From the NCBI GenBank assembly GCA_049303575.1, contig JBAQNH010000002.1, positions 444,541-508,540 on the forward strand: a DNA stretch of 64,000 bases, in the 5' to 3' direction. The position numbers were made by a program, and so were the translations under genes. Position 1 is the stretch's first letter; every line of letters starts with the position of its first letter. Source of the DNA: Microgenomates group bacterium (lineage in GTDB: Bacteria; Patescibacteriota; Microgenomatia; UBA1400; MFAQ01). Below are positions 1 to 64,000 of the stretch, piece after piece. A model generated the notes under the pieces. The model saw only the letters and a list, made by a program, of their open reading frames with translations. It was not told the DNA's origin and ran no database searches.

Positions 1-85
1 TTATTATGGAGCTAAATTAGATAAGTTTGATATATATCCACTTGTATATGATTATGGTGGAGTGAAGATTTGGAGGTTAAGATAG
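1..85 (+). CDS. 3' end of an upstream gene (last ~27 codons, ...YYGAKLDKFDIYPLVYDYGGVKIWRLR*); function unknown
   Basis: Open frame 2 runs from the window edge to TAG at 83-85. A GGAGG RBS for the next gene lies inside it. Confidence 0.25.
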   Translation, partial: YYGAKLDKFDIYPLVYDYGGVKIWRLR

Positions 86-88
86 TCT

Positions 89-1969
89 ATGTGTGGAATT
101 GCTGGAAAACTCTATTTTGCAAAAGACAAAGAAGTCACTGTTTCTCAGGTAGAGAAAATGACCGAGTCAATTAAACACAGGGGGCCGGATGATGATGGTG
201 TATACATTTCCCCAGACAAAACAGTAGGCCTAGGTCACAGAAGACTTTCCATAATTGATCTCTCACCATTGGGTCATCAGCCGATGAATTATCTAAATAG
301 ATACTGGATTGTATTCAATGGCGAAATTTACAATTACCTAGATGAAAAATCCAAACTAGAAAAGTTTGGATACAATTTTTCCTCTCATTCAGACACTGAA
401 GTAATCATGGCACTATATGACAAGTATGGTTTCAAATGCCTCGATCATTTAAGGGGGATGTTTTCTTTTGCAATCTATGACGAGAAAGAAAAAACAATAT
501 TTTGTGCTAGAGATAGGGTAGGAAAGAAACCATTTAAATACTACACAGACGACAATGTGTTTATTTTTGCCTCTGAACTGAAAGCTATCCTTACTCAAAA
601 AGAATACAAAAAGGAACCAGATTTTGAAGCGATTTATCATTATCTTACTCTTCAATATGTTCCTTCTCCTCTAACTGGTTTTGTTGGAATAAAGAAGCTA
701 GAACCCGCTCATTACCTTTTTATAGATATAAAAACAAGAAAATTAATCAAAAGAAGATACTGGAAACTTAACTACAAAAATAAACTAAATCTTAGTGAGA
801 CAGAGTGGAAAAAGAGGATAATCAGTAAACTCAGGGAATCAGTAAAAATTAGGATGCTAGCTTCTGATGTCCCTGTCGGGGCATTTCTTTCAGGAGGAAC
901 TGACTCAAGTGCAATTGTCGCTATGATGAGTAGTATAAGTAATGCGCCTGTCAAGACATACACAATCAGTTTTGATGAAGAAGAATTTGATGAATCAAAA
1001 TATGCAGAAATGATTTCGAAAGAATTTCATACAGATCACACAATCTTTTCAGTAAAACCTGACGCTATTAGAATACTGCCTTTATTAGTCAAACAATATG
1101 AAGAGCCCTATGCTGACAGCAGTGCTCTACCAACATATTATTTGTCGAAGTTGACAAGAAAAGGGGTTACCGTTGCTCTTAATGGAGACGGGGGAGACGA
1201 AAACTTCGGTGGATATGAACGCTACTCTATCCAGAAAATTGCTCTTTTCCTTGAAAAATTTGGTGTCCTAAATACTCTATTTTTCAAACCAATATCTCGA
1301 ATGATCTTCGAAATAATACCTACTGTTTTTACCGAGAGACTTGCAAGATTATTTTGCATGTTGAATTGGGATTATCGAGAACGGTTCGTGGGATTTTCAG
1401 CTTATTTTACTGAAAAAAACAAATCTCATTTATATAAAAACAAACCTAACCTAAATACCTATAAATATATGTCAAGATTTTTCAATCAATCAAAATTTGT
1501 CGACAAACTTGACAACACAATGTATGGAGATTTTTCGAGCTACTTGCCAGAATGCCTTCTGTCTAAAGTAGATATTGCCACCATGTCAGTCTCGTTAGAA
1601 GGAAGATCACCATTCCTTGACCATGAATTTCTTGAATTAACGGCACAAATTCCAAACAAGCTAAAAATTAAAGGTATAAATCAATTAAAACACATTCTAA
1701 AAGAATCCTTTAGAGGATTAATCCCAGATGAGGTCATGGACAGACCAAAAAGAGGTTTTTCGGTACCTATTCAAAAATGGTTTAAAAATGATTTAAACAA
1801 TTATATTAGGAACATATTACTTTCCAAGAAGTCGAAAACGTCCACTTTGTTCGATCAAAACTACATCAGAGAAATGATAGATAATCACACCAATGGAAAA
1901 GAAAACTATGGTCACAAACTTTGGGCACTATTGACCCTAGAATTATGGTTTAGAGAATATTTTTCATGA
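89..1969 (+). CDS. asnB: Asparagine synthetase B-like glutamine amidotransferase (WbpS-type, likely sugar-acid amidation)
   Basis: N-terminal MCGIAG, where Cys2 is the class-II GATase nucleophile. SGGTDSS PP-loop at ~aa 268. Length 626 aa. GGAGG RBS at ~72. Confidence 0.85.
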   Translation: MCGIAGKLYFAKDKEVTVSQVEKMTESIKHRGPDDDGVYISPDKTVGLGHRRLSIIDLSPLGHQPMNYLNRYWIVFNGEIYNYLDEKSKLEKFGYNFSSHSDTEVIMALYDKYGFKCLDHLRGMFSFAIYDEKEKTIFCARDRVGKKPFKYYTDDNVFIFASELKAILTQKEYKKEPDFEAIYHYLTLQYVPSPLTGFVGIKKLEPAHYLFIDIKTRKLIKRRYWKLNYKNKLNLSETEWKKRIISKLRESVKIRMLASDVPVGAFLSGGTDSSAIVAMMSSISNAPVKTYTISFDEEEFDESKYAEMISKEFHTDHTIFSVKPDAIRILPLLVKQYEEPYADSSALPTYYLSKLTRKGVTVALNGDGGDENFGGYERYSIQKIALFLEKFGVLNTLFFKPISRMIFEIIPTVFTERLARLFCMLNWDYRERFVGFSAYFTEKNKSHLYKNKPNLNTYKYMSRFFNQSKFVDKLDNTMYGDFSSYLPECLLSKVDIATMSVSLEGRSPFLDHEFLELTAQIPNKLKIKGINQLKHILKESFRGLIPDEVMDRPKRGFSVPIQKWFKNDLNNYIRNILLSKKSKTSTLFDQNYIREMIDNHTNGKENYGHKLWALLTLELWFREYFS

Positions 1970-3036
1970 AACTATCACATTTCAAATTTTTATCCGACCC
2001 AATCGACAATAGTGTTCTAAAGCTAACAATATTAAAACAAGTCAAAGACGAAATTGTTGATGGAATATTACTTGGTAAAAGTTGCTGGTACCCTGTCATT
2101 GACGGTGTTCCCAGGATGTTAACAGCTCAATCAAAAATTGAACTACTCCAACGAAAAACTTCATTTTTAAATAAATACAAAAACAAACTTAATCCAAAAA
2201 TAATTACTGAATGGAAACAAAATATCAGGGAAACAAAAAATAAATCACCATTTGAAATACATCAACAAAAAACCGCAGACAGTTTTGCGTACGAATGGAA
2301 GAATATTTATCAAGAAAACTCATTCGAGAAAAATAATTTTTTTCATTTTCTAACACCATTTATAAAAGAGAATGATTTTAACGGAAAAATAACTGTAGAT
2401 ATTGGTTGTGGTTCTGGAAGATTTACCAAGTGGGCGGCACTAGGAGGCGCCAAGGTGGCATTTGGGGTCGATCTTGGAGATAGTGTCGAAGTTGCTTATG
2501 AGATGACGAAAACCTATGGAAATGTCGCCATAATACAGGCCGATATATATGCCCTTCCTCTAAACAGAGTAATAGATATTGCTTACAGTATCGGAGTACT
2601 TCATCACATACCAAAACCAAAACTAGGTTTCTTAAAACTAATCAAAGCGCTTAAGAAAAATGGGAAAATGCTTATTTGGGTATATAGCCGTCGTCACAAC
2701 AATAGGGCAATATATTTGTATGAACCTTTAAGGGCAATTAGTCGACACATTCCCAAACCAATTTTGTACAAGCTGTGTTACATACCGGCTTCTATTGTTC
2801 ACTTGTGGAATTTACTTTGTAAATTGTTTAAGTGGAAAAAAATGCCCTTTTTCTACTACGAAAATTTTTCTTTCAATATGAAGTTAAATGATGCATTTGA
2901 TGTACTGGCAACTCCAAAGAGCAATTATTATTATTCGGAAGAGATTGAAAATTGGTTCAAAGAAGCAAAGCTCAAAAGCATAAAATCATTTGAACATCCG
3001 GAAGCAGGGATTACTTGTATTGGAACATATGTCTAA
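1966..3036 (+). CDS. Class I SAM-dependent methyltransferase with N-terminal Trm112-like module
   Basis: CWYPVIDGVPRML resembles the Trm112/UPF0434 Y-P-I-x-DG-I-P-x-LL motif. VDIGCGSGRFT is motif I. ATGA start/stop overlap with the asnB-like gene. Confidence 0.75.
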   Translation: MKLSHFKFLSDPIDNSVLKLTILKQVKDEIVDGILLGKSCWYPVIDGVPRMLTAQSKIELLQRKTSFLNKYKNKLNPKIITEWKQNIRETKNKSPFEIHQQKTADSFAYEWKNIYQENSFEKNNFFHFLTPFIKENDFNGKITVDIGCGSGRFTKWAALGGAKVAFGVDLGDSVEVAYEMTKTYGNVAIIQADIYALPLNRVIDIAYSIGVLHHIPKPKLGFLKLIKALKKNGKMLIWVYSRRHNNRAIYLYEPLRAISRHIPKPILYKLCYIPASIVHLWNLLCKLFKWKKMPFFYYENFSFNMKLNDAFDVLATPKSNYYYSEEIENWFKEAKLKSIKSFEHPEAGITCIGTYV

Positions 3037-4117
3037 AAAAGTAATAGTTCATTTAATTCAATCGTTAGATAGTGGGGGGTGTGAAAACATGCTTCTACGG
3101 ACGTTGCCACTCATGAAGAAATTCGATCATGTAATAATCACTCTAAACAAAAGAGGAAATCTTGCTGATAAATTTGAGGGAAAAGGAGTCCGAGTTGTAA
3201 ATATCAATCAGAAGAGTCTGGTTGATTTATTCTCATATCGTCGATTAAAAATTAAGATAAAACAATTAAAACCAAATTTAATTATTACTTATTTGTTTCA
3301 TGCAGATTTGATTGGAAGATTGTATCTCCAGTCAATTTCTAAAATAAAGGTTGTCCCATTTTTACGAACAACATACAATCATAAAAATTATTGGCAAGCC
3401 AGGTTATTTGAAAAGCTTACCAAAGGATTGGTTTATGAATATCTTGCAAACTCAGAAGCAGTCAAAGATTATTATGTTAATCAGATAGGAGTCAAAAAAA
3501 ATAATATTACTGTGATTCCAAACGGTATTGATATAGATTATTACAATAGTATTCCAAAAGATCTTACACTTAGGAAGAATATGGGTATCAAACTATCTGA
3601 TACTGTCATAATTTGTGTGGCAAACCTACATGTTAATAAAGGGCACAAATATCTACTAGAAGCCTTTGAGTTGTTATATAAAACGAACAAGAATATTAAA
3701 CTATTACTAGTTGGGGATGGTGTAGAAAAGGAAAATCTCTTGAATCAAATATATAGTTATCATTCAAAAAATTATATTCTCTTTTTAGGAAATAGAAATG
3801 ATGTTCCTTTGCTTCTAAAAATATCAGATATATTTGTTCTTCCAACATTATTTGAAGGAATGAGTAATGCTATCTTAGAAGCGATGGCAGTAGGTTTACC
3901 TGTTATTTCAACCAAGATTCCTGAAAATATTTCGATTTTGGGAGCTAACGATTTAGTAGAATCGGAATCGAGTGAATCTATTTACCAAAAATTATTCCAG
4001 TATCTTTCAGGAGTAAGTTTATCAAATATGATTATAAAACAAAAGAAAATTATTAAATCAAATTTTGATCTCTCAATAGTATCCAAGGATTTTGAAAATT
4101 ATTTACAAGGGAAATGA
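3029..4117 (+). CDS. Glycosyltransferase family 4
   Basis: C-terminal FEGMSNAILEAMAVGLPVISTKIPE is the GT4 EX7E motif. The track ORF starts at 2990; the internal ATG at 3029 removes the overlap with the upstream gene. Confidence 0.8.
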   Translation: MSKKVIVHLIQSLDSGGCENMLLRTLPLMKKFDHVIITLNKRGNLADKFEGKGVRVVNINQKSLVDLFSYRRLKIKIKQLKPNLIITYLFHADLIGRLYLQSISKIKVVPFLRTTYNHKNYWQARLFEKLTKGLVYEYLANSEAVKDYYVNQIGVKKNNITVIPNGIDIDYYNSIPKDLTLRKNMGIKLSDTVIICVANLHVNKGHKYLLEAFELLYKTNKNIKLLLVGDGVEKENLLNQIYSYHSKNYILFLGNRNDVPLLLKISDIFVLPTLFEGMSNAILEAMAVGLPVISTKIPENISILGANDLVESESSESIYQKLFQYLSGVSLSNMIIKQKKIIKSNFDLSIVSKDFENYLQGK

Positions 4118-4845
4118 AACCGACATATATTTTTAGAGTTGATGACATCTGTCCGACAATGAATTGGAAAAACTTTGATCGGCTTGAAGAGATATTTGAT
4201 AAATATAATATAAAACCTATTGTAGGAATAATCCCAGACAATAAAGATACCAAATTACATGTTAATAATCCAAATATTGAATATTGGAAAAGAATGAAAT
4301 TGCTTGTAACAAAGGGGTGGGTAATTGCCCAACACGGTTATCAACACCAATATATTAATAAGGAACCTGGCATGTTAGGTATTACTAATCATAGTGAATT
4401 TTCAAAAATAAAATATTCTGAGCAATATAAGAAAATTTCATCAGGTAAAAAAATATTAGAAAAAAAATTAGGAATAAAAATAAAATGGTGGATGGCACCA
4501 TCTCACAGTTTTGATGAAACCACGTGTAAGGTATTAGTAGATCTCAAATTCAAATATATTACCGATGGAATAGCCCTTTATCCGTATATAAGAAATGGAT
4601 TAATTTGGGTACCACAACAATTATGGAAGCCTGCTAAAAAATTATTTGGAGTCTGGACGATTTGTATACATCCAAACTCAGAGAATGATATGACTTTGTC
4701 CACAATTGAACGTTTTATCGTTAACAACATGATAGGAAATTCAGATATTGACTTGTTAATTCGATATTCAATATTTAATTATCTATATTATATATATTGG
4801 AAAATAATCCATATTATGTCAAGAATTTATGAATTACATAGATAA
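4114..4845 (+). CDS. DUF2334-like putative polysaccharide deacetylase
   Basis: N-terminal FRVDDICP, and HGYQH in the middle, match the DUF2334 pattern from memory. ATGA overlap with the upstream GT. Confidence 0.5.
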   Translation: MKPTYIFRVDDICPTMNWKNFDRLEEIFDKYNIKPIVGIIPDNKDTKLHVNNPNIEYWKRMKLLVTKGWVIAQHGYQHQYINKEPGMLGITNHSEFSKIKYSEQYKKISSGKKILEKKLGIKIKWWMAPSHSFDETTCKVLVDLKFKYITDGIALYPYIRNGLIWVPQQLWKPAKKLFGVWTICIHPNSENDMTLSTIERFIVNNMIGNSDIDLLIRYSIFNYLYYIYWKIIHIMSRIYELHR

Positions 4846-5548
4846 TACATTTCGATATACCAACGCGAGTATTTACGACAGGAGGTCTATAAAACCAATT
4901 GAAAAATATATTAAGTCAATTTGGGATCCAATATTAATCAATACACTTAGAAAGAATATCTCACCGAATGATATTATATGCGATTTAGGTTCTGGAACAT
5001 TTGAATATACACAATATATGGGAATGGCAAAAGAAATATTTGCAGTAGAAATTAACAAGAAAATGATTGATGGAGGAACGAATAAAATTAAACATATTAG
5101 CAATAAAGTAAACATCCTTTGTGAAAACGCGCTTTCTAGTAGTATTGCAAATAAATCTTGTTCAATAGTTTGGATCATAGGATTGTTAGAATATGTTGAC
5201 TTGCATAAAATATTTGATGAAATAGGTCGTGTTAGTAAAAATAAGACGAAGTTATTTATCCAATTTCCTAATCTATTTCATCCATATAATTTTGGTATTA
5301 ATATAATTTATAAAATACTTGGTATACCAATAAAAAAATATCATACATTGTCAGAAGTGAAAACAATCGCACGTCAAAATGGATTTATTCTTAAAAAAAC
5401 AACGAGTAGAGGAATATTTCTACTAGTACCAGAATCAGTTCAAGACAAGCTAATTTGGCTTTGGAAAATACTTGAAAAGGTTGTAAAACCTATACAATCT
5501 ATATTTCCATTAGGAATCAACGTATTCTGTGAGTTTGAGAAAGGATGA
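4829..5548 (+). CDS. Class I SAM-dependent methyltransferase
   Basis: ICDLGSGTFEY is a motif I variant, followed by an acidic residue; a WIIGLLEYV motif II-like segment follows. Confidence 0.6.
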   Translation: MNYIDNTFRYTNASIYDRRSIKPIEKYIKSIWDPILINTLRKNISPNDIICDLGSGTFEYTQYMGMAKEIFAVEINKKMIDGGTNKIKHISNKVNILCENALSSSIANKSCSIVWIIGLLEYVDLHKIFDEIGRVSKNKTKLFIQFPNLFHPYNFGINIIYKILGIPIKKYHTLSEVKTIARQNGFILKKTTSRGIFLLVPESVQDKLIWLWKILEKVVKPIQSIFPLGINVFCEFEKG

Positions 5549-6623
5549 GACTCGACCATTGTTTGGAGATTTGCCTTATATCATGATTTGCACAAACGTA
5601 TTTATAAGCGTTTGATGATTTGGTTTTATATTCTCCTGAATTTCTAAGAAGACGATCAACCTGCTTAATAAATAATCCAAAATCATTATTTGAAAAATAT
5701 CCAAGGTTATATGTAGAAATGAAATTATCGGGGTTAACATTAAGTGATACAACAGGAGTTTTTCCAACACATGCCTGAAGATATACGTTTGGGAATCCTT
5801 CAAATTTAGATGTTCCAACTAATAGTTTAGCTTTATTAAAATACGTTTGTATTTTATCGAACGGAACACTTTCAACAAATTTAAGATTGTTAATATATTT
5901 AGATTCATTATAGATTGTGTTCCAAAGTATACGATTTGATGATTTTGGCATTATCATAACAAACTTATTATCAGGTAGTAATCTACATAATTGTAAAAAT
6001 AAATTTGGTTGTTTTACTTCTCTTGCTGATCCAACCCACAATATATATTCACCCTTTGCCTTGATTGAATTTTCAATATTAATACCATTCCTTATTACAA
6101 TAGAATTTTTATTGTGAAATTTTTTTAGGTCACTTTTTTGCTGTTTGTTTTGAACAATTACGATATCCGCATTTATTAATCCGTATCTATAGACCTGTCC
6201 AAAAAAATATCCCATTAACCTAATTTTTTCATTCGTACAGTCAACGCTACTGGCGGAACGGAATATAAAACGCTTTCCATATATTTTGCAGAATAATGCA
6301 ATTAGTCCTATTTCAAACCCTGCTGAAGATGAAATGAATATATCTGAATCTGCCTTTACAAGAGATTTCCACAATACAAAAGGAACGGCAAGAATATTAA
6401 AAATATTCTTTTTCAATGAAATAGATTTTATTATTTCGATATTCTTCTTCTTTTGATTTACAGTGCCAAAATCACCAACTATAAATTTAATCTTAAAGTT
6501 TTTGTTAGTACTTAATATTTCAGAAATTTGACCAAGTTGCGATTCCGTCCCACCAATTGAAACCGTCGAATCATTCGAAAAATATGAAAACGAAAATAAA
6601 TTTACGAAGCAAATACTTGTCAT
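5517..6623 (-). CDS. Glycosyltransferase family 4
   Basis: SKFEGFPNVYLQACVGKTPVVS is the GT4 E-x7-E region. Last gene of a 10-gene minus-strand operon. Confidence 0.75.
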   Translation of the reverse strand: MTSICFVNLFSFSYFSNDSTVSIGGTESQLGQISEILSTNKNFKIKFIVGDFGTVNQKKKNIEIIKSISLKKNIFNILAVPFVLWKSLVKADSDIFISSSAGFEIGLIALFCKIYGKRFIFRSASSVDCTNEKIRLMGYFFGQVYRYGLINADIVIVQNKQQKSDLKKFHNKNSIVIRNGINIENSIKAKGEYILWVGSAREVKQPNLFLQLCRLLPDNKFVMIMPKSSNRILWNTIYNESKYINNLKFVESVPFDKIQTYFNKAKLLVGTSKFEGFPNVYLQACVGKTPVVSLNVNPDNFISTYNLGYFSNNDFGLFIKQVDRLLRNSGEYKTKSSNAYKYVCANHDIRQISKQWSSLILSQTHRIR

Positions 6624-7378
6624 TTCTTAAGTATTGTAACTATATACGGAGACCACCATTTACAATCTCTAAATGAAATATTTAAGAGACGAGATAACCA
6701 ATCTATAATAATTTGAAATAAATATCCAATTCTTAATAACCATATATTTCCAGAAAACAGCCCAAAGTTAATTCCACCAACATAATCGTTAAATATAATT
6801 TTTAGTTTATATTCTTTTGAAATGTTTTCAAAATATTTAAGGTTCATTACTTCATCGTTGTGAATATTTAAAACTCTTCGATCAAGTATTGTTTGAATAT
6901 ATTTATTAATTCCGTTTAAATTGGGTACAATAATAATTATTAATCCTCTGGGCTTTGTTAAATTTACGTGAATTTTTATAATATCATCTAACATTTTTCC
7001 TCTAAAGTGCTCTATGAAACCTGCTGAAAAAACGACATCGTACTGTATATCATTTTTATACTTGAGAATATTTGATTTGATTAAAGTCGATTTAATATTT
7101 AGATAGTCCAGATTCCTTTTTGAGATTTCTATTGCATTATTGGTATAGTCAAGCCCGTATACTTGATATCCAAATACTGTATGAAAATAATGCATCCAAC
7201 TTCCTGGTGCACAACCAATTTCAAAAAATTCAATTTTTTTCGATTTTGATAATTTATCAATAAATATATTATTTAATCGTAAAAACGGTAAGCTATGTAA
7301 ATTTTCAGTAATTGGAAGCCTTCTTTCTCTTTTATATAACCGATTCCAATATGATTTTGAAGTCATTTCTTCCTTCAT
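6620..7378 (-). CDS. Class I SAM-dependent methyltransferase
   Basis: FFEIGCAPGSWMHYF matches motif I. The gene overlaps its neighbour in the minus-strand operon. Confidence 0.65.
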   Translation of the reverse strand: MKEEMTSKSYWNRLYKRERRLPITENLHSLPFLRLNNIFIDKLSKSKKIEFFEIGCAPGSWMHYFHTVFGYQVYGLDYTNNAIEISKRNLDYLNIKSTLIKSNILKYKNDIQYDVVFSAGFIEHFRGKMLDDIIKIHVNLTKPRGLIIIIVPNLNGINKYIQTILDRRVLNIHNDEVMNLKYFENISKEYKLKIIFNDYVGGINFGLFSGNIWLLRIGYLFQIIIDWLSRLLNISFRDCKWWSPYIVTILKK

Positions 7379-7397
7379 AAGGATAAATTTATTAGAA

Positions 7398-8246
7398 TCA
7401 TTTTTTAAAAAATAGTATCTGATGGCAACCTAAATTATCTGAACTAATAATTTTCTTAACAAAAAATCCTTTGTTGCTAAAATAGTTAATTAATTCGTCA
7501 ACAGAGGCGTATTCGTACGGATAACCGCCAAGCCAATCTTTGATATCTGTCGTAAAAAACATTCCTCTATTGTTGTAGTTTTTGATGTATAAAAATGGAT
7601 TCCTCAAGGTCAGAATGTATCCAAAAACAAACCATATATAGTAAAGATACTCAATAATTTTTTTACCAAACCAACCAGAAGAATTATATGTTTTTTTTAT
7701 CTTAAGCCATAAATCTGATGAACCTGAAAACAATGCACTCAATCCCCGGTTTTTGTTATATATAGCTAATATCAAATAACTATTTTTTTTACATATTTTA
7801 ATAATATTGTTAAAGGCTTGATACATATCTCCGGTGTGATGAAGAACACCCCATGAATAGACAATGTCGAATTTTCCCAACGAATTGACGAATTTTTGAT
7901 TCAATATAGAACCATGTTTTACAAGCCAATTAATGGGATTATCCTCCTGTTGTTTAAGACGATTTACACACTTGATAGAATATTTATCGATATCAACACT
8001 TAGCAGCTTTGCAACCCCAAAACGGTAAGCTGCAAATGAAAACAAACCGCTTCCACATCCAATGTCAATAAATGACTTGTTTTTAAGCTGTGACTTAGAT
8101 ATGAGATCCAACATTGAATTTTCAGCTTGTATGATTTTTTTTGGTGATACTTTATTCAGGTATTCTTGCCAGTTTTCGCCAAAACTAAAATGATCTTTAT
8201 CCTTGTATGAATTTTCATATAATAAATGGTGATCTCTTTTTTTCAT
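7398..8246 (-). CDS. Class I SAM-dependent methyltransferase
   Basis: FIDIGCGSGLFSFAA is motif I; VDID and VYSWGVLHH follow downstream. Confidence 0.75.
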   Translation of the reverse strand: MKKRDHHLLYENSYKDKDHFSFGENWQEYLNKVSPKKIIQAENSMLDLISKSQLKNKSFIDIGCGSGLFSFAAYRFGVAKLLSVDIDKYSIKCVNRLKQQEDNPINWLVKHGSILNQKFVNSLGKFDIVYSWGVLHHTGDMYQAFNNIIKICKKNSYLILAIYNKNRGLSALFSGSSDLWLKIKKTYNSSGWFGKKIIEYLYYIWFVFGYILTLRNPFLYIKNYNNRGMFFTTDIKDWLGGYPYEYASVDELINYFSNKGFFVKKIISSDNLGCHQILFFKK

Positions 8247-8262
8247 GGGAAGTAAAAACTAT

Positions 8263-9561
8263 TTAGTCATTTCTAATTGCTCTTTTAACAAAAGATGATG
8301 TGAAATTTGCCCCCCCCTTATTAAAAGATTTTAATAATTTATCCATATCAGTCCAAAAGATGTCAGAAATATTCTTCTCGCTAAACTGTTCCAATACATA
8401 ATTGCGGCCATTTATTGCGATGCGCTCTAATTCATTTTGATGTCTTTGATAATATTTAATCTTTTCTATCAACATTGAAAAACTGCCATCATATGAAATA
8501 TAATTCAGCCCATTAATCATACCTATTCGTTTATACATATCATCTTCAAGACCAATATAGGCACAACCACACGCCATCCCTTCAAAAACATTTACAGAAG
8601 GCAGACCGACAATTTCTTCTGGACTAATGAACATTTTATATGAATTGTATTTTTCCACAATATTAAATGAAAAATATTTATTTAAAAAATTTGGATAAAA
8701 TTTCTCCAAAATAAAATAAGGTAAATATTTCTTGCAGATTTTAGTTACAAAGGAATCGTTTTTTTTGGCGGTTTTTAAATTGTTGATATCGTCGTATAAA
8801 TATAGTAAAAACTCGATCTGTTTTTGATATTTAGATATTTTTCTATTATCATATAAAGTTTTTCTCATAGGATGCAGATTTTGCCCCTTACCGAAATAGT
8901 CGTTTAGGGGATGGGTAATAGCTTGTGAAATGGTTCCAACTGCCATGCACTTGTCACTTCTATCCGAAAATGTTTGAGTATCTTTAAATCTGGGAGATAA
9001 AGTAAATGGAAGTTGATATACGCTTTTTACGTCTGGAAAAAAATTCATAAAATACATGTTATGTGATATATCATTTTCAGCAAGAAGGAAGCTATTTTTT
9101 ACAGAAGAAAGATATTTAGATATATGATTTGTTCCAACGAAATAATGAGTTAGATGAGTCAAGACTACACCATCATATTTATGGAATTGCATATTGTTAT
9201 TATTTAGAACATATGATCCATCGATGGTTGAATGTGAATAATTTAAAATAATATCTTTTTTGGGGTTTAGATTATCGACATTAAAATACACTTTCACTTT
9301 TAATGGATTAATATTATTGATAATCATCCAAATTAGTAACTCAATGTAGGATATAACTTTTGATAACAACACAAATCTGATTCCTATCCCGTTTAATGAA
9401 GATTTTGAGCCATCAACAATAAATGCTACATCTCTATTTTTACTTAATATGTATTCAGTAATGAAAAAACTATATTTCTTATGACCCTTTCGTGAAATTA
9501 CTAAATCTAAGAGCGTCCTCCCGATTAAATGAACCTGAGGGTTAGATATTACTAATCTCAT
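8263..9561 (-). CDS. CgeB-like / GT1-type glycosyltransferase (C-terminal Glyco_trans_1_2-like domain)
   Basis: C-terminal VFEGMACGCAYIG...LIEKIKYYQRHQNELERIAINGRNYVLEQFS resembles the CgeB/DUF3880 family C-terminal domain. Confidence 0.55.
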   Translation of the reverse strand: MRLVISNPQVHLIGRTLLDLVISRKGHKKYSFFITEYILSKNRDVAFIVDGSKSSLNGIGIRFVLLSKVISYIELLIWMIINNINPLKVKVYFNVDNLNPKKDIILNYSHSTIDGSYVLNNNNMQFHKYDGVVLTHLTHYFVGTNHISKYLSSVKNSFLLAENDISHNMYFMNFFPDVKSVYQLPFTLSPRFKDTQTFSDRSDKCMAVGTISQAITHPLNDYFGKGQNLHPMRKTLYDNRKISKYQKQIEFLLYLYDDINNLKTAKKNDSFVTKICKKYLPYFILEKFYPNFLNKYFSFNIVEKYNSYKMFISPEEIVGLPSVNVFEGMACGCAYIGLEDDMYKRIGMINGLNYISYDGSFSMLIEKIKYYQRHQNELERIAINGRNYVLEQFSEKNISDIFWTDMDKLLKSFNKGGANFTSSFVKRAIRND

Positions 9562-10349
9562 TTTTTAATTAAAAGATAATTCTTTGTAAATTTAGTGTTA
9601 GAGTCAACTTTTATTATCCAATCATCACTAATTTTTTTTAAAAATTTGTCTACCACCCTTCTCAGTCCTGAATCGCAGCCGTAATCGTCAAAAAGGATAT
9701 AAGCTTTATCAGCAATAAGATCTCCGTCAATTAAAATATCGAAAATTTCTATTGCAGATTGGGAAACATCACAATCAATGTGTATAAAACAAAACCCCTT
9801 TACATTTATAGTCATTAGATATTTAAGGATCTCCTGTTTTTGTCTATATAAATATTTTTTTATGTGAATTTGTTTTATTGTTTCAGGATATAAGATATTG
9901 CTATTCAGTACATTTTTTTTACACAATCTTAACGACGTATTATTAAACTGTCCCTTAAAAAACAGTTTGTCTTCATAAGGCAATCCTATAAAACCATCAA
10001 TACCAATCAACTTCTTGTTAATAATCGCGAATCTTTCCATAAAATATGCAATCCAAAGCAATGAAAATCCTCGCCATGATCCAAATTCAATAAATTCACC
10101 CTTCAACCCAGAACACTTACTGATAATTTTTTTAAAGTTTATTAATCGACCAATTTGGTGTTCAAATTCTCTATTACCAGTGTTCTTTATTTTATCGTAA
10201 TATTTTTTATTTAAATCATTAATATTATAAATTAAACTCATCGGCTTTAAACTATCTAACAAATTATATTTTTTTATCCCATTAGCCATTAAATATAATT
10301 TGTTAGAAAGTTTTTCTCCTAAAATATTTTTAATAATCTTTTTTATCAT
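9558..10349 (-). CDS. TylF/MycF-family (macrocin-type) sugar O-methyltransferase
   Basis: GEFIEFGSWRGFSL matches the TylF E-x-G-v-w-R-G motif. HIDCDV...ILFDDYG matches the TylF Mg/SAM region. Confidence 0.6.
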   Translation of the reverse strand: MIKKIIKNILGEKLSNKLYLMANGIKKYNLLDSLKPMSLIYNINDLNKKYYDKIKNTGNREFEHQIGRLINFKKIISKCSGLKGEFIEFGSWRGFSLLWIAYFMERFAIINKKLIGIDGFIGLPYEDKLFFKGQFNNTSLRLCKKNVLNSNILYPETIKQIHIKKYLYRQKQEILKYLMTINVKGFCFIHIDCDVSQSAIEIFDILIDGDLIADKAYILFDDYGCDSGLRRVVDKFLKKISDDWIIKVDSNTKFTKNYLLIKK

Positions 10350-10891
10350 TTTTTTATTTTATCCCAAACACCTGATCTATTAATAAGGCTCAGACTAAAC
10401 AAGTCAAATGGTTCGAAGAATTTTTCCAATATATGAAGGCATGCTTCTGCCACAGCACCCTCACCACCCCTCGCTTTTGTTACGTAGTCTGCCAATTCTT
10501 TTGTTTTATAAAACGCATTTGCAGGAGCGATACTGTATCCTACTTTTTTAAACACCAACGGGTCGTATATTCCGTCGCCCATATATATTGTCTCAGCAAG
10601 GTTGTATCTTTGTTCAATCCATTCAACTCGGTTGAAAGTGCTCACCAAATCTAAAGGAAGCTTCATGTCATCAGCAATCCTTTTCTTTGTTATGGCAAAC
10701 CCATTTTTATCACCGGAAATTGCGTGAATCACTAGTTTATCCTTTAATAAAGATAAAGCATCGTTATCCTCTGGTCCGAATTTTTTCATCACCTTTCCTT
10801 CGGTAGTATAGAAAAACGATCCATCAGTAAAAACACCATCGACATCGAGAATAAGATATTTAGGTTTCGTCATTTTTGTAGTTCTCTCCAT
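10346..10891 (-). CDS. HAD-IIIA phosphatase, KdsC/YrbI family (ulosonate/sugar-phosphate phosphatase)
   Basis: LILDVDGVFTDG is HAD motif I in the KdsC layout. The C-terminal MGDGIYDPLVFKKVGYSIAPANA is KdsC-like. Confidence 0.75.
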   Translation of the reverse strand: MERTTKMTKPKYLILDVDGVFTDGSFFYTTEGKVMKKFGPEDNDALSLLKDKLVIHAISGDKNGFAITKKRIADDMKLPLDLVSTFNRVEWIEQRYNLAETIYMGDGIYDPLVFKKVGYSIAPANAFYKTKELADYVTKARGGEGAVAEACLHILEKFFEPFDLFSLSLINRSGVWDKIKK

Positions 10892-12438
10892 AGATTTAAT
10901 TTACCAAAATAAAATAAGAACAAGTCAAATGGGTGATGATGAAGCGGAGACATATTAAGCCAAATTAGCGCAGAGAGTATTCTTACCTTTTTCTCGTTAA
11001 ATTGATTTTTATCAATAAAGTCAAACAAAACTTTTTGACATTGAACTAAATTTTCTTTTCTCAATATGTCGCAAGAAATCTTTCCTCCCTTTATATCAAT
11101 GGTAAAAAGATTTTCATTTACGATTCCGTGGTTCACTACCAAGTTGTGGTTTAGTTTTGCCAAATCATAATACTTATCACCAGATATGAGCAATCCTCCA
11201 AAATCCTGACGCCAGTCGAGTAGGGAATAGCCAGATTTTGTCTTAATTATATTGTCGAGTATAAAGTCACCATGGAACATACTCTGCTCCGCTTCACACA
11301 ACTCATTAAAATCTAACTTCTTAATTATTTCTTTTATTGAAGGAACAATCTCGCCATTAATAACGTCTTTTTGATCAACAATAGATCTAGAACTAAGAAA
11401 CTTATCTATTCTTTGAATTGTTTTTTTATAATAAAAATCTCTACAAATTGATTTGAACTTTTCATTACCAACCTCTTTAGTTTTTTTCCACAATTTTTTA
11501 TTTGCCCAATTTAAGAACTCTCGAAAGTCATTTGGATTTGCGACAGTTGAATATAGATCGCCTTGTGAATATTTATATTTAAAAAAGTTACTTTTCACAC
11601 CTTCTATTTTTGGAACCAATCCCTTAAGTATCTCTGCTCTTTTTACTCTCTTGGTTATGAGATCTTTATCCGAAAAAAACTTTACAACAAATTTATCAAA
11701 TATAAATATCGATTCTCCAAGCTTATCTAAAATATAAAAAGTATCATTTATTTCCTGTCTTGCTTTTTGTAAACACTCAACGTTTCCAGTGTCGTACCAC
11801 TTTTTAAAATCAACCGCTTTAAAACCAATCTCATTCTTAAACATGACATTTAAAGCCTTCACGTCATTTAATGATGAATCATTAGGATTTTTCTCGTATA
11901 GATTTCCAAGTGAAGACCAAAAGGCTTTAAAGTCGTTTATTCCCACAAGACCAATGTGTAGAAAATCAGGATCAAAATTTCCTTTGTCATATATTTCCTT
12001 AACTTTTTCTTCGATGACATCGAATGAGGAATATGCAGATGACCCTTCTCCTTTAAATCCTCCAATCCAGTTCTGGTTTGGAACCGGAATTTTTTGATCC
12101 ATCACGAGGGTGTCAGCTGCATGATAAATAAACGGACACATAAGAGCTTTCTTCGCCTTCAGCATTGAGTACCCGAGACTAGTTCCTGGACCCTCGTATT
12201 TATCCACTGTCACAAACTCGAAAGTTCTGTCCGGATATACCAGCTCCAAAAAGTCTCTTACCTGATTACCAAAATACCCAAGAGTAATAACAAACTCAGT
12301 TTTTTTTGGATAGGCCTCAATAATGTATGAAATCGCTGGTTTTTTCCCCACCTTAACTAAAGATTTATTCGTATATTGAGTAATTTCACCCAATCTAGAT
12401 CCAGTCCCCGATGTAGTAACTAGTACTTTAAATTTCAT
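10870..12438 (-). CDS. Bifunctional nucleotidyltransferase (N-term) / APH-ChoK-fold kinase (C-term) fusion; substrate unknown
   Basis: N-terminal TTSGTGSRLGE...SLVKVGKKPAISYII is an NTP-transferase G-x-G-T-R-L fold of LicC/RmlA type. C-terminal HGDFILDNII is the Brenner catalytic loop of APH/choline-kinase-like enzymes. Confidence 0.6.
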   Translation of the reverse strand: MKFKVLVTTSGTGSRLGEITQYTNKSLVKVGKKPAISYIIEAYPKKTEFVITLGYFGNQVRDFLELVYPDRTFEFVTVDKYEGPGTSLGYSMLKAKKALMCPFIYHAADTLVMDQKIPVPNQNWIGGFKGEGSSAYSSFDVIEEKVKEIYDKGNFDPDFLHIGLVGINDFKAFWSSLGNLYEKNPNDSSLNDVKALNVMFKNEIGFKAVDFKKWYDTGNVECLQKARQEINDTFYILDKLGESIFIFDKFVVKFFSDKDLITKRVKRAEILKGLVPKIEGVKSNFFKYKYSQGDLYSTVANPNDFREFLNWANKKLWKKTKEVGNEKFKSICRDFYYKKTIQRIDKFLSSRSIVDQKDVINGEIVPSIKEIIKKLDFNELCEAEQSMFHGDFILDNIIKTKSGYSLLDWRQDFGGLLISGDKYYDLAKLNHNLVVNHGIVNENLFTIDIKGGKISCDILRKENLVQCQKVLFDFIDKNQFNEKKVRILSALIWLNMSPLHHHPFDLFLFYFGKLNLWRELQK

Positions 12439-13117
12439 TTTTCAATTTATTATCAATTGTTTTCCTGAACTCTTTGATTTTTACATTAACTTTCACGTCT
12501 GGCTTAAAGATTGAAGATGTACCACAGACAAGAATGTCTGCTCCTGCTTTAATCATTTCTGCTGCAGTATCCGGATTTACTCCACCATCAATTTCAATAA
12601 GAATCTTTTTTCCAGAAGTAATAATCTTTTCTTTCAAGTCCGAAATCTTCTTAAATATTCCAGGAATTACCTTATGTCCAACAATTCCAGGGTTTATAGC
12701 CATTAGCTCGACCATATCCACATCGTCTAGGATGTAGTCGAGAGCATTTAGTGGAGTCGCATAGTTCAAAACTACTCCTGCTTTAACGCCACACTCTCTA
12801 ATCTTTTTTAATGTTAGATGAAGATGTTTGCATGATTCGAAATGAACCGCAATGATATCTGCTCCAGCATCAGCAAACTCTTTAATGTATCTTCCGGGCT
12901 CTTCAGTCATCATATGAACATCGATAGGGAGATGAGAAACCTTCTTTATTGAAGATAATAGTTCAGGGTATAAGCCATATCTGGGAACAAAATTACCATC
13001 CATCATATCGAAATGGATATAATCAATTTTGCCTTTTTCTAAGTTTTTTACTTCTTTCCCAAACTCCAGGTGGTTTGCACAAATTAGAGAAGCTGATAGA
13101 TAGTATCTTTTTTTCAT
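12428..13117 (-). CDS. rpe: Ribulose-phosphate 3-epimerase
   Basis: IHFDMMDGNFVP, DVHMM, GVKAGVVLN, MAINPG, IDGGVN and AGADILVCGTSSIF are the canonical RPE motifs in the canonical order. Confidence 0.9.
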   Translation of the reverse strand: MKKRYYLSASLICANHLEFGKEVKNLEKGKIDYIHFDMMDGNFVPRYGLYPELLSSIKKVSHLPIDVHMMTEEPGRYIKEFADAGADIIAVHFESCKHLHLTLKKIRECGVKAGVVLNYATPLNALDYILDDVDMVELMAINPGIVGHKVIPGIFKKISDLKEKIITSGKKILIEIDGGVNPDTAAEMIKAGADILVCGTSSIFKPDVKVNVKIKEFRKTIDNKLKNEI

Positions 13118-13118
13118 A

Positions 13119-13673
13119 TTATTCCAAATTTGAGTGTCTTTTCCACATTGTTTCGTGAGTTTCTTTCATTTTTTCCATAAGTTCCAAAACCACGGCATCA
13201 TAAAATATTCCCAGACATTGTTCGTTCAAAGTAGTCATTGGTTGAATTGAAGAGAATCCATCAACCGACTTAGTTTTTGATGGGGCTTTTATCTGAACGA
13301 TAATATCAGCAAGTTTTCCAATTCTGGACTTTGGATCTCCTGTAACAAGTAACACTTTCGCTTTGTTTTTTTTGGCAATCAAAACCAAGTCATATATTGT
13401 TTGGGTTTCCCCAGATCCTGAACTGACAATAAATAAGTCTCCCTTACCTATTGAAGGAACCGTTGAGTCTCCCAAGGTATAAGCATTGAGTCCCAAATGA
13501 CCCAATCTCATTCCAAATCCTCTCGTGGCCATTCCTACTCGGCCAGCACCACACAAAACGATTTTATCTGCTTTCAAAATTGATGCCACTAATTGCTTGA
13601 TTTCTTTATTGTTCAAAGAATCTAACACAGTATCAATTTCTCTCAATATTCTTTTAATATAACTACTTATCAT
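13119..13673 (-). CDS. hxlB: SIS-domain sugar-phosphate isomerase, 6-phospho-3-hexuloisomerase (HxlB/PHI)-like
   Basis: CGAGRVGMATRGFGMRLGHLGLNAY, FIVSSGSGETQ and the C-terminal ...ETMWKRHSNLE align closely with remembered B. subtilis HxlB (AGAGRSGLMAKSFAMRLMHMG ... ETMFTHHANLE). Confidence 0.8.
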   Translation of the reverse strand: MISSYIKRILREIDTVLDSLNNKEIKQLVASILKADKIVLCGAGRVGMATRGFGMRLGHLGLNAYTLGDSTVPSIGKGDLFIVSSGSGETQTIYDLVLIAKKNKAKVLLVTGDPKSRIGKLADIIVQIKAPSKTKSVDGFSSIQPMTTLNEQCLGIFYDAVVLELMEKMKETHETMWKRHSNLE

Positions 13674-14997
13674 GTTTAACCAAATAATCTATTGACATAT
13701 TTATATATGATTTAATCAAATACTTTTGAATTATTATTACGATCATAGCATTTAATATGTACAAAATAACTAATGCTTGAACTGAAATAGCGTGAAAGAA
13801 TATTAATAATCCATATGCCAATATATGAAAAATATTTATCAAAGTTTGTAATAATACAAAATGTCGATATATTTCTTTTGATATAGATACAAGAATGTTT
13901 CCATTTATTGATAGATATACATAAAGTGCAGATAAAATTGAAAAACTCAGTACCAGATTTAGATTAATACTATACTTCGCACCAAACAATGAAATTGCAA
14001 CTAATATCACACCAATCATTAATATGATTAAAGGTAGTGAACAAATTAAAAATAATCTGTCGATTTTCTTTACCACTACCCTGTAGTTAATCCCAGAAAT
14101 TGAGGGAAGAAAAACATTAATAAACATTTGAGTTAACTGTGCCATCAGGTTAACTGACACCATATAATATGCACTGTAAATCCCCAAATCAGTGAAGGTT
14201 AAATATTTTACGATAATTAATTTGTCTATCGAATTAAAACCGACAGCTAATACAGTACCAATAAAGATTATCCTACCTAGTGATAATTGTTTTAATAGGG
14301 ATGAAAAATCAAAATGAGTTATATATGGAATAATTTTTTTAAAATAAATTGCCAACAACACCAGAAATCCGAAAATTAGGGATATTACAAAAAAATAATA
14401 GTCATGTCTATTCCCTAAAACAAAAGTAAAATAAAAAATAATTCCCAATATTAAAATCTCAGTAATTTTCCCAAAAAATTGATATCTAAATAAATGTAAA
14501 CCACGAATTATTGAATCAAGAAAGGCTTTATAACCTACCAATAATGAATAAATAAATGCAATTACAAAAAATGATTTTCCCAAAGAAAATCTCAAATTAA
14601 GATAATTTAGAGAAAAAATAAAAATGATTGTCAGCAATATAGAGGAAAGAAAAACAAAAAAAATCGAACTTGAAATTATTTTTTTTCGGTCAGTAATATC
14701 ATTGTTCTTAGATATTGATATCAAACTCGACACATCCAACCCGAATAACATTGGGACAATTAAGATTTGTGCGATTGTGGTAATGAGACTATATTTCCCA
14801 AATTCTTCAGGACCCATTAACCTCCCCGCATAAATATTTATTATCATCATAATTGCTGAGGCAGTAATTCCCCCAGCAACTGACCATGAAAGATGTCTCA
14901 GAAATTTTCTCATTTGATCGCTCATTTCATGCTGAAACAGCTTCAAATGTAAAATTTCGGCAACAGCGACAATACCCTTCTTAATTGTAGAAATCAT
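13663..14997 (-). CDS. Wzx-like polysaccharide flippase (MOP superfamily)
   Basis: A ~12-TM hydrophobic profile over 444 aa with no soluble domain. Its position as first gene of the glycan operon is typical for Wzx. Confidence 0.6.
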   Translation of the reverse strand: MISTIKKGIVAVAEILHLKLFQHEMSDQMRKFLRHLSWSVAGGITASAIMMIINIYAGRLMGPEEFGKYSLITTIAQILIVPMLFGLDVSSLISISKNNDITDRKKIISSSIFFVFLSSILLTIIFIFSLNYLNLRFSLGKSFFVIAFIYSLLVGYKAFLDSIIRGLHLFRYQFFGKITEILILGIIFYFTFVLGNRHDYYFFVISLIFGFLVLLAIYFKKIIPYITHFDFSSLLKQLSLGRIIFIGTVLAVGFNSIDKLIIVKYLTFTDLGIYSAYYMVSVNLMAQLTQMFINVFLPSISGINYRVVVKKIDRLFLICSLPLIILMIGVILVAISLFGAKYSINLNLVLSFSILSALYVYLSINGNILVSISKEIYRHFVLLQTLINIFHILAYGLLIFFHAISVQALVILYILNAMIVIIIQKYLIKSYINMSIDYLVKHDK

Positions 14998-15081
14998 GGA
15001 CTTATTGTATTTTAGTCTATATTTTCCTCATCTACACAGCTATGAGGAATATATAAATTTGAAAAGCTATAATAAAACCAG

Positions 15082-16632
15082 ATGTTTAGGAAATACGCTT
15101 TATATTTTTTTCCAATTTGCCTTTCACTATTAATCTCGATCAACTTTTTTTGGTCAGAATCATTTCTTTCTGGGTTTGATACCCCCTTCTATCTCTCGAC
15201 AATCAGAGATTTTGCTCGAGATGTGCCGAGTATTACCAACTATTTTATTCTTGATCGCTACTTGGTAATTGGGTTTCCAGCGTTACTTTCCAGATTGTTT
15301 AATCTTGATCCTGTGGCGTCATACCGAATCGCAATTACGGTAATTTCTGCAATTATTTCCATTCTTATTTCGAAACTGATGTTCAAGCTAACAAAATCGC
15401 GTCTGGCAGGAATTGCATTGGCATCAGCGGTGATTATTTCTCCATACCTTTTAACGTATTCATACATGCTTTTTGCCAATTACACGAGCTTTGTTATTTT
15501 ATTTGCCTTCTTTGCCATTGAGCTTGGTAAAGAGTTTCGACTTAAAAGTGTTGTTCTCGGGGTGGTACTAGGCTTAATATTTTATATCCACAATTTTTCT
15601 TCAGTGGCTTACAGTCTGGTCGTTGGTCTATATTTCATTTTTAAGTTAATCCTAGAGGACAATAGACTTTCTACTATTAAACGCGCGACCGTTATTTTAC
15701 TCATATCCTGTGTAATTGGTTTTTTCCAGATAATTAAGTATTTTCCAGTGACCCTACCACCATTTTTGACGGTTGCGTCATCGTCTTCGTTCGTCGGTTC
15801 TATTATTAATAAAATCAAAATCATTGCGCCTAGCCAACCAGCTGTATTAGGTGACGAGGTACAAAGAATCAAAGCCACATTTTTAGATGAAACAGGCAAG
15901 TATTGGTTAGTGTATTTTGTTTGTTTCTCATTGTTCGCATTTATCACCAAAAGAAAAGAAATAGTTCTTAATCTAAAAAAGTTTGCATTTCCCCTGGCCC
16001 TATTTATTGTTGGTCTAGTGTTTTCATTTCAACCCCTTGTTGGTCTAAATTTTCTACCGGAAAGATTTATTGGTCTTGTGATAATTTCCACCTTTTTCTT
16101 TTACGCCATTTTCCTGTCACTTTTTTCAAAAAGTAAAGTATTTAAAATTTTGGCCGTATTACCACTCTTGTTTACTTACCTTTCCTCGGACACAAAAATT
16201 CTTAATCGAGGCCCCGTATTCGTAAACGATATGGAAGTCTCTTTTTATCAAAAAATTGCACAAATCGTACCTAAAGAAAATTCATATATTTTACTTCCTA
16301 GTGGCAACTATTACTGGGCAAAATATTATCTTGATGGCTACACTTTTATGCCAGGTGATTACTTTATCGCTTGTGGTATTGTAAAAATACCAGATTATCA
16401 AAATTCTGCTGATGTCGCTTATGCAAAGTTACTATCAGAAAAAAGTGTCGAAGAGGCTCAACTCTTACTAAAAGCAACAAAAAATTCAATATACATGAAT
16501 ATCACGATCAAAAAACTATACATCATTACCAATCATTCAATGAACTGTAGTGAGGGATATGTATTGGACAAGCTAAGTGGTGTAAAACTAATTTTGAACA
16601 AGGATAATTTTTACCTATATGAAGTACTTTAA
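15082..16632 (+). CDS. Polytopic membrane protein with C-terminal soluble domain (candidate GT-C transferase or polymerase)
   Basis: About 11 TM segments, then a ~120 aa hydrophilic C-terminus. Divergent from the minus-strand glycan operon. Confidence 0.4.
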   Translation: MFRKYALYFFPICLSLLISINFFWSESFLSGFDTPFYLSTIRDFARDVPSITNYFILDRYLVIGFPALLSRLFNLDPVASYRIAITVISAIISILISKLMFKLTKSRLAGIALASAVIISPYLLTYSYMLFANYTSFVILFAFFAIELGKEFRLKSVVLGVVLGLIFYIHNFSSVAYSLVVGLYFIFKLILEDNRLSTIKRATVILLISCVIGFFQIIKYFPVTLPPFLTVASSSSFVGSIINKIKIIAPSQPAVLGDEVQRIKATFLDETGKYWLVYFVCFSLFAFITKRKEIVLNLKKFAFPLALFIVGLVFSFQPLVGLNFLPERFIGLVIISTFFFYAIFLSLFSKSKVFKILAVLPLLFTYLSSDTKILNRGPVFVNDMEVSFYQKIAQIVPKENSYILLPSGNYYWAKYYLDGYTFMPGDYFIACGIVKIPDYQNSADVAYAKLLSEKSVEEAQLLLKATKNSIYMNITIKKLYIITNHSMNCSEGYVLDKLSGVKLILNKDNFYLYEVL

Positions 16633-16807
16633 ACCACTCATTTTTGCTCTCACCACCGCAACATTGGATTTTTTCTACCGCGTTCTACGCCACCTTAAGG
16701 TCGATATCTGGTTCTTTGCCATTAGCTTCATGGTCTTTTTGACCATCTTTTTTGTCGTATTTAATAATCAAAAAGAATAATTAGTATCTATCTAGTAAAA
16801 TAAACAG

Positions 16808-17833
16808 ATGACCAAACCCAAAGTCGCTCTAATTGTTGGTGTTACTTCACAAGACGGTTCATACCTAGCCGATCTATTGCTTGAAAAAGGCTACAAAGTC
16901 GTTGGTACGATTCGACGTTCAACATCGACGGTTCAGCCAAACATTGAGCACCTCAAGGGTAAGATTATTCTCGAAGCCGCCGACCTGACTGATCAAGAAT
17001 CTCTCAACAGAGTCATGATTAAATATCAACCTGATGAGGTTTACAATATTGCTGCCCAAAGTGTTCCCGCCGACAGCTGGTCTCACCCCTTCTACACCGG
17101 AGAGGTGACCGCTCTTGGCCCCGTTCGTGTTTTTGAGGCCGTACGTCATTTTTGTCCAAACGCCCGCGTCTATCAAGCCACCTCCCGTGAGATTCTTGGC
17201 GGAGTTGAAGGGGTCGAGCATGCCAACGAAAAAACTCCCATTTTCGCCAACAACCCCTATGGCATTGCCAAGGCCTACGCCCACATGATGATTGATTGTT
17301 ATCGAAAGTCCTACGACATGTTTGTTTGCGGAGGCATTCTTTTTAATCACGAATCACCTCGTCGTTCACTTCACTTTGTCACCCGTAAGATTAGTATGGG
17401 TGTTGCCTGTATTAAGCTTGGTATCAAAAACCCACCTATCAATGAAATAGGTGAACCGTTGATTGACGCAGAAGGCAAACTTCATCTTGGGGATCTCTCG
17501 GCCGTCAGAGATTGGGGTTATGCCAAAGAATACGTTGAGGCTATGTGGCTTATGCTTCAACAACCTACTCCCAAGGATTATGTCATTGGTACTAACACGA
17601 GCTACTCCATTAAAGACGCTTGCAAGGCTGCCTTTGATCATGTTGGTCTTAACTGGGAAGATCACGTCATCTCGGACTCTAAACTTCTAAGACCAACAGA
17701 AATCAAAGCCATGATGGGAGATTCTTCTCTCGCCAAGAAAGAGCTTGGTTGGGAACCACGCACCTTCATGAAAGAGCTTATGGAAATAATGGTTGATAGC
17801 GACATTGCTCTCCTAAAAAAAGAAAACGGATGA
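16808..17833 (+). CDS. gmd: GDP-mannose 4,6-dehydratase
   Basis: ALIVGVTSQDGSYLADLLLEKGYKV Rossmann motif, NPYGIAKAYAHMM Y-x3-K and FNHESPRR are Gmd signatures. GC content rises abruptly at this gene. Confidence 0.9.
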   Translation: MTKPKVALIVGVTSQDGSYLADLLLEKGYKVVGTIRRSTSTVQPNIEHLKGKIILEAADLTDQESLNRVMIKYQPDEVYNIAAQSVPADSWSHPFYTGEVTALGPVRVFEAVRHFCPNARVYQATSREILGGVEGVEHANEKTPIFANNPYGIAKAYAHMMIDCYRKSYDMFVCGGILFNHESPRRSLHFVTRKISMGVACIKLGIKNPPINEIGEPLIDAEGKLHLGDLSAVRDWGYAKEYVEAMWLMLQQPTPKDYVIGTNTSYSIKDACKAAFDHVGLNWEDHVISDSKLLRPTEIKAMMGDSSLAKKELGWEPRTFMKELMEIMVDSDIALLKKENG

Positions 17834-18576
17834 TCCAACTAACCGACGAAGAGATTATCAACCGTTTCAATCTAAATTCCAAAGATAAAATCGTTGATAT
17901 TGGTGGAAGTATGCGTCAGCACGACAATCTGAATATTGATACTTTAGTTGATATTATCAGGCCGGAAGAAGCCCCCTATGGTCCGTCACCGCTTAAAGCA
18001 AAAAACTTCGTTAAATGTGACTTTACTAAACAAAAACTTCCTTTCCTCGATAAACAATTTGACTTTTGTATTTGTACTCACACCATAGAAGATCTCAGCA
18101 ACCCATTTTTCCTTTTGGATGAGATGTCTAGAATTGCCAAACGTGGATATATTTCGACGCCTTCGATGGGAAAAGATATGGTCTTTTCTCACTTGGATTA
18201 CACCAACTGGCTAACGGGAAGCAGGCGCGTTCCTGGTGACGGCCACCACAAGTGGTTTGTTGTTGATCAAAAGGGTGGAATCACCTTAATCCCCAAAAAC
18301 TATCCAATTCTCTATTCCAGCCATTTTAATTTTGTTGGCTGGTCTGGTGAAACAGAAATGCAATATTACTGGGAAAAACAAATCAATTACAAAGAAATAA
18401 ACGATTTGAATATCCACAAACTTATTGATTTTTATCAAAACTATGTCGATAAAAACAAGAAAAAACTAAAAAAATCTTTGGTTGTTATTTTTCTAGACTC
18501 TCCCTTTCATGTTATCAAAGCTCTCATTAAACTTATTCTTAGAAGGGGAAAAGGTTTCGGATATCGTCGAACTTAA
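17830..18576 (+). CDS. Putative class I SAM-dependent methyltransferase
   Basis: IVDIGGS (motif I-like), FDFCICTHTIEDLSNP and MSRIAKRGYIS are present. The gene is wedged between gmd and rmd with ATGA overlap. Confidence 0.45.
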   Translation: MIQLTDEEIINRFNLNSKDKIVDIGGSMRQHDNLNIDTLVDIIRPEEAPYGPSPLKAKNFVKCDFTKQKLPFLDKQFDFCICTHTIEDLSNPFFLLDEMSRIAKRGYISTPSMGKDMVFSHLDYTNWLTGSRRVPGDGHHKWFVVDQKGGITLIPKNYPILYSSHFNFVGWSGETEMQYYWEKQINYKEINDLNIHKLIDFYQNYVDKNKKKLKKSLVVIFLDSPFHVIKALIKLILRRGKGFGYRRT

Positions 18577-18599
18577 ATTATTATCATAAAATATATAAA

Positions 18600-19538
18600 A
18601 TGAAAGAAATTCTAATTACAGGCAGCGAAGGCTTTGCCGGCCAACATCTTTGGAGAGAGCTGAAAAATAATGAGTACGATGTTTTTGGCACAACTCTGAA
18701 TGCTCCGGAAACCGGACTTCCAGAAAATGTTTACGTTTGCGATATTCAAAAACAAGATAACTTGTTCAAATTGATTTCCGAGATAAAACCAGAGGCTATT
18801 TTCCATCTAGCCGCTCAACCAAAACCAGGGCTTTCTTTCAATATTCCCCAAAAAACATTCGAGATCAATACCATTGGCACGTTGAATTTATTGGAATCAG
18901 TTAGAGGCATTCCCAACTACCATCCAAGAATTATTATGATAGGAACGTCGGAAGAACACGGTGTTGTCCATTCAGAAAAACTTCCCATTACCGAAGAAAC
19001 TCCTCTAAATCCCATTAATCCTTATTCTATTAGCAAAACAGCAAACTGGTTTTTAGCCAGAGAATATGTTCAGTCTTTTAATTTTGATATCGTTTATGCC
19101 ACTCCCTTTAACCACACCGGACCGGGACAATCTCTTGGATTTATTGCACCCGACATTGCTTCACAAATTGCCGAAATTGAAAAAGGAATAAAAGAACCTG
19201 TTTTGTTGACGGGTGATCTTTCCTCAAAAAGAGACATCAGTGACGTTCGAGATGTTGTACGTGCATACAGACTTCTCATGGAAAAGGGGAAAACAGGAGA
19301 GCGTTACATCATTTGTTCGGGAAAAAGTGTGTCGATGAGTGAGATAGTATCAAAATTAATTTCACTATCAAAAGTCACCGTTGATCACAAGATTGACCCC
19401 ACTCGCTTTAGACCTTCTGATATACCAGATCTTTACGGTAGTCACGAAAAAATAACCCAAACAACCAGTTGGATACCTGAAATCTCTCTAGAAAAAACTC
19501 TTCAAGATCTCTTGGACTGGTATCGTACAAAAGGGTAA
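18600..19538 (+). CDS. rmd: GDP-4-dehydro-6-deoxy-D-mannose reductase (Rmd-like; GDP-D-rhamnose or GDP-6-deoxy-talose synthase)
   Basis: ITGSEGFAGQHL, FHLAAQ, NPYSISKTANWFLAREY and ATPFNHTGPGQS track remembered Pseudomonas Rmd (TGLSGFVGKHL, NPYAVSKLAAE, ARPFNHIGPGQ). Confidence 0.75.
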   Translation: MKEILITGSEGFAGQHLWRELKNNEYDVFGTTLNAPETGLPENVYVCDIQKQDNLFKLISEIKPEAIFHLAAQPKPGLSFNIPQKTFEINTIGTLNLLESVRGIPNYHPRIIMIGTSEEHGVVHSEKLPITEETPLNPINPYSISKTANWFLAREYVQSFNFDIVYATPFNHTGPGQSLGFIAPDIASQIAEIEKGIKEPVLLTGDLSSKRDISDVRDVVRAYRLLMEKGKTGERYIICSGKSVSMSEIVSKLISLSKVTVDHKIDPTRFRPSDIPDLYGSHEKITQTTSWIPEISLEKTLQDLLDWYRTKG

Positions 19539-19547
19539 GATATAAAA

Positions 19548-20801
19548 GTGGAAAGTATAAAAAAACTTCTCTTGTCACAGACAATTAAGGACACCTTGAT
19601 CAGTTTCATAGGGTTAGGTTTCGCCGCAGTGGTTGGTTTTGTATTCACCATTATTCTCGCCCGCACCCTCGGTCCTGAACAATTTGGGGTCTTTTCTGCT
19701 GTTGTTGCTCTTGTCGCCATTGTCTATAGTCTTGGTGATCTAGGCATCGCCTCTGCACTTATAAACTTTATTCCCAAACTCAAAGATCTACGACCGATAC
19801 TCATCGGTACCTCTTTTTGGTTTGAGATTATCATCGGTATTTTTATTCTTGTCTTGTTTTCCGTTTTTGGAATTTTTCATCAGCAAATCATTCCCGGCTC
19901 TTTGCTTTCTCAGCTACTTATCGCCGGAATTCTCGCCGTTAACTATCTTTTTATTAACTATGTTCAGGGAATCTTTACTGCCGAGAGACGTTTCTTAGGT
20001 TACTCATTTATCCAAATTATTGATGCTGGAGTAAAAATTGTCATTGTTTTGTTTCTATTATCTTTGAGTCGTCTATCTATCGAAACCGCACTCCTCGCCA
20101 ATGTCGTTTCTACAATCATTGCCTTGTTAATTACTTTTGGTAAGGACTTTCTTGGAATAAAACCTTCGTACAATAAGGAAATTCTTGAAAAGCTTTTTCA
20201 TTTTGCCAAATGGATTGCCGTCACCCGATTCTTTTCCGTCTTTATCTCTCGTATTGATATTATTCTTCTCAATCTACTTTCTAGTAGTTTTCAGGCCGGT
20301 ATTTTTGCCGCCGCTAATCGCATTACTCTCCTTTTTTCGCTTTTGGTTTCCAGTTTGGGCGCGGTCATCAACCCTCGTTTTTCCGGTTTCGATTCAAAAG
20401 ACAAAGTTATTTCTTACATCAAAAAGCTTCTTGGACTAATTGTTCTAGTTACCGGGTTGATGCTCATATCTGCTTTACTTGCGAAGCCAATCATTAATAT
20501 TGTCTTCGGAGACAAGTTTGTTGCCGCCATTCCCGTATTCCAGGCCTTAACTGTGGCTATGATCCCCTTTATTTTTTCTATGGCCACCACCTCGGCATTA
20601 ATATATACCTACAATCAAACAAAGTTTATTGCCCAGTTAACAGCCTTTCAGGTCATTCTTATGGTAATAATCGAATTGATTCTCATTCCCTCTCTCGGCT
20701 CTTTCGCCCCCCCCATTGCCCTAGGAATTACCAACACCCTTGCACTTCTTATTACTGGAACCAAACTTTTTCGATTACTTACCAAAAATGAAGACAAATA
20801 A
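19548..20801 (+). CDS. Wzx-like polysaccharide flippase (MOP superfamily)
   Basis: Twelve predicted TM helices across 417 aa with no soluble domain. Confidence 0.6.
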   Translation: MESIKKLLLSQTIKDTLISFIGLGFAAVVGFVFTIILARTLGPEQFGVFSAVVALVAIVYSLGDLGIASALINFIPKLKDLRPILIGTSFWFEIIIGIFILVLFSVFGIFHQQIIPGSLLSQLLIAGILAVNYLFINYVQGIFTAERRFLGYSFIQIIDAGVKIVIVLFLLSLSRLSIETALLANVVSTIIALLITFGKDFLGIKPSYNKEILEKLFHFAKWIAVTRFFSVFISRIDIILLNLLSSSFQAGIFAAANRITLLFSLLVSSLGAVINPRFSGFDSKDKVISYIKKLLGLIVLVTGLMLISALLAKPIINIVFGDKFVAAIPVFQALTVAMIPFIFSMATTSALIYTYNQTKFIAQLTAFQVILMVIIELILIPSLGSFAPPIALGITNTLALLITGTKLFRLLTKNEDK

Positions 20802-21624
20802 AATAGTTGTTCATTGCATAGTTAAAAATGAAGAAAACTTCATTTGGTACGCACTTCAATCTGTTCTTCCTTTTGTTGACAAAATTATGATTTGGGATAC
20901 CGGCTCGGAGGACAAAACCGTGGAAATTATCAAATCCATGGACTCTCCCAAGATAGATTTTGTCGAAAAAGGATCGGTCGACTCGGAAACACACACAAAA
21001 TTGAGAGGAGAGATGTTAGATAAAACAGACAAACAAAAATACCGCTGGCTTTTGATTCTTGATGGTGATGAAATTTGGGGCAAAAAAGAAATAATCAAAA
21101 TGATCGAGATTGCCAACAAGAAAGAACCATCAGCAATTGTCGTGAGAACTATCAACCTGGTTGGTGACATCTACCATAAACTACCGGAGTCGTCAGGAAA
21201 ATACGAAATTGCTGGTCAAAAAGGACACCTTTCAATTAGACTTATCGATCTATCGTTAAAAAATCTTAAGGTAATGAACCCTCATGGCGGTCAGACATAC
21301 ACCACCTCCGGAACCGCCATTCAAAATCTGCCGATTAAAGAATTATTCTTCTCGGAAGAAATCTATTTTTTTCACACCACCCACCTTGAAAGATCTTCTC
21401 TTGATAGTAAAACTCTGAAACGCAGTTTCAAGCGGAAATATGAAATAGGGGAAAAAATAAAAACAAACTCATTACCAGAAATCTTCTTTCAAAAACATCC
21501 TTCAATTGTTCCGGAAGTAACCAAGCCAATGAGTGTGGTTATCTTTCTACGTTGCCTCCTGGAAACCATCCCTAAACGCCTCAAGAGAAAATTTTTCCCA
21601 TCCAAAAAATCCGGCTATATATGA
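20788..21624 (+). CDS. GT2-like glycosyltransferase
   Basis: HCIVKNEENFI...DKIMIWDTGSEDKTVEII matches the GT2 pattern (v.NEe..l...l.s.....DEiiVvDtGStD.T.ei). The track ORF starts at 20740; the ATG at 20788 avoids the overlap. Confidence 0.55.
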   Translation: MKTNKIVVHCIVKNEENFIWYALQSVLPFVDKIMIWDTGSEDKTVEIIKSMDSPKIDFVEKGSVDSETHTKLRGEMLDKTDKQKYRWLLILDGDEIWGKKEIIKMIEIANKKEPSAIVVRTINLVGDIYHKLPESSGKYEIAGQKGHLSIRLIDLSLKNLKVMNPHGGQTYTTSGTAIQNLPIKELFFSEEIYFFHTTHLERSSLDSKTLKRSFKRKYEIGEKIKTNSLPEIFFQKHPSIVPEVTKPMSVVIFLRCLLETIPKRLKRKFFPSKKSGYI

Positions 21625-22382
21625 TTGGTCAAGAAAAATACTATCAGTTGGCAAAAGAAGCCAGTTCACAGATTAAAAATCACCCCGGTCTTTTAACAAT
21701 CCAAAGATTTGCCTCAAAATCTAAAAAAATTCTCGATGTGGGTTGTGGTGAAGGAACTCGTCTCAATTTGTTCTCCGGAAAAGCAAAAAATGGAACCGGT
21801 GTGGATGTCAGCTCTTTTGCTCTTCACAAAGCAAACAAGCAGTACCCTCGCCATAACTTTGTTCTAGTCAAAGATGAGGAGCTCCCTTTCACTTCCAACA
21901 CATTTGACTTGGTTTATACCACGTTTGTTCTCGAACACACCCAAAATCAAGAACTATTTATCAAAGAAATGATTAGAGTAACCAGGGAAGATGGATTGAT
22001 TGCCATTCTCTGTCCCAATTATGGTTCTCCAAATCGCCGTTCACCAGTATCCACAGAAACGCCATTAAAAAAACTGTTACTTGGTTTTCTTCAGGATATT
22101 ATTCCATCGGGAAAATCGTCCTTGTCATTTACCAAGGTTACCCCAAAAAAAATCTTCAAGAACCCCGACGACGACACTACTTGTGAGCCATACTTACTCA
22201 AACTTCAAAGATATGTTTCTCATTTTTCAAATATTAAAATTGAAAAATCCTCTTCACTTTGGGAGATTGACGACCAGGCAAACAGTATTCATCAAAGATT
22301 GTTTAAATATCTTGGAACACAAAACATTTTTCCTTTTAAATACTATGGCCCACAGCTCTTTATTGTTTTAAGAAAGATCTAG
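21621..22382 (+). CDS. Class I SAM-dependent methyltransferase (type 11-like)
   Basis: ILDVGCGEGTRLN is motif I; VDVS and FDLVYTTFVLEH follow downstream. Confidence 0.7.
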   Translation: MIGQEKYYQLAKEASSQIKNHPGLLTIQRFASKSKKILDVGCGEGTRLNLFSGKAKNGTGVDVSSFALHKANKQYPRHNFVLVKDEELPFTSNTFDLVYTTFVLEHTQNQELFIKEMIRVTREDGLIAILCPNYGSPNRRSPVSTETPLKKLLLGFLQDIIPSGKSSLSFTKVTPKKIFKNPDDDTTCEPYLLKLQRYVSHFSNIKIEKSSSLWEIDDQANSIHQRLFKYLGTQNIFPFKYYGPQLFIVLRKI

Positions 22383-23074
22383 TCTTCCAGGTTATATTTC
22401 AAAATACACCACAAAGCCCAGACACCATCTTTCCAATTGATTTTTTTTCCTTGGTCGTAGTTTCTTCCCGAGTAACTAACCCCGATTTCATAAACCCGGC
22501 ACTGCATTCTCGCAATCTTAGCTGTAAACTCCGGTTCCATACCAAAACGATTTTCTTGGAGATTTAGATTGTCGGCAACCTTGCGGGTGAACATCTTATA
22601 CCCCGTTTCCATGTCGGTGAGGTTGATGTTGGTCATCATATTTGATACCAGTGTCAGAAATTTGTTCCCTACCATGTGCCAGTAGTTGAGAACTCGGTGG
22701 GGTCTGTCACCCAGGAAACGAGAGCCGAAAACAACATCTGCCTTTTTGTCTAGAATTGGCTGAAGAAGTAGGGGATACTCCTTCGGGTTGTACTCCAGGT
22801 CGGCGTCTTGGATGATTATGATGTCTCCTGTTATTTCCTTTAGTCCTCGTCTTATGGCCGACCCCTTTCCCTGGTTTTTCTTTTGGAAAAATACTTTTAC
22901 TTTCTTACTTCTTATTTTTTTCAATATTTGAGTCGTACCATCCTTCGAACCATCATCCACCACAATTATCTCCTTGGCTAGTTTTCCAATATTTGCTTTC
23001 AAAACTGCCGAAATAGCCTTTTTGATAAAAGCCTTTTCGTTGTACACCGGCATAATAACTGATAGCTTTTTCAT
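22379..23074 (-). CDS. Polyprenyl-phosphate glycosyltransferase (GT2, DPM1/ArnC/GtrB-like)
   Basis: LSVIMPVYNEK, IIVVDDGSKDGT and IIIQDADLEYNP match the layout of Dpm1-type polyprenol-P-sugar synthases. Confidence 0.8.
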   Translation of the reverse strand: MKKLSVIMPVYNEKAFIKKAISAVLKANIGKLAKEIIVVDDGSKDGTTQILKKIRSKKVKVFFQKKNQGKGSAIRRGLKEITGDIIIIQDADLEYNPKEYPLLLQPILDKKADVVFGSRFLGDRPHRVLNYWHMVGNKFLTLVSNMMTNINLTDMETGYKMFTRKVADNLNLQENRFGMEPEFTAKIARMQCRVYEIGVSYSGRNYDQGKKINWKDGVWALWCILKYNLED

Positions 23075-23099
23075 TCTGGCTCTAGTTTACAATAAGATT

Positions 23100-24185
23100 A
23101 TGAAACTAGCGTTTGTAAATTTCTATTCCGGAATTGCCCAAAGGGGAGGGGAGACCTATGTTAATTCATTAGCCGAAAAACTTTCTCGAAGACATCAGGT
23201 CTATGTTTTCCAGGCGGGGCCGCAAAAAGAAAAAGGATTATATCGGATTGAGGAAATAAAAATTTCCTTTAATCCAAACCATTCTCATTCAAAACTTCCG
23301 GTAACTCACATACTCAAACGTCTCTTTCTAGACTATTTTCACCTCAAAGAACTGATATTTACGATAAAGCTCTTACCCAGACTTTGGAAAATCAAACCGG
23401 ATATTATCTTTCCCCAAAATTCAGGATGGGAAGTATTGTTACTTCGAATGTTTTCTACCATTATTCGCTCCAAGGTAATTGTCGCCGGACAATCCGGTCC
23501 CGGTTGGAACGACAGGATTAATCTTTATGTACGCCCGGATATTTTTGTAGCACTAACCAAAAACCAGGCTAATTGGGCCCAAAGAATCACCCCCTGGAAA
23601 GATCAAAAAATCGTCGTGATACCCAATGGTGTTGATTTGGAAAGATTTTTACCCAAAGGAAAGAAACAAGCCATCAGTCTTTCAAAACCAATAGTACTAG
23701 TAGTAGGTGCCGCCATAAAAAGCAAAAGAATTAAAGACACCATTAGGGCTGTTGCCAGGCTAAAAAATACTTCATTGCTCGTGGCTGGTACCGGTCCTCT
23801 GGAAAAAGATGAAGACCTCCTTGGAAAGAAATTATTGGGAAGTCGATATGAAAGAATTAAGGTAGCTCATGAGGACATGCCCAATATCTATCGCAGCGTT
23901 GATACTTTTACTCTATGTTCCGACAGTAGTGAAGCTTTCGGTATTGTCTACCTCGAAGCTCTCGCATCCGGTCTTCCCTGTGTGGTTACGGATGACGCCA
24001 GCCGTCGGGAAATTCTTAATGATGCCGGCATTTATGTGAAAGATCCAGAAGACCAAAAAGAGTACGCCGACAAGTTAAAGGAAGCCCTTCTCCAAAAATC
24101 ACCCGAAAAATATCTTAAACGGGCAGAAAAATATTCCTGGGACAAAATCGCCGACAAGTATGAAAAAATCCTGGACAAAAAATAG
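23100..24185 (+). CDS. Glycosyltransferase family 4
   Basis: MKLAFVNFYSGIAQRGGETYV at the N-terminus; SEAFGIVYLEALASGLPCVVTD is EX7E. The track ORF starts at 22974, but the ATG at 23100 lies clear of the divergent neighbour. Confidence 0.75.
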   Translation: MKLAFVNFYSGIAQRGGETYVNSLAEKLSRRHQVYVFQAGPQKEKGLYRIEEIKISFNPNHSHSKLPVTHILKRLFLDYFHLKELIFTIKLLPRLWKIKPDIIFPQNSGWEVLLLRMFSTIIRSKVIVAGQSGPGWNDRINLYVRPDIFVALTKNQANWAQRITPWKDQKIVVIPNGVDLERFLPKGKKQAISLSKPIVLVVGAAIKSKRIKDTIRAVARLKNTSLLVAGTGPLEKDEDLLGKKLLGSRYERIKVAHEDMPNIYRSVDTFTLCSDSSEAFGIVYLEALASGLPCVVTDDASRREILNDAGIYVKDPEDQKEYADKLKEALLQKSPEKYLKRAEKYSWDKIADKYEKILDKK

Positions 24186-24852
24186 TCATCAAATCCTGGA
24201 GCAGGCGACTAATCTCGATAATTACAATCGCTGGATTATTTCCATCTTCAAACAATATTTCGGAAATAATATTCTTGAAGTTGGTTCAGGACTTGGTGGT
24301 CTCTCTCAGTATTTACCCCACGTAAATATCACCCTATCTGATGTTCGCACCGATTATTTCAAACATTTAAAGACTCGGTTTGATTACGCAACAGTCAAAT
24401 TAAATATTGAAAAAGGATCACTAGATAAACTAATTAATTCTTACGACACCATATTTTCCTCCAATGTTTTTGAGCATCTTCAAGACGATCGGAAAGCCAT
24501 CAAAAACTGCTTCTCACTCTTAGAGCCGAGAGGAAAATTGTTGCTCTTTGTTCCTGCTCGTCCTGAAATAATAGGACAACTCGACAAAGCCATGGGTCAT
24601 TATCGTCGGTACACCAAAGAAGAATTATCAAAGAAGGCTATCAGCGCAGGATTCAAAATAATCAAAATTAAATACGTTAATTTTCCGGGCTATTTCACTT
24701 GGTGGTTAAGAGGCAGGTTGCCTGCAAAAACAAAATCCGATGGTTTTCTGGCCAAAGCATTCGATACTCTTATCGTTCCACTTTTATATCTAGAAAAACA
24801 CATCACCATTCCTTTTGGCCAAAGTTTGATGTTGGTTACCCAAAAACCTTGA
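24160..24852 (+). CDS. Class I SAM-dependent methyltransferase
   Basis: ILEVGSGLGGLSQYL is motif I, LSDV follows, and FSSNVFEHLQDD is motif II/III. Confidence 0.65.
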   Translation: MKKSWTKNSHQILEQATNLDNYNRWIISIFKQYFGNNILEVGSGLGGLSQYLPHVNITLSDVRTDYFKHLKTRFDYATVKLNIEKGSLDKLINSYDTIFSSNVFEHLQDDRKAIKNCFSLLEPRGKLLLFVPARPEIIGQLDKAMGHYRRYTKEELSKKAISAGFKIIKIKYVNFPGYFTWWLRGRLPAKTKSDGFLAKAFDTLIVPLLYLEKHITIPFGQSLMLVTQKP

Positions 24853-25833
24853 TTACTGTTTTGCCTTAGGAATATTTACTTCCGCTTCCCAAGCCGAAGC
24901 AATTATTTCTTCTATCCCTGGGTATTTAGGAATCCATCCTAACTCCGCTTTGGCTTTTTCGGAGGAAGCCACTAGTCTGGCCGGGTCACCTGCTCGTCTC
25001 TCGCCCATAACTACAGGTACGGGTTTCCCAGTGACTTTTTCTACCGAGGCAATTACTTCTTTTACAGAGTAACCGGCACCATTACCCAAATTAAATTCAT
25101 TGGTGGAAGAAGTTTCCATTTTTTGTATTGCCAAAAGGTGGGCGTCAATCAAGTCGGAGACATGAACATAATCGCGGACACATGTTCCGTCGGGAGTGTC
25201 ATAGTCAGTGCCGAAGATAGCGATGTTTGGTCTCTCTCCTTTGACTACCTGAAAAACTAAGGGAATCAGATGAGACTCCTGAACATGTTGCTCTTTACTC
25301 TGTGTCGTTGCTCCACAAGCGTTAAAGTAGCGGAAAATGGTGTACTTCAGACCGTAGGCTTCGGCATATCTCTTGATTACTTTTTCAAAGAAATACTTTG
25401 ACTCTCCATAAGGATTAATAGGATCCTTTTCGGCACTCTCATTTATTGGCACTATTTTTGGATTACCAAAAACAGCCGCTGTCGATGAAAAAATAATTTT
25501 TTTGACATTGTTCCGCATCATGCCGTCAAGAAGATCCACTCCCTGCCCCAGATTATTTTGGAAATATTTCCCCGGTTCTTTTACTGATTCACCAACTTGA
25601 ATTAATCCCGCAAAATCCAAAACTGTGTCAATCTGGTGTTCTGTAAAAATCTTGTCCAGTAAGGCTCCATCTCCTTTATCGCCTTGGTAAAAAGCAGCTT
25701 TCGGATGAATATTTTCTTTATGACCGGTTTTGAGGTTATCAAGAATTATCACTTCGTCACCTCGATCAATCATTTTTTCTACACAAACGCCTCCAATATA
25801 GCCGGCTCCGCCGACAACTAAATATTTACTCAT
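24853..25833 (-). CDS. galE: UDP-glucose 4-epimerase
   Basis: MSKYLVVGGAGYIGGVCV, the SSTAAVFG region and NPYGESKYFFE (Y-x3-K) are classic GalE motifs. Confidence 0.9.
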   Translation of the reverse strand: MSKYLVVGGAGYIGGVCVEKMIDRGDEVIILDNLKTGHKENIHPKAAFYQGDKGDGALLDKIFTEHQIDTVLDFAGLIQVGESVKEPGKYFQNNLGQGVDLLDGMMRNNVKKIIFSSTAAVFGNPKIVPINESAEKDPINPYGESKYFFEKVIKRYAEAYGLKYTIFRYFNACGATTQSKEQHVQESHLIPLVFQVVKGERPNIAIFGTDYDTPDGTCVRDYVHVSDLIDAHLLAIQKMETSSTNEFNLGNGAGYSVKEVIASVEKVTGKPVPVVMGERRAGDPARLVASSEKAKAELGWIPKYPGIEEIIASAWEAEVNIPKAKQ

Positions 25834-25864
25834 ACTTTATGTTACTACAGCTATAATTGATTTA

Positions 25865-27145
25865 ATGAATTTTTTCGATAATCTGAAAAAGAAATTTCGC
25901 GTCCACAGATATCTGATTTTAATTATTATTTTATTTGCAATCGGTACTTTTTTGAGGCTATACAACTTTCAAAACCGTTTGATTTTTGGTCCAGAACAGG
26001 CAATTTCTTTGATTACCGCTTCCTCGTACCTTGATAAGTTTTCCTTGTTGGGCGAAGTAAATCTTCAAAGAACCACTAGTACGGGTTTAAATCCATTTCA
26101 TGGAGCCTACTTTAATTATTTTCTTGTTCCATTTGTCATCTTATTTAAATTCAACCCCTTACCAATTACTTATTTTTTCTTATTCCTAAACCTCTTTACT
26201 GCTTATCTTTTTTTGTATGTTTCAAACAAGTTATTCGGAAAATTAATGGCTGTATTTGCCCTAATATACTTTTTATTCAGTTCCAAGATGATTCACCACT
26301 CTCTCTTTATATGGAATCTAAATTTTTTGCCCTTACTCGGAATTCTTGTTCTGTGGATACTTGCCAATCTTTATAAAAATCGACAAAAAGTAATCTACCC
26401 TTTCTGGCTAGGTATTATCGGTGGTATTGGTTTCGGTCTCCAATATTTATTTTTACCGTTCATAATTTTTACCTTTGTTCTTTCGATTCTATTGTCAAAA
26501 AAGAAAATCCAATCAATTATTGCCTTTGTTGTCGGAATAATAATTGGAGGCTTATCAATGGTTATTTTTGATCTTCGTCACGATTTTTATTACACAAGAA
26601 CTTTGTGGCAGTACTTTATTGATTCAATCAACAATAGGGTTAATGGCGGAATTCATTACTATGATTTTATGTATCTTTTACCATATCTATTTTTGATTTA
26701 TGCCGCGGTTACAACCGTACTCTACAAGACATGGAAACCACTGTGTTTAATTCCCCTTACCATCTTTATCTTCATTAGCTTAAAATCACCTCAAATTAAT
26801 TACCAAAACTCCACAGGAGTGGCCCCAGGAATCACTCTTAAGGCTCTTGAATCTGCTTCAGCAACTATTGCAGCTGACAACCCTCCAAAAAAATACAATG
26901 TGGTGACTCTCTGGGATTTTGATACTCGTGCTCATACCCTCCGTTACTTTCTAACTAATTACTACAAACGACCTCCCCAAGGAGTGGAAGAATACAAAAA
27001 TATAGATGCTTTATATGCATTTGCTCCAGAAGGCTACAATATTGATAGTCCTAATGTGTATGAACTCAACTCATTCTTTCCATATAAAATTACTGAGTTA
27101 TCATCAAATACCACAGGTTACCGTCTATACAAGCTAACCAAATGA
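25865..27145 (+). CDS. Polytopic membrane protein (candidate GT-C-type transferase)
   Basis: About 10 TM segments followed by a ~110 aa C-terminal soluble region. Sits inside a GT2/GT-C cluster. Confidence 0.4.
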   Translation: MNFFDNLKKKFRVHRYLILIIILFAIGTFLRLYNFQNRLIFGPEQAISLITASSYLDKFSLLGEVNLQRTTSTGLNPFHGAYFNYFLVPFVILFKFNPLPITYFFLFLNLFTAYLFLYVSNKLFGKLMAVFALIYFLFSSKMIHHSLFIWNLNFLPLLGILVLWILANLYKNRQKVIYPFWLGIIGGIGFGLQYLFLPFIIFTFVLSILLSKKKIQSIIAFVVGIIIGGLSMVIFDLRHDFYYTRTLWQYFIDSINNRVNGGIHYYDFMYLLPYLFLIYAAVTTVLYKTWKPLCLIPLTIFIFISLKSPQINYQNSTGVAPGITLKALESASATIAADNPPKKYNVVTLWDFDTRAHTLRYFLTNYYKRPPQGVEEYKNIDALYAFAPEGYNIDSPNVYELNSFFPYKITELSSNTTGYRLYKLTK

Positions 27146-27858
27146 CCCTCACAATTGTCGTCCCTACTCTAAACGAAGAAAAAGATTTATACAAAACGCT
27201 ATCTTCAGTCAAAGACTTGGCCGATGAAATTTTGGTGATTGATTCCGGTTCAACCGATAAAACCATTGAGATAGCTAAAAATTATGGAGCCAGAGTCGTT
27301 AACCATTCATTTACTTCTTTCTCCGACACCAGAAACTTTGGCAACGATGAGGCAAAAGGAAACTGGATACTCTCCATCGAAGCCGATGTTGTTGTCTCCC
27401 AAGAATTAGGGACCGAAATACGTCAAGCCATCGAAGAAAATAAATACTCTGCTTTTTATATTCCCCGTCTCAATCTCATTTGGGGCAAACCAATTCGTCA
27501 TACCGACTGGGGTCCTCGCGACGACTGTCATATCTGGCTCTACCAAAAGGGGAGTGGTGCTTGGCAAAGTCTGGTTCACGAAGAATATGTGACGACAAAA
27601 CCGACCGGCAAACTCAAAAACTACTTGGTTCACAAAAATTACGAAACCATTTCTGAGTTTATCGACAAAGTTGATCGTTATTCCAGTCTGGCCGTCAAAC
27701 AGAAAAACATTTTTCCAAACTGGTGGTTCTTGCGCGACTTTTTCAAACGCTATTTCTACAAGCTTGGTTTCTTGGATGGCTATCACGGTTTGTTTTTAAG
27801 TTATCTGCAATCTGTGTATTACCTTACCCTTACGGTCAAAAACAAAACCAAGCAATGA
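27142..27858 (+). CDS. Glycosyltransferase family 2
   Basis: LTIVVPTLNEEKDL and ILVIDSGSTDKTIEIAK are the GT2 DxD-region architecture. ATGA overlap with the upstream gene. Confidence 0.7.
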   Translation: MTLTIVVPTLNEEKDLYKTLSSVKDLADEILVIDSGSTDKTIEIAKNYGARVVNHSFTSFSDTRNFGNDEAKGNWILSIEADVVVSQELGTEIRQAIEENKYSAFYIPRLNLIWGKPIRHTDWGPRDDCHIWLYQKGSGAWQSLVHEEYVTTKPTGKLKNYLVHKNYETISEFIDKVDRYSSLAVKQKNIFPNWWFLRDFFKRYFYKLGFLDGYHGLFLSYLQSVYYLTLTVKNKTKQ

Positions 27859-29228
27859 TAATTATTATTGCCATTCTAGGGTTAATCCTGCGCCTTGTAC
27901 TCGCCAACCAAAGTTTTTGGTTGGACGAAGGTGCTTCTCTCATGGCCGCCCGTATTCCTCTTGCCCAGTTCTTCGAGTATCTCAAAGCCGACTTCCACCC
28001 ACCCCTTTATTATCTTTTCCTCAAACTTTGGTTACCTTTAGCCGGAAATACCGAGTGGCTCATTCGTCTTCCCGATATTCTCATCGGCACCGCCAGTATT
28101 TATCTCGTCTATCTTCTCAGCAAAAGTATTTTTGGCAATAACTCAAAACTCCCTCTCCTTATGGCCATTCTTCTGTCCCTAAACCCATTCCACATCTACT
28201 ACACTCAAGAACTTCGTATGTACAATTTTTCCACTTTCTTCGTTCTACTTTCTTGGTTGGCTCTCCTTAAAAATAAATATCTATTTGTCGGAATCGCCAA
28301 CTTCCTTAGTATTTTTACTTTTTATGGTGCCGGTTTCAACTTTGTTAGTCAGGGATTGTATCTTCTGTTTTCCAATCGAAAAAATATTTGGCGCTACCTC
28401 ACCTCATTTTTACCTACAGTTCTTGGATTTATTTTCTGGTGGCCAATATTTTCTATCCAGCTTTCAGGCGGGGACTTCATGCAAAATTCTCTACCTGGTT
28501 GGAATCTTCTCTCCGGATCGGCTACCGCCAAGTCATTTCTCTTGATACCAATCAAATTCATCATTGGTCGAGTCAATCTAGAGCCCCAGTCTCTCTACTT
28601 CGCTGTCGGTGGCTTACTTCTGGTTATCTTTTCTTGTTTAATTCTGCTTTCCCTCAAGGACAAAAAAAGTAAACCTCTCTGGTTTTTCTTTCTTACACCA
28701 TTAGTCTTAGCTACCCTCATTAGTTTTAAAACACCCATCCTTGGTTACTGGCGTTATCTTTTTCTTCTCCCTCCATTTTTAATGCTTCTGGCGGCTGGTG
28801 TCTGGCAGCTACCCCGTCGTCTCCGCACACTAGCCATCACTTTTATCAGTCTGGTTTTTGTTTCTGCAAATATCTATTTCTGGGTTTCGCCTCGCTTTCA
28901 AAGAGAGGACTGGCGTGGTTTTACTAGTATGATCAACGGCAAACAAGCCTTAGTCATTCTTCCTTTCTCCGGAGTCTTTGCTCCACTTACTTTCTACCAA
29001 ACCGACGCTTTTTACTACCCCGCCCAACAAAACCTAGGGAAAACCGACGCCGATATTAGTGCTAAGCTTTTGCCTCTGACAAAGAAATATCAAACTATTT
29101 ATGTTATGGAATATCTTTCCGACCTCTCCGATCCGAATCGTAAGATTCTCAATACGGTAAGGGAACTGAAGCAAAAAGAAAAAGCAGTCTATAATTTTAA
29201 TAATCTAGGCCAGGTATACGAGTTCTAG
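27855..29228 (+). CDS. GT-C fold glycosyltransferase, ArnT/PMT (GT39/GT83)-like
   Basis: FWLDEGASLMAARIPL is the DE-motif loop of ArnT/PMT-type enzymes, and the protein is polytopic. The track ORF starts at 27723; the ATG at 27855 gives an ATGA overlap. Confidence 0.6.
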   Translation: MIIIIAILGLILRLVLANQSFWLDEGASLMAARIPLAQFFEYLKADFHPPLYYLFLKLWLPLAGNTEWLIRLPDILIGTASIYLVYLLSKSIFGNNSKLPLLMAILLSLNPFHIYYTQELRMYNFSTFFVLLSWLALLKNKYLFVGIANFLSIFTFYGAGFNFVSQGLYLLFSNRKNIWRYLTSFLPTVLGFIFWWPIFSIQLSGGDFMQNSLPGWNLLSGSATAKSFLLIPIKFIIGRVNLEPQSLYFAVGGLLLVIFSCLILLSLKDKKSKPLWFFFLTPLVLATLISFKTPILGYWRYLFLLPPFLMLLAAGVWQLPRRLRTLAITFISLVFVSANIYFWVSPRFQREDWRGFTSMINGKQALVILPFSGVFAPLTFYQTDAFYYPAQQNLGKTDADISAKLLPLTKKYQTIYVMEYLSDLSDPNRKILNTVRELKQKEKAVYNFNNLGQVYEF

Positions 29229-29234
29229 AAACTT

Positions 29235-30335
29235 ATGAAAATTGCTATTGATATTTCTCAAGCCATTTATGGCACCGGTGTCTCTGTTTACACCAAGAAC
29301 CTCGCCGCTACCCTAATTAAACTCTATCCCGATGACCAGTTCATTCTCTTTGGCGGTTCCTTGCGTCGTAAACAGGAACTTATCTCTCTTGCCAAAAAAC
29401 TCAAAGGCACTCCCAAGATTTATCCTTTCCCCCCTACCTTCATGGACTTAATTTGGAACTCTCTCCATATTTTTCCGGTCGAAAAACTCATCGGCGAAGT
29501 CGACATCATCCACACCTCAGACTGGACCGAACCACCATCCAAACTCCCCAAGGTAACCACCGTTCACGACCTCATTCCCTTCAAGTTTCCTCACACAACG
29601 ACGGAGTCGATCAGAAATACCCACAAAAAACGCCTCGCCTGGGTTATGCGTGAATCAGACAAAATCATTGCCGTTAGTCAGTCCACCAAGGAAGATCTCA
29701 TTTCCATACTCAAGATTCCCGCAGACAAAATCGTTGTTATTTCCGAAGGGGTAGAGGATAGATACTCTCCACAATCCGTCGACATTCAAGAAATTATTAA
29801 AAATCGTTACAAAATCAATGAAGATTTTATTTTTACTCTTTCTACTCTTGAGCCGAGGAAAAATCAGGCAAGGCTTATCAAAGCTTTTCAGCTGGTTAAA
29901 AAAGACTATCCGAATCTCCAGTTAATCATTGGCGGCCGCACTGGCTGGGGTGAGATTCCGGAAGCCGTTGAGGGTGTTTCCATGCCCGGCTACATTCCTG
30001 ACTCTGATCTTCCTGGGCTCTACTCCGGCTGCCTCGCTTTTGTTCTCCCCAGTATTTATGAGGGTTTTGGGCTTTCACCTCTCCAGGCTATGGCTTGTGG
30101 AGCTCCCGTCGCCGTTAGTAATACTAGTAGCCTTCCAGAGGTAGTCGGTGAGGCTGGTGTTCTTTTTGACCCGGAGAGTGTAGAATCTATCGCGACTGGT
30201 ATAATTGAGGCTATCAAAAATAGAAGTAGGCTCAAAGAAAAAAGTCTCGCCCAAGCATCCAAATTCACCTGGGAAAAAACCGCCAAAGAAACCTACAGAG
30301 TCTACCAAGAAGTTCTGTCTAAAAATAATTTATGA
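29235..30335 (+). CDS. Glycosyltransferase family 4
   Basis: YEGFGLSPLQAMACGAPVAVSNTSSLPEV is the GT4 signature. Confidence 0.8.
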   Translation: MKIAIDISQAIYGTGVSVYTKNLAATLIKLYPDDQFILFGGSLRRKQELISLAKKLKGTPKIYPFPPTFMDLIWNSLHIFPVEKLIGEVDIIHTSDWTEPPSKLPKVTTVHDLIPFKFPHTTTESIRNTHKKRLAWVMRESDKIIAVSQSTKEDLISILKIPADKIVVISEGVEDRYSPQSVDIQEIIKNRYKINEDFIFTLSTLEPRKNQARLIKAFQLVKKDYPNLQLIIGGRTGWGEIPEAVEGVSMPGYIPDSDLPGLYSGCLAFVLPSIYEGFGLSPLQAMACGAPVAVSNTSSLPEVVGEAGVLFDPESVESIATGIIEAIKNRSRLKEKSLAQASKFTWEKTAKETYRVYQEVLSKNNL

Positions 30336-31447
30336 ACATCGGATTTGATATTAATGAAGCCAATATTCCCCAAAGAGTCGGCGTCAACCAAGTAGCCTAC
30401 AATATTTTTCTGCACCTAGCCAAACAAATCGCCGAAAACGACAAACTTTTTGCTCTTGGTAAAGAAAGACCTCTGCCGGACATGCCGGTAGGTAACGAAA
30501 AACTCACCTACGAGATTTTTGGTTCCAAAAAAGCTTGGGTTCTCACTAGTCTTACTAAAAGACTCTGGTTTGGCCAACCCAAGATCGATGTTTTATTTTC
30601 CCCTAGTCACTACACACCACTTTTTTCTCCCACAAAGACCGTTATTTATCTCATGGACATGAGTTTTGAACGCTTTGGCACCGAGTACTTCACCGACTAC
30701 GACATCAACCAACTTAAAAAATGGACTCCCTTGTCGGTTAAGAAAGCTAAAAAAGTCCTCACCATTTCCGAGTTTTCCAAAAGCGAGATTATGAAACTCT
30801 ACGGTACATCCTCGGACAAAATTGAAGTAGTTTACCCGGCTTTTGACAAAGAAATCTATCACGGTAAAGTTCCCAAAACTAAAATTGTTTCCGTCAAGAA
30901 AAAATACGGTATTGTCGGCAGCTATCTTCTTTACTGGGGAACCCTTCAACCCCGAAAAAATATTTCCCGTTTGATCGATGCCTTTGCCAAACTGGACAAG
31001 TCCCAACTCAAGCTCGTCATCGCCGGCAAAAAGGGTTGGCTCTACGATCAGATTCTCGAACAGTCAAAAAGACTTGGCATTGAAAACCGCGTTATCTTTA
31101 CCGGGTTTGCTCCCAACGATGACCTTCCCGCCCTCATCAAAGGCAGTCGTGCCTTTGTTCTCCCCAGTCTTTACGAAGGTTTTGGTATGCCTGCCGTTGA
31201 GGCTCAGGCTGTTGGTACCCCCATTGTTGTTTCCAGAGTCAGTAGTCTTCCCGAGGTAGCCGGATCATCCGCGCTTTACATCGAAGACCCCGAGTCTGTT
31301 GACAGTATTAAAACCGCCCTTGAACAGGTACTTGCACTTTCTATCGGTGAAAGGCTTAAACTGATTAAAGAGGGGAAGGAAAATACCAAGCGTTTTGACT
31401 GGGATATCTCCGCTCAAAAAATCTTAAATATATTAAAAACAGTATGA
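30332..31447 (+). CDS. Glycosyltransferase family 4
   Basis: [29 protein letters not shown] is the GT4 signature. ATGA overlap with the upstream gene. Confidence 0.8.
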
Positions 31448-32079
31448 AAATAAGTAACCTCAATATTGGCTCGGACGGTATACAGTTTGTTGACAAAGAT
31501 GGAAACAGACTCGAGACCTCCAAGGCCATTGGTAAAATTACCAATCGTTTCGGAAGTTTCTTTCTTGACCTCTGGCTACTTAAACTTACCTGCGTTGGCC
31601 ACGTCCCATTTCATGGGTATAGAAACTTTTTCTACCGCCTTTCCGGTATCAAAATGGGCAAAGGTTCTACTTTCCATATGGGAGCTAGATTCTTCCTCCC
31701 TAAAAATATTGAGATTGGGGAGGGGACCATCGTCGGTGATCACGCTTTCTTTGACGGCCGCGCCAAAATAAAAATCGGTAAACAAGTTGATATCGCCTCT
31801 CAGGTAATGATCTACAACTCCGAACATGATCTGTCAGATCCTACTTTCAAAGCCATCGAAGAGCCTGTCACCATTGGTGACTACGTTTTTATCGGACCTC
31901 GCGTCATCATCATGCCGGGAGTTAATGTTGGCAACGGTGCCGTCATTGCCGGTGGAGCAGTTGTTACCAAAGACGTCCCAGAAAACACCATTGTTGGTGG
32001 CGTTCCTGCAAAAGAAATTGGACAAAGACCCCTCAAAGTCCAAAATTACAAACTGGGCAGAGCCAGGCTATTTCAATGA
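31444..32079 (+). CDS. Hexapeptide-repeat (LbH) sugar O-acetyltransferase, WcaF/maltose acetyltransferase-like
   Basis: Repeated [LIV]GxxxxI hexapeptides, e.g. [13 protein letters not shown]...[25 protein letters not shown]. Confidence 0.75.
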
Positions 32080-32633
32080 AACTAAAGTATCTTTTAGTCG
32101 GAGCGATCTACCTTCTTGGTTTTGTTTATCTCACCTTACCTACACCGGAAACTCCCGAGCTTTCGCAAGCGGTACGTTCTAACGAGCCCGGCGACACCTG
32201 GCAAAACCCCGATCAAAAAGGTTTTTACACCGACTCCAATAGAGCCCAGGTGATAGGGGAGATGCAGTCAAAATACTCTCTCCAATTTAACGGCTACCCC
32301 CTTCCTTCATACAGACTTAACTACCGTCCCGAAGAAGCCTTTGAAATGGTTCGGGATCAGCTTAATAGTTACTATCTTGAAGAAATTGTTTACCCCCTAA
32401 GAAACTCTCTTTTTGTTAACGGCTGGGAACCGATTCACTCTCCTCGATACGCCGACCGAGAACTCAAAGAAATCCCCATGATTTCTTTCAATGGAATTCC
32501 CTACATCAGCAAGGTCACTCTTAAGCCGGTCAACTCACCAGTCTGGGCGCGTCTTTTAATTTGGACTCTCATCTTTCCGGCTAGTTACTTAGTTTATTTT
32601 TCCTTTAAAAAATCCTTAGACAAAAATGTCTAA
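32076..32633 (+). CDS. Hypothetical bitopic membrane protein
   Basis: N-terminal and C-terminal TM segments flank a ~120 aa hydrophilic domain. No recognisable motif. Confidence 0.35.
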
Positions 32634-33534
32634 ACTCGATCTGTCCATCATCATCGTTTCCTTCAATACTAAGGAAATTCTCACCGACTGTGTTAAATCC
32701 ATTGTCAAATACACCAAAGGCATCGACTACGAAATTATCATCGTTGACAACGACTCCAAAGATGGTTCACTTGAGCGAATCAAAGAACTCGAAAAACAAT
32801 ATCCCCAAATTAATCTCATCGATGCTCAAGCCAATCTTGGTTTCGGCAAAGCCAACAATCTGGGTGCTAAAAAAGCCAAAGGGGAGTACTTACTCCTACT
32901 AAACTCCGACACTCTCATTTTTGATAACGCCATCAAAGAGTCCCTCGAAAGTCTGAAGAAAATTCCCAGTGCCGGAGTCTACTCTTGCAGACTTCTAAAT
33001 TCCGATAAAACAGTTCAGGCATCGGGTGGTCACTTTCCCAACTTCGGCAATGTTTTTGCCTGGCAGTTTTTTATCGACGACCTTCCCTTTATTGGTAACC
33101 TAATCCCCTCCTTCCACCCCCAGGTTTCCTCATATAACCGTAACAAACAAATGGACTGGGTCACCGGAGCATTTATGCTTATTCCCAAAAATGTTTTTGA
33201 CGAAGCAAATGGTTTTGACGAAAACATTTTTATGTATACCGAAGAGATGGAACTTTGCTACCGTCTTAAAAAACTGGGTTACCAAACTATTTACCAAATT
33301 TCCCCATCCATCATTCATCTCGGGGGAGCATCAGGTGGTTCTGTCCTTGCTCTGACTAGCGAAATCAAAAACATGCTTTACTTCTGGAAGAAGCATAAAC
33401 CAAGCTGGCAGCTTTTCTTCATCAAATCCTTCTTCTTTATTGGTTCATTGCTTCGTCTATTAATATTTGGGATAATCAAAGGAGATGAAAAAGCCCGCCG
33501 TGCCTATACACAAGCTCTTGGACTCATTATTTAA
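32626..33534 (+). CDS. Glycosyltransferase family 2 (rhamnosyl/galactosyl-transferase type)
   Basis: LSIIIVSFNTKEIL and YEIIIVDNDSKDGS are present, with a C-terminal EEMELCYRL (ED-motif region). Confidence 0.75.
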   Translation: MSKLDLSIIIVSFNTKEILTDCVKSIVKYTKGIDYEIIIVDNDSKDGSLERIKELEKQYPQINLIDAQANLGFGKANNLGAKKAKGEYLLLLNSDTLIFDNAIKESLESLKKIPSAGVYSCRLLNSDKTVQASGGHFPNFGNVFAWQFFIDDLPFIGNLIPSFHPQVSSYNRNKQMDWVTGAFMLIPKNVFDEANGFDENIFMYTEEMELCYRLKKLGYQTIYQISPSIIHLGGASGGSVLALTSEIKNMLYFWKKHKPSWQLFFIKSFFFIGSLLRLLIFGIIKGDEKARRAYTQALGLII

Positions 33535-34840
33535 GTACGCCTTAGCTGCTGTTCTGGTATTTATTCCACTTTACCCAAAGTTTCCTCTTTTTATACTTCC
33601 TTTTACCTACGTGCAGATTAGAGCCGAAGATTTTTTGATCGCCGCAGTTTGGGGAATCTTCTTTCTCCGTTTATTGTTTACCCGCAAGTTCAAGTTTCCG
33701 CCCTTATCACTGCAAATCGGAATTTTCTTCGTCATAGGTTTACTTTCCGCCATCTCGGCTATTCTAATCACCAAAAATGTTATCCCTACGGCAGTCCTAC
33801 TTCACTACTTCCGCCGGGTTGAATATCTCTCTATCTTTTTCCTAGTCTATGCCGCTGTTGACTCGGCTCAAACTCGCCGCTACTTCTTAGAGCTCGCCAT
33901 TCTCCCCGTTATCGGTGTCTTTTTCTATGGACTGGCCCAGATGTATCTTGGTGCTCCAGTTATTTCCACCATGAACGTCGAGTCCAGCAAGGGAGCAGCC
34001 CTCACTCTCCGCCCTGGTGTGCCTCTCTCTAGTACTTTTGCCGGTCACTACGATCTAGCAGTCTATCTCACCATGATGCTCACCTTCTTTACCGGACTAC
34101 TTTGTTCTCTCAAAAGCCGATTTAAATTGATTCTTTCCTTCGTTGCTTTCCTCGCCACTCTTTGGCTTTTTATGCAAGCCGGTTCCCGTATCGGTCTCTT
34201 GGGTCTATTCTTGTCCATCTCTCTGGTTAGTTTCCTTTACAAAAAATATCTTATCGGAGCCGTTTTGATTATCACTATGTTTGCCTTTATCGCCACCTCG
34301 CCCGGATACATCGACCGCTTCAAGTCCATCATCAACATCTTCACCGCCAAGATGAGTCAAGTATTTACGCCATCGGTTTACGCCGTCTCCGTTACTCCTA
34401 CACCTACTATTACCATCGCTCCAACTCCAACTCCGACACCGGAACCGCTTCGTGCCCTCCAACAAGACACTAGCACCAGTATCCGTTTTGATGTTGAGTG
34501 GCCTCGCGCTCTACGCTCTTTCTACAAAAATCCTTTCCTGGGAACCGGTTATTCTTCCATTACTCTTTCCACCGACAACGACTATCTTCGTGCTCTTGGG
34601 GAAACAGGTCTTCTTGGATTCCTTGCCTTCGTTTCCATAATTCTTGGCCTCTTCATTAAATTAATTAAAAACTTAAAGAACGTTGTTGGCCAAGACAAAC
34701 TACTGACCATCTCTGCTCTGGGAATTCTCGTCGCTTTTGCGACCACCGCCATCTTCCTTGACGTTTTCGAGTCCAGTAAAATTGCCATTCTCTTCTGGGC
34801 TTTCATGGGACTGGCCTTAAGTACCAACAAAAACAGTTAA
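33485..34840 (+). CDS. O-antigen ligase/polymerase family (Wzy_C-like) membrane protein with PT-rich linker
   Basis: Polytopic. The C-terminal GTGYSSITLSTDNDYLRALGETGLLGFLAF matches the O-antigen-ligase motif (GxG...NxYL..l.E.G..G). A PTPTITIAPTPTPTPEP linker is present. The start is uncertain because it overlaps the upstream gene. Confidence 0.6.
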   Translation: MKKPAVPIHKLLDSLFKYALAAVLVFIPLYPKFPLFILPFTYVQIRAEDFLIAAVWGIFFLRLLFTRKFKFPPLSLQIGIFFVIGLLSAISAILITKNVIPTAVLLHYFRRVEYLSIFFLVYAAVDSAQTRRYFLELAILPVIGVFFYGLAQMYLGAPVISTMNVESSKGAALTLRPGVPLSSTFAGHYDLAVYLTMMLTFFTGLLCSLKSRFKLILSFVAFLATLWLFMQAGSRIGLLGLFLSISLVSFLYKKYLIGAVLIITMFAFIATSPGYIDRFKSIINIFTAKMSQVFTPSVYAVSVTPTPTITIAPTPTPTPEPLRALQQDTSTSIRFDVEWPRALRSFYKNPFLGTGYSSITLSTDNDYLRALGETGLLGFLAFVSIILGLFIKLIKNLKNVVGQDKLLTISALGILVAFATTAIFLDVFESSKIAILFWAFMGLALSTNKNS

Positions 34841-34841
34841 T

Positions 34842-36269
34842 ATGCGCAAAATAGATTTTTTGATTGCCCTAATCATCACCGTTATTTGCTTTACGGTCAG
34901 ACTTTACAAGATCGACAATCCCATCGCCGATCAACACTCCTTCCGTCAAGCCGACACCGCTGCTGTTGCCCGAAACTTTATCAAGGAAGGTTTTAATCCG
35001 CTTTTTCCCCAGTCCGACAGTTTTACGGCACTTAGTGAAACTCAGATTCCTAACCCCAAGCGTTACTTTATCAACGAGTTTCCTCTTTACAACTCCATTG
35101 TTGCCCTCGTTTATTACTTCAAAGGAATTAATCCAATCTATGCTCGTCTTGTCAGTATCTTTTTTGCCTCTCTCGGTACTTTCTTCCTTTATTTGATCGG
35201 CAAAAAACTATTCAGTACTAAAGTTGCTGCTCTGGCGGCACTTTTTTATGCTGTTTTACCTTTCAATATCTACTATGGCCGGGTAATTATGCCGGATCCT
35301 ACCTTTATTAGTTTCTCCATCATTTCTTTTTATCTCCTCCTTCGTTTTGTGGACAAACCAAACTTTTTAAGAGGAATTCTCTTTTCTCTGGCCTTCGCTC
35401 TTGCCATGCTCGTCAAACCCTACGCCATTTTCCTTTTTATCCCCTTCGTTTACTGGGTCATAGCGAACCACGGGTTGGGATCACTCAAAAAACCCATGTT
35501 CTATCTTGCCCCAGTGATCGCCATAACTCCACTTCTTCTCTGGCGCTACCACGCCTCACTTTACCCGGAAGGTATTTTTTACTCTTCCTGGCTTCTGAAT
35601 AAATACGACATTAGATTTACCGGAGCTTTTTTCCGCTGGCTAATTTTTGACAGAATGAATCGTCTTATTTTTGCGACCGGAGGTTTTGTCTTATTCTTCT
35701 TCGGTCTGGTGCACTCTCTGCTCTCCAAAAAAGGTTGGCTCATGGTCTCTTGGCTTTTAAGTGTTCTTGCCTACTTCACTGTTTTTGCCGCCGGTAATGT
35801 TCAACATGATTACTACCAGTTACCCATCATGCCAGTTGGCGCTCTTCTTGTCTCTCTCGGTTTCTTTGCCATAATCGACAATGGTAAAAATATTTTTCAA
35901 AAACTCTCTCTGGGAGTTCTCGCTTCGACCCTCATTGTGATTTCCCTTGCCTTTGGTTGGTACGAAGTCCGCGGCTTTTTCAACGTTAACGACTGGAACA
36001 TGGTCGAAGCCGGAAAAAGAGTTGATGAAATTACTCCCCTGGATGCCCTCGTCATTGCTCCTTACCAAACCAACCCGGCCTTCTTGTACCAAACCAACCG
36101 CCATGGCTGGACAATGGGCTATGATATAGAGAAGAAAATTGCCGAAGGGGCCACCTATTATGTCTCAACGAGCTATGATGATGAAGCCAGGGGACTGGAA
36201 AAGAAATATACTCTGGTAGAAAAAAACGACAAATACATCATTATCAAATTGACGGAAACAAAAAAATGA
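34842..36269 (+). CDS. GT-C fold glycosyltransferase, ArnT/PMT (GT39)-like
   Basis: The N-terminal first-loop RQADTAAVARNFIKEG and the polytopic profile over 475 aa are family-typical. Confidence 0.55.
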   Translation: MRKIDFLIALIITVICFTVRLYKIDNPIADQHSFRQADTAAVARNFIKEGFNPLFPQSDSFTALSETQIPNPKRYFINEFPLYNSIVALVYYFKGINPIYARLVSIFFASLGTFFLYLIGKKLFSTKVAALAALFYAVLPFNIYYGRVIMPDPTFISFSIISFYLLLRFVDKPNFLRGILFSLAFALAMLVKPYAIFLFIPFVYWVIANHGLGSLKKPMFYLAPVIAITPLLLWRYHASLYPEGIFYSSWLLNKYDIRFTGAFFRWLIFDRMNRLIFATGGFVLFFFGLVHSLLSKKGWLMVSWLLSVLAYFTVFAAGNVQHDYYQLPIMPVGALLVSLGFFAIIDNGKNIFQKLSLGVLASTLIVISLAFGWYEVRGFFNVNDWNMVEAGKRVDEITPLDALVIAPYQTNPAFLYQTNRHGWTMGYDIEKKIAEGATYYVSTSYDDEARGLEKKYTLVEKNDKYIIIKLTETKK

Positions 36270-37474
36270 AAATATTAATGCTCACTCCATATCTTCCATA
36301 CCCCGACTCTTCCGGTGGGCAGATTAGAACTCTTAACCTGCTCAAATATCTCTGTAAAAATAACGAAATAACCCTCGTTTCCTTAATAAAAAACGAAAAA
36401 GAAAACGAAAACATCAAACACCTTCTCAAATACTGCAAAAAGGTGATTACTTTCCCCCGAAGCTCTACCCCTTGGACCTTAAACAACATCCTCCGCACTG
36501 GTTTCTCTCTCGACCCTTTCCTGATTGTCCGAAACTCCGCCCCCGGAGTCAAAGAGGCTGTTACCAAAGAGTTGGAAAAAGGGGACTACGATTTAATTCA
36601 CGCCGAGACTTTTTACGTGATGCCTTCGCTTCCCAAAACCAATATTCCTACCATTCTTGTCGACCAAACCATCGAGTACCTCGTCTATCAACACTATGTC
36701 AATGAAACCGCACCCTGGTTCCTTCGCCCTCTACTTCAAATTGATGTGGAAAAACTCAAACACTCCGAACGTTTTTACTGGCGCCAAGCCAGTCAGGTAA
36801 TTGCCGTTTCCGTCGCCGACAAAAACGAAATGAACAAACTAGAACCGGATCTTTCTGTTGAAATAGTTCCTAACGGTGTTAACCTCGACCTTTTTCAAAA
36901 GAAAACCAGCTGGAGCTCCAAAGAACCAACCATTCTTTTTGTCAGTAACTTTAAATGGCTCCAAAACATCGAAGCTGCTCATGTTCTCATTAAAAAAGTC
37001 TTCCCCCTAGTTCAAAAAAGTCTTCCCCAATCCAAACTACTCATACTCGGTCAGCACATCACTGAGGATATTAAACAAAGTGCCATTGGTAAAAAAGGAG
37101 TTACCGTCACCCAGATTGCTGATGACGATGTCGATAGTCTCGTCAGGGCATATCATGACTCTTCCGTCTTTGCCTCAACTATCAAGGGACCGGGAGGAAC
37201 TCGTCTCAAAAACTTAGCCGCCATGGCCAGTCAGTTACCCATTGTCTCCACCAAAGTCGGTGTTGAAGGGCTTAAGGTCAAAGACAATATTCACGTTCTC
37301 ATCGGTAACACTCCGGAAAAAATCGCCGATCTCATTATTAAAGTCATCAAGACACCCTCTCTCGCCGAAAAGCTGGCCCTTACTACCCGTCGTCATGTCG
37401 AAGAAAACTTTGACTGGCGTAAGATAGCTAAGAGTCTTGATGCTATTTATCAGAAACTCGGTAAAAATGAGTAA
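36266..37474 (+). CDS. Glycosyltransferase family 4
   Basis: [29 protein letters not shown] is a GT4 N-terminal domain; the C-terminal domain is GT-B. ATGA overlap with the upstream gene. Confidence 0.75.
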
Positions 37475-38384
37475 ATTCAAAAACGATTTAGCCATTGTTA
37501 TCGTCAACTACAACACTCGTCAACTTCTCGACGACTGTTTGGAATCAATCTATCGTGCCGACTCACCCAGCGGAGGACTTCAAGTTATTGTGGTCGATAA
37601 TGCTTCAGTCGATGATTCTATGGACATGGTCTCCAAAAAGTACCCCGGAGTCATTGTCATTAAAAACTCGGAAAATTTAGGTTTTGCCAAAGCTAATAAC
37701 ATCGGTGTCAACGCCGCAGACGCCCGCTATATTCTTTTCTTGAACTCTGACACAGTTATCAAGCGATACAGTCTTGTGAAGCCCTTAAAATACCTCAAGA
37801 CACATCCCCGCGTCGGTGCCGTCACCATCAAGCTTTATCTCAAAGACGGTAGCATCGACTATGACAACCATCGTGGTTATCCTACCCCTTGGAATTCCAT
37901 TTCCAAATTCCTCGGACTGGCTAAACTTTTTCCCGGATCCACTTTCTTTAATGGCTATCACCTAGGGTTCCGCAAGCTGGACAAGATTCATCAAATTCCC
38001 GTTGCTGCTGGTTCATATTTGATGATGCCAACCAAACTTTTCAAGGATATCGGCATGTGGGACGAAACTTATTTCTTCTACGGAGAAGATATCGATCTCT
38101 GTTACCGCATCAATGAAGCCGGTTTCAAAATTATCTACTATCCTAAAGTCAGCACCCTTCATCTTCGTGGAGCAAGCTCTGGTCTGCGCAAAGAAAACGC
38201 CAAAACAGCCGTCTCCGACAAAGCCAACAAAATTAAGATTGCCAAGGCTTCCGCAAAAGCCTGGAAGATCTTTTATCAGAAGTTTTACAGCAAACGTTAT
38301 CCCTTTTTCGTCACCGCTTTAGTTCTTGCCGGAATGGCAATAAAGGGCAGGCTTCGAGTTTGGAAATATCAATTAGGTAAATAA
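37467..38384 (+). CDS. Glycosyltransferase family 2
   Basis: [28 protein letters not shown] and [10 protein letters not shown] are present. The track ORF starts at 37437; the ATG at 37467 is more plausible. Confidence 0.75.
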
Positions 38385-39524
38385 ATGCGCATTGGCATTG
38401 ATGCAAGACTCTATGGTTTAGAACATGCCGGTCTCGGCCGCTATGTAATGCGTTTGGTTGAAGATCTTCTTAAACTGGATAAAAAAAACAACTACGTTTT
38501 GTTTCTTAAAAAGGCTCACGCCGAGAAATTCAAAAACCGTAAAAGAGTCAAAGTAGTTATCACCGACATTCCAATTTACAGTTTTGCTGAACAAACCATT
38601 CTTCCTTTCATCTTTGCTAAAGAAAAACTGGATCTGCTACATGTTCCTCATTTTAATGCCCCCTTGCTTTACAACGGTAAATTAATTCTCACGATTCACG
38701 ACCTTATTAAGCACGACTCCAAAGGTCCGGAAACAACCACTCGAAATCGTTGGCTATACTCCATCAAACGACTGGGTTATCTCACTCTCACGGGTGGCAT
38801 TGCTGGTAGAGCGGACCATATTTTAGTTCCCTCAAACTTTGTCAAGGAAGATGTCGCCAAACGTCTGCATGTGCCTTCTGAGAAGATTACTGTAACCTAC
38901 GAAGCAGCTACCGGTTCCATTAGGGAAGTAGCTCTCACCGATGAGGAAAAAAACAAGTTACTCAACAAGTACCATCTTGTTCAACCCTTTGTCGTCTATA
39001 CCGGCAGTGTCTACCCCCATAAAAATGTTGATGTCCTAGTTGAGGCTATTGAAAAGCACAACCAACATAAAGAAGTTGATTTACAGTTGGCTCTCATCTG
39101 TTCCCGTTCTGTTTTTTGGGAACGTCTTAACCAAAAAATCGTGCAAAAAAATCTTCAGAATCGTATTAAGTTACTCGGGTTCGTTGAAGACGAGGATGTT
39201 TCCAAACTTTACAGTCTAGCTTTGGCTTTAGTTCACCCCAGCAAGATGGAAGGTTTTGGACTCACCGGTCTTGAAGCGATGAGTGTTGGTCTTCCGGTTA
39301 TTTCTTCAAATGCCAGTTGCCTACCGGAAGTTTATGGTGATGCCGCGCTTTACTTTAACCCCGACGACGTTGACGATCTCGTCTCTTGTTTGGAAACATA
39401 TTTGAAAGATCAAGATCTTCGTTTTGCCATGTCCACCAAGGGTTATCAGCAGGCTAGAAAATATTCTTGGCAAAAAATGGCTAAAGAAACTCTTGCCATC
39501 TACAAACAACTTCTCTCCAAATGA
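38385..39524 (+). CDS. Glycosyltransferase family 4
   Basis: MEGFGLTGLEAMSVGLPVISSNASCLPEV is the GT4 signature. Confidence 0.8.
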   Translation: MRIGIDARLYGLEHAGLGRYVMRLVEDLLKLDKKNNYVLFLKKAHAEKFKNRKRVKVVITDIPIYSFAEQTILPFIFAKEKLDLLHVPHFNAPLLYNGKLILTIHDLIKHDSKGPETTTRNRWLYSIKRLGYLTLTGGIAGRADHILVPSNFVKEDVAKRLHVPSEKITVTYEAATGSIREVALTDEEKNKLLNKYHLVQPFVVYTGSVYPHKNVDVLVEAIEKHNQHKEVDLQLALICSRSVFWERLNQKIVQKNLQNRIKLLGFVEDEDVSKLYSLALALVHPSKMEGFGLTGLEAMSVGLPVISSNASCLPEVYGDAALYFNPDDVDDLVSCLETYLKDQDLRFAMSTKGYQQARKYSWQKMAKETLAIYKQLLSK

Positions 39525-40624
39525 AGGTCGCTCTAGTCTACGACCGAGTTAATAAATTTGGAGGAGCCGAAAGAGTACTTCTCACCCTTCATCAAATATT
39601 TCCAGATGCTCCTTTGTACACTCTTGTTTACGACAAAAAATCCGCTCCCTGGGCAAATGACTTTAAAGTAATTCCTAGTTTTATTAATAAGATTGGTTTC
39701 CTCCGAAACAAACACGAGCTACTGGCACCCATTGCCGCTTTAGGGTTTGAGTCACTAGACTTACGTGAATATGATGTCGTTATAAGTATTACGAGCGGTG
39801 ACGCCAAGGCGGTAATCACCAAACCAGGGCAGCTACACATCTGTTACTGTCTTACTCCCACACGTTACTTTTGGAGTGGGGAAGGGGAGTATGTGGGAGA
39901 TATAAAGTTTAAAATTATTCCCAAATGGTTACATAACTATTTTAGAACAACAGACTTACTCATTTCCAAAAGACCGGACAAATATATTGCTATTTCCAAT
40001 GAAGTATTAGACAGAATACAAAAGTATTATCACCGTGAATCATCAATCATTTATCCGTCTATTGATGATAAATTTTACTCAAAAGATTATACTTCTCAAA
40101 AATCTCGAGAATACTACTTAATAGTGAGTAGATTGATTCCATACAAGAAGGTAGATCTCGCCATAAAAGTCTTCAATACGCTAAAGAAACCTCTTATTAT
40201 CGTCGGCACCGGCTCGGAAGCGTCCCATCTTAAAAACCTTGCCGGCTCTACTATTAAATTTGCCGGAGCAGTCGATGATGCCTCTTTAATTAATCTCTAC
40301 AAAGACGCCAAAGCCGTTATCTTTCCTCAAAATGAAGACTATGGTTTGGTTCCTCTGGAAGCCCAAGCTTGCGGTACCCCGGTAATCGCCTACGGCAAAG
40401 GAGGTGCTCTTGAAACCATTGTTAAAAATAAAACAGGTATCTTCTTTGCAGAACAAACGCTTGAGTCACTCAAAGACGCCATTGCTCGTTTTGAAAAACT
40501 TTCCTTCAGTCCCGAGGACTGTCACCGGAACGCTCTTCGTTTCAATAGTCAGACTTTCAAAAAAAACTTTGCCGCCAAAGTAAAAGAACTCTGGTTAAAC
40601 TACCTCGCCGACCCGACCGCTTAA
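39521..40624 (+). CDS. Glycosyltransferase family 4
   Basis: EDYGLVPLEAQACGTPVIAYGKGGALETI is the GT4 signature. ATGA overlap with the upstream gene. Confidence 0.8.
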   Translation: MKVALVYDRVNKFGGAERVLLTLHQIFPDAPLYTLVYDKKSAPWANDFKVIPSFINKIGFLRNKHELLAPIAALGFESLDLREYDVVISITSGDAKAVITKPGQLHICYCLTPTRYFWSGEGEYVGDIKFKIIPKWLHNYFRTTDLLISKRPDKYIAISNEVLDRIQKYYHRESSIIYPSIDDKFYSKDYTSQKSREYYLIVSRLIPYKKVDLAIKVFNTLKKPLIIVGTGSEASHLKNLAGSTIKFAGAVDDASLINLYKDAKAVIFPQNEDYGLVPLEAQACGTPVIAYGKGGALETIVKNKTGIFFAEQTLESLKDAIARFEKLSFSPEDCHRNALRFNSQTFKKNFAAKVKELWLNYLADPTA

Positions 40625-41617
40625 ATCTTTTCGGCAAACCAAGATTCCATCATCGCCCTCAACCACGATTATGTTATCGACACCAATAATGGCAATCTTC
40701 TTTTTGTTGTCACTAATGCAAAAGTTATCTTTTGCCTCAATTTCTTTTACTTCACCCTTTTTGGGTTCGATATTGTTTGCTAGATAATATTTTTCTAAAC
40801 TTTCCCAGGTTCCAAAATCGGTCCACTCAAAAGGTAGTTCGATAACCAGTGAGTCACCTTTGGCATGTACCTGTTTAGTTATTTCTTCGATTGCACCTTT
40901 GGGCATCTTGGCATACTCTTCGACAATATCTGCACCTTTGGAGATTTTAATTAATGGCTCATACCAATCAGGGCGGTAATCGGCAAACATCTTCAGTAAA
41001 TCGTTGGGAGTCATACAGGTATGATTCGCATGTACCAATAACTTCCCAGAACTTAGATTCTCTTTTATTTTTTCCTCTTCATTGCGGTCAACATACTCAG
41101 CTACCTTAAAAATTTTTACTCCGTTTTCTTCGGAAACGAGATCTCCCTTCATTAGGAAATCGACACCTTTAATAAAACGATCGGGAAGAAATCCTCCGGT
41201 GATGTATTTATGTGTTTCCTTTCCCAATTTCTCGGCCAGATCCATCATTTTAAAGATGTTTTCCCCGGGAACTCTCAAGTTATCTACCTGAATTAAAAAA
41301 AATGGTTCATCACCCTTACCCTTTTTAAGTAAAAGCGCGGCGGCCAGTCCTGTTGCCGGTCCCTGGTTACGAGACTCCGGTTCGATAAAAACATTTTCGG
41401 TCACAATCTCTGGTACTAATTTTTTGGCGATCTCGGCCTGTTCTGCATTTGTCTGAAGATATATTTCGCTCGCCGCAAATCTTTTTCTAAGAGTTTCCCA
41501 GTTTAATTCAAACAAGGATTTATCATGAACCAGGGGTAAAAAGTGCTTTGGTAACTTGGGTGAGGAGAGCGGCCACATCTTTGTTCCCACACCTCCGCAA
41601 ATTATTACTGGTATCAT
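40595..41617 (-). CDS. manC: Mannose-1-phosphate guanylyltransferase (NTP-transferase domain only)
   Basis: MIPVIICGGVGTKMWPLSSPKLPKHFLPL resembles the ManC GGxGTRLWPLS...PKQF motif. The 340 aa protein has no cupin domain. Confidence 0.7.
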   Translation of the reverse strand: MIPVIICGGVGTKMWPLSSPKLPKHFLPLVHDKSLFELNWETLRKRFAASEIYLQTNAEQAEIAKKLVPEIVTENVFIEPESRNQGPATGLAAALLLKKGKGDEPFFLIQVDNLRVPGENIFKMMDLAEKLGKETHKYITGGFLPDRFIKGVDFLMKGDLVSEENGVKIFKVAEYVDRNEEEKIKENLSSGKLLVHANHTCMTPNDLLKMFADYRPDWYEPLIKISKGADIVEEYAKMPKGAIEEITKQVHAKGDSLVIELPFEWTDFGTWESLEKYYLANNIEPKKGEVKEIEAKDNFCISDNKKKIAIIGVDNIIVVEGDDGILVCRKDLSGRVGEVV

Positions 41618-41667
41618 AGATTTAATAATATATCACTCAATAAGACAGAACTAACTTAAAATCATTT

Positions 41668-42318
41668 ATGTTTTACGACTTTATTAAAAGAATTATCGAC
41701 ATCGCCGGAGCCATCGTTCTCGCCATTCTTTTTGTTCCCATCTGGATCATTATTCCCATTCTCATAAAGCTCGACTCCAAGGGGCCAATTCTCTACAAGC
41801 CGGAACGCGTGGGTAAAAACGGCAAAATATTTAAGATGTTCAAGTTCCGTTCCATGAAAATGTTTGAGATCAATGGTAAGGCTGTTCACGCGGTGGAGTT
41901 TTGGAAAGCTAACCCCGCTCTCTTTGAAAAATACAAACGCAATGGTTGGAAACTGGAGTTAAACGAAGATCCTCGTATCACCAAACTCGGAAAAATTCTT
42001 CGCCAAACCAGTATTGATGAAATGCCCCAGGTTTTCAATATTTTTTCCGGTGAGATGAGTTTGGTTGGCCCCAGAGCTTACGTTGAGCCGGAACTGGAAG
42101 ATGCTAAAAAACGCTACGCCGAAAACGTCGAGGGACTCATTAAACTCAGTCTTTCGGCCAAACCCGGACTTACCGGTCCATGGCAGGTATCGGGTAGAAA
42201 CGATATCCCCTGGAACCAAAGAGTGGCTATCGATGCCGACTACGCCAAGCGTCGCTCCATAATTTACGACATTTATATTCTCTTTAAGACTCCATTTGCT
42301 ATGATTAGTAAGTGGTGA
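41668..42318 (+). CDS. Polyprenyl-phosphate phosphoglycosyl transferase, small monotopic PglC/WbaP-C type (initiating enzyme)
   Basis: KRIIDIAGAIVLAILFVPIW..., KPERVGKNGKIFKMFKFRSM and the C-terminal PGLTGPWQVSGR match the bacterial sugar-transferase family. Confidence 0.85.
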   Translation: MFYDFIKRIIDIAGAIVLAILFVPIWIIIPILIKLDSKGPILYKPERVGKNGKIFKMFKFRSMKMFEINGKAVHAVEFWKANPALFEKYKRNGWKLELNEDPRITKLGKILRQTSIDEMPQVFNIFSGEMSLVGPRAYVEPELEDAKKRYAENVEGLIKLSLSAKPGLTGPWQVSGRNDIPWNQRVAIDADYAKRRSIIYDIYILFKTPFAMISKW

Positions 42319-42340
42319 TTAACTAATTAAAGACGTTCCT

Positions 42341-44263
42341 ATGGACCAAAATACTCCCATTGCTGAAGATATTGAAAGCAAAATAATTGCAGAAAAACCC
42401 AAGATGAAAAAATTTAAACTTCGTTACATCCTCATTCCTCTAGCCGTAATTCTCGGTCTATTCCTCATCACCGGAGTTTATGGTTTCTTTGCCGCAAGAT
42501 CGATGATGCCCGACATCAACGCCCTCCAAGAAACCGGAACCAAACTCTCTACTGCCTTCCAAGGCCAAGATCTAGCTACCGCTAAGAAGGAAATAAAAAC
42601 TCTTTCGCAACAATTGGCTGATCTGGATACTAAATATCAAAAAGTTCGTTGGACTTTCATTATTCCCCTCGTTGGTAACTACACGAGAGACGGCCAGCAC
42701 GCTCTTAATGCCGGCAAATCTTTGATAAAGTCCCTCGACACCCTCATTGTTTCCGTCTCTCCTTATGCCGACCTCCTTGGTTTTAAAACTGACGAAGCCA
42801 CCCCTTCCGGTCAAACACCCAAAGTTCAGTCCATTGAAGACAGAATTGTTTACATGGCTCAGACCCTGGATCTCATTAGTCCCGATCTGGATAAAATCGG
42901 TGCCGACATGGCCGAAGCTCAAAAAGAACTGGATCTAATTAAAGACACTCGCTACCCGGTAAAGCTTTTTGGTAAAGAAGTTCGCAGCAAGATTACGGCC
43001 ATCAAATCCACCGTTTCCGAGTCTGCTCAGCTTTTAACACAAGCCAAACCTCTCATTAAGCTCCTGCCGGACCTTCTTGGTAATCCTAATGCCAAAACCT
43101 ACATGATTCTTTTCCAAAACGACGCCGAGCTACGACCAACAGGAGGATTTATGACCGCCTATGCTTTCATGAAAGTTACTAAAGGCAAGATCGATCTTCT
43201 CAGTTCCTATGACATCTACGATCTTGATGCTCGCTTCAACAAAAGAGTTCCCGCTCCCGACGCCATCAAAAAATACCTCAACGAGACATATCTCAATCTA
43301 AGAAACTCCAACATGTCTCCCGACTTCAAAGTTTCTATGGATACTTTTTCCAAATACTACAACGACATTCCCGGAATGATTCGACCCGACGGCATTATTG
43401 CCATCGACACTCAGCTCCCAGTCGAGATCTTAAAAGTCATTGGACCCATCGGCGTTGGTGGTTGGGGAAACTTCAGTGCTAACACTGATCCTCGCTGCGA
43501 CTGTCCCCAGGTTGTTTATGCTCTCGAAGAAATTGCCGATCGTCCTACCAACAAAATTGTCATCGGTCGTAAGGCCGTTCTCGGACCCCTTATGCACTCT
43601 ATGATGGCCAATGCCATGGGCAGTCCCAAACACCTCTGGCCAAAACTTCTCAATGTCGCTTTCGACGCCATCAAACAAAAACACTTGTTATTCTATTTCT
43701 TTGAAGAAAAAACTCAGATTGTTGCCGAAGACTTCAATGCTGCCGGTAGAATCACCCCAACAACCTACGACTACCTGCACATCAACGATGCCAATCTCGG
43801 TGGAGCCAAAACCGACATGTTCATTACCCGTGAGGTGGAACAGGAAATCACCGTTGAGGGCGGTACTGTCACCAAAACAGTCAGTATTAGCTACAACAAT
43901 CCTTACAAAGGTAGTAACTGTAATCTGGAAGCCGGCCAGCTATGTTTAAACGGTACTTACCGTGACTACATCCGTCTTTTGGTTCCCAAAGGAAGTACTC
44001 TTATCTCCGTTGTCGGTTCCGAAGTCAAGGAAATAGTTTCCGAAGATCTGGACAAGACTGTCTTTGAAGCCTTCTTTACCATGCGTCCCGAAAGTCAAAG
44101 TAAGATTGTTTTTAAATACACTCTTCCCCCAATGGATCTAACTACGTATCGTCTCTTAATCCAAAAACAACCTGGTACACCCGCCGTCAAAAACACCATC
44201 ATCTTCAATGGCACCGAAACCGTGGTTCAGTTGGACCAAGACAAGGAACTGGTTCTAAACTAA
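42341..44263 (+). CDS. Membrane-anchored extracytoplasmic protein, DUF4012-like
   Basis: A single N-terminal TM. The conserved-looking block ILFQNDAELRPTGGFMTAYAF matches my memory of the DUF4012 hallmark (LFQNNAELRPTGGF). The family name was not checked against a database. Confidence 0.45.
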   Translation: MDQNTPIAEDIESKIIAEKPKMKKFKLRYILIPLAVILGLFLITGVYGFFAARSMMPDINALQETGTKLSTAFQGQDLATAKKEIKTLSQQLADLDTKYQKVRWTFIIPLVGNYTRDGQHALNAGKSLIKSLDTLIVSVSPYADLLGFKTDEATPSGQTPKVQSIEDRIVYMAQTLDLISPDLDKIGADMAEAQKELDLIKDTRYPVKLFGKEVRSKITAIKSTVSESAQLLTQAKPLIKLLPDLLGNPNAKTYMILFQNDAELRPTGGFMTAYAFMKVTKGKIDLLSSYDIYDLDARFNKRVPAPDAIKKYLNETYLNLRNSNMSPDFKVSMDTFSKYYNDIPGMIRPDGIIAIDTQLPVEILKVIGPIGVGGWGNFSANTDPRCDCPQVVYALEEIADRPTNKIVIGRKAVLGPLMHSMMANAMGSPKHLWPKLLNVAFDAIKQKHLLFYFFEEKTQIVAEDFNAAGRITPTTYDYLHINDANLGGAKTDMFITREVEQEITVEGGTVTKTVSISYNNPYKGSNCNLEAGQLCLNGTYRDYIRLLVPKGSTLISVVGSEVKEIVSEDLDKTVFEAFFTMRPESQSKIVFKYTLPPMDLTTYRLLIQKQPGTPAVKNTIIFNGTETVVQLDQDKELVLN

Positions 44264-44267
44264 AAAG

Positions 44268-44807
44268 ATGAGAGCGTCATTTTCCGACACCGGGATTATA
44301 GTAAGGTCCGTTGACTCCGGTGAGGCAGACAAATTTGTTTCCATCATTACCGAAAATCACGGGTTGCAAGACTTTGTTGCCAGGGGTACCAGACGTCTCA
44401 CCTCCAAAAAAGCTCCTCATCTAGATCTTTTTAATCTGGTCAAGTTCCAAAGCGGTAGGGGAGAGCACCCTCACTTTTTGGATCAAGTCGAGTCGATCGC
44501 CTACTTCCCGGAAATCAAAAAAGACTTTGCCAAAGTTGGTCTTTGTCTCACCATCGTCGAAATTCTCACCAACACCCTGCCCATTGAAGTCGAAGATCGG
44601 GAAATCTTTCTCTCCCTCAAATCTTTCCTTGAAGCCGTTGAAAAATCGGACTCCCCCAAAGAAAACAATCGACTTGGTCGAAAATTTGGTCTCTTTTTAC
44701 TTCGTCATCTTGGCTATCCTCTTCCCAAACTACCTCAATCCGCCAAACTCACTACTTACTTTGAGTCCATCATGAGTAAAAAACTCATTGGACCACTTAT
44801 AAAGTAA
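44268..44807 (+). CDS. recO: DNA repair protein RecO (short form lacking a C-terminal Zn finger)
   Basis: GIIVRSVDSGEADKFVSIITENHGLQDFVARGTRRLTSKKA parallels the RecO N-terminal OB fold ([38 protein letters not shown]). FGLFLLRHLGY resembles FELALLGHLGY. Confidence 0.6.
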   Translation: MRASFSDTGIIVRSVDSGEADKFVSIITENHGLQDFVARGTRRLTSKKAPHLDLFNLVKFQSGRGEHPHFLDQVESIAYFPEIKKDFAKVGLCLTIVEILTNTLPIEVEDREIFLSLKSFLEAVEKSDSPKENNRLGRKFGLFLLRHLGYPLPKLPQSAKLTTYFESIMSKKLIGPLIK

Positions 44808-44812
44808 CAAAC

Positions 44813-45706
44813 TTGACGGCAAGTCTCAATTCTTGCGATAATGAGAGGTCTATGAAAATAAAAAATCCGTTAGTTATTGTTCTTCCCGTTATTATTCTCC
44901 TCGTCGCTTTTCTTTTAATTTTTGTTTTTAACAAAAAAACCACGACCACCCAAACAAAAGACATTGAAGCCGGTACTAAACTTCTGGTTAATGAACTGGC
45001 TCTAGCCGAGAGACCCTTCACCCTTCTTGTTCCTCATGCTACTAACAAACTTTTTACCTTTGTTACCATCAATGCCGACAAAGCCAAAGCCGCTACCCTC
45101 GACCTCGAGTATCAATCAGGTGACCTGCTTAAAGGTGCTCGGGCAACGCTCGAAACCCCCATTGTCAGTCCTTACATGAAGGCTATCATTCTTGGTAGTT
45201 GTTCCACGGGAGGCAAGTGTTCCTTTGACAAGGATCTAAAATCCGGAACTTTAAAGTTCAAATTAAACTTCGAAGGTCAAAAGGTGACTCATATTCTCAA
45301 AGGCGATTTTGCTTTTGTCACTGGTCAGAACAACCTCCCCGACGGCAAGGTTATTTTTACCCCTTCCAAAGCTACCGCAAGTGATAACCTCATTCTCCTG
45401 AACTCTTTTGGTTTACCCAAGGCAGTCAGCAAGGAGATTGTTCTCTATCCCATCGTCATCTCCGCCGTTGGCGCCAAAAACATTGTTGGTACTCTCACTG
45501 TCAATCAGTCAGGTGTCACCGGTGCCGAGATTTTCGACGGTCAAAACTACCTCCCGCTAACCTACACCGAAAAAGACGGTTCACTAACAATAGCTTTAAA
45601 CAACAAACCTTGGTCTATGAGCGCCGAAATCGTAAGAGATGACGAAAAGGGAACCAAAGAATCTCTCAATCTCTATCTTCTCGGCCCCATCGTTCTCTAT
45701 AAATAA
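44813..45706 (+). CDS. Hypothetical exported/membrane-anchored protein
   Basis: N-terminal TM (PLVIVLPVIILLVAFLLIFVF) followed by a Thr-rich segment. No recognisable motif. Confidence 0.35.
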   Translation: MTASLNSCDNERSMKIKNPLVIVLPVIILLVAFLLIFVFNKKTTTTQTKDIEAGTKLLVNELALAERPFTLLVPHATNKLFTFVTINADKAKAATLDLEYQSGDLLKGARATLETPIVSPYMKAIILGSCSTGGKCSFDKDLKSGTLKFKLNFEGQKVTHILKGDFAFVTGQNNLPDGKVIFTPSKATASDNLILLNSFGLPKAVSKEIVLYPIVISAVGAKNIVGTLTVNQSGVTGAEIFDGQNYLPLTYTEKDGSLTIALNNKPWSMSAEIVRDDEKGTKESLNLYLLGPIVLYK

Positions 45707-45744
45707 GTGTTATGCTAGATGGAGTGAGAAGGTGTTTCTCTATA

Positions 45745-45895
45745 AATTAAATAGCGTGTGGCCTCACAGGAACCCCCTTTGAGGATACGAGGAAGAAGGT
45801 TGTCGATAATCTGCGGATGCCTTCTGGTTACGCCTTTCTAACCAAAAGGGTACATAGTACCCAAGATCGGTGATTCACAAATCTCACACTAGTTA
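45745..45895 (+). ncRNA. glmS_ribozyme: glmS ribozyme (GlcN6P-dependent self-cleaving riboswitch)
   Basis: AUAGCGUG...GAGGAUACGAGGAAGAAGGUUGUCGAUAAUCUGCGGAUGCCUUCUGG...AACCAAAAGGGUACAUAGUACCCAAG...AUCUCACA aligns block by block with the remembered Bacillus glmS ribozyme (A^GCGCC cleavage site, GACGAGGAUGGAGGUUAUCGAAUUUUCGGCGGAUGCCUCC core, AAACCAAGGGGGUGACUCCUUG pseudoknot arm). It sits immediately 5' of glmS. Confidence 0.8.
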
Positions 45896-45915
45896 TTAAT
45901 TGCTATGCAAAACCT

Positions 45916-47640
45916 ATGTGTGGAATTGTTGGATACCTCAGTCATGAGGAAAAACCTGTTGTCTCAATTTATCGCGGTCTAAAAAGATTGGAGTACCGAG
46001 GATACGATAGTTGGGGAATAGTATATTTTAAAAATAATCGGTTAGTGTCTCAAAAAGAAGTTGGAAAACTTAAGTCAGAGCCGCTGGATCTTCCTGAGTC
46101 GGTGCTGGCCTTGGGTCATACTCGTTGGGCAACCCATGGAGGAATTACTAAGGCAAATTCTCACCCCCAGTTTGACTGTACCGGCAATATTGCTTTGGTT
46201 CATAACGGCATAATTGAAAATTATTATCACCTAAAAAAAGAATTAGCCCAAAGAAAGCATCAAATTGTTTCTGAGACAGACACAGAATTGGTCGCTCATT
46301 TAATTGAGGAAAAGGTAGCGAAGGGGATATCAACAAGAGAAGCGGTGAAACAAGTATTTTTAAGATTAAAAGGGTATAACGCTCTCGTTGTAATGGACAA
46401 AATACAAAAGAGATTGTTTGCCGTAAAAAAGGGCTCGCCCCTTATTCTCGGTCTTAGTCAGAAAGTAAACTGGATTGCCTCCGACATCAATGCCCTAAGT
46501 GAAGCAGAAGAACTAATTGTTCTTCTGGACGATGAGTTGGCCGAAATCAGTGAAAACGGTGTCCGAGTAATAAACGTCAGTGATGGCAGAGAAATTCCCA
46601 AGCAAAGAATAAAAATGGTTGAAATAGAAAAGGAGAGTGAGATGGGAGAATACCAAAGCTTTTTAGAAAAAGAAATTAACGAACAACCCCAAGTTCTGGA
46701 AAGAATTGCCCAAGAAGACGGAGTGCAGATGAAAAAGATAATCGCGTTGGCTAAGAAAATGGATAAGGTGATTTTGGTTGGTTGTGGAACTTCATACTTC
46801 GCCGGATTGGTCGCCGCCGAAAAGCTAATTAAAAAACTTGGTAAGTGGGTAATCACTGTCTTGGCCTCTGAGTTTGATACCTATGCCAGCCTTGTTGACA
46901 AAAAAACTTTAATCATTGTTTTGACACAATCTGGGGAAACGATTGATGTTCTAGACGCCATTACCAAAGCAAAACAAAAAGGAGCCACTATTACCTCAGT
47001 TGTTAACGCCAAATACTCAAGTGTGCAAAGGATCTCTGCTGTTTGTCAGATGCTTTCTTGTGGTGTAGAAAAATGTGTAGCTTCCACGAAATCATTTGTC
47101 GCTCAAATGGCGGTTTTTGACAAAGCTCTTGGAATAGATTTAAGTCAAAGAATTAAAAATGTTAAATGGATTCTCAAAAACAAAAATAAGATTGATCCCC
47201 TGGCAAAAATGATTAGCCAAAAACAACACCTCTTTATCTTAGGTAGAGGCAAGATGTTGCCCCTTGCTCTGGAGGGAGCTTTAAAAATAAAAGAACTCAG
47301 CTATATCCACGCTGAAGGAATGGCTGGAGGCGAACTCAAACACGGAACACTCGCCCTCATCGATAAAGACAGCATTTGTATTGTTCTTGTTTCAAAAGAA
47401 AATACCAACGAAATGCTGGCCTCCTCCTTGGAGGTAAAAGCCAGGGGAGCCAGAGTAATCGGTATTGCTCAAAGCAAAGAAGATGTTTTTGACGAATTTT
47501 TACCCATTAGGGGAAAAGAAGATGATGAACAAACAGAAGCTGTCGTTTGGTTGCAACTACTATCGGAAAAGATTTGTCATCTAAAACATCTTGATCCGGA
47601 CAAGCCGAGAAATCTAGCCAAAAGCGTTACGGTCAAATAA
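45916..47640 (+). CDS. glmS: Glutamine--fructose-6-phosphate aminotransferase
   Basis: MCGIVGY (Cys2 nucleophile), a GHTRWATHG block, and two SIS domains including GCGTSYFAG and SQSGETIDVL; 574 aa. Confidence 0.9.
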   Translation: MCGIVGYLSHEEKPVVSIYRGLKRLEYRGYDSWGIVYFKNNRLVSQKEVGKLKSEPLDLPESVLALGHTRWATHGGITKANSHPQFDCTGNIALVHNGIIENYYHLKKELAQRKHQIVSETDTELVAHLIEEKVAKGISTREAVKQVFLRLKGYNALVVMDKIQKRLFAVKKGSPLILGLSQKVNWIASDINALSEAEELIVLLDDELAEISENGVRVINVSDGREIPKQRIKMVEIEKESEMGEYQSFLEKEINEQPQVLERIAQEDGVQMKKIIALAKKMDKVILVGCGTSYFAGLVAAEKLIKKLGKWVITVLASEFDTYASLVDKKTLIIVLTQSGETIDVLDAITKAKQKGATITSVVNAKYSSVQRISAVCQMLSCGVEKCVASTKSFVAQMAVFDKALGIDLSQRIKNVKWILKNKNKIDPLAKMISQKQHLFILGRGKMLPLALEGALKIKELSYIHAEGMAGGELKHGTLALIDKDSICIVLVSKENTNEMLASSLEVKARGARVIGIAQSKEDVFDEFLPIRGKEDDEQTEAVVWLQLLSEKICHLKHLDPDKPRNLAKSVTVK

Positions 47641-47704
47641 TCCGAACCTAATTCCACCTTTTGAGTTTTTGTTTTGTCTTTTCACATCCCCTTTACACAC
47701 CCCT

Positions 47705-47765
47705 TGACATCATATATATTGTGTAGCATACTGGAAAGTGGTGATGAGTGGTGAAGTATCCTATA
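47705..47765 (+). promoter_or_regulatory. Candidate mraZ promoter plus tandem GTGGTGA direct repeats (possible MraZ operator)
   Basis: TTGACA at 47705-47710, then a 16-17 nt spacer, then a weak CATACT. Directly downstream, AGTGGTGAT and GAGTGGTGAA form a direct repeat with 10-bp periodicity, ~35 nt before the mraZ ATG. Confidence 0.35.
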
Positions 47766-47797
47766 TACCCCCATTCTGAAGCCTGCCAATATGAATT

Positions 47798-48229
47798 ATG
47801 TTTACTGGACGCTACTACCACAATCTAGAAGCCAAGGGGAGATTAGCAATACCCCAGTCCTTCAGGGACGAACTCGGATCAGGTGGCGTAATCACCTGGG
47901 GGCTCGATGGCTGTCTATTTCTTTTCCCCAAATCATACTGGCAGAAGCTTTCCGAGAAGCTGGCCTCGCTCTCACTAACCAACCCAGGAGCCCGAAACTT
48001 GACGCGTATCTTAGTACAGTCCGCCGTGGAATTGAATCTCGACAGTCAGGGTCGGACACTCATACCAGAACATCTCAGAGAACAGGTCAATATAAAAAAA
48101 CAGGTGGTAGTCGCCGGAACCCTTACCAGAATTGAAATCTGGGACAGAGACGCCTATCACGAGCACCTTGATTTAATAGCGCAAACGATTAACCAAGCCG
48201 ACCAAGGCTTAGCCGCAATCGACCTATGA
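47798..48229 (+). CDS. mraZ: Transcriptional regulator MraZ
   Basis: MFTGRYYHNLEAKGRLAIPQSFR (the MraZ DxxxR-type first repeat), a second half with a similar motif, 143 aa, and position as first gene of the dcw cluster. Confidence 0.85.
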   Translation: MFTGRYYHNLEAKGRLAIPQSFRDELGSGGVITWGLDGCLFLFPKSYWQKLSEKLASLSLTNPGARNLTRILVQSAVELNLDSQGRTLIPEHLREQVNIKKQVVVAGTLTRIEIWDRDAYHEHLDLIAQTINQADQGLAAIDL

Positions 48230-49161
48230 CAAACGTAATCGAAAGACACTACTCGGCCTATAAAGGCGAGTTAGCCAAACTCTACAGTTTTAAGAAAGGT
48301 TACCTCTTCTTAGACCTTACTCTAGGGGACGGTGGACACACCCAGGAAGCCTTAGAAGCCGGTTGTCGTGTTGTTTCCTTTGACATCGATGATGAGGCCA
48401 TTAAAAGGGCTATAAGTTTCGTCCCGGAAAAGTTCTCTCCCCAAATTATCGAACCGGAAAATATTTCGGAACTGGCCCCTAAAGACTTTAACTGGATTAT
48501 CATCCACAGTAATTTTACGAAAGTAGAAGAGATTGTTAAAAAGTTAGAACTCCCTCTCTTTGATGGCATCATGGTCGACCTCGGACCTTCCCAATTTCAA
48601 GTTCTTTCCGAAGGCCGTGGCTTTAGCTTTGCCAAAGATGAGCCTCTAGATATGCGTCTTACCAAAGATCTCGGTGTTACCGCCGCCGATCTTCTCGCCG
48701 TCTTAAACGAAGGTGAGTTAGTTGAGTTGTTTACTCTAGGAGACGAACCCTTTGCCAAGCCCCTGGCTCGTATTATTGTCAAACAAAGAACCATAAACCC
48801 AATAAAAACCACCAAACAGCTCGCCGATCTGGTTTTTAAAGTCAAAAAAGGTCGTCCTGGGAGAATTCATCCAGCCACCCAAGTCTTTATGGCTCTCCGC
48901 ATGGTCGTCAATCTTGAACGGGAAAACATCAACCTACTTTTACCCCAACTTCCCCAGCTTCTCAAAAAAGACGGCACCATGGGCATAATTAGCTTTCACT
49001 CAGGTGAAGACAAACTAATTAAAGACTTCATTAAGACCGAAGAAGAAAAGGGTGACATCAGCGCTATTAACGAAAAACCGATTGTTCCTTCGACATCTGA
49101 ATTATTAATCAGTCCTAGAACCAGAAGTGCCAAACTTAGACTCGCTAAAAAAACTAATTAA
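48226..49161 (+). CDS. rsmH: 16S rRNA (cytosine1402-N4)-methyltransferase RsmH/MraW
   Basis: DLTLGDGGHTQ matches the RsmH DxTxGxGGHS motif. The gene follows mraZ with ATGA overlap. Confidence 0.85.
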   Translation: MTNVIERHYSAYKGELAKLYSFKKGYLFLDLTLGDGGHTQEALEAGCRVVSFDIDDEAIKRAISFVPEKFSPQIIEPENISELAPKDFNWIIIHSNFTKVEEIVKKLELPLFDGIMVDLGPSQFQVLSEGRGFSFAKDEPLDMRLTKDLGVTAADLLAVLNEGELVELFTLGDEPFAKPLARIIVKQRTINPIKTTKQLADLVFKVKKGRPGRIHPATQVFMALRMVVNLERENINLLLPQLPQLLKKDGTMGIISFHSGEDKLIKDFIKTEEEKGDISAINEKPIVPSTSELLISPRTRSAKLRLAKKTN

Positions 49162-49435
49162 CTACAAAACCGCGTTCACCATTACCGCGATGGCCTTTGT
49201 TGGCCTTGCCGCCATCAATCTCATCGGTACCAACGCGCTTTCTACAGAAGGCATCGCCGTCAGTGAAGCTGAGACTCAAACCCTAAAACTGGAAAAAGAA
49301 AATCAGATCATTTCTGTTAAGATCGAAGAAGCCTCCCAGCTAAAAAATATTGAAGTACTGGCCGAGAATCGAGGGTTCATAAGATCAAAAAACATTGTCT
49401 TTGTACCCACCGCTCCGACCTTTGCCCAAAGATAA
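49127..49435 (+). CDS. ftsL: FtsL-like small bitopic division protein
   Basis: A single TM (FTITAMAFVGLAAINLIG) followed by a short periplasmic region, positioned between rsmH and ftsI. A plausible alternative start is the ATG at 49190. Confidence 0.5.
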   Translation: MPNLDSLKKLINYKTAFTITAMAFVGLAAINLIGTNALSTEGIAVSEAETQTLKLEKENQIISVKIEEASQLKNIEVLAENRGFIRSKNIVFVPTAPTFAQR

Positions 49436-49438
49436 TCG

Positions 49439-51115
49439 ATGTTAAACTCACAGGGTAATCTCATCCAAAAACGTCTCAAGACAATCATTTTTTTAATCCC
49501 TATTCTTTGTGTGATAATCGTCGGACGCTTATTCTACTGGCAGATCATTCGCGGACCGGAGTTGCAGACAAAAGCCAGCAACCAACACGAAACCACCACT
49601 TATCTTGAAGCCAAAAGAGGCAACATTCTTGATTTTGAAGGCAACATCCTTGCTGGAACCAAAAATCTTTATCATCTTTTTGTTTACAAACCCCAGTTAA
49701 CCATCGGTAACAACGATTTAATTGAAAAACTAATCGAAAATATGGACAAGGAACCGGAAGCAACCGACGAGCCGGATATAAGAGAGTATCTTAAGGGTCG
49801 TTTGGCTTTGGACTCAAACTGGGTTTCTCTCAAACACTATCTCACTCCCGACGCCAAAGACCGGATTGAGAAACTAGGGATTGCCGGGCTTGGATTTGAA
49901 GATGAGTATGTTCGTTTCTATCCCGAAGCCAGTATGTCAGCACACCTCTTGGGTTTTGTTGGTCAAGATGCTGCCGGAGAAGAGCAGGGATATTTTGGTC
50001 TGGAAGGATATCAAGATAGACTTTTACGTGGTCGGGGAGGCAAGATTAGAACCGAAAAAGATGCCAAAGGCAACCCCATCTTAATCGGCAACTACCAGTT
50101 TCTTCATGCCATTGAAGGCAAACCAATCACCACTACAATTAGCAAAAAAATTCAGTACCTTACTGAAAAAATGCTCAAGGAAGGTATCGAAAAATATCAA
50201 GCTTCTGCTGGAAACGTTATCATCCTTGAATCAAAAACAGGCAAAGTAAGAGCCATGGCCTCTTTTCCTAACTATGATCCAGGTAAATTTTCCGAGTTTC
50301 CTAATACCAGTTACAAGAATCCCAATGTTGCCGATCTTTTTGAGCCAGGATCTGTTTTCAAGGTCTTAATCATGGCCGCCGGTCTAAATGAAAAAGTGGT
50401 CGCACCGGAAACTCGATGTGATATCTGTGCTGGATCATTGGTTATTGGTAAGTACGCCATCAAAACTTGGAACGAAGTCTATCACCCCAACACCACCATG
50501 ACCGAAACCATCATAAACTCCGACAATACCGGTATGGTTTTTGTCGCGAGAAAACTGGGTAAGGATAAGTTTGTTGAGTATCTAAAAAAATATGGTCTGG
50601 GAAAGAAAACCGAGATCCAGTTGCAGGAAGAAGTGTCCGGCGTAATTCGCGAATCCAAAGACTATGGTGATATCGATCTGGCTACCAACTCCTTTGGGCA
50701 GGGTATTGCCGTTACTCCCATTCAGCTGGTCGCGGCGGTAAACACCATTGCTAATGATGGTTTCTACCTCAAACCAACCATTATTGAAAAAGAAGTTAGC
50801 AAAGGTAAACCCGTTCTCTCGGTAGAAGCAGTTGACCAAATGACCCAGATCATGATCCAAGCTGTCGATATGGGAGAAGCAAAATGGGCCAAACCTCAGG
50901 GACTGATTGTTGCCGGTAAAACAGGTACCGCCCAGATCCCAATTGAAGGCCATTACGATGCTGAAAAAACTATCGCCAGTTTCATTGGGTTTTTTCCAGC
51001 CAACAACCCGCAGTACACTATGTTAGTGACCCTTCGCGAACCTAAAACGTCACCTTGGGGATCCGAAACCGCCGCTCCTCTCTGGTTTGCAATTGCCAAA
51101 CAATTGCTGCTTTGA
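49439..51115 (+). CDS. ftsI: Penicillin-binding protein 2/3-type transpeptidase (FtsI)
   Basis: N-terminal TM, then GSVFKV (SxxK), SDNTG (SxN) and KTGTA (KTG) in the canonical order. Confidence 0.85.
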   Translation: MLNSQGNLIQKRLKTIIFLIPILCVIIVGRLFYWQIIRGPELQTKASNQHETTTYLEAKRGNILDFEGNILAGTKNLYHLFVYKPQLTIGNNDLIEKLIENMDKEPEATDEPDIREYLKGRLALDSNWVSLKHYLTPDAKDRIEKLGIAGLGFEDEYVRFYPEASMSAHLLGFVGQDAAGEEQGYFGLEGYQDRLLRGRGGKIRTEKDAKGNPILIGNYQFLHAIEGKPITTTISKKIQYLTEKMLKEGIEKYQASAGNVIILESKTGKVRAMASFPNYDPGKFSEFPNTSYKNPNVADLFEPGSVFKVLIMAAGLNEKVVAPETRCDICAGSLVIGKYAIKTWNEVYHPNTTMTETIINSDNTGMVFVARKLGKDKFVEYLKKYGLGKKTEIQLQEEVSGVIRESKDYGDIDLATNSFGQGIAVTPIQLVAAVNTIANDGFYLKPTIIEKEVSKGKPVLSVEAVDQMTQIMIQAVDMGEAKWAKPQGLIVAGKTGTAQIPIEGHYDAEKTIASFIGFFPANNPQYTMLVTLREPKTSPWGSETAAPLWFAIAKQLLL

Positions 51116-51141
51116 CGCCAACACTGTTAAAATATAAACAC

Positions 51142-51507
51142 ATGCAAAATCCATTCAGGATACACAGGATCAGTTTTAAGCACGCCTTTGATGGCTTTGT
51201 TTACTCTGTCCGCACTCAGCCAAATTTTCGCTTTCACCTTCTAGCTACGTTTATAGTCGTCTTGCTCGGTATCTATTTCTCCATCAGTATCATCGAATGG
51301 CTCATTTTGGTTTTTACTATCAACACTGTTCTGGCTGCCGAGATGGTCAATACTTCCATTGAAGCCATGGTTGACCTTATCACTCTCGAACGTAGAGCCG
51401 ACGCCAAAATAGCCAAAGACGTTGCCTCGGCTATGGTTCTTGTCTCTGCTATTCTCTCTATAATCGTCGGTTTAATAATCTTTTTACCCAAAATACTCAA
51501 CTTCTAA
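51142..51507 (+). CDS. dgkA: Diacylglycerol/undecaprenol kinase family protein (DgkA/UdpK)
   Basis: Three TM segments. EMVNTSIEAMVDLIT and AKIAKDVASAMVLVSAI match DgkA catalytic motifs (E..NTAIE..VD, KD.gSaAV). The track ORF starts at 51055; the ATG at 51142 avoids the overlap with ftsI. Confidence 0.7.
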   Translation: MQNPFRIHRISFKHAFDGFVYSVRTQPNFRFHLLATFIVVLLGIYFSISIIEWLILVFTINTVLAAEMVNTSIEAMVDLITLERRADAKIAKDVASAMVLVSAILSIIVGLIIFLPKILNF

Positions 51508-52533
51508 ATGGATTTACTACTTGGAATCTTAATTTTCTCCTTTATCGTTCATGCCTTTGCCATAGTTCCTTTTGTAAATTTCCTTTACCATCTTAAGTTT
51601 TTCAAAAACAAAACGGCTATTTCCAAAGATAAAACCGACGAAGCCTCTGTTCACATTCGTTCAAAATCTAGAACTCCGGAGGGTGGGGGACTACTAATCA
51701 TTGTCATTACCGGTCTCATTTTTGCCTTTGCTCTACCTTTATTAAGACGCTTGGGTTTTGAAATTACCCACGTTTATCCCATAAACGACGAGATTAATGT
51801 TATCTTTTTTACCTTTATTTCCTTTGGTTTACTCGGTCTCTACGACGACATCATCAAATTTTTTGAGTTGGATAGGGAACAGGGTTACACCGGCCTCAAA
51901 ACTCGTTACAAATTTCTCATTCAGGTAACTTTGGGTCTCATCATTGGCGCTATGATGTATCTCAATCTTGGTATCGACATTATTCACATTCCTTTCTTTG
52001 GTGTCATTCATTTTGGTCTTTGGTTTATTCCTCTGGCCGCTTTCCTTGTGGTCACTTTTGCCAACTCTGTAAACATTACCGATGGTATGGATGGTTTGGC
52101 TTCAGGCCTTTTGATGATTAGTCTGTTTGGCTTTCTTTTACTTTCTACTTCTATTCTCGACACCCCCCTTTCCATCTTTATTGCTCTCTGGCTTGGTGGT
52201 CTTATTGCCTTTCTTTATTTCAATGTTTTTCCCGCCCGTCTATTTTTGGGAGACGTTGGAGCCTTAGCTTTCGGTGCCGCTTTTGCCACGGTTGGTTTAC
52301 TTACCGGGAAAGTGATTGCCCTTTTAATTATTGGACTACCTTTCTTAGTTGATGGTTTAAGTAGCGTCCTACAGATTTTCTGGGTAAAAGTATTTCATCG
52401 TCGCATTTTTCCTATTGCCCCGCTCCACTATCTTCTCCTGAAAATTGGTTGGTCTGAACCAAAAATTGTTCAAAGAGCATGGCTTGTCGGCATCATGTTA
52501 GTTATCTTCGGTATCTGGTTAGCCATCATTTAA
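51508..52533 (+). CDS. mraY: Phospho-N-acetylmuramoyl-pentapeptide transferase
   Basis: ANSVNITDGMDGLASG (MraY DD/NxxD), the LGDVGALAFGAAFA region, and ~10 TM segments. Confidence 0.9.
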   Translation: MDLLLGILIFSFIVHAFAIVPFVNFLYHLKFFKNKTAISKDKTDEASVHIRSKSRTPEGGGLLIIVITGLIFAFALPLLRRLGFEITHVYPINDEINVIFFTFISFGLLGLYDDIIKFFELDREQGYTGLKTRYKFLIQVTLGLIIGAMMYLNLGIDIIHIPFFGVIHFGLWFIPLAAFLVVTFANSVNITDGMDGLASGLLMISLFGFLLLSTSILDTPLSIFIALWLGGLIAFLYFNVFPARLFLGDVGALAFGAAFATVGLLTGKVIALLIIGLPFLVDGLSSVLQIFWVKVFHRRIFPIAPLHYLLLKIGWSEPKIVQRAWLVGIMLVIFGIWLAII

Positions 52534-52536
52534 TTT

Positions 52537-53616
52537 ATGCTACGCCTCAAAGGCAATCATAATCGTCTCCCTACGACCATCCTTATTGCTGGAATATTGG
52601 CAGCTTGTTTTGGTCTCGTGGCGATATATGATGCTTCTGTTGTTGATGCTTTCAGGACTTTTGGCGACAAATTTCACTATGTCAAACAACAATCAGTTTG
52701 GATTGTCTTCGGCATTATCGTTGCTTTGATAACCTCAAATATTCCTATGTCCCTTTTCAAAAAATATGCCCACATTCTTTATGGTATTTCACTTTTTCTG
52801 ATGGTCATTGTCCTTATTCCCGGTATCGGTTCAAAGTTTCTTGGTGCAAGACGTTGGATTGATATTGGTTTCACCGTTATCCAACCATCGGAACTTCTTA
52901 AAATTACTCTGGTTATCTATCTTGCCAAATGGCTCGAACAGGAGCGTAGTCTCAAACACTTCCTCATTCTTCTGGCAGTGAATCTAGGTTTGATTATGCT
53001 TCAGCCGGATCTTGGTACCGCCCTCATCACCGTTGGTGTCTCCTTCATGGTTTACTATCTCTCGGGAGCCAAAATCAAGGAAATTTTTTCTTTTAGCGCT
53101 ATCTTGGCTGTAGCCATCAGTGCTTTAATTATTTTTTCTCCTTACCGTATGGACAGGGTAAAAACCTTTATGGATCCAACGACTGACCCCCTAGGTGCTT
53201 CATACCACATCAACCAAGTCCTCTACGGTCTCGGTTCGGGAGGATTCTCCGGTGTTGGTGTTGGTAAATCCCGTCAAAAATATGCCTATCTTCCCGAAGC
53301 CACAACTGACTCTATTTTTGTGATCATCGCCGAGGAGTTTGGTTTCCTTGGTAGCAGTCTCTTTATCCTTACTCTCACCGGACTTCTCCTGGCCTCTTTC
53401 AAGGTCGCCCTGAATGTTCATGATAAATTTGATAAGCTACTGTCTAGTAGTATCACTTTATTATTTTTAATTCAGATATTTGTGAATCTAAGTTCAATGG
53501 TTGCTCTAGTTCCACTCACCGGCGTACCCTTACCCTTCATTTCCTATGGTGGCTCAAGTCTGGTTACCAACTTCATTGCCCTAGGTCTTCTTATTAATAT
53601 CTCCAAAAGAGTATGA
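52537..53616 (+). CDS. ftsW: SEDS-family peptidoglycan glycosyltransferase FtsW/RodA
   Basis: QPSELLKITLVIYLAKWL and the C-terminal PLPFISYGGSSLV are SEDS signature regions. Confidence 0.85.
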   Translation: MLRLKGNHNRLPTTILIAGILAACFGLVAIYDASVVDAFRTFGDKFHYVKQQSVWIVFGIIVALITSNIPMSLFKKYAHILYGISLFLMVIVLIPGIGSKFLGARRWIDIGFTVIQPSELLKITLVIYLAKWLEQERSLKHFLILLAVNLGLIMLQPDLGTALITVGVSFMVYYLSGAKIKEIFSFSAILAVAISALIIFSPYRMDRVKTFMDPTTDPLGASYHINQVLYGLGSGGFSGVGVGKSRQKYAYLPEATTDSIFVIIAEEFGFLGSSLFILTLTGLLLASFKVALNVHDKFDKLLSSSITLLFLIQIFVNLSSMVALVPLTGVPLPFISYGGSSLVTNFIALGLLINISKRV

Positions 53617-54692
53617 AACCCTTAATTGCTTTTACCGGCGGTCACCACAACAGTACCTTAGTAATTGCTAAATCATTTCAAAAAGAAGACTACCCCATTA
53701 TCTGGATCGGCCACAAATTTGCTTCGAAGGGGGATAAATCACTCTCGGCTGAATATCAGGAAATTACCGGATCAGGAATCCATTTTCTGGAACTAAAAAC
53801 CGGCAAGTTTTATCAAAAATTTAACCCACTTGAATGGCTTAAGATTGCCTTCGGTTTCTTCCAGGCCTTTATTTATTTAATAACCTACCGACCAAAATTA
53901 ATCTTTTCTTCTGGTGGTTATCTTTCGGTTCCGGTGGTCATTGTTGGTTGGCTTCTCGGCATTCCCTCAATCACCCATGAACAAACAGTTATTGCCGGTT
54001 GGGCAAACAAAGCCATCTCACCTTTCGTTAAGAAAATTCTTCTAACTCACGTCTCATCACTCCCAAACTTTCCCCAAGAAAAATCTGTTGTTGTTGGTCT
54101 CCCGATAAGGAAAGAACTTTTAAACAATAAATACACCAAAAAATTTGATCCCAAACTTGTCTACATTTCCTGTGGCAAACAAGGTTCTCACACGATAAAC
54201 AAAGCTCTTTTTCCAATTCTTCCCCAACTTGTTAAAAAATTTACGGTAGTCCATCAAACAGGTGCTAATACACTAACCAAAGACTCCGACCGTGCTAGAA
54301 GAATCAAAGAAAAGCTAGGGGAGTACAAAGACCGTTATATTTTTGCCCCTTATTTTTTTGCCGAAGACGCCGCTACTTACATACGCTCCTCGACAATTGT
54401 TGTTGGTCGAGCCGGGGCTCACTCTGTCTACGAACTAATGGTTCTTGAAAAAAAAGCGGTTCTTATTCCTATTCCTTGGGTGTCTCACAATGAACAATTT
54501 TTAAATGCCAAACTCGCCGAAGAACAAATTGGCAGCACTATTCTGGAAGAAAAAGATCTCACCCCGGAGTCTTTATATCAGGCTATCATTGAGTTAGTTA
54601 AACGTCCATCAATCAAGCCATCAACCAAATTAGCGACCAATGCTACAGAGAAGATTACTCAAATCATCCGTGAACACCTCCAAGAGACTTAA
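53613..54692 (+). CDS. murG: UDP-GlcNAc:lipid I N-acetylglucosaminyltransferase MurG
   Basis: FTGGHHNSTL (G-loop) and GGYLSVPVVIVGWLLGIPSITHEQTVIAGWANK, which compares with MurG GGYVSGP...IPVVLHEQN.IAG..NK. Confidence 0.85.
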   Translation: MKPLIAFTGGHHNSTLVIAKSFQKEDYPIIWIGHKFASKGDKSLSAEYQEITGSGIHFLELKTGKFYQKFNPLEWLKIAFGFFQAFIYLITYRPKLIFSSGGYLSVPVVIVGWLLGIPSITHEQTVIAGWANKAISPFVKKILLTHVSSLPNFPQEKSVVVGLPIRKELLNNKYTKKFDPKLVYISCGKQGSHTINKALFPILPQLVKKFTVVHQTGANTLTKDSDRARRIKEKLGEYKDRYIFAPYFFAEDAATYIRSSTIVVGRAGAHSVYELMVLEKKAVLIPIPWVSHNEQFLNAKLAEEQIGSTILEEKDLTPESLYQAIIELVKRPSIKPSTKLATNATEKITQIIREHLQET

Positions 54693-55479
54693 TCGACGCG
54701 CTCGTATCGGTTTGGAAACGTTAAAAATAAACTCCAAGAAATTTTTACCGATTCTTGTCTTGATTCCTCTTATTTTTTTTCTTAATAGTCTTTTTATTAT
54801 CAAAAAAATAAACTGTTCTTTTAACAATGAAGTCTGTCCTCAAGAAATACAAATAGTTCAAAATAATTTGCTTGGTTCAAACTCGCTTTTTATAAATCAA
54901 AAAGATCTACTTACTTTTTTTAAAGCGGTTTATCCGATAGATAATATGAACATCGGCTATCACGCCTTTAACACACTCAATATTAATCTCAAGGGCAACA
55001 ACCCTTACGTCGAGGCGGACGTCTACTTAGTTACTAGCCTTCCCAAGCTCTCCATGGACCAAGCTCCCAGCACTACCGACTCGGCTGGTTGGTGGGTCAA
55101 GCCATCGGGAGAACTGGAGAACTTCGTTCTCACCCAAAAAGGACTGGGTTTTAATCTTTGGGAAAACGGCTCGATGTCTCAAACGGCGACAACGGGAGCC
55201 AATATAAGTTTCATTTTTATCGAAAAACCAACCCCGGAAATAGTGTCTTCGGTCTACAAAATGGTGAGGTTAGTTCTTAAATATCTTGATGTATCCGATA
55301 TTTATATCGTTGGCCGTCGCTCTTTCTTGAGCCGAACAGGTGAACCTGATATCATAATAGGTGTACCTTTTGACGAAGGAAGCTTGGTTTCTGCTTTACA
55401 ATCACTAAGCTACCTCGCTACAATTAAAAAAGACGCAAAAGTGATCGATTTAAGTTTTAAAAATCCGATCATAAGATAA
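54640..55479 (+). CDS. ftsQ: FtsQ/DivIB-like division protein
   Basis: An N-terminal basic stretch and single TM (ILVLIPLIFFLNSLFII), then a POTRA-sized periplasmic domain. Located between murG and ftsA. The start is uncertain because it overlaps the end of murG. Confidence 0.5.
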   Translation: MLQRRLLKSSVNTSKRLNRRARIGLETLKINSKKFLPILVLIPLIFFLNSLFIIKKINCSFNNEVCPQEIQIVQNNLLGSNSLFINQKDLLTFFKAVYPIDNMNIGYHAFNTLNINLKGNNPYVEADVYLVTSLPKLSMDQAPSTTDSAGWWVKPSGELENFVLTQKGLGFNLWENGSMSQTATTGANISFIFIEKPTPEIVSSVYKMVRLVLKYLDVSDIYIVGRRSFLSRTGEPDIIIGVPFDEGSLVSALQSLSYLATIKKDAKVIDLSFKNPIIR

Positions 55480-55483
55480 AAAT

Positions 55484-56758
55484 ATGGCTAAACCACAAGG
55501 AATAAATGCGATTGATATCGGCTCCAGTAAAATTACCTGTTTGATTACTGTTCCCGGTCAAGACGACTCAAAAATTAACTTAGTTGGTGCCGCCACAGTC
55601 ACCAGTCGTGGAGTTAGAAGAGGACAAATTGTCAACATTGAAGAGTGCGTCAGTTCCATTACCGATTGCGTCGAGTCAGCCGAAAGAATGGCCGGGTTTG
55701 GCGTTGACTCTGCTTTTATTTCCATCTCCGGCGAGAATATTTTGTCTCAAAATTCCCAAGGCTTAGTTGCCATTACCGAAACAGAGGGAGAAATTGGTCA
55801 CGACGATGTTTTTCGAGTAATCGAAGCCGCCAGAGCCGTGTCCTTGCCCACCTCTAGAGAAATCATTCATGTTTTACCCCGTGAGTTTATTGTTGATGGT
55901 CAGCATGGCATTAAAGACCCGACCGGTATGTCCGGCGTTCGTTTGGAGACCGAGGCCCATCTCATTACCGGGCTTACTCCTGCTATAAAAAATGTCACTC
56001 GTTGTGTCAATGAACTGGGCGTCAATGTTTCCGGTCTTGTTTTTACCGGTCTTGCTTCTGCCGAGTCGGTTTTAACCGATACGGACAAAGAGCTCGGTGT
56101 AGTTCTCGTCGACATTGGCGGGGGCACTACCAGTGTTTGTATTTATGTTGAAGGCTCCTGTGTTTACTCTGCCGTAATTCCTGTCGGCGCCAAAAAAATC
56201 AGTGATGACATTGCCATAGGTTTACAAATCAGCGTCGATAGTGCTGAAAAAATCAAACACTACTTAGGTAAAGCTAAACATGAAGCCGATCCTTCAGATA
56301 CCAAAAGTCTAGACGAAATTGATCTATCTAAAATTGGTATTACCGAAGACGTCAAAAAAGTTTCTCGCAAAACAATTGTTGAAGGCATAATCAGACCTCG
56401 TCTAAATGAAATCTTCACCATGGTTAACCATGTTATCAAACAGTCCGGTCTCGAAGGTCAGACACCTGCCGGAGTCATCGTCACCGGCGGAGGTGCTCTA
56501 ACTATTAACTGTACCGAAAGTTGCCGACGTGTCATGCAACTCCCAGCCAAGCTAGGTGTCCCAACTGGTCTTCATGGCCTTACTGATGAAATTAACTCTC
56601 CTGTTTACGCCACCTCGGTTGGTCTTGTTCTCTATGGCTATCACCACAAAGAACAACAGTCTGCCCCAAGATTAAAACTGTCTGGTATGATAAAAGGAAT
56701 TCCCGGCAAACAGTTTGTCGGAAAAGCAATCGATTTTATCAAATCATTCTTACCATAA
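55484..56758 (+). CDS. ftsA: Cell division protein FtsA
   Basis: [15 protein letters not shown] (actin-fold phosphate-1) and [15 protein letters not shown] (phosphate-2); 424 aa; directly upstream of ftsZ. Confidence 0.85.
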
Positions 56759-57932
56759 AGTGGGCCTAGTCAAACCGGATACAAACACCTTCGCCAAAAT
56801 AAAAGTCCTCGGAGTTGGAGGAGGCGGTAACAACGCCGTAAACTCCATGATTTCCTCAGGAAAAATCAAAGGAGTTGAGTTTATTGCCGTCAACACTGAT
56901 ATGCAGGCATTAATAAACTCCAATGCCGATATCAAACTTCAGATTGGTGAAAAGGGTACTAAAGGTCTAGGTTCGGGATCAAATCCCGAGATTGGTGCCC
57001 AAGCTGCCGAAGAATCACGCGAAAAAATTAAAGAAGTCCTTATGGGTGCTGATATGGTTTTCATTACTGCCGGTGAAGGTGGCGGAACCGGAACTGGTGC
57101 TGCTCCCATCATCGCTGAAATCTCCAGGAAAGATGTCGGTGCTCTCACCGTTGCTGTCGTTACCAAGCCTTTCCTTTTTGAAGGTGCTCGTCGTCGTGTT
57201 CAAGCCGAGGAGGGGATTGAGAATCTCAAAGATAAAGTTGACACTCTAATTGTCATTCCCAATCAAAGACTGATCGACATGGCCAAAAAAGAACAAACTC
57301 TTCTTGATGCCTTCAAAATGGCCGACTCTGTACTGGGTCAGGGGGTTCAAAGTATCTCCGATCTCATCACTATCCCCGGGCTTGTCAACGTTGACTTTGC
57401 CGATGTCAAAACCGTTATGACCAATGCTGGCTCTGCCCTTATGGGTGTCGGAAGAAGTTCTGGTGAAAAACGTGCCATTATTGCTGCAAACGCTGCTGTT
57501 AGCTCTCCTCTGTTGGAAATCAGTATCGAAGGTGCTCGAGGCATTCTCTTCAATATTGCCGGTAGTAAGAGTTTAACTCTCACCGAAATTAACGAAGCTT
57601 CATCCATCATTACTCAGTCTGCTGATCCAGATGCCAACATCATCTTCGGCACCACAATAAGAGAAGATCTTGGTGATGAAATTCAAATTTCCGTCATCGC
57701 TGCCGGTTTCGATGAAAACCGTCGTCATTTTGGTAGTATCCCTTCCATAAATCCCTATCTCACTCCCAAGCCGGTTATTTCTCAAGAACCGGAGAAGCCA
57801 CTTGATGAATCTGTCGAAGAGTCCCAGCCCTCAGCGCAAGTTAAGCTTGCCGGCAAATACAAAGTGCACCACAACGAGGTCGATATCGAAGACGATCTGG
57901 ACATCCCAGCATTCCTTAGAAATAAATATTAA
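56715..57932 (+). CDS. ftsZ: Cell division GTPase FtsZ
   Basis: [15 protein letters not shown], the tubulin signature [10 protein letters not shown], and the C-terminal DIPAFLRNK conserved peptide. Confidence 0.9.
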
Positions 57933-57941
57933 AATACACAC

Positions 57942-58196
57942 ATGGCTACCAAAAAAACTACCGAAAGTAAAACATTCAAAGTTACCGGAGAATCACTCCT
58001 AAAAACAGTCAAAGAACTAATTGCCGAAGGTAATGTTCGTCATATCACCATTAAAGACAAAAACGACAAAGTTGTTGTCTAATTTCCTCTCACTGTTGGC
58101 GTCGTTGCTACGGCTCTTCTTCCCGTTTTTGCCGCGATAGGTGCCCTGGCTGCACTCATTGGTGAGTGTTCCATCTCCGTCGAGATCGAAAAATAA
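57942..58196 (+). pseudogene. DUF4342-family small protein interrupted by an in-frame TAA at 58080-58082
   Basis: ATG at 57942 gives 46 codons (…GESLLKTVKELIAEGNVRHITIKDKNDKVVV) and then TAA. The same frame continues FPLTVGVVATALLPVFAAIGALAALIGECSISVEIEK*. Both halves together match the remembered DUF4342 layout (...LIxEGNVRRIIIKxExGxTIIEIPLTIGVVG...AAIGAIAAL..KCTIEVE). The stop replaces a single codon. Confidence 0.55.
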
Positions 58197-58236
58197 TTCC
58201 ACTCCCATGCCTGATTAGTTCGGGGTTTTTCTTATT

Positions 58237-58266
58237 TTGACCCGTAAGGACAAAAGGTTGTATGAT
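58237..58266 (+). promoter_or_regulatory. Candidate sigma70-type promoter for the LapA-like/NUDIX genes
   Basis: TTGACC at 58237-58242, an 18-nt spacer, and TATGAT at 58261-58266, about 27 nt upstream of the ATG at 58293. Confidence 0.3.
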
Positions 58267-58292
58267 TGCTATATTAGGGGATTGTAAGCATT

Positions 58293-58637
58293 ATGTTAAT
58301 TTTAATTTTGTTCTTGGTTGTCGGTTCGATTTTGGTATATATATCGAGGTTTAATTTTGTTCCGGTATCGGTCAATTTGGGAATTGTCTCGATCTCAGAT
58401 ATTCCTCTGTTTTATGTAATTGTTGGTTCCTTGATTATTGGTCTTGTTTTGTCATATATTGTTTATTTATTCAATTCCATTTCGACCTCATTTACGCTCC
58501 GCGGAAAAGATAAAGAGATCAAGAAAAACAAGGATGAAGTTCTTGAACTAACCAAACGTGTACACCAGCTAGAGTTGGACAACGAAAAGTTAAAACACTC
58601 TCCAACTAATGAACCTGAAGACGCCAACGCTTTGTGA
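58293..58637 (+). CDS. LapA/YciS-like (DUF1049) small membrane protein with C-terminal coiled coil
   Basis: Two TM segments, then a charged helical tail (KDKEIKKNKDEVLELTKRVHQLELDNEKLK). This architecture is typical for LapA-type proteins. Confidence 0.4.
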   Translation: MLILILFLVVGSILVYISRFNFVPVSVNLGIVSISDIPLFYVIVGSLIIGLVLSYIVYLFNSISTSFTLRGKDKEIKKNKDEVLELTKRVHQLELDNEKLKHSPTNEPEDANAL

Positions 58638-59107
58638 AAACATTACTAGCTAAAATCTGGAAATTTCTCCGTCTACCTAAAGGCATTCAACTGCTGATTA
58701 TGCGTATCTTTCAAGATCAATTTCTTGTTGGGGTAACCGGGGTTATTTTTAACGACAAGAATGAAATTCTTCTTTTCAAGCATAGTTACCGATCGCATTC
58801 CTGGAGTCTACCTGGCGGTTACTTAAAATCTGGTGAACATCCCCGTGAGGGACTGGAAAGAGAAATCAAAGAGGAGTCTGGTTTTGTGGTGAGTGTTGAT
58901 GACTCACTTAAAACTCTTACCGATCGAGACACTGCTCGTCTGGACATGTGTTACACCGGTGTTTTAATTGGTGGTGACTTTCAGCCAACCCACGAGGTTT
59001 CCGAGTATGGTTTCTTTGCCCAAGACAAACTTCCGTTACTTCGAAAAAATCAAATCTTTTTGATTGACGTGGCTCTAAAGCAGCGAATCTCATCCCAGAT
59101 ATCCTGA
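58634..59107 (+). CDS. NUDIX hydrolase
   Basis: Nudix box GGYLKSGEHPREGLEREIKEESG matches Gx5Ex7REUxEExGU. Confidence 0.8.
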   Translation: MKTLLAKIWKFLRLPKGIQLLIMRIFQDQFLVGVTGVIFNDKNEILLFKHSYRSHSWSLPGGYLKSGEHPREGLEREIKEESGFVVSVDDSLKTLTDRDTARLDMCYTGVLIGGDFQPTHEVSEYGFFAQDKLPLLRKNQIFLIDVALKQRISSQIS

Positions 59108-59138
59108 TCCTTCGTCCTTCCCCTCAAAAAGCAATAAC

Positions 59139-59612
59139 CTAATTTAAACTAGCTATGGTGAAGTTTAGATATGAGGCAAACGTCACCCACAAGATATATG
59201 GCACCATTAACCAACTTGCCACTTTATTCACTTTTTCAAACGAGACTATCGTTATCAAGATAAATATCCATAAAACCAGTATTTCCCCAAAAGCCAACCA
59301 AAAGTTTCCCATACCGAAGAAAAGGACAGACCATAAAACATTAAGAACGAGTTGAGCGGCAAACAGCTTCAAAGACATTCGCACCTTATTACTCATTTTT
59401 GTCGACCAGACAAGGTAAAGAGCCACACCCATCATGATAAAAAGAGACGTCCAAACTGGTCCAAACAGCCAAGATGGAGGGATCCATACTGGTCTATTAA
59501 TCGTCAAATACCAGCTTTGGACAGCCGGTGTCGTAAAAAGGGAACCTAAGACTCCAGCCGAAAGGGAAATCGCTAAAGAGAGTAACAATCGCCAAAAACC
59601 TTTTATCTTCAT
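59139..59612 (-). CDS. tspO: TspO/MBR family tryptophan-rich sensory protein
   Basis: WYLTINRPVWIPPSWLFGPVWTSLFIMMGVALYLVW matches the TspO core (WY..L.KP.w.PP..fg.vWt.LY..mg); five TM segments. Confidence 0.8.
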   Translation of the reverse strand: MKIKGFWRLLLSLAISLSAGVLGSLFTTPAVQSWYLTINRPVWIPPSWLFGPVWTSLFIMMGVALYLVWSTKMSNKVRMSLKLFAAQLVLNVLWSVLFFGMGNFWLAFGEILVLWIFILITIVSFEKVNKVASWLMVPYILWVTFASYLNFTIASLN

Positions 59613-59642
59613 ATATCAAGTATATCCCCAAACAAATACTTA

Positions 59643-60026
59643 TCAAGCATGAGCTTCCTCGGCAGCCAAAGCGTCCTCTTTGGTAGCGTGGATTGTACCT
59701 TCCGGGTGGTTTGCCGGAGAGTAGATGGTATAAAGCTTCAGTGGCTCTGTCGTTGAAGAGTTGATGATATTATGGTTAGTTCCTGCAGGCACAACTACTA
59801 CGTCATTGGCCTTAAAAAGGATTTCTTCTCCGTTTAGGATTGCTTTACCTTGTCCAGCCTCAAATCTAAAAAACTGGTCTACGTTTGCGTGAACCTCCAT
59901 ACCTATATCCTCACCAGGCAGCAAACTCATTACCACCAATTGGCTATGTGCCCCTGTAAATAGAACCTTTCTAAAGTTGGTGTTACCAATTGTTTCAGCC
60001 TCAATATCTGTGTAAAATCCTGTCAT
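59643..60026 (-). CDS. Cupin-2 domain protein
   Basis: A ~127 aa beta-barrel pattern with GMEVHANVDQFFRFEAGQG...VVVPAGTNHNIIN, which fits cupin motifs 1 and 2 (G(X)5HXH... / ...PxGxxH.N). Confidence 0.65.
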   Translation of the reverse strand: MTGFYTDIEAETIGNTNFRKVLFTGAHSQLVVMSLLPGEDIGMEVHANVDQFFRFEAGQGKAILNGEEILFKANDVVVVPAGTNHNIINSSTTEPLKLYTIYSPANHPEGTIHATKEDALAAEEAHA

Positions 60027-60091
60027 TTTTGTTTGTTAATTGCTAACTGAAATCATCTTACTACCATTGCTCAAAACCCGCCATTTTTGGT

Positions 60092-60120
60092 TTGACATTT
60101 ATCCTATAATAGAGTACAAT
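60092..60120 (+). promoter_or_regulatory. Candidate sigma70-type promoter giving a leaderless or near-leaderless transcript for the VanW-like gene
   Basis: TTGACA at 60092-60097, a 17-nt spacer, and TACAAT at 60115-60120. The first ATG of the downstream frame with a TM is at 60130, only ~7-10 nt past the predicted TSS. Confidence 0.4.
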
Positions 60121-60129
60121 ACCCACCTT

Positions 60130-60783
60130 ATGATAAAAAACCTGATCTTAAGTTTGTATTTTACGTTGTTCTCCAGCGGGATTCCTGTTGTCCAAAATAT
60201 TCTTCCTCAAAAAGAGAATGTTTTATCTTCTCGAACAATCTCCCTCGAGAATCGTTACCCTTCCCAAAGAGTGAGTGATGTCTTCAAAGACAACATCTTA
60301 CTCAATTTAGCTTATCTTGATGGGCGTGTTAATACAGCCAAAGACATTAACTGGTCTGAGATGGAAAACTCTTTCCGATCAGAATTTACTCTTCAACCCG
60401 ATGAAACTTTTGCCTATCACGACGCAGTTCTTTCCAAGTACGAAGGAAAGGTAGCAAAAACCACCGAGGCTCACTTTAACAGCCAAGACGGTTTCAAAAC
60501 CGATGGCTATCTATACGGAGACGGTGTCTGTCATCTAGCTTCTTTGATAAACTGGGCTGCCAGAGATGCCAACCTGGAGGTTTTAGCTCCCACTAACCAT
60601 AACTTTGCCAACATCCCAGAAGTTCCCAAAGAATATGGTGTGTCTATCTACTACAACCCGGCAAATAAATCTGTTGGTGCAAATCAAAACTTGTACATCA
60701 CCAACAATCAGAACAAACCGATAAACTTTGTTTTTGAATATAAAGATGGACAGCTTTCTGTTACCATTACCACCCAGGCCTAA
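60130..60783 (+). CDS. VanW-like domain membrane-anchored protein
   Basis: N-terminal TM (MIKNLILSLYFTLFSSGIPVV) and GYLYGDGVCHLASLINWAARDANLEV, which resembles the VanW core (G.GVCQ.ST.L..A). The track ORF starts at 60040, only 13 bp from the divergent cupin start, so the ATG at 60130 is preferred. Confidence 0.5.
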   Translation: MIKNLILSLYFTLFSSGIPVVQNILPQKENVLSSRTISLENRYPSQRVSDVFKDNILLNLAYLDGRVNTAKDINWSEMENSFRSEFTLQPDETFAYHDAVLSKYEGKVAKTTEAHFNSQDGFKTDGYLYGDGVCHLASLINWAARDANLEVLAPTNHNFANIPEVPKEYGVSIYYNPANKSVGANQNLYITNNQNKPINFVFEYKDGQLSVTITTQA

Positions 60784-60799
60784 AGTAAACAATAACACC

Positions 60800-60845
60800 A
60801 AAAAGAAGCCAGCTGTTCGTAAGGGCAGATGGCTTCTTCTCTGAT
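60800..60845 (+). terminator. Candidate intrinsic terminator after the VanW-like gene
   Basis: Inverted repeat AAGAAGCCA(N18)TGGCTTCTT right after the stop, followed by CTCTGATTT. The loop is long and the T-tract weak. Confidence 0.3.
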
Positions 60846-61174
60846 TTACACCGAATATCATGAACCAAACACCTTGATATCTTAGCGAGGTGTAAGGACG
60901 GTAACTTACTTCCCGGTTTCTACTGATATGCAACGCACGTACCCCAGAGTGGGATGGTATCCCTAGGCTGCATTACCACTTAAAAGTGCGGTGTACCAAA
61001 AAGAGTTAGAGAGGTCGTAATTTTGTTAACTTATCTCCACCCTCTTTTATGTGGGATTAATTACAATTTACCTAATTTTTAATCATTTGTCAATGGCAAA
61101 TTCCAAGCTACTCTGTAACCAAAATTACCAAATGTCAGAGACTAAATATTTTCTCCAAACGTAACTGCTATAAT

Positions 61175-61360
61175 CAAAAAGTAACAAAAGCGTTTGAGCC
61201 GGGCAATCACCCAGGCAAGCTGGAAGAAGAAAATAGTAGACCTTCCCGGGGAAGCCCGTAATAGCTACAATCAAGTAAAAAATTAGATGGTACCGTCAGA
61301 AAACGATGTTTAATGACTCTAATCCTGAAAGACTTATGTCTTGGCAGGATTTTTTTGGAA
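61175..61360 (+). promoter_or_regulatory. T-box riboswitch leader (Ile, AUC specifier) controlling ileS
   Basis: AAUUAGAUGGUACCGUCAG at 61281-61299 against the T-box consensus AAUUAGGGUGGNACCGCG; its UGGU bulge can pair with tRNA ACCA. A candidate specifier loop GGGCAAUCACCC carries AUC followed by A at 61206-61209. The terminator hairpin CCTGAAAGAC-TTAT-GTCTTGGCAGG is followed by ATTTTTTT at 61324-61357. A TATAAT -10 element lies at 61169-61174. The ileS ATG is at 61368. Confidence 0.7.
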
Positions 61361-61367
61361 TAAAAAA

Positions 61368-64000
61368 ATGAAAAACAAAACCGTAAAACCATTGGAAGTA
61401 CAGTACACTCCTTCAATAATTGAAGAGGAGATCATTGGGTACTGGAAAGAAAATCAAACTTTTGAAAAATCGGTTTCTCAAAGAGACAGCAAAGGCACTT
61501 TTCGCTTCTATGATGGTCCTCCTTTTGTCACCGGCAAGCCTCATTATGGGCATCTTTTAGGGTCAATCATTAAAGACGTTATTCCTCGTTATCAAACCAT
61601 GAAAGGTAAGCATGTCGACAGAGTCTGGGGTTGGGACTGCCACGGTCTTCCTATTGAAAATAAAGTTGAAAAGCTATTGGGAGTCAACTCTAAAAAGGAA
61701 ATTGAAACCCTGGGTATCGATAAATTTGTTTCTGCTTGCAAAACTTATGTTCACGATGTCTCCTCGGAATGGCAATGGTATATCGATAAGGTCGGCCGTT
61801 GGGTTGATATGGAACATTCTTATCGCACCATGGACAAAGACTACATGGAGTCGGTTATCTGGGTTTTTAAACAGCTTTACGAAAAAAACCATGTTTATAA
61901 AGGCAAAAGAGTTTCCCTTTTTTGTCCCAGATGTGAGTCTCCCATCAGTAATTTCGAAATTGCTATGGACAACTCTTACCGAGACGTCACTGACCCTTCG
62001 GTCTTTCTTAAATTTCGAGTAAAAGGTGAAAATCAATTTTTCCTTGCCTGGACAACTACCCCCTGGACACTTCCCAGTAACTTTGCCCTAGCTGTTTCCG
62101 TTGATGATACTTATGTTTTGGTCGAACAAGATAATGTTCAATATATTCTCGCCAAGGCTCGTGTAGAAGAAACTTTGGGTCACGACGGCCTCAGAATAAT
62201 TAAGGAATTTAAAGGTAGTGAACTTGTCGGCAAAGAATATGAACCACTTTATACCTACTATGACTCTACCAAAGCCGACTACAAAGTCTATCCCGCAGAC
62301 TTCGTCTCCATGGAAGATGGTACCGGAATTGTTCATATCGCTCCTGGATTTGGCGAAGACGACACCGAGCTCGGTAAAAAATATGGACTTTCAATGGGGG
62401 AGTCGGTTGATGATACTGGTACTATGGATCCTAAAGTTACTGTCGCCCAAGGCAAATATTTCAAAGCCGCCGACAAATTAGTGCTCGAAGATCTGGTCAA
62501 TAGAGGTTTAATACTAAAGAGCACAAAAATTACTCATAGCTATCCTCACTGTCATCGTTGTGGAACTGCTTTACTCTATAAAAGCCAAATAGCTTGGTAT
62601 ATCAATATTCAAGATATTAAAAGTAAATTAATTGAAACTAACAAAGACATCAACTGGGTCCCCAGTCATTTCAAGGATGGTCGTTTTAAACTGGGTATAG
62701 AGTCTGCTCCGGACTGGTGTATAAGTCGTTCTCGTTACTGGGGGACACCACTTCCCATCTGGGAGTGTGAGTGCGGTGAAAGAATCGTTCCTGGATCAAT
62801 TGCTGATATTGAGAGTCTTTCCGGTCAAAAGGTGAAGGATCTTCATCGTCCGGACATTGACGAAATCTATTTGACCTGTCCCAAGTGTGACAAAAAAGCT
62901 AAACGAGTTCCCGAGGTACTTGACGTTTGGATTGAGTCGGCTTCTATGCCTTATGCACAAGTGCATTACCCTTTTGAAAATGTGGATAAGTTCAAAGATA
63001 GCTTCCCGGCTGACTTTATTACTGAATACACAGGACAACTACGGGCCTGGTTTTACGTTACTCATGTTGTCTCCAATCTATTAATGGACTCTAAAGCGTT
63101 TAAAAACGTCGTGGTTAGCGGTGTCATCATGGGGACCGACGGCCACAAAATGAGCAAGAGTTTAGGAAATTTTCCCGACCCTAAAGACTCACTCCAAAAA
63201 TTTGGTGGCGACTCTCTTAGACTGTATCTTATGGGCAGTTCAATCGCTCTCGGTCAAGACATTATTGTCTCCGAAGAAGACTGGGCAAACGAACTCAAAA
63301 CCACCCTTATGTTACTTTGGAACTCCTACAAATATTTTGTCTCTTATGCTTCTCTCGAAAACTGGGAGCAAAAAACAGAATTTGCCAAAGAACCTGGTGT
63401 TCTAGATCGCTGGATTCTCACGAGGTTGGACGAAACAGTTCTCATGATGGACAACTACCTTAGTGTCTATCAAATTCCCAAAAGCGTGGCCATGCTGAAA
63501 AGTTTCATATCTGATCTTTCCACCTGGTATATTCGCCGTTCTCGTGACCGTGTTGGTCCTAGTGCCCAAGATCAAGCCGACAAAGAAGCTGCCTATATCA
63601 CCATGTCCACCGTTTTTAGTGTTCTTTTCAAAGCCGCGGCTCCAATTATTCCCTTCATTTCAGAGTATCTTTATCGTCATCTTACCGGAGAGGAATCGGT
63701 CCATCTTGAAGACTGGCCAACTGTCAAAAACGACAAGGTAATCGACAAGGAACTTTTGGCTCAAATGGTTCAGATTAGAAGAATTTGTGAAATGGGCAAT
63801 GGGGAGAGAAAGAATCTTGGTCTTCCAATCAAACAAGCCCTAGCCTCAATCACTGTTAAAGGAGAATTTTCCTCACTCAAAGAGGAAAAAGAACTTCTTC
63901 AGTTAATTAAAGAAGAACTAAACGTAGAAGAAGTCTTCTTCGCCGAAGGTAAAGAAGGGGTCAGCTACGACACCGTTATTACCACCGATCTCAAAGACAA
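61368..64000 (+). CDS. ileS: Isoleucyl-tRNA synthetase (type 2), 3'-truncated by the window edge
   Basis: MKNKTVKPLE..., PPFVTGKPHYGHLLG (HIGH-class motif), WDCHGLPIE, HSYPHCHRCGTALLY, DWCISRSRYWGTPLPIW and HKMSKSLGN (KMSKS at 63150) all lie in one open frame reaching position 64000. The ORF track omits it because no stop falls inside the window. Confidence 0.9.
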   Translation, partial: MKNKTVKPLEVQYTPSIIEEEIIGYWKENQTFEKSVSQRDSKGTFRFYDGPPFVTGKPHYGHLLGSIIKDVIPRYQTMKGKHVDRVWGWDCHGLPIENKVEKLLGVNSKKEIETLGIDKFVSACKTYVHDVSSEWQWYIDKVGRWVDMEHSYRTMDKDYMESVIWVFKQLYEKNHVYKGKRVSLFCPRCESPISNFEIAMDNSYRDVTDPSVFLKFRVKGENQFFLAWTTTPWTLPSNFALAVSVDDTYVLVEQDNVQYILAKARVEETLGHDGLRIIKEFKGSELVGKEYEPLYTYYDSTKADYKVYPADFVSMEDGTGIVHIAPGFGEDDTELGKKYGLSMGESVDDTGTMDPKVTVAQGKYFKAADKLVLEDLVNRGLILKSTKITHSYPHCHRCGTALLYKSQIAWYINIQDIKSKLIETNKDINWVPSHFKDGRFKLGIESAPDWCISRSRYWGTPLPIWECECGERIVPGSIADIESLSGQKVKDLHRPDIDEIYLTCPKCDKKAKRVPEVLDVWIESASMPYAQVHYPFENVDKFKDSFPADFITEYTGQLRAWFYVTHVVSNLLMDSKAFKNVVVSGVIMGTDGHKMSKSLGNFPDPKDSLQKFGGDSLRLYLMGSSIALGQDIIVSEEDWANELKTTLMLLWNSYKYFVSYASLENWEQKTEFAKEPGVLDRWILTRLDETVLMMDNYLSVYQIPKSVAMLKSFISDLSTWYIRRSRDRVGPSAQDQADKEAAYITMSTVFSVLFKAAAPIIPFISEYLYRHLTGEESVHLEDWPTVKNDKVIDKELLAQMVQIRRICEMGNGERKNLGLPIKQALASITVKGEFSSLKEEKELLQLIKEELNVEEVFFAEGKEGVSYDTVITTDLKD

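Follow-up and report, generated by a model that had tools for sequence, protein, structure and literature searches.

A GC-poor block upstream of gmd that is probably the hypervariable part of a surface-glycan locus in a Collierbacteria-like CPR bacterium

Low-GC O-chain islands of the replacement type have been described (PMC4033161, PMC11898729), and in Pelagibacterales the O-chain clusters are GC-poor though few donors of lower GC exist, with most shared clusters diverging like the genome (PMC11898729). The block analyzed here, at 1-16.8 kb of a 64-kb window (the whole stretch of DNA under study), resembles the replacement flexible genomic island of aquatic-microbe genomics and also the GC-poor stretch of enterobacterial O-antigen or capsule clusters that is specific to the serotype, and we consider it quite likely to be the hypervariable GC-poor part of a ~47-kb cell-surface glycan locus. 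Its proteins place the host among Collierbacteria-like CPR bacteria: FtsZ is 97-98% identical to those of Ca. Collierbacteria GW2011_GWA2_42_17 and GWA1_42_60, the window also carries a reduced dcw cluster and DUF4012, and the NTK protein (Table 1) is identical to NCBI WA052_02835 ('Microgenomates group bacterium'). Several of the related contigs carry organism labels that cannot be relied on (e.g., 'Pseudomonadales' at 33% GC).

Table 1. Features of the window, with coordinates, strand and basis of assignment
Feature	Position	Strand	Basis
3' end of another ORF, cut by window edge	1..85	+	Frame-1 translation open to stop just ahead of AsnB
AsnB-like glutamine amidotransferase (GATase + Asn_synthase)	89..1969	+	Pfam Asn_synthase 6.7e-94
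SAM methyltransferase MT1, 356 aa	1966..3036	+	Pfam Methyltransf_11/31/23
GT4 glycosyltransferase GT4a	2990..4117	+	Glycos_transf_1 4e-31 + Glyco_transf_4
DUF2334/polysaccharide-deacetylase-like protein	4114..4845	+	DUF2334 2.6e-48, Polysacc_deac_1 3e-11
SAM methyltransferase MT2	4829..5548	+	Methyltransf_11 3e-9
GT4 glycosyltransferase GT4b; first gene of minus-strand arm from left	5517..6623	-	Glycos_transf_1 4e-11
SAM methyltransferase MT3	6620..7378	-	Methyltransf_25/31/11
SAM methyltransferase MT4	7398..8246	-	Methyltransf_31 1e-13
432-aa putative glycosyltransferase, tied to sugar module	8263..9561	-	Weak Glyco_trans_1_2 8e-5, below cut-off
TylF-family sugar O-methyltransferase	9558..10349	-	TylF 1.7e-10
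KdsC/YrbI-like HAD sugar-phosphate phosphatase	10346..10891	-	TIGR01670 1.5e-22, below cut-off
NTK: N-terminal nucleotidyltransferase + C-terminal APH/choline-kinase-fold small-molecule kinase	10870..12438	-	AlphaFold, profiles, motifs
Ribulose-phosphate 3-epimerase (RPE) family enzyme	12428..13117	-	Pfam 1.2e-64; TIGR01163 221 bits, cut-off 212.6
HxlB-type SIS sugar-phosphate isomerase (6-phospho-3-hexuloisomerase family)	13119..13673	-	TIGR03127 195.9 bits, cut-off 160
Wzx-type flippase Wzx1	13663..14997	-	Polysacc_synt 8.6e-18
Divergent intergenic region	14998..15081		Nucleotide homology with L119 begins at 15062
Mem516, 516-aa polytopic membrane protein	15082..16632	+	At least 10 hydrophobic segments
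Right boundary of island	16633..16807		Change point 16804; relatives' homology onset 16768-16789
gmd (GDP-mannose 4,6-dehydratase), first gene of conserved backbone	16808..17833	+	Pfam 3e-97
Strain-variable methyltransferase insert, GC 35.6%	17830..18576	+	Present in L119; absent from L033, L120, L121
Second Wzx-type flippase Wzx2	19548..20801	+	Polysacc_synt_3 2.9e-21
Strain-variable GT2 + methyltransferase insert	20740..22382	+	No collinear block in L033; L119 83-84%
Strain-variable GT4 insert	22974..24185	+	Absent from L033; L119 82%, L122 68%
Strain-variable 426-aa polytopic membrane protein, GC 33.8%	25865..27145	+	9 hydrophobic segments; no Pfam match
Conserved glycan-locus part, GC ~43%: GT2/GT4/PMT_2, Wzy_C, Bac_transf, DUF4012, glmS	27142..47640	+	Pfam; collinearity
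Wzy_C protein	33485-34840	+	Pfam
Initiating phosphoglycosyl transferase (Bac_transf)	41668-42318	+	Pfam

Within the window, GC content was 31.3% at positions 1-16650 vs 41.8% at 16651-64000, and a two-segment likelihood scan placed the change point 4 nt 5' of the gmd ATG (gain 294 nats), so that the AT-rich island and its right edge lie where the sequence-only reading had put them. The sharp break it described holds, but the contrast amounts to ~10.5 points (31 vs 42%) and not to 29 vs 47%, because the 60-nt samples behind that estimate overstated the difference; nor is the flank uniformly GC-richer, since 16.8-27.1 kb is intermediate (39.2%) and a second change point falls at 27320 (gain 19.8 nats). 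GC3 was 0.20-0.34 in island genes vs mostly 0.37-0.54 past 27 kb, GC1 and GC2 were also lower and the shift was thus not confined to wobble positions, codon-usage distance from reference genes reached a mean z of 2.8 (Mann-Whitney P = 1.4e-7), FYMINK residues made up 41% vs 32%, and tetranucleotide usage correlated with that of the right-hand part at 0.67-0.83 vs 0.92-0.96, all of which bears out the proposal that the block differs in composition, as foreign DNA would, from the remainder of the window. The right boundary contains a terminator-like hairpin (16730-16746) and a promoter-like site (16739-16768), and a search there found no tRNA, integrase or meaningful repeat, in agreement with the first inspection. 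At the other end, positions 1-1000 (GC 0.349) gave no sign of a left boundary, and the AT-rich block runs on leftward beyond the window.

Pfam and NCBIfam recovered every gene item previously listed, including the second flippase in the higher-GC flank, and the island's total of five SAM methyltransferases, two GT4 enzymes and one weak CgeB-like glycosyltransferase sustains its description as a coherent glycan cassette. The AsnB-like protein scored 481 bits against TIGR01536, over its cut-off, and 575 bits against TIGR03108 (XrtA/PEP-CTERM amidotransferase), under its cut-off, and presumably amidates a sugar carboxylate. Mem516 matched nothing in Pfam or NCBIfam, and 1.84 billion proteins contained just 12 representatives of its family, two of them matching PMT_2 (2.8e-6) and one DUF6541; with PMT_2-like proteins at the same position in contigs L033 and L035, it is probably a very divergent GT-C-type glycosyltransferase. 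To the right, Gmd is 84-99% identical in Collierbacteria-like relatives, and 16.8-27.1 kb is a mosaic holding four more strain-variable inserts, among them the 426-aa membrane protein (missing in L033 and L121, with 55% identity in L122), which is possibly a polymerase. Wzx2 is 82% identical in L119, a JGI contig from a different metagenome and the closest relative, and 50-62% in the others. The conserved part beyond the mosaic keeps the gene order of L033 and L121, at nucleotide identities of 78-83%, and has a glmS ribozyme (Rfam) alongside glmS.

The conserved backbone starts exactly at the gmd promoter, with the homology of six relatives (L033, L035, L120, L121, L122 and L124) setting in 20-40 nt 5' of gmd. 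Upstream of that point the relatives hold at least five different gene sets, the island being variable among close relatives: L033 and L121 have one alternative set in common, L035 carries a diverged version of it, L120 an unrelated AT-rich set, and L037/L038 (contigs whose Gmd is named for Collierbacteria GWC2_43_12) another with Fic and Bro-N. These sets are of the same functional kind, combining glycosyltransferases and methyltransferases with a flippase and, beside gmd, a membrane protein of GT-C-like type, and GC is low in all but one of the five that were measured (upstream vs downstream of gmd: L119, 30.6 vs 39.2%; L120, 32.1 vs 42.0%; L121, 35.4 vs 41.8%; L033, 36.5 vs 40.8%; L037, barely lower at 40.9 vs 42.0%). 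L119 has a related island with a diverged left arm and another flippase (27% identical to Wzx1) and without the sugar module; by blastn its positions 8255-18046 map to 15062-24852 of the window at 83%, and the two differ piece by piece, in a left arm that has diverged and in a replaced segment at 8.25-15.06 kb. Its GT4b is 50% identical and its MT4 63% (49% in L007 and L012), no MT2 homologue of at least 35% was found in it, and its DUF2334 counterpart is a 449-aa fusion with a methyltransferase domain. Because the junction and Mem516 (87% amino acid identity) have diverged from L119 to about the ~83% of the backbone, at least the right-hand portion of the island is old and its low GC persistent; junction and Mem516 look vertically inherited, and we infer exchange only for the content to their left. 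The earlier picture of a self-contained cassette inserted into an otherwise uniform, higher-GC locus therefore gives way to a standing variable slot upstream of gmd beside a flank that is itself mosaic, and these comparisons indicate a long-standing, replacement-type hypervariable slot and not a one-off fresh insertion. Replacement is observed on the right side of the slot, the left flank lying outside the window.

The best matches of island genes lie in other CPR phyla, namely WWE3, Moranbacteria and Berkelbacteria. AsnB shares 67% identity with its WWE3 counterpart, 64% with those of Moranbacteria and Shapirobacteria and 63% with that of Berkelbacteria, and the AsnB-MT1-GT4a trio recurs in CPR loci L011, L012, L014, L015 and L017, with the WWE3 contig L012 showing the same two convergent arms. 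Some genes are nearer to other CPR than to L119, as with MT1 (80% in L011 and 73% in L012 vs 77% in L119) and GT4a (70% and 61% vs 55%). Because the closest homologues sit in other CPR phyla, some nearer than L119, horizontal exchange is the best account of the island content; the proposed horizontal acquisition is thus upheld for the content, but not as a recent arrival.

Nested in the minus-strand arm, the HxlB-RPE-NTK-HAD-TylF-GT module recurs across CPR, with its gene order kept in L007-L010, L012 and L039, and probably makes a methylated NDP-sugar. Identities to L007 are 85% (NTK), 91% (HAD), 86% (RPE) and 78% (HxlB), and the HAD protein is 82% identical in L012. Between 85% and 100% there is no NTK match, although FtsZ relatives at 97-98% are numerous. 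In the PDB, the HxlB-type isomerase best matches B. subtilis YckF (4e-39), the RPE-family enzyme Ru5P 3-epimerases (AlsE at 4e-39), and the phosphatase KdsC and KDN-9-P phosphatases; no HxlA partner was found among the scanned window ORFs. TylF homologues (57-61% identical) adjoin the module in L007-L010 and L012, and a 42% homologue of the 432-aa transferase, itself without a PDB sequence match, comes after it in L008-L010. NTK has more than 2378 homologues, and over 100 IMG/VR contigs encode this two-domain enzyme as well; its motifs H389-G-D391...N396 and D408 do not vary across 29 homologues. In its AlphaFold model (pLDDT 92), the N-terminal domain matches the GalU/RmlA/MurU/LicC fold. As input the module would take a ketose phosphate of central metabolism, either fructose-6-P or ribulose-5-P, which the epimerase and isomerase would re-shape; the KdsC-like phosphatase and the kinase domain would then shift the phosphate to the activating position, the nucleotidyltransferase domain would attach the nucleotide, and O-methylation by the TylF-type enzyme and addition to the glycan by the 432-aa transferase would follow. 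MupP-AmgK-MurU is a precedent for the order phosphatase, anomeric kinase, uridylyltransferase (PMC5371407, PMC5371409).

An alternative reading takes NTK as a LicC-LicA-type enzyme making a CDP-alcohol (choline, ethanolamine or another amino-alcohol), so that the island would add a phospho-alcohol and not a rare sugar. S. pneumoniae LicC is indeed the best PDB sequence match of the N-terminal domain (9e-6 with a single sequence, 1.7e-8 by sequence profile), ethanolamine and choline kinases head the fold matches of the kinase domain, and JGI names some homologues 'choline kinase'; the kinase domain, however, also matches APH(2'') and the sugar kinases for glucosamine, methylthioribose and maltose (maltokinase), so that the modeled fold does not discriminate between sugar and amino-alcohol substrates. 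The neighbors of NTK in its conserved operon (an isomerase and a KdsC-like phosphatase for sugar phosphates, a 3-epimerase for ketose phosphates, and the TylF sugar O-methyltransferase), the fusions of NTK to the HAD phosphatase (P0080, P0115, P0119), to TylF (P0068) and, in some homologues, to a cupin/PMI domain, and the finding of no LicD-type phosphotransferase or choline transporter in the island make this reading unlikely next to a sugar product.

As to origin, an abrupt composition step within an intergenic region of a metagenome-assembled genome could betray an AT-rich contig of another organism mis-joined to a Collierbacteria contig at ~16.7 kb. Yet the independently built Logan contig L001 (SRR28062879) spans the junction and equals window 12691-19244 at 6554/6554 bases, L119 has the same Mem516-gmd adjacency at 83% nucleotide identity and is collinear from 15062 to 24852, and the genes to the left and right of it belong to a single glycan pathway; two independent assemblies thus rule out a mis-join, and its probability is negligible. 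Insertion of the 16.6-kb block whole and recently from a ~30% GC donor, its low GC un-ameliorated, would fit the sharp break, the shifted codon usage and amino-acid composition, the closest homologues on low-GC contigs of other CPR lineages, and an NTK whose next match past itself is only 85% identical. But L119 already shares the junction and Mem516 and has a related, equally AT-rich island, hence the block is older than that split and still un-ameliorated; together with the piecemeal differences, the unrelated but likewise GC-poor genes that L120, L121 and L033 carry at this site, and the lack of integrase, tRNA or repeats, this makes a one-step arrival decidedly improbable. Still less credible is descent without transfer, in which ancient alleles of a vertically inherited locus are held by balancing (phage-driven) selection and low GC stems from local mutation bias or selection on weakly expressed glycan genes: low GC does last across the 83%-identity split, and the Pelagibacterales clusters behave alike, but MT1 and GT4a are nearer to other phylum-level CPR lineages than to L119, the HAD and NTK identities to WWE3 and L007 are high while the best 120 FtsZ matches (all at least 74%) include none named for a lineage other than Collierbacteria, and WWE3 has the same two-arm layout. 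Local mutation or selection, not donors, could nevertheless account for part of the persistent low GC.

Under the hypervariable-slot reading, the slot content would turn over in nested pieces by recombination with an AT-rich glycan gene pool common to CPR phyla. The version in the window would build or modify a lipid-linked oligosaccharide with its two GT4 enzymes, the 432-aa transferase and five methyltransferases, the AsnB-type amidotransferase would turn a carboxylate into an amide, the DUF2334 de-N-acetylase-like enzyme would also act on the oligosaccharide, and the product would be exported by the island's own flippase allele, Wzx1. The island may decorate the same glycan, as first proposed, or may specify a repeat unit of its own. 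Initiation would rely on the backbone Bac_transf, as polymerization or ligation probably would on the backbone. To our knowledge, no glycan chemistry is known for any member of Collierbacteria. Collectively, the layout is a familiar one in O-antigen and capsule loci, and the sugar-activation module within the block is uncharacterized.

The GC content of the window was 31.3% in its first 16.65 kb and 41.8% in the other 47.35 kb (a 1-kb profile was also made), and a two-segment likelihood scan placed the break at 16804, 4 bases ahead of the gmd ATG, with a gain of 294 nats. GC3 values of the island genes (0.20-0.34) lay below those of most genes past 27 kb (0.37-0.54), and GC1 and GC2 were lower too, so that the shift affects every codon position. 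Shifts were also observed in codon usage (a mean z of 2.8 relative to 30 reference genes; P = 1.4e-7, Mann-Whitney test), in the share of FYMINK residues (41% in the island versus 32%) and in the tetranucleotide correlation with the right-hand part (0.67-0.83 for the island versus 0.92-0.96). The compositional break described in the sequence-only reading is accordingly real and lies well outside what chance would give, but its contrast of 29 versus 47% was too large, the measured gap being about 10.5 points. Nor is the higher-GC flank uniform: a second and far weaker break at 27320 (19.8 nats) separates a 39.2% GC zone on its left from a 42.5% zone on its right. The intermediate GC of 16.8-27.1 kb is accounted for by four window-specific inserts lying between blocks collinear with L033, one of the contigs carrying homologous loci (16787-17833, 18600-20581, 22379-23104, 24159-25834 and 27148-32431); the variable region reaches past the 16.65-kb block first delineated. 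An assembly artefact at the junction was excluded by two contigs spanning it: a Logan contig, separately assembled from SRR28062879, equals window positions 12691-19244 base for base, and L119, a JGI metagenome contig from another organism and the closest relative, is collinear with 15062-24852 at 83% nucleotide identity, so that the junction is crossed there as well. The island-encoded NTK, a nucleotidyltransferase/APH-fold kinase fusion, is identical to the NCBI protein WA052_02835 ('Microgenomates group bacterium', 704,398-bp contig), and FtsZ is 97-98% identical to those of Candidatus Collierbacteria GW2011_GWA2_42_17 and GWA1_42_60, which together indicate a Collierbacteria-like member of the Candidate Phyla Radiation (CPR) with ~42% GC as the host.

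Domain and family searches upheld all gene calls that had been made for the island. Its genes form two convergent arms followed by Mem516, a membrane protein adjoining gmd, and the glycan locus extends right to 47.6 kb with gmd, two more SDR enzymes, a second flippase, many GT2, GT4 and PMT_2 proteins, a Wzy_C protein, an initiating Bac_transf, DUF4012 and glmS. No Wzy_C domain was matched in the island, and the initiating phosphoglycosyl transferase is likewise encoded within the locus but outside the island. Mem516 is a near-orphan, with 12 representatives (E <= 1e-3) among 1.84 billion clustered proteins, and its profile found no match in the PDB. Two distant members of its family match PMT_2 and one matches DUF6541, and PMT_2-like proteins hold its position in relatives (their pairwise similarity to Mem516 is not significant); because of these distant members and the shared position, our best, though weak, guess is a GT-C-type glycosyltransferase. 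In the backbone, the conserved glycan locus right of gmd, the gene of a ManC-like nucleotidyltransferase stands alone on the minus strand and is a codon-usage outlier (z = 3.5), with a normal GC of 40.6%. The reduced dcw cluster that follows the locus has no murE/F/D/C ligase genes from ftsI to murG, as is typical of CPR genomes, and a further ORF is cut by the right end of the window.

Features of the island, the backbone and the adjoining region (window positions)
Feature	Position	Strand	Remarks
Plus-strand arm	89-5548	+	In order: AsnB-like amidotransferase, MT1, GT4a, DUF2334 deacetylase-like protein, MT2 (MT, methyltransferase; GT4a, GT4b, GT4 glycosyltransferases)
DUF2334 gene and next methyltransferase gene	4114-5548	+	Separate, overlapping
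Minus-strand arm	14997 down to 5517	-	In order: Wzx1, HxlB-type SIS isomerase, ribulose-phosphate 3-epimerase (RPE) family enzyme, 522-aa NTK, KdsC-like HAD phosphatase, TylF O-methyltransferase, 432-aa putative transferase, MT4, MT3, GT4b
Sugar module	8263-13673	-	HxlB to 432-aa putative transferase
NTK	10870-12438	-	
Wzx1, island flippase	13663-14997	-	Polysacc_synt
Mem516	15082-16632	+	516-aa polytopic membrane protein, no family match
gmd	16808-17833	+	
Methyltransferase insert	17830-18576	+	35.6% GC, outside L033-collinear blocks
Wzx2, backbone flippase	19548-20801	+	Polysacc_synt_3
GT2 + methyltransferase insert	20740-22382	+	Outside L033-collinear blocks
GT4 insert	22974-24185	+	Between L033-collinear blocks
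426-aa membrane protein insert	25865-27145	+	33.8% GC, outside L033-collinear blocks
Wzy_C protein	33485-34840		In backbone
ManC-like nucleotidyltransferase	40595-41617	-	
Initiating phosphoglycosyl transferase	41668-42318		Bac_transf, 1.8e-57
glmS ribozyme/riboswitch	45742-45900	+	Directly 5' of glmS; Rfam RF00234, 45.6 bits (gathering score 37)
glmS	45916-47640		Right end of glycan locus
Reduced dcw cluster	47798-57932		mraZ-mraW-ftsI-mraY-ftsW-murG-(279 aa)-ftsA-ftsZ
ORF of >890 aa	61329-64000	+	N-terminus like class I aminoacyl-tRNA synthetase (by eye)

The absence of an integrase, tRNA or repeat at the right edge, stated in the sequence-only reading, was borne out by domain, tRNA and repeat searches, and the island failed the tests for a classical integrative genomic island: no integrase or recombinase domain was found in the 16 island ORFs and no tRNA within the 64-kb window, and flanking direct repeats on the right side (the left end lies beyond the window) were just the short, weak ones that chance predicts. 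Promoter and terminator scans at the boundary gave nothing above chance, and no leftover of the relatives' upstream gene was present in the 175-nt junction spacer by blastn and tblastx. For the left side, exact-protein look-ups with AsnB, MT1, DUF2334 and NTK returned nothing or short Logan contigs within the window. On the right, relatives were anchored by Gmd homologues 84-99% identical, and nucleotide homology begins 20-40 nt 5' of gmd (window 16768-16789) in every relative, coinciding with the GC change point. Variable DNA adjoins gmd in L033/34, L035/36, L037/38, L119, L120, L121, L122 and L124, with at least five gene sets (methyltransferases, glycosyltransferases, flippases and GT-C-like genes) that are non-homologous and of similar function. 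L033/L034 and L121 hold a common set of two methyltransferases, 717-aa and 343-aa proteins, PMT_2, GT2 and two membrane proteins of 463 and 566 aa, of which L035/L036 carry a 46-49% identical version; in L120 (Gmd 97%) the genes are AT-rich and unrelated, and L037/L038 (Gmd named for Collierbacteria GWC2_43_12) have another set, including Fic and Bro-N proteins. GC upstream versus downstream of gmd was 30.6 versus 39.2% in L119, 32.1 versus 42.0% in L120, 35.4 versus 41.8% in L121 and 36.5 versus 40.8% in L033, and hardly differed in L037 (40.9 versus 42.0%). The site 5' of gmd is thus a hypervariable slot of long standing that is low in GC in most relatives, rather than a spot at which a single strain chanced to acquire DNA. 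Fic and Bro-N domains are often phage- or defence-associated; in L037/L038 their genes lie at 4781-8036, among glycan genes.

The closest relative and the most informative one to compare, L119 (Gmd 98.5% identical), has in common with the window the junction and Mem516 (87% amino acid identity), and its backbone genes are 76-98% identical, while its left arm is far more diverged (MT1 77%, GT4a 55%, DUF2334 64%, GT4b 50%, MT4 63%). The counterpart of window 8.25-15.06 kb in L119 consists of one methyltransferase and a flippase 27% identical to Wzx1, and the six-gene sugar module is missing. Given the common Mem516 and junction, the right part of the island dates back at least to the divergence of the two organisms; this part has 31-35% GC in both, so its low GC is persistent and does not indicate a recent arrival. 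Turnover thus appears nested, the sugar module being swapped together with its flippase allele inside an older island; from established Wzx biology we infer that this would reflect a Wzx matched to its repeat unit. The DUF2334 and methyltransferase genes that overlap in the window are replaced in L119 (1963-3312) by one gene for a 449-aa fusion of DUF2334 with a methyltransferase half that does not closely match MT2; this fusion hints that the two adjoining activities may share one substrate.

Homologues of the island genes were also found across CPR. Among AsnB-anchored loci drawn from species-representative genomes, AsnB identity was 67% in WWE3, 64% in Moranbacteria and Shapirobacteria, 63% in Berkelbacteria and 53% in Saccharibacteria, and none came from a Collierbacteria representative, whereas the best 120 FtsZ matches were all at least 74% identical and every organism-named one was from Collierbacteria. 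This comparison suggests that the cassette belongs to a CPR-wide pool of circulating genes. The AsnB-MT1-GT4a trio was found again in L011, L012, L014, L015 and L017, and the WWE3 contig L012 (33% GC, though the genome name indicates 41%) has the same two convergent arms, with TylF and a HAD phosphatase (82%). MT1 and GT4a are 80% and 70% identical to those of L011, and GT4a is 61% identical to that of L012; this greater closeness than to L119 argues for exchange. L007 carries HxlB (78%), RPE (86%), NTK (85%) and HAD (91%) plus homologues of MT1, GT4a and MT4, and JGI data contained no NTK above 85% identity. L011 (CAZMCB010000001.1), L017 and L021 are labelled 'uncultured Pseudomonadales' or 'Bdellovibrionales', yet have CPR-like glycan cassettes, with a GC of 29-33% in L011 and L021, and these taxonomic labels look unreliable.

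The order HxlB-RPE-NTK-HAD-TylF is kept in L007-L010 and L012, and in many cases a methyltransferase of 376-378 aa and a transferase of 425-432 aa come next (for the 432-aa protein of the window, the PDB gave no sequence match). More than 2378 NTK homologues were found, including fusions to TylF (P0068), HAD phosphatase (P0080, P0115, P0119) and a PMI-type cupin (P0120). In the predicted NTK structure (pLDDT 92), the N-terminal domain has the sugar-1-phosphate/phospho-alcohol nucleotidyltransferase fold of GalU, RmlA, MurU and LicC, with a GxGxR loop; G13, L16 and G17 do not vary, and G11 hardly does. As this domain swamped the whole-protein fold search, the C-terminal domain was modelled on its own and showed an APH/choline-kinase fold, shared with glucosamine kinase, methylthioribose kinase, maltokinase and fructosamine-3-kinase (TM ~0.5); its catalytic kinase motif (HxDxxxxN plus a downstream Asp) is invariant at H389-G-D391...N396 and D408 in 29 sequences. 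HxlB scored above the NCBIfam cut-off for 6-phospho-3-hexuloisomerase (TIGR03127, 195.9 bits versus 160), and RPE above that for ribulose-phosphate 3-epimerase, with the allulose-6-P 3-epimerase model as a strong second match. Full-length NTK relatives (41-52% identical) also occur on at least 104 IMG/VR (putative viral) contigs of 22-47% GC and up to 410 kb, one labelled GVMAG. In 23 of the 80 examined (L039-L118), NTK has a Gmd-like gene no more than 8 kb away, and HxlB, RPE and HAD accompany NTK in L039 only, NTK standing elsewhere without the rest of the module; its neighbours in L041 are GT11, a carbamoyltransferase, HAD_2, a second nucleotidyltransferase and Methyltransf_24.

In the most economical scheme, a central ketose phosphate would be epimerised and isomerised, the HAD phosphatase would take off the distal phosphate, the NTK kinase domain would phosphorylate the activating position, the NTK nucleotidyltransferase domain would add the nucleotide, and the sugar would be O-methylated and then transferred to the glycan. 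We tentatively give slightly less than an even chance to the whole of this reading, namely that HxlB, RPE, NTK, the KdsC-like phosphatase, TylF and the 425-432-aa transferase make up a previously undescribed pathway, widespread in CPR, that turns a central ketose phosphate into a rare, methylated NDP-sugar, with NTK also present in many viruses (giant-virus-like contigs among them), in which its role would be to remodel the glycans of the host or of the virion. The product might, speculatively, be an NDP-allose/altrose-type hexose or an NDP-pentofuranose. Assimilation of formaldehyde by the RuMP pathway was rejected: HxlB is present, but no HPS domain of an HxlA (3-hexulose-6-phosphate synthase) partner was found in any scanned window ORF, the HxlA models giving weak matches to the RPE barrel. 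Activation of an amino alcohol by NTK is a live rival. In LicC/LicA and the treponemal LicCA fusion, a nucleotidyltransferase is followed by a choline-kinase-fold kinase; NTK has the same domain order, and LicC is its best PDB sequence match, but identity is ~16% over the fold alignment and the operon partners of NTK are sugar-phosphate enzymes; LicD phosphocholine transferase and LicB/choline-transporter domains were absent from the island ORFs.

Returning to the NDP-sugar route, two known pathways resemble it in part. NDP-heptose synthesis follows GmhA-kinase-GmhB-transferase logic. Its enzymes (GmhA-HldE/HddA-GmhB-HddC) likewise comprise a ketose-phosphate SIS isomerase, an anomeric kinase, a distal-phosphate HAD phosphatase and a nucleotidyltransferase, whereas the kinase of the module has an APH rather than a ribokinase/GHMP fold, its isomerase is of the HxlB and not the GmhA type (GmhA models score 0.004-0.007), and an RPE-family epimerase is extra. 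In MupP-AmgK-MurU salvage of MurNAc in Pseudomonas (PMC5371407, PMC5371409), a HAD phosphatase cleaves off the distal phosphate, a kinase of the APH fold phosphorylates the activating position, and a nucleotidyltransferase of the MurU/RmlA fold, MurU being among the NTK fold matches, makes the NDP-sugar; the order of phosphatase and kinase in our scheme could follow either this or the heptose logic. The module differs in that kinase and transferase are fused in the 522-aa NTK, the phosphatase is one of the KdsC subfamily, and an epimerase and isomerase feed the route in a context of glycan tailoring, not peptidoglycan recycling. The presence of epimerase, isomerase and TylF in the operon argues for a sugar other than the MurNAc/GlcNAc from which UDP-MurNAc is made.

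In its known architecture the island matches replacement-type glycan islands, and is also like O-chain clusters. Replacement flexible genomic islands hold different genes of the same function at a fixed position, encode exposed structures and lack hallmarks of illegitimate recombination (PMC4033161); O-chain clusters reportedly have a lower GC than their genomes and, in Pelagibacterales, are mostly preserved over the long term with rare swaps (PMC11898729). The likeness to these Alteromonas and Pelagibacterales systems covers the fixed place beside a conserved gene, the different genes of the same function, a GC under that of the genome, the lack of integrase and tRNA hallmarks, and long preservation mixed with occasional swaps of whole or partial clusters. 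Unlike them, the present host is a CPR bacterium without an outer membrane, so that the product is not an LPS O-antigen; moreover, one boundary only is seen in the window, with the conserved flank on the right, and turnover is visibly nested. Wzx/Wzy-dependent enterobacterial O-antigen (rfb) and group 1/4 capsule loci similarly have a low-GC serotype-specific block of glycosyltransferase and sugar-nucleotide genes with its cognate Wzx, an initiating phosphoglycosyl transferase encoded outside the variable block, and a flippase allele that co-varies with the repeat-unit genes, but here two Wzx genes occur in one locus and methyltransferases are unusually many (five in the island, at least eight in the locus). 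Within the island, novelty is greatest for the NTK module, which is uncharacterised. A limited literature search, which does not prove absence, found no description of hypervariable glycan loci in CPR or of the HxlB/RPE/NTK module.

Most CPR bacteria live as episymbionts and have tiny genomes, and their surface mediates host attachment and phage recognition. Here a glycan locus that includes a hypervariable AT-rich slot takes up ~47 kb, roughly 7% of the 704-kb contig, which suggests that the strain-level 'glycotype' diversification of free-living bacteria operates in CPR too, drawing on a gene pool across CPR phyla. The gmd boundary offers a fixed point from which the glycan types of Collierbacteria metagenomes can be catalogued, and the recurring NTK module, which can be cloned, is a concrete candidate for a sugar-nucleotide pathway that would be new.

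Follow-up and report, generated by a model that had tools for sequence, protein, structure and literature searches.

The locus examined here raises the question of whether eight genes for SAM-dependent methyltransferases (MTases) that lie among glycosyltransferases and sugar-nucleotide genes serve one heavily methylated glycan, as the initial annotation proposed, or whether they were brought together from separate pathways. The window, which is the whole stretch of 64,000 nucleotides analyzed, contains at positions 89-44263 what is best described, at a probability of roughly two in three, as a composite 45-kb island of cell-surface glycan genes belonging to an uncultured CPR bacterium (Microgenomates, Woesebacteria-like), with its MTases divided over at least two gene sets of different evolutionary history rather than assigned to one pathway. 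The dcw (cell-division) cluster follows the island directly downstream. The host bacterium has a tiny genome, and proteins identical to those encoded here are annotated as Microgenomates group bacterium.

Eight methyltransferases among glycan genes

All eight open reading frames, named MT1 to MT8 in their order along the window, have exactly the coordinates first given for them, and each one passes the Pfam gathering threshold with a model of the class-I SAM-MTases. They occupy 22.9 kb, or one MTase per 2.9 kb, and account for 8 of the 24 genes in this region as opposed to 1 of 38 in the remaining window (Fisher p = 0.0014). The density of about one per 3 kb that had been called unusual is therefore real, but it is an extreme of a common CPR trait. 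In related loci, stretches of about 20 kb carry from 1 to 7 MTase genes, and the sister lineage L054 has 7 in 21.5 kb. The eight enzymes have pairwise identities of at most 29% and represent as many unrelated lineages, all of them cytoplasmic SAM enzymes of class I. Motif I in the literal form hhDhGCGxG had been assigned to six of them and is found only in MT1, MT4, and MT7, while MT2 (DLGSGT), MT3 (EIGCAPG), and MT8 (EVGSGLG) carry variants.

It is extremely improbable that these enzymes serve the housekeeping methylation of quinones, rRNA, tRNA, or proteins and lie among glycan genes by chance. Weak similarity to the UbiE, UbiG, CmoB, PrmA, and FtsJ models can be detected, and homologues bear automatic JGI names such as 'UbiE', but these scores fall far under the curated cut-offs (UbiG, 44 versus 103 bits; CmoB, 38 versus 209; PrmA, 38 versus 183) and the matches are confined to the SAM-binding core, which is also the only part over which MT1-4 and MT6-8 resemble known proteins. 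None of the eight reaches the NCBIfam cut-offs for UbiE, UbiG, MenG, rRNA, or tRNA families, the assignments named beforehand as speaking against glycan tailoring, and, as first noted, no target-recognition domain of a DNA- or RNA-MTase was found in them. A genuine housekeeping enzyme, RsmH, is encoded elsewhere, in the dcw cluster (48226-49161), and accounts for the single MTase gene counted outside the region.

Comparisons included two sets of loci, namely 19 MT6 loci of relatives and 83 loci holding homologues of a sugar-activation module described below. Homologues of MT1, MT4, MT5, MT6, and MT7 occur among glycosyltransferases and flippases of other CPR genomes, and these glycan-gene neighbors are kept across CPR classes, which bears out the assignment of the MTases to a glycan locus. 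For MT2, MT3, and MT8, it is position that provides the link to glycans, because their homologues are absent from every comparison locus. The eight are best read as glycan-locus enzymes rather than housekeeping enzymes, with methylated surface glycans as their predicted products. Methylation of sugars or sugar precursors would most likely take place before export, since SAM is cytoplasmic, signal peptides are absent from all eight MTases, and a Wzx flippase ends both units. MT5 is the one enzyme for which family analogy favors O-methylation over N- or carboxyl-methylation.

Cassette A and its sugar-activation module

Cassette A (89-16632) is a low-GC, laterally shared, serotype-like unit of two convergent operons that carries MT1-MT5. 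The plus-strand operon reads AsnB-MT1-GT4-deacetylase-MT2, and the minus-strand operon reads Wzx-SIS-Rpe-nucleotidyltransferase/kinase-HAD-TylF(MT5)-432aa-MT4-MT3-GT4. Blocks of this cassette recur in Moranbacteria (L107, AsnB-MT1-GT4-MT4...HAD-NT/kinase-Rpe-SIS) and Saccharimonadia (L108, AsnB-MT1-GT4-MT4), and the AsnB-MT1-GT4-MT4 block is also kept in L054.

The first gene encodes an AsnB-like glutamine amidotransferase (89-1969, plus strand; Pfam Asn_synthase, 316 bits; NCBIfam XrtA/PEP-CTERM amidotransferase, 575 bits, under the cut-off of 817) that shares 60-63% identity with the AsnB preceding MT1 homologues in L107 and L108 and 45-51% with Woesebacteria-core AsnB. Its stop overlaps the start of MT1 (1966-3036, plus; Methyltransf_11, 48 bits), whose family shows 56-81% identity across CPR classes. 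The Trm112-like N-terminal module noticed earlier in MT1 is real but weak (NCBIfam Trm112_arch, 29.8 bits against a cut-off of 77; PDB 6f5z_C, E 4.5e-5). A GT4 glycosyltransferase (2990-4117, plus; Pfam Glycos_transf_1, 108 bits) is the conserved partner of MT1, with homologues at 48-69% identity immediately following MT1 in L054, L107, and L108. The next gene, for a DUF2334/polysaccharide-deacetylase-like protein (4114-4845, plus; DUF2334, 165 bits; Polysacc_deac_1, 44 bits), overlaps MT2 (4829-5548, plus; Methyltransf_11, 37.8 bits), for which a PDB search gave no match.

These couplings suggest a tentative and somewhat unlikely alternative in which several of the MTases are not makers of sugar O-methyl ethers, and instead catalyze N-methylation of amino sugars, esterification or modification of uronic acids or uronamides, or methylation of phospho-substituents. 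The overlap of MT2 with the deacetylase gene would fit N-methylation of a de-N-acetylated amino sugar, in the way that NodB and NodS work together when Nod factors are made, although similarity to NodS is insignificant (16.8 bits for MT8, none for MT2). Translational coupling of MT1 to the amidotransferase would fit a uronic acid or uronamide; the AsnB-MT1 adjacency is common to three CPR classes, and in L107 and L108 the genes upstream include those for UDP-sugar dehydrogenases. Generic class-I folds do not reveal the acceptor atom, which leaves room for such chemistry.

In the minus-strand operon, MT3 (6620-7378; Methyltransf_25, 39.5 bits) belongs with MT2 to the strain-variable part of the cassette, and homologues of both, as well as of the DUF2334 protein, are absent from the 19-locus and 83-locus sets. 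The adjoining GT4 (5517-6623; Pfam Glycos_transf_1, 43 bits) has homologues at 35-36% identity in L054 and L107. MT4 (7398-8246; PrmA/Methyltransf_31-like; Methyltransf_31, 52 bits) has homologues at 45-52% identity in the cassette-type loci L025, L054, L107, and L108. A 432-aa protein (8263-9561) with a weak glycosyltransferase-like match (Glyco_trans_1_2, 8e-5, below cut-off) is a recurrent companion of the sugar-activation module, with homologues in 14-15 module loci. All of these genes lie on the minus strand. The probable role of MT1-MT4 would be to tailor a lipid-linked repeat unit.

The module itself, also on the minus strand, comprises four genes. An HxlB-type SIS-domain sugar-phosphate isomerase (13119-13673; TIGR03127, 196 bits versus a cut-off of 160; merely 22.7 bits to GmhA) is followed by a ribulose-phosphate 3-epimerase-family protein, Rpe (12428-13117; TIGR01163, 221 bits versus 212.6; AlsE-like, 182 bits, below 271). 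The third protein (NT/kinase, 10870-12438; LicC 1jyk, 9e-6) joins an N-terminal nucleotidyltransferase to a C-terminal APH-type kinase, and the fourth is a KdsC-like HAD sugar-phosphate phosphatase (10346-10891; NCBIfam KdsC subfamily, 80 bits, below 107). In the predicted NT/kinase model, the N-domain matches the sugar-1-phosphate nucleotidyltransferases GalU, RmlA, MurU, and LicC. Among 21 family members, Pfam recognizes NTP_transferase in 18 and APH in 13; the APH assignment is weak in the window's own protein, and its kinase half found no match in a PDB sequence search.

Homologues of NT/kinase number 2378 and occur in at least 554 metagenome loci. In the statistics taken over 83 loci (HAD 56, Rpe 49, SIS 46), HAD adjoins NT/kinase in 56/83, Rpe does so in 49-51 loci, and SIS is present in 43-46; the order SIS-Rpe-NT/kinase-HAD is kept in L024-L026. 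Furthermore, HAD is fused with NT/kinase in P0200, P0235, and P0239. Rpe would be dedicated to the module, but it could instead simply supply pentose phosphates, because it passes the housekeeping rpe cut-off. Together, the four enzymes would plausibly convert a ketose phosphate to an NDP-activated rare sugar.

MT5 (9558-10349, minus), the last gene of the sugar-activation operon, is indeed the TylF-type enzyme first proposed (TylF PF05711, 41 bits versus a 23-bit cut-off). Its family profile matches NovP (8e-10) and MycF strongly and CalS11, a TDP-rhamnose 3'-O-MTase, weakly (E 0.0095, partial), and the metal-binding Asp motifs are conserved, with D192, D194, D221, and D222 invariant in the family. 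This resemblance to sugar O-MTases makes MT5, by family analogy, a putative TylF/NovP-family metal-dependent sugar O-MTase, which would probably O-methylate the sugar of the module at or near the nucleotide-sugar stage. MT5 shares 47% identity with the TylF half of P0188 in L024, the only fusion of TylF with NT/kinase seen, and TylF stands alongside the module in only 10 of the 50 loci having enough downstream sequence.

Two membrane proteins complete the cassette. The Wzx-type flippase (13663-14997, minus; Polysacc_synt, 65 bits; 11 hydrophobic segments) has homologues at 45-59% identity immediately upstream of SIS in L025 and L054. A 516-aa polytopic protein (15082-16632, plus; 9-11 hydrophobic segments), 90% identical to its copy in L054 and without a match in Pfam and NCBIfam, is a candidate Wzy-like polymerase.

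The conserved core around MT6

From position 16808 onward, the island carries genes of the Woesebacteria core. MT6 (17830-18576, plus) lies between gmd (16808-17833, plus; Pfam GDP_Man_Dehyd, 326 bits; TIGR01472, 314 bits, below 415) and rmd (18600-19538, plus). The latter encodes the GDP-4-keto-6-deoxy-D-mannose reductase that makes GDP-D-rhamnose and matches PDB 2pk3 (2.7e-77), a solved Rmd structure, and 6x3b (3.9e-46). The gmd/rmd pair recognized at the outset is thus authentic, and so is the MTase within it, which shows a class-I fold in its predicted structure (pLDDT 87.8) even though its Pfam match (Methyltransf_11, 30.5 bits) covers profile positions 44-90 only. MT6 has an atypical, family-specific D-x-G-G-S-M-x-Q loop and a family-specific C-terminal domain. 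It is probably catalytic, as judged from its sequence, because its family shows no variation at the residues that contact SAM (D23, G25, and G26 past strand 1, D41 past strand 2, and D64 past strand 3).

The position of MT6 had been taken as a mark of methyl-rhamnose, an interpretation that comparison with relatives does not support. MT6 homologues, which carry the names Woesebacteria or Patescibacteria and reach 50-88% identity in Woesebacteria, are present in 19/19 relative loci (43-67% identity), with a Wzx homologue adjoining MT6 in 15/19 and with homologues of GT2 present in 16/19 and of GT4 in 14/19. Only one of the 19 has gmd and rmd at a distance of less than 10 kb, in the order MT6-gmd-rmd, and the sugar-precursor genes beside MT6 differ between loci (FdtA and DegT in L004 and L006). 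MT6 is not rhamnose-specific, because it is linked to Wzx and GT2 in 15-16 of the 19 loci and to gmd/rmd in one.

A different and unlikely reading is that MT6 does not tailor glycans. It would then be a conserved MTase at the membrane that modifies a lipid carrier, a membrane lipid, or a protein, or it would assist the flippase/GT-C machinery in a structural role. Its conservation (43-67%, up to 88%) is far above that of Wzx (27-45%) and GT2 (33-50%), and a hydrophobic helix lies at its C terminus (218-236). In 9/19 relative loci, a gene of about 430-555 aa precedes MT6, mostly overlapping its start; this is a PMT_2 GT-C in L004 and L005, and the upstream genes are heterogeneous overall. Phosphoethanolamine and phosphatidylethanolamine N-MTases are among the fold matches, but the TM scores are just 0.30-0.38 and the sugar O-MTase RebM is matched equally. 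Its constant neighbors are glycan genes, and the invariant SAM-contact residues argue against a purely structural role.

Downstream, the core continues on the plus strand with its Wzx-type flippase (19548-20801; Polysacc_synt_3, 76 bits), a GT2 (20740-21624; Pfam), and MT7 (21621-22382; Methyltransf_11, 68 bits), a semi-conserved accessory with homologues in 4/19 relative loci and 83% identity in L054. A 231-aa GT2 on the minus strand (22379-23074; Glycos_transf_2, 128 bits) is a candidate polyprenyl-phosphate sugar synthase that would feed the GT-C enzymes. MT8 (24160-24852, plus; Methyltransf_12, 42 bits) overlaps the stop of the core GT4 (22974-24185, plus; Pfam), has no homologue in the 19 relative loci, and is followed by GalE (24853-25833, minus; TIGR01179, 379 bits versus 262). 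The rest of the island (25865-44263, mainly plus strand), in which no MTase beyond MT8 was found, encodes GT2 and GT4 enzymes, two PMT_2 GT-C enzymes (27723-29228 and 34842-36269), a Wzy_C protein (33485-34840), a 426-aa polytopic protein, a hexapeptide acetyltransferase, a DUF4012 protein, ManC (40595-41617, minus), and an initiating phosphoglycosyl transferase (41668-42318).

Two gene sets and known systems

The division into two units follows from the presence of two Wzx genes, a sharp step in GC content (0.309 in cassette A versus 0.417 and 0.421 in the remaining parts), and the absence of cassette A from the equivalent loci of relatives, where none of the genes at 1966-16632 has a homologue. 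The second unit, which holds MT6-MT8, is the lineage's conserved envelope-glycan core, MT6-Wzx-GT2-(MT7)-GT4, with gmd and rmd inserted around MT6. The layout of the window is found again in the sister locus L054, although with a hypervariable middle, with identities of 98.5% for gmd, 84.5% for NT/kinase, 57% for TylF, 48.5% for MT4, and 35% for GT4, and with three genes that have no counterpart in the window.

The original proposal that all eight MTases act on one heavily O-methylated glycan, with MT6 making O-methyl-D-rhamnose, possibly as a cap, is now quite doubtful. The eight genes do lie in one contiguous island, and gmd and rmd directly flank MT6, overlapping or close, in an order retained in L054. 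Against this stand the two flippases, the GC step, the differing histories of the halves, and the varied precursor genes around an MT6 that is otherwise constant. Under the preferred two-unit reading, both units may still feed a single polymer, because the island has just one initiating phosphoglycosyl transferase. Overall, this is a crowded yet essentially ordinary sugar-decoration locus.

Methyl-rhamnose caps are known from S-layer and O-antigen systems, and in ABC-transporter pathways methyl caps serve as terminators (PMC2943079, PMC7820976). No ABC transporter was found within the window, Wzm/Wzt for recognition of a cap included, and Wzx plus Wzy-type genes are present instead, which makes a methyl cap role, the analogy first drawn, unlikely here. 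For the sugar-activation module, the proposed order is to epimerize, isomerize, phosphorylate at C1, dephosphorylate, and nucleotidylate. This scheme would be alike in logic to the heptose pathway, although it is built from different enzyme families.

Identity, density, and setting of the methyltransferases

The initial annotation interleaved eight methyltransferase (MTase) genes with glycosyltransferases, and a six-frame ORF list contains all of them at exactly the predicted positions: MT1 (1966-3036), MT2 (4829-5548), MT3 (6620-7378), MT4 (7398-8246), MT5 (9558-10349), MT6 (17830-18576), MT7 (21621-22382), and MT8 (24160-24852). Every one exceeds a Pfam gathering score, which upholds their assignment as SAM-dependent class-I enzymes, and MT1, MT2, MT3, MT4, MT7, and MT8 match generic Methyltransf_11/12/23/25/31 models. 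The motif I sequence hhDhGCGxG, previously attributed to these six ORFs, is literally present in MT1, MT4, and MT7, but MT2, MT3, and MT8 carry looser glycine-rich loops. Besides these six motif-I-like loops, a D-x-G-G-S-M variant is found in MT6, and MT5 falls in the TylF/Methyltransf_24 branch. Because pairwise identity among the eight proteins is at most 29%, they are not recent duplicates of one another.

Housekeeping MTases that act on quinones, RNAs, or proteins are an alternative to glycan-tailoring enzymes, and some similarity to such families does exist, with best NCBIfam scores of 44 bits for UbiG (cut-off 103), 48 for MenG/UbiE (158), 38 for CmoB (209), and 38 for PrmA (183). These matches are confined to the SAM-binding core, and none of the eight MTases reaches the curated NCBIfam cut-off for the UbiE, UbiG, MenG, CmoB, PrmA, RlmE, or TlyA families. 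With all scores under the curated cut-offs, the housekeeping alternative is excluded, and the eight proteins withstand comparison with the ubiquinone/menaquinone, rRNA, and tRNA MTase families. Single-sequence searches of the PDB returned SAM-core matches or none for MT1-MT4, and no match for MT5. Residues 1-53 of MT1 weakly resemble Trm112 (NCBIfam Trm112_arch, 29.8 bits against a cut-off of 77, E 4.8e-7; PDB 6f5z_C, E 4.5e-5), and JGI labels its homologues as YbaR/Trm112 family, but the sequence has no zinc-binding cysteines. Hydropathy analysis of MT1-MT4 detects weak segments only (1.2-1.5), which are too weak for membrane association to be claimed.

Approximately 45 kb of the window (89-44263) form a glycan island, to which the MTase genes belong and which encodes two Wzx flippases, a Wzy_C protein, two PMT_2 GT-C enzymes, many GT2 and GT4 glycosyltransferases, an acetyltransferase, ManC, GalE, and an initiating phosphoglycosyl transferase. 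Directly 3' of the last of these genes lies a DUF4012 protein of 640 aa (42341-44263) with an N-terminal membrane anchor, which may be a glycan chain-length or export component. Downstream of the island are a glmS ribozyme and glmS, and then the dcw cluster mraZ-rsmH-ftsI-mraY-ftsW-murG-ftsA-ftsZ. A RecO-like ORF (44268-44807, 179 aa) matches the RecO N-terminal domain only and may be a shortened RecO. The glmS ribozyme (45742-45900; Rfam RF00234, 45.6 bits with the gathering score at 37) is directly 5' of glmS (45916-47640). The dcw cluster (47798-57932) includes a 102-aa ORF between rsmH and ftsI and a 279-aa ORF between murG and ftsA, and carries no murE, murF, murD, or murC between ftsI and ftsA. 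A TspO/MBR-family membrane protein (59139-59612, minus strand, 167 bits) adjoins a cupin and a VanW-like protein.

Within 1966-24852, 8 of 24 genes encode MTases, compared to 1 of 38 (RsmH, in the dcw cluster) in the remaining window (Fisher p = 0.0014). The resulting density of 0.35 per kb had been called unusual, a view that comparison with relatives, whose loci are also rich in MTases, does not support. Loci of 20 kb around MT6 homologues carry between one and six MTase genes (six in L009, five in L002 and L007). Among 30 loci of at least 15 kb that bear the sugar-activation module described below, the median is two and the mean 0.11 per kb, with a maximum of seven in the sister-lineage locus L054, although these counts derive from BLAST closure and are probably underestimates. 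High MTase density is therefore a trait of the clade, and the window stands at the upper end of a distribution that is already MTase-rich.

Core and cassette of the locus

Gene content around MT6 was compared over 19 loci from Woesebacteria, Amesbacteria, and Patescibacteria genomes. MT6 has a homologue in all 19 (43-67% identity), the GT2 gene at 20740 in 16 (33-50%), the flippase Wzx-B in 15 (27-45%), the GT4 gene at 22974 in 14, a 426-aa membrane protein in 10, and MT7 in four. None of the 19 loci has homologues of the genes of 1966-16632, a region whose GC content is 0.309, compared to 0.417 across the remaining island and 0.421 across the housekeeping part. From this pattern of predicted genes, MT6, with MT7 as an accessory, is assigned to a conserved lineage core (16808 onward), and MT1-MT5 to a variable low-GC insert, here called cassette A (89-16632). 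The locus thus combines a conserved core with a swappable cassette. Genes identical to those of the window were found in run SRR28062879, whereas none of the GTDB representative genomes contains an exact 43-mer taken from the window.

The MT6 family comprises 128 matches, all full length at 50-88% identity, with homologues drawn from Candidatus Woesebacteria and Patescibacteria MAGs. Pfam recognizes only the second half of Methyltransf_11 in MT6, and the invariant residues of the family include D23-x-G25-G26-S27-M28-x-Q30, D41, D64, C82-x-H84, and H139-H140-K141-W142. In an AlphaFold model (pLDDT 87.8), D23/G25/G26 follow strand 1, D41 follows strand 2, and D64 follows strand 3, each a place where SAM is usually contacted. 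Foldseek matched this model with class-I MTases only (74 matches at E<=1e-3, TM 0.30-0.38) over approximately the first 120 residues; by this coverage, the C-terminal half is specific to the family. A hydrophobic helix near the C terminus (residues 218-236) suggests membrane anchoring.

The location of MT6 between gmd and rmd had been taken to mark a methylated rhamnose. Both flanking genes are real, since Gmd scores 326 bits in Pfam and Rmd matches the solved Aneurinibacillus Rmd structure (2pk3) at 2.7e-77, although against TIGR01472 Gmd scores 314 bits, under the cut-off of 415. What is missing is conserved linkage: gmd and rmd lie within 10 kb of MT6 in just one of the 19 loci, L004, where the order is PMT_2-MT6-gmd-rmd-Wzx, and L002 and L006, for example, have neither gene within that distance. 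The constant partners of MT6 are Wzx and GT2 rather than gmd and rmd, and so the methyl-rhamnose assignment loses the support of conserved linkage. Beyond the 19 loci, L054 also keeps gmd and rmd beside MT6, and a methyl-rhamnose role for MT6 may still apply to the window strain and this sister.

A 516-aa polytopic protein, encoded on the plus strand at the end of cassette A, was tested as a divergent version of the gene that precedes MT6 in relatives. This reading was rejected: the preceding genes are of mixed kinds, and the profile gave no information. Separately, several public MAG records titled 'uncultured Gammaproteobacteria bacterium' (L015, L016, L017, L019, L020, and L022) carry Woesebacteria-type MT6 loci, and a 'Flavobacterium sp.' MAG encodes proteins 73-84% identical to the window cassette (P0123 and P0254 are among the labeling cases). 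These labels probably reflect mislabeled taxonomy or bin contamination.

Cassette A, in which 5 of 16 genes encode MTases, is built of two convergent operons whose start and stop codons overlap. The plus-strand operon reads AsnB-MT1-GT4-DUF2334 deacetylase-MT2, and the minus-strand operon reads Wzx-SIS-Rpe-522aa-HAD-MT5(TylF)-432aa-MT4-MT3-GT4. The sister locus L054, from a metagenome contig of 75 kb, follows the same overall order (AsnB-MT1-GT4-[middle]-TylF-HAD-NT/kinase-Rpe-SIS-Wzx-516aa-gmd-MT6-rmd-Wzx-GT2-MT7). Its proteins become steeply less identical to those of the window toward the middle, from 98.5% for gmd, 94% for rmd, and 91% for MT6, through 84.5% for the nucleotidyltransferase/kinase (NT/kinase), 59% for the cassette flippase Wzx-A, and 57% for TylF, to 48.5% for MT4 and 35% for GT4. 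Three genes of L054 have no counterpart in the window, and the window's deacetylase, MT2, and MT3 have none in L054. Parts of the cassette recur at greater distances as well. The Moranbacteria locus L107 encodes AsnB (63%), MT1 (56%), GT4 (54%), and MT4 (51%), followed by NT/kinase (66%), Rpe, and SIS, and a Saccharimonadia-type contig (L108) carries an AsnB-MT1-GT4-MT4 block. The window AsnB is 60-63% identical to the proteins of L107 and L108 versus 45-51% to AsnB of the Woesebacteria core, which makes it part of the cassette. By gene order and identity, the pattern of cassette A is that of a laterally exchanged, diversifying surface-antigen cassette.

The block formed by AsnB, MT1 (the MTase with the weakly Trm112-like module), GT4, and MT4 (PrmA-like) is kept at 45-73% identity in Microgenomates, Moranbacteria, and Saccharimonadia (window 89-8246; L107 8052-13073; L108 8055-13068; L054 17753-21563). 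UDP-sugar dehydrogenase genes occur upstream of it in two of the loci, a setting that hints at amidation and methylation of a uronic acid.

A predicted sugar-activation module and its TylF-family partner

Within the minus-strand operon is a predicted sugar-activation module (10346-13673) that encodes an HxlB-type SIS protein, an Rpe-family 3-epimerase, an NT/kinase fusion of 522 aa, and a KdsC-like HAD protein. In the 522-aa protein, a nucleotidyltransferase domain is joined to an APH-type kinase domain: it matches LicC (1jyk) at 9e-6, its modeled N-terminal domain matches GalU, RmlA, MurU, and LicC, and Pfam detects NTP_transferase in 18 and APH in 13 of 21 family members. The family comprises 2378 proteins, the best 120 of which are 57-85% identical, and those with a name belong to Moranbacteria, Gribaldobacteria, and Levybacteria. 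Natural fusions join the NT/kinase to TylF (P0188), to a KdsC-like phosphatase (P0200, P0235, and P0239), and to a cupin (P0240).

The order SIS-Rpe-NT/kinase-HAD is kept in L024, L025, and L026. These loci, together with 80 kept from at least 554 found in a metagenome scan, give 83 module loci, many of them on short contigs. Of these, 56 include HAD, 49 Rpe, and 46 SIS. A 379-aa MTase is the most frequent further neighbor (29 loci), ahead of a 331-aa protein (25) and of the TylF and 432-aa families (15 each). At least one MTase lies within 4 kb in 25 of the 50 loci that have at least 4 kb downstream of the NT/kinase. The MTase most commonly adjacent to the module, in 29 of 83 loci, is a protein of 375-381 aa that combines Methyltransf_23 with a weak Methyltransf_14 C-methyltransferase tail (L024-L026; L054 13982-15115; L107 16874-18001). 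The window lacks this protein and has TylF in its place, and some loci carry both.

The pathways for NDP-heptose and, by analogy, lincomycin octose provide a close parallel. NDP-heptose synthesis uses GmhA isomerase, HddA/HldE kinase, GmhB phosphatase, and HddC nucleotidyltransferase, and the module likewise joins SIS isomerase, kinase, HAD phosphatase, and nucleotidyltransferase roles in one operon. That cassette A might simply encode the GmhA/GmhB heptose pathway was ruled out by NCBIfam, in which the SIS protein scores 196 against a cut-off of 160 as HxlB-type and only 22.7 bits against a cut-off of 265 as GmhA; the HAD protein is KdsC-like, and the kinase is APH-like rather than of GHMP or ribokinase type. 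Unlike in the NDP-heptose pathway, each role is filled from another family, the kinase is fused to the nucleotidyltransferase, and there is an extra Rpe-family 3-epimerase. The presence of the four roles in one operon, as in that pathway, suggests a route from ketose-P through aldose-P, aldose-1,n-bisP, and aldose-1-P to an NDP-sugar. The product could be a sugar such as a hexose of the allose or psicose type or a pentose, destined for the surface glycans of ultra-small, host-dependent bacteria.

MT5 matches the TylF model PF05711 at 41 bits (cut-off 23), and its family profile, which was needed in place of the single sequence to establish the link, matches NovP (8e-10), MycF (9e-5), and, weakly, CalS11. 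The 15 family members compared all keep D192, D194, D221, and D222, the residues of the D-x-D and D-D metal motifs, and these align with MDGDLYES and VDDY of NovP (2wk1). MT5 resembles TylF, NovP, MycF, and, weakly, CalS11 in its profile match and in its metal motifs. CalS11, labeled a TDP-rhamnose 3'-O-MTase in its PDB entry, is a precedent for methylation at the nucleotide-sugar stage. The sequence similarity of MT5 to these enzymes is remote, its context is a surface-glycan cassette of candidate phyla radiation (CPR) bacteria rather than an antibiotic cluster, and the partner sugar pathway is different. From its family and its fusion or adjacency to the NT/kinase, we infer that MT5 acts on a sugar hydroxyl, and it would probably methylate the module product at or near the nucleotide-sugar stage.

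We consider it somewhat short of an even chance (a probability of roughly 0.4) that the module, often followed by a TylF-type or 379-aa MTase, constitutes an undescribed, CPR-wide nucleotide-sugar pathway that makes a rare, often methylated sugar from a ketose phosphate, with the window cassette representing one serotype of a laterally exchanged methyl-sugar surface antigen. The literature searches turned up no account of the SIS/Rpe/kinase/phosphatase/nucleotidyltransferase combination, and nothing relevant on glycan methylation in CPR bacteria or Woesebacteria.

Probable stage of methylation and comparison with known systems

The heavily O-methylated glycan originally proposed stands in part. 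Methylated surface glycans are the best reading of the locus, but the eight MTases are not one set, and O-methylation is backed by family membership for MT5 only. MT2, which adjoins the deacetylase, could perform N-methylation, and MT1, coupled to AsnB, could modify a uronic acid derivative. Given that SAM is cytoplasmic, that none of the eight MTases has an N-terminal signal sequence, and that each unit ends in a Wzx gene, methylation would most likely precede flipping and take place on nucleotide sugars or lipid-linked repeat units. The island encodes a single initiating transferase, and the two flipped units may or may not end up in one polymer.

As a polysaccharide locus with tailoring enzymes, this one is ordinary in kind, and so are tailoring MTases in such loci. 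The value of the analysis is descriptive and hypothesis-generating rather than a conceptual surprise. What is new is the CPR-specific MT6 family, the conserved AsnB-MT1-GT4-MT4 block, and the apparently undescribed sugar-activation module, and each yields a testable enzyme set (the MT6 core family, the block, and the four-enzyme module plus TylF). To our knowledge, almost nothing has been established experimentally about the cell surface of CPR/Patescibacteria, which is their interface with hosts and phages. The locus suggests that a Woesebacteria-like organism with a genome probably below 1 Mb (judged from a complete relative of 819 kb and from a 704-kb contig that encodes proteins identical to MT1 and the 522-aa enzyme) gives about 45 kb to surface glycans, that methylation appears to be a recurrent theme of such loci, and that part of the island acts like a swappable serotype cassette common to CPR classes.

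An analogy to methylated glycan caps had also been drawn. WbdD (E. coli O8/O9a), WsaE (Geobacillus), and the Pseudomonas syringae CPA TET operon exemplify chain termination by O-methylation in ABC-transporter-dependent glycans (PMC2943079, PMC7820976). In these systems, too, MTases are encoded among glycosyltransferases, some beside D-rhamnose genes (PMC2943079, PMC7820976). Unlike them, the window has two Wzx flippases (both Polysacc_synt proteins) and a Wzy_C protein (33485-34840), which with a Bac_transf protein (41668-42318) provide the components of Wzx/Wzy-dependent assembly, and no window ORF scanned gave an ABC2_membrane, ABC_tran, or Wzt_C match indicative of Wzm/Wzt. This argues against the cap analogy, and methyl groups would instead recur in every repeat unit. 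Wzm/Wzt, including a Wzt_C domain, and a GT2-MTase fusion do occur among three related loci (L006, L024, and L026).

Another likeness is to the Wzx/Wzy O-antigen and capsule loci of cultured bacteria, which are low in GC and hypervariable. Cassette A similarly combines conserved flanks and precursor genes with a divergent middle of glycosyltransferase and tailoring genes, has a GC content below that of its genome, and holds blocks common to distant lineages. It differs from those loci in belonging to a small-genome CPR bacterium and in its unusually high share of MTases.

Follow-up and report, generated by a model that had tools for sequence, protein, structure and literature searches.

A conserved glycan-island gene cassette of uncultured bacteria that probably makes a nucleotide-activated rare sugar

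In the GDP-D-glycero-alpha-D-manno-heptose pathway, whose genes are embedded in surface-glycan clusters, a SIS-fold isomerase (GmhA) converts a ketose phosphate to an aldose omega-phosphate, an anomeric kinase (HddA) and a HAD phosphatase that takes off the distal phosphate (GmhB) follow, and a nucleotidyltransferase (HddC) yields the NDP-sugar; the pathway is the precedent for an isomerase/kinase/phosphatase/nucleotidyltransferase sequence. Anomeric hydroxyls are also phosphorylated by kinases of the APH fold (MtnK, NahK, AmgK and Mak), and in MurNAc/GlcNAc recycling by AmgK/MurU, as with NahK-type kinases, such a kinase is paired with a small LicC/MurU-type nucleotidyltransferase. The CDP-choline enzymes LicC and LicA, which occur as a LicCA fusion in Treponema, combine a nucleotidyltransferase with a choline-kinase-fold kinase, and the substrate of LicC is a phospho-alcohol, not a sugar-1-phosphate. 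The RPE family takes part in two further systems: in D-allose catabolism AlsE and RpiB/AlsI interconvert fructose-6-phosphate (F6P), allulose-6-P and allose-6-P, and in the RuMP pathway PHI (HxlB) and RPE flank HPS (HxlA). GatZ/KbaZ is a C4-epimerase that converts F6P to tagatose-6-P (PMC11907403).

The window analysed here is a 64-kb stretch of DNA; its source genome belongs to the Candidate Phyla Radiation (Microgenomates). The original prediction had described five consecutive, overlapping minus-strand genes at 9558-13673 as a sugar-activation module. All five ORFs are present there, adjacent ones overlapping by 4-22 nt or separated by a 1 nt gap, consistent with a single translationally coupled operon, and profile scores and an AlphaFold2 model uphold the families assigned to them: a PHI-like SIS protein, an RPE, a fusion of a nucleotidyltransferase with an APH-fold kinase (here called NTK), a KdsC-like HAD phosphatase and a TylF methyltransferase. 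The operon further takes in a flippase upstream and a glycosyltransferase downstream; the latter, omitted from the predicted module, is also part of the cassette unit. The features are as follows.

13663..14997, minus strand: Wzx-type flippase at the operon head, given as context (PF01943, 65 bits)
13119..13673, minus strand: PHI-like SIS sugar-phosphate isomerase of a diverged HxlB subfamily (184 aa; TIGR03127)
12428..13117, minus strand: RPE-family ketose-phosphate 3-epimerase with an altered capping loop (229 aa; TIGR01163)
10870-12438, minus strand: NTK, whole ORF (522 aa)
11746..12438, minus strand: NTK N-terminal domain, residues 1 to ~231, sugar-phosphate nucleotidyltransferase by fold matches of the AF2 model
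10873..11745, minus strand: NTK C-terminal domain, residues 232-522, APH/choline-kinase-fold kinase (AF2/Foldseek), proposed anomeric sugar kinase
10346..10891, minus strand: KdsC/YrbI-type (C0) HAD phosphatase, proposed to act on the distal (omega) phosphate (181 aa; TIGR01670)
9558..10349, minus strand: TylF-family O-methyltransferase, accessory tailoring step (263 aa; PF05711)
8263..9561, minus strand: glycosyltransferase-like protein of cluster c9, candidate transferase for the activated sugar (432 aa; weak PF13524)

We consider it probable that this is a dedicated cassette for a nucleotide-activated rare sugar that follows NDP-heptose logic with enzymes each non-orthologous to its heptose counterpart. 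Most likely, four co-transcribed genes (SIS, RPE, NTK and HAD), with the methyltransferase and the glycosyltransferase, convert a common sugar phosphate into such a sugar for a cell-surface glycan. The SIS isomerase and the RPE-like epimerase would turn a central ketose phosphate, most likely F6P, into the omega-phosphate of a rare sugar; NTK, through its APH-fold domain, would phosphorylate the anomeric hydroxyl with ATP as donor; the KdsC-type phosphatase would take off the distal phosphate; and the N-terminal domain of NTK would join the sugar-1-phosphate to an NTP to give the NDP-sugar. The TylF enzyme would then O-methylate the sugar, and the c9 glycosyltransferase and the Wzx flippase would deliver it to the surface glycan for which the remaining island genes code. 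Isomerisation, 1-phosphorylation, distal dephosphorylation, nucleotidylation and methylation, as originally ordered, are the most economical reading and mirror the NDP-heptose route; within it, we infer which sugar is the substrate, where it is phosphorylated, whether kinase or phosphatase acts first, which nucleotide is used and when methylation takes place. Literature searches found nothing on the NTK family or the cassette, a route without published description though carried by hundreds of uncultured bacterial lineages.

The cassette shares with the heptose pathway its four-step logic and its setting in surface-glycan clusters, but its isomerase is a PHI-like SIS protein rather than GmhA (16.5 bits with the gmhA model, cut-off 209), its kinase has the APH and not the GHMP fold, its phosphatase is of the KdsC (C0) and not the GmhB type, kinase and nucleotidyltransferase are fused, an obligatory RPE-family epimerase is added, and the substrate is probably hexulose-6-phosphate instead of sedoheptulose-7-P. 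The fusion also sets it apart from AmgK/MurU, and the coupling of NTK to a phosphatase and a sugar-phosphate epimerase/isomerase suggests that the product is synthesised from a phosphorylated starting compound instead of being salvaged as a free sugar. As in D-allose catabolism, the SIS and RPE pair might link F6P to a rare hexose-6-phosphate; in contrast, the direction would be biosynthetic, the supply isomerase is PHI-like or, in related loci, a PMI-like cupin rather than RpiB or LacAB, and the RPE falls below the AlsE cut-off (182 versus 271 bits). Compared with the RuMP pathway, the SIS protein passes the HxlB cut-off, whereas HPS is absent from the window, the PHI motifs are altered and the genes lie in glycan clusters.

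To compare 80 related loci, their modules were typed with HMMs as A (SIS and RPE) or B (a GatZ-like protein and a cupin). NTK and the phosphatase form the constant core, with a HAD homologue in the ~8-kb NTK flanks of 71 loci; in three loci from Saccharibacteria neither HAD nor cupin lies in these flanks, which we counted against the proposal. The supply modules are interchangeable: SIS/RPE is found at 50 of the 80 loci (the window included), GatZ-like/cupin at 24, both at none and neither at six, four of which end at a contig edge. SIS and RPE always accompany NTK and are replaced as a pair; SIS adjoins RPE in 46 loci, and SIS-RPE-NTK-HAD is syntenic in 46-50, always inside glycan clusters with glycosyltransferases, methyltransferases and flippases as neighbours, at NTK identities of only 35-72% to that of the window. 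Every Rosetta-stone fusion includes NTK (NTK-HAD, TylF-NTK, cupin-NTK, NTK-cupin, GatZ-like-NTK and NTK-GatZ-like), HAD being joined to its C-terminus in P0080, P0115 and P0119 and TylF to its N-terminus in P0068. TylF (PF05711, 41 bits, cut-off 23) occurs in 21 of the 80 loci and is accessory, not a member of the core. The central interpretation of the original prediction, a unit dedicated to a glycan island, is thus supported by the comparative evidence.

The RPE scores 221.4 bits with TIGR01163 (cut-off 212.6) and 217.8 bits with PF00834. Among solved structures it is closest to true RPEs (1rpx, 185 bits) and less close to AlsE (3ct7, 138 bits). The catalytic His/Asp motifs are retained. 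VPRYG stands in place of VPN(I/L)(T/S), and PGIVGHK in place of the capping loop PGFGGQ, both canonical in all five solved RPEs compared; the altered motifs are at least 80% conserved at most positions among cassette RPEs. The SIS protein, whose catalytic residues are likewise kept, scores 195.9 bits with the HxlB model TIGR03127 (cut-off 160) and 137 bits against B. subtilis YckF/HxlB (1m3s), with which its C-terminus (ETMWKRHSNLE) aligns, as had been proposed. Relative to four solved PHIs, GRSG is changed to GRVG, GE to GD and PMGxLFE to PMTTLNE; among 41 cassette copies, the GD and PMT.LNE residues are at least 90% conserved and the Val of GRVG at least 60%. These changes run through the whole family and affect motifs that solved RPEs and PHIs conserve; they mark both enzymes as specialised paralogues, not housekeeping enzymes, and the original prediction had likewise argued against a housekeeping role.

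The name of the TIGR03127 model gives F6P/3-hexulose-6-P as the substrates of PHI, and the cupin of the alternative module has the PMI-type Q-x-H...E...H residues and a PF01050 match. The GatZ-like protein is a very remote relative of GatZ (E ~1e-7 to 2fiq), whose F6P C4-epimerase chemistry this module resembles. Together, PHI, GatZ/KbaZ chemistry and the PMI-like cupin point to hexulose-6-phosphate. We found no residue columns separating type A from type B in NTK, HAD, c4 or c6, and several B-type NTKs are nearer to NTKs of type A than to others of their own type, suggesting that the two modules are equivalent. The simplest two-step readings nonetheless differ, since one module would give allose or altrose and the other talose or galactose, which we counted against the proposal; either the downstream enzymes tolerate different sugars, or the real chemistry departs further from convention than the steps proposed here.

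Profile matches of NTK are weak (PF00483, 18.4 bits; APH(3'), 15.5 bits), and its AlphaFold2 model (pLDDT 92) shows a LicC/MurU/RmlA-type nucleotidyltransferase followed by an APH/choline-kinase-fold domain, the domain order of LicC/LicA. The motifs quoted in the original prediction are present (SGTGSRLG, residues 10-17; HGDFILDN, residues 389-396). The N-terminal domain is nearest to LicC both in fold (1jyk, TM 0.85 normalised to target, rmsd 2.3 A) and in sequence (E=9e-6), followed in fold by MurU (TM 0.77-0.78 normalised to target), UGPases and RmlA; the LicC match was counted against a sugar-1-phosphate substrate. The kinase domain (pLDDT 93) matches APH(2''), ethanolamine/choline kinases, fructosamine-3-kinase, MTR kinase and glucosamine kinase at TM ~0.5 and 10-17% identity, and with no close solved relative its acceptor is not readable from structure. 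A plain LicC/LicA pair was rejected: identity to LicC is 20%, the kinase TM is ~0.5, Pfam gave no choline-kinase or APH match, NTK falls below the cut-offs of the LicA, LicC and MurU models (MurU, 22.7 bits versus 250), and, unlike LicC/LicA, it is obligatorily associated or fused with a phosphatase and sugar-phosphate enzymes. G11, G13, R15, K25, D109 and D216 are intact in the window protein, and K253, H389-G-D391-x4-N396 and D408 are invariant in 72 homologues. A standalone nucleotidyltransferase paralogue accompanies 14 of the 19 relatives that have lost R15 or K25, as against 4 of 53 others (Fisher p=8e-8); together with the invariant kinase motifs, this indicates that both domains are needed.

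The closeness of the RPE to true RPEs was counted against a hexulose and is also compatible with a pentulose. RPE would then interconvert Ru5P and Xu5P, SIS would make an aldopentose-5-P (D-xylose-5-P, D-lyxose-5-P or D-arabinose-5-P), and NTK and HAD would shift the phosphate from C5 to C1, which locks the furanose, for an NDP-pentofuranose. The RPE score above the equivalog cut-off, the weak match of SIS to the arabinose-5-P isomerase KdsD of its family and the KdsC-like phosphatase fit this route; we nevertheless regard it as unlikely, since SIS is a strong member of the PHI family with its hexulose-6-P substrates, the invariant capping loop is replaced, and the alternative module pairs a GatZ-like protein (known substrates F6P and tagatose-6-P) with a PMI-like cupin. 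We know of no pentose activity for either. Quite improbable, in our estimate, is a LicC/LicA-like activation in which the kinase acts on a non-anomeric hydroxyl of the sugar freed by the phosphatase and the LicC-like domain makes a CDP-linked product akin to CDP-choline, CDP-ribitol or CDP-6-glucitol, for sugar-phosphate transfer to a phosphodiester-linked substituent. The LicC matches and the choline and ethanolamine kinases among the top kinase folds favour it, but direct cytidylylation of the omega-phosphate would need neither kinase nor phosphatase, yet HAD is nearly constant and sometimes fused to NTK; moreover, the sugar-1-phosphate enzymes MurU and RmlA/GalU are nearly equal fold matches, the Pfam choline-kinase match is absent, and c9, the dedicated neighbour, looks like a glycosyltransferase rather than a phosphotransferase.

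It is very improbable that two unrelated functions merely adjoin, with RPE/PHI serving a housekeeping pentose-phosphate or RuMP role beside a LicCA-type CDP-choline synthase and a KdsC. In its favour, both RPE and HxlB exceed NCBIfam equivalog cut-offs and CPR genomes are small; the absence of a second RPE holds for the 64-kb window. Comparative data largely refute this reading: RPE and SIS lie beside NTK in distant lineages and are exchanged as a pair, NTK is fused to HAD, TylF, cupin and GatZ-like protein, the motif changes are subfamily-specific, and NTK fails the LicA, LicC and MurU models. As originally noted, no HPS, KdsA/NeuB or GHMP kinase was found in the whole window, nor were KdsB, a second RPE, transketolase or transaldolase; in the related loci, no other family recurs among the neighbours.

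The phosphatase scores 80.2 bits with the KdsC model TIGR01670, under its cut-off of 106.95, and is thus KdsC-like at family level only; among solved proteins it is nearest to AQ2171 and KdsC, with conserved DVDGV and GDGxxD motifs. On an identical contig its gene call is 175 aa, starting at 10873. The c9 protein shares 44% identity with the member from L035, and the representative of its cluster matches Glyco_trans_1_2 and GT90; c9 is present at 16 loci, of which 15 belong to type A, immediately after HAD, TylF or c4. The flippase family c13 lies immediately before SIS in L002-L004, L008, L010, L013, L018, L022 and L039.

The five minus-strand ORFs of the cassette lie at exactly the coordinates given in the original prediction, and profile searches agreed with its family calls for the ribulose-phosphate 3-epimerase (RPE), the SIS isomerase, the KdsC-type HAD phosphatase and the TylF protein:

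13119–13673, minus strand: SIS isomerase resembling 6-phospho-3-hexuloisomerase (PHI)
12428–13117, minus strand: RPE-like epimerase
10870–12438, minus strand: NTK, a fusion of a nucleotidyltransferase and an APH-fold kinase
10346–10891, minus strand: KdsC-type HAD phosphatase
9558–10349, minus strand: TylF-like O-methyltransferase

These ORFs are joined to each other by overlaps of 4–22 nt or a 1-nt gap, and the same type of junction ties them to an upstream Wzx-type flippase gene (13663–14997) and a downstream glycosyltransferase-like gene (8263–9561). Divergent from this operon, on the plus strand, is a gene for a 516-aa protein with many hydrophobic stretches and no Pfam or NCBIfam match (15082–16632), which may be an unclassified polymerase or GT-C-like enzyme. 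Whole-window annotation showed that the first 42 kb form a large glycan island containing many GT1, GT2 and GT4 enzymes, methyltransferases, Gmd and other SDRs, two flippases, a Wzy_C protein, PMT_2 proteins, a ManC-like enzyme and a priming Bac_transf. Two other plus-strand ORFs of the island, 25865–27145 (426 aa) and 32076–32633 (185 aa), had no Pfam match at E≤1e-5. Beyond the island are RecO, GlmS and the dcw cell-division cluster; GlmS and the complete dcw-type cluster (MraW, a PBP transpeptidase, diacylglycerol kinase, MraY, FtsW, MurG, FtsA and FtsZ) occupy 45916–57932, and the organism therefore makes peptidoglycan. GC content is 28–34% over the cassette and its flanks (4000–16000), compared with 40–45% elsewhere (16000–64000). 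Thus, the stretch of the glycan island that holds the cassette stands apart in composition, and this region may be exchangeable.

Sequence searches with the 522-aa NTK yielded weak matches only, and those to PDB sequences were confined to the nucleotidyltransferase domain, with none for the kinase. An AlphaFold2 model (32 homologues, pLDDT 92) contained two domains, and a fold search assigned the N-terminal domain of this predicted model to the LicC/MurU/RmlA-like nucleotidyltransferases. Because this domain dominated the full-length fold search, the kinase domain was modelled alone (pLDDT 93). It adopts a generic APH/choline-kinase fold, with the best solved matches at a TM of ∼0.5 and 10–17% identity; its fold matches include MtnK and a glucosamine kinase, and the search gave no informative nearest structural neighbour. 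APH-fold kinases known to act on anomeric hydroxyls are MtnK, NahK, AmgK and Mak.

The kinase motifs (K253, H389-G-D391-x4-N396 and D408) and the nucleotidyltransferase residues D109 and D216 were invariant in the 72 NTK sequences aligned, and the signature G-x-G-(S/T)-R-L with Lys25 was mostly intact, being decayed in 19 sequences (a sequence was scored as decayed if its fused domain lacked Arg15 or Lys25). Invariant basic residues of the kinase domain are R264, R267, K339, R343, R410 and K428. A standalone paralogue of the nucleotidyltransferase domain (∼240 aa) accompanied 14 of the 19 decayed sequences versus 4 of the 53 intact ones (odds ratio 34, p=8e-8), which suggests that the free enzyme compensates for the decayed domain and implies that the pathway needs nucleotidyltransferase activity. 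Standalone copies were found at loci L013, L026, L027, L032–L034, L038–L042, L045, L047, L053, L059, L061, L063, L064, L079 and L086. Since the NTK in the window has all of its motifs intact and no standalone copy beside it, this protein most likely performs both the kinase and the nucleotidyltransferase reactions.

The NTK family is large and, to our knowledge, has never been studied, and full-text literature searches found no description of the cassette or of the fusion family. A scan of 1.84 billion cluster representatives returned 2385 proteins at E≤1e-3, of which 620 reach E≤1e-30, so that at 50% identity the family comprises 620 clusters or more; almost every one of the top 150 matches spans both NTK domains. 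Members of the family come mainly from Candidate Phyla Radiation bacteria, and the window belongs there too, its NTK being 100% identical to a hypothetical protein encoded on a 704-kb contig of a “Microgenomates group bacterium” MAG. From species-representative genomes we obtained 80 loci, all in metagenome-assembled genomes (MAGs), with an NTK 35–72% identical to that in the window. Patescibacteria were in the majority, and the other labels, some of them clearly unreliable, were Bacteroidota, Chlamydiae, Campylobacterota, Leptospirales, SAR86, Lachnospiraceae and DPANN archaea. ORFs within ∼8–10 kb flanks of each NTK were clustered and then re-typed with HMMs built from the clusters.

The same-family HAD phosphatase was found with the NTK at 71 of the 80 loci. 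Most loci also contain one of two alternative sets of genes that we refer to as supply modules. Type A, as in the window, consists of the PHI-like SIS and RPE (50 loci; both genes in 46, the other four being cut at a contig end). Type B (24 loci, L029 and L077 among them) consists of a 115-aa cupin, with PMI-like Q-x-H…E…H residues and a match to PF01050, and a 330–400-aa class II aldolase-fold protein distantly related to GatZ/KbaZ. The two types never co-occurred (0 of 80 loci), and of the six loci with neither, four end at a contig edge. The association of these genes was further seen in fusions among the NTK homologues:

P0080, P0115 and P0119: NTK–HAD
P0068: TylF–NTK
P0120: NTK–cupin
P0182 and P0269: cupin–NTK
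P0150: GatZ-like–NTK
P0201: NTK–GatZ-like

No residue columns separated type A from type B in alignments of NTK, HAD or two recurrent neighbours described below (c4 and c6), and type B NTKs were interleaved among type A NTKs in a rough neighbor-joining tree. These observations suggest that both modules deliver the same compound, and the picture that emerges from the sequences is of two interchangeable supply modules feeding the same core.

Metabolic reconstructions usually treat RPE and PHI as indicators of central carbon metabolism, and the original prediction argued against such a housekeeping role here. Our data support that view. In the 50 type A loci the recurrent neighbours of SIS were RPE, NTK and HAD; the RPE/SIS pair sat beside NTK and HAD in 46–50 loci from very distant lineages, invariably within glycan clusters, and was swapped as a pair for the other supply module. 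Annotation of the 64-kb window by profile searches identified no second RPE, transketolase or transaldolase, and bore out the absence, stated in the original prediction, of KdsA/NeuB, GHMP kinase and 3-hexulose-6-phosphate synthase (HPS, or HxlA), the adjacent or fused partner expected for a PHI.

Both proteins also differ from their solved relatives at motifs that are conserved within the cassette family. The cassette RPE scored 217.8 bits against PF00834 (cut-off 21.1) and 221.4 bits against TIGR01163, barely over the cut-off of 212.6, and was more similar to RPE than to AlsE. In comparison with the PDB sequences of five solved RPEs, the metal-binding and catalytic His/Asp residues (HxD, DxH, xDGG) are retained as HFDMMDG, DVHMM and EIDGG. 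Two elements invariant in the solved enzymes are altered: VPN(I/L)(T/S) is VPRYG, and the capping loop PGFGGQ is PGIVGHK; both replacements are conserved among cassette RPEs (at least 80% at most of these positions). Similarly, the cassette SIS scored 195.9 bits against the HxlB model TIGR03127 (cut-off 160) and matched Bacillus subtilis YckF at 137 bits, and the motifs GRSG, GE and PMGxLFE of four solved PHIs are replaced by GRVG, GD and PMTTLNE. Among 41 cassette copies, conservation reaches at least 90% for the GD and PMT.LNE residues and at least 60% for the GRVG valine. Judged from these comparisons, the cassette RPE and SIS are specialised subfamilies, though they exceed generic equivalog thresholds. 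Given the cassette linkage, the pairwise exchange and the altered RPE and PHI motifs, we conclude that they are very probably not housekeeping enzymes.

Other neighbours recurred as well. Of the window's five-gene block, the SIS-RPE-NTK-HAD part was conserved at 46–50 related loci, and TylF was found at 21 of 80 loci. The window's TylF matches PF05711 at 41 bits (cut-off 23) over profile positions 75–259 of 264. The c9 family of glycosyltransferase-like proteins occurs at 16 loci (15 type A loci and one other) and includes the window's 8263–9561 gene (44% identity to the member at L035). The c6 family, a 380-aa protein without a Pfam domain and with a weak C-terminal cupin, occurs at 22 of 80 loci and is fused to SIS at three (L030, 2144–3898; L031, 145–1365; L086, 5527–6954); at L052 (820–2091) SIS is instead fused to a standalone nucleotidyltransferase. 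Most frequent was c4, a 379-aa methyltransferase present in both cassette types at 47 of 80 loci (L007, L008, L011–L014 and 41 others), with no copy in the window. Its homologues include the NDP-sugar 3-C-methyltransferases MtmC, TcaB9 and KijD1 (E=9e-15), and a C-methyltransferase of this kind requires a keto group. Since the loci that bear c4 share no conserved dehydratase or oxidoreductase, the presence of c4 hints that the pathway sugar itself carries a keto group.

The claim that the cassette follows no textbook route held for RuMP, CMP-Kdo, NDP-heptose, AmgK/MurU and LicCA, each of which fails at least one defining feature. RuMP HxlB is rejected as the identity of SIS by the altered PHI motifs and the lack of HPS in the 64-kb window, and KdsC as that of HAD by a score of 80.2 bits against TIGR01670 (cut-off 106.95) and the lack of KdsA and KdsB in the same 64 kb. 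GDP-D-glycero-D-manno-heptose is made by the GmhA isomerase, HddA kinase, GmhB phosphatase and HddC nucleotidyltransferase. The cassette likewise brings these four activities together in a glycan cluster, a likeness of logic only and not of orthology, whereas each of its activities comes from another fold or subfamily. Orthology to GmhA, HddA and GmhB is excluded by scores of 16.5–22.7 bits against gmhA models (cut-offs 209–276), an APH-fold kinase and a KdsC-type phosphatase. In its working, NTK resembles both AmgK/MurU and LicCA. The MurU fold is similar (TM 0.77–0.78, normalised to target), and NTK is not a MurU member (22.7 bits against NF045761, cut-off 250); the match to LicC (1jyk, E=9e-6, 20% identity) is one of fold similarity only. 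Neither the choline kinase model (PF01633) nor the APH model (PF01636) was matched at E≤0.01 in the Pfam search, which speaks against a plain LicC/LicA pair. Nor does NTK act independently of sugar-phosphate enzymes, as such a pair would, because it is linked and sometimes fused to HAD, cupin, GatZ-like and TylF proteins. The cassette combines a familiar pathway logic with enzymes none of which is orthologous to those of the known route, and it probably makes a new sugar.

The data show gene content, conservation, motifs and folds, and from these we infer the following pathway. The SIS and RPE-like enzymes would convert a ketose phosphate to a rare sugar ω-phosphate, the NTK kinase would form the 1,ω-bisphosphate, HAD would hydrolyse this to the sugar 1-phosphate, and the NTK nucleotidyltransferase would produce an NDP-sugar to be O-methylated by TylF and transferred by c9. 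The phosphatase may instead act ahead of the kinase, which would lead to the same product. PHI interconverts fructose-6-P (F6P) and 3-hexulose-6-P. GatZ/KbaZ converts F6P to tagatose-6-P (PMC11907403). One enzyme in each supply module thus has F6P-acting relatives, which points by analogy to F6P as the entry metabolite.

What the modules make from F6P can be read in several ways. Conventionally, and again by analogy, type A would proceed through allulose-6-P to allose-6-P or altrose-6-P (the AlsE/RpiB route reversed), and type B through tagatose-6-P to talose-6-P or galactose-6-P. By pathway reasoning, the sole product shared by both modules two steps from F6P is D-lyxo-hex-3-ulose-6-P, and allowing a third step makes tagatose-6-P a shared product. 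A pentose route for the cassette seems improbable to us. A tentative, and on balance doubtful, proposal is that the PHI-like and RPE-like enzymes together constitute a “carbonyl-walking” C4-epimerase: PHI would shift the carbonyl of fructose-6-P to C3, and the RPE-like enzyme, with its remodelled capping loop, would invert C4 of the resulting 3-hexulose-6-P, yielding D-lyxo-hex-3-ulose-6-P, or tagatose-6-P after a second PHI step. Type A would then isomerise and epimerise, and the GatZ-like protein and cupin would epimerise and isomerise, to the same product. Carbonyl walking would fit an epimerase that is closer to RPE than to AlsE, because 3-hexulose-6-P shares its carbonyl-to-phosphate geometry with Ru5P; it would also fit the gene order SIS, RPE, NTK and, because a keto group is needed, the frequent C-methyltransferase homologue. 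If correct, the activated sugar would be D-talose, D-tagatofuranose or a 3-hexulose, for none of which do we know of a nucleotide donor, and c4, present in about half of the cassettes, would methylate the sugar at its free keto group and so make it branched.

Cell surfaces of Candidate Phyla Radiation bacteria mediate their episymbiotic lifestyle. Should the cassette operate in the way we propose, the bacterial repertoire would gain a new nucleotide sugar, and RPE and PHI in tiny genomes could be glycan-pathway paralogues, which would change pentose-phosphate and RuMP calls in many MAGs. It would also be a clean natural case of two non-homologous two-enzyme modules supplying one pathway. The cassette proteins are small and lack predicted membrane-protein domains, making the pathway amenable to direct in vitro work.

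Several loci depart from the general pattern. Three Saccharibacteria loci (L053, L059 and L068) contain the GatZ-like protein and NTK with no cupin or HAD within ∼8-kb flanks, L053 and L059 additionally carrying the standalone nucleotidyltransferase and c4; this minimal variant is not accounted for by current models. The NTK homologue P0240 has a 190-aa N-terminal extension (residues 1–190) that matches no cassette module. Finally, L030 (Patescibacteria) and L031 (Nanoarchaeota) have near-identical NTKs and loci under conflicting labels, and MAGs labelled “Bdellovibrionales” fall inside Moranbacteria in the NTK tree (loci with conflicting labels: L007, L009, L011 and L012), likely reflecting mis-binning or mislabelling.
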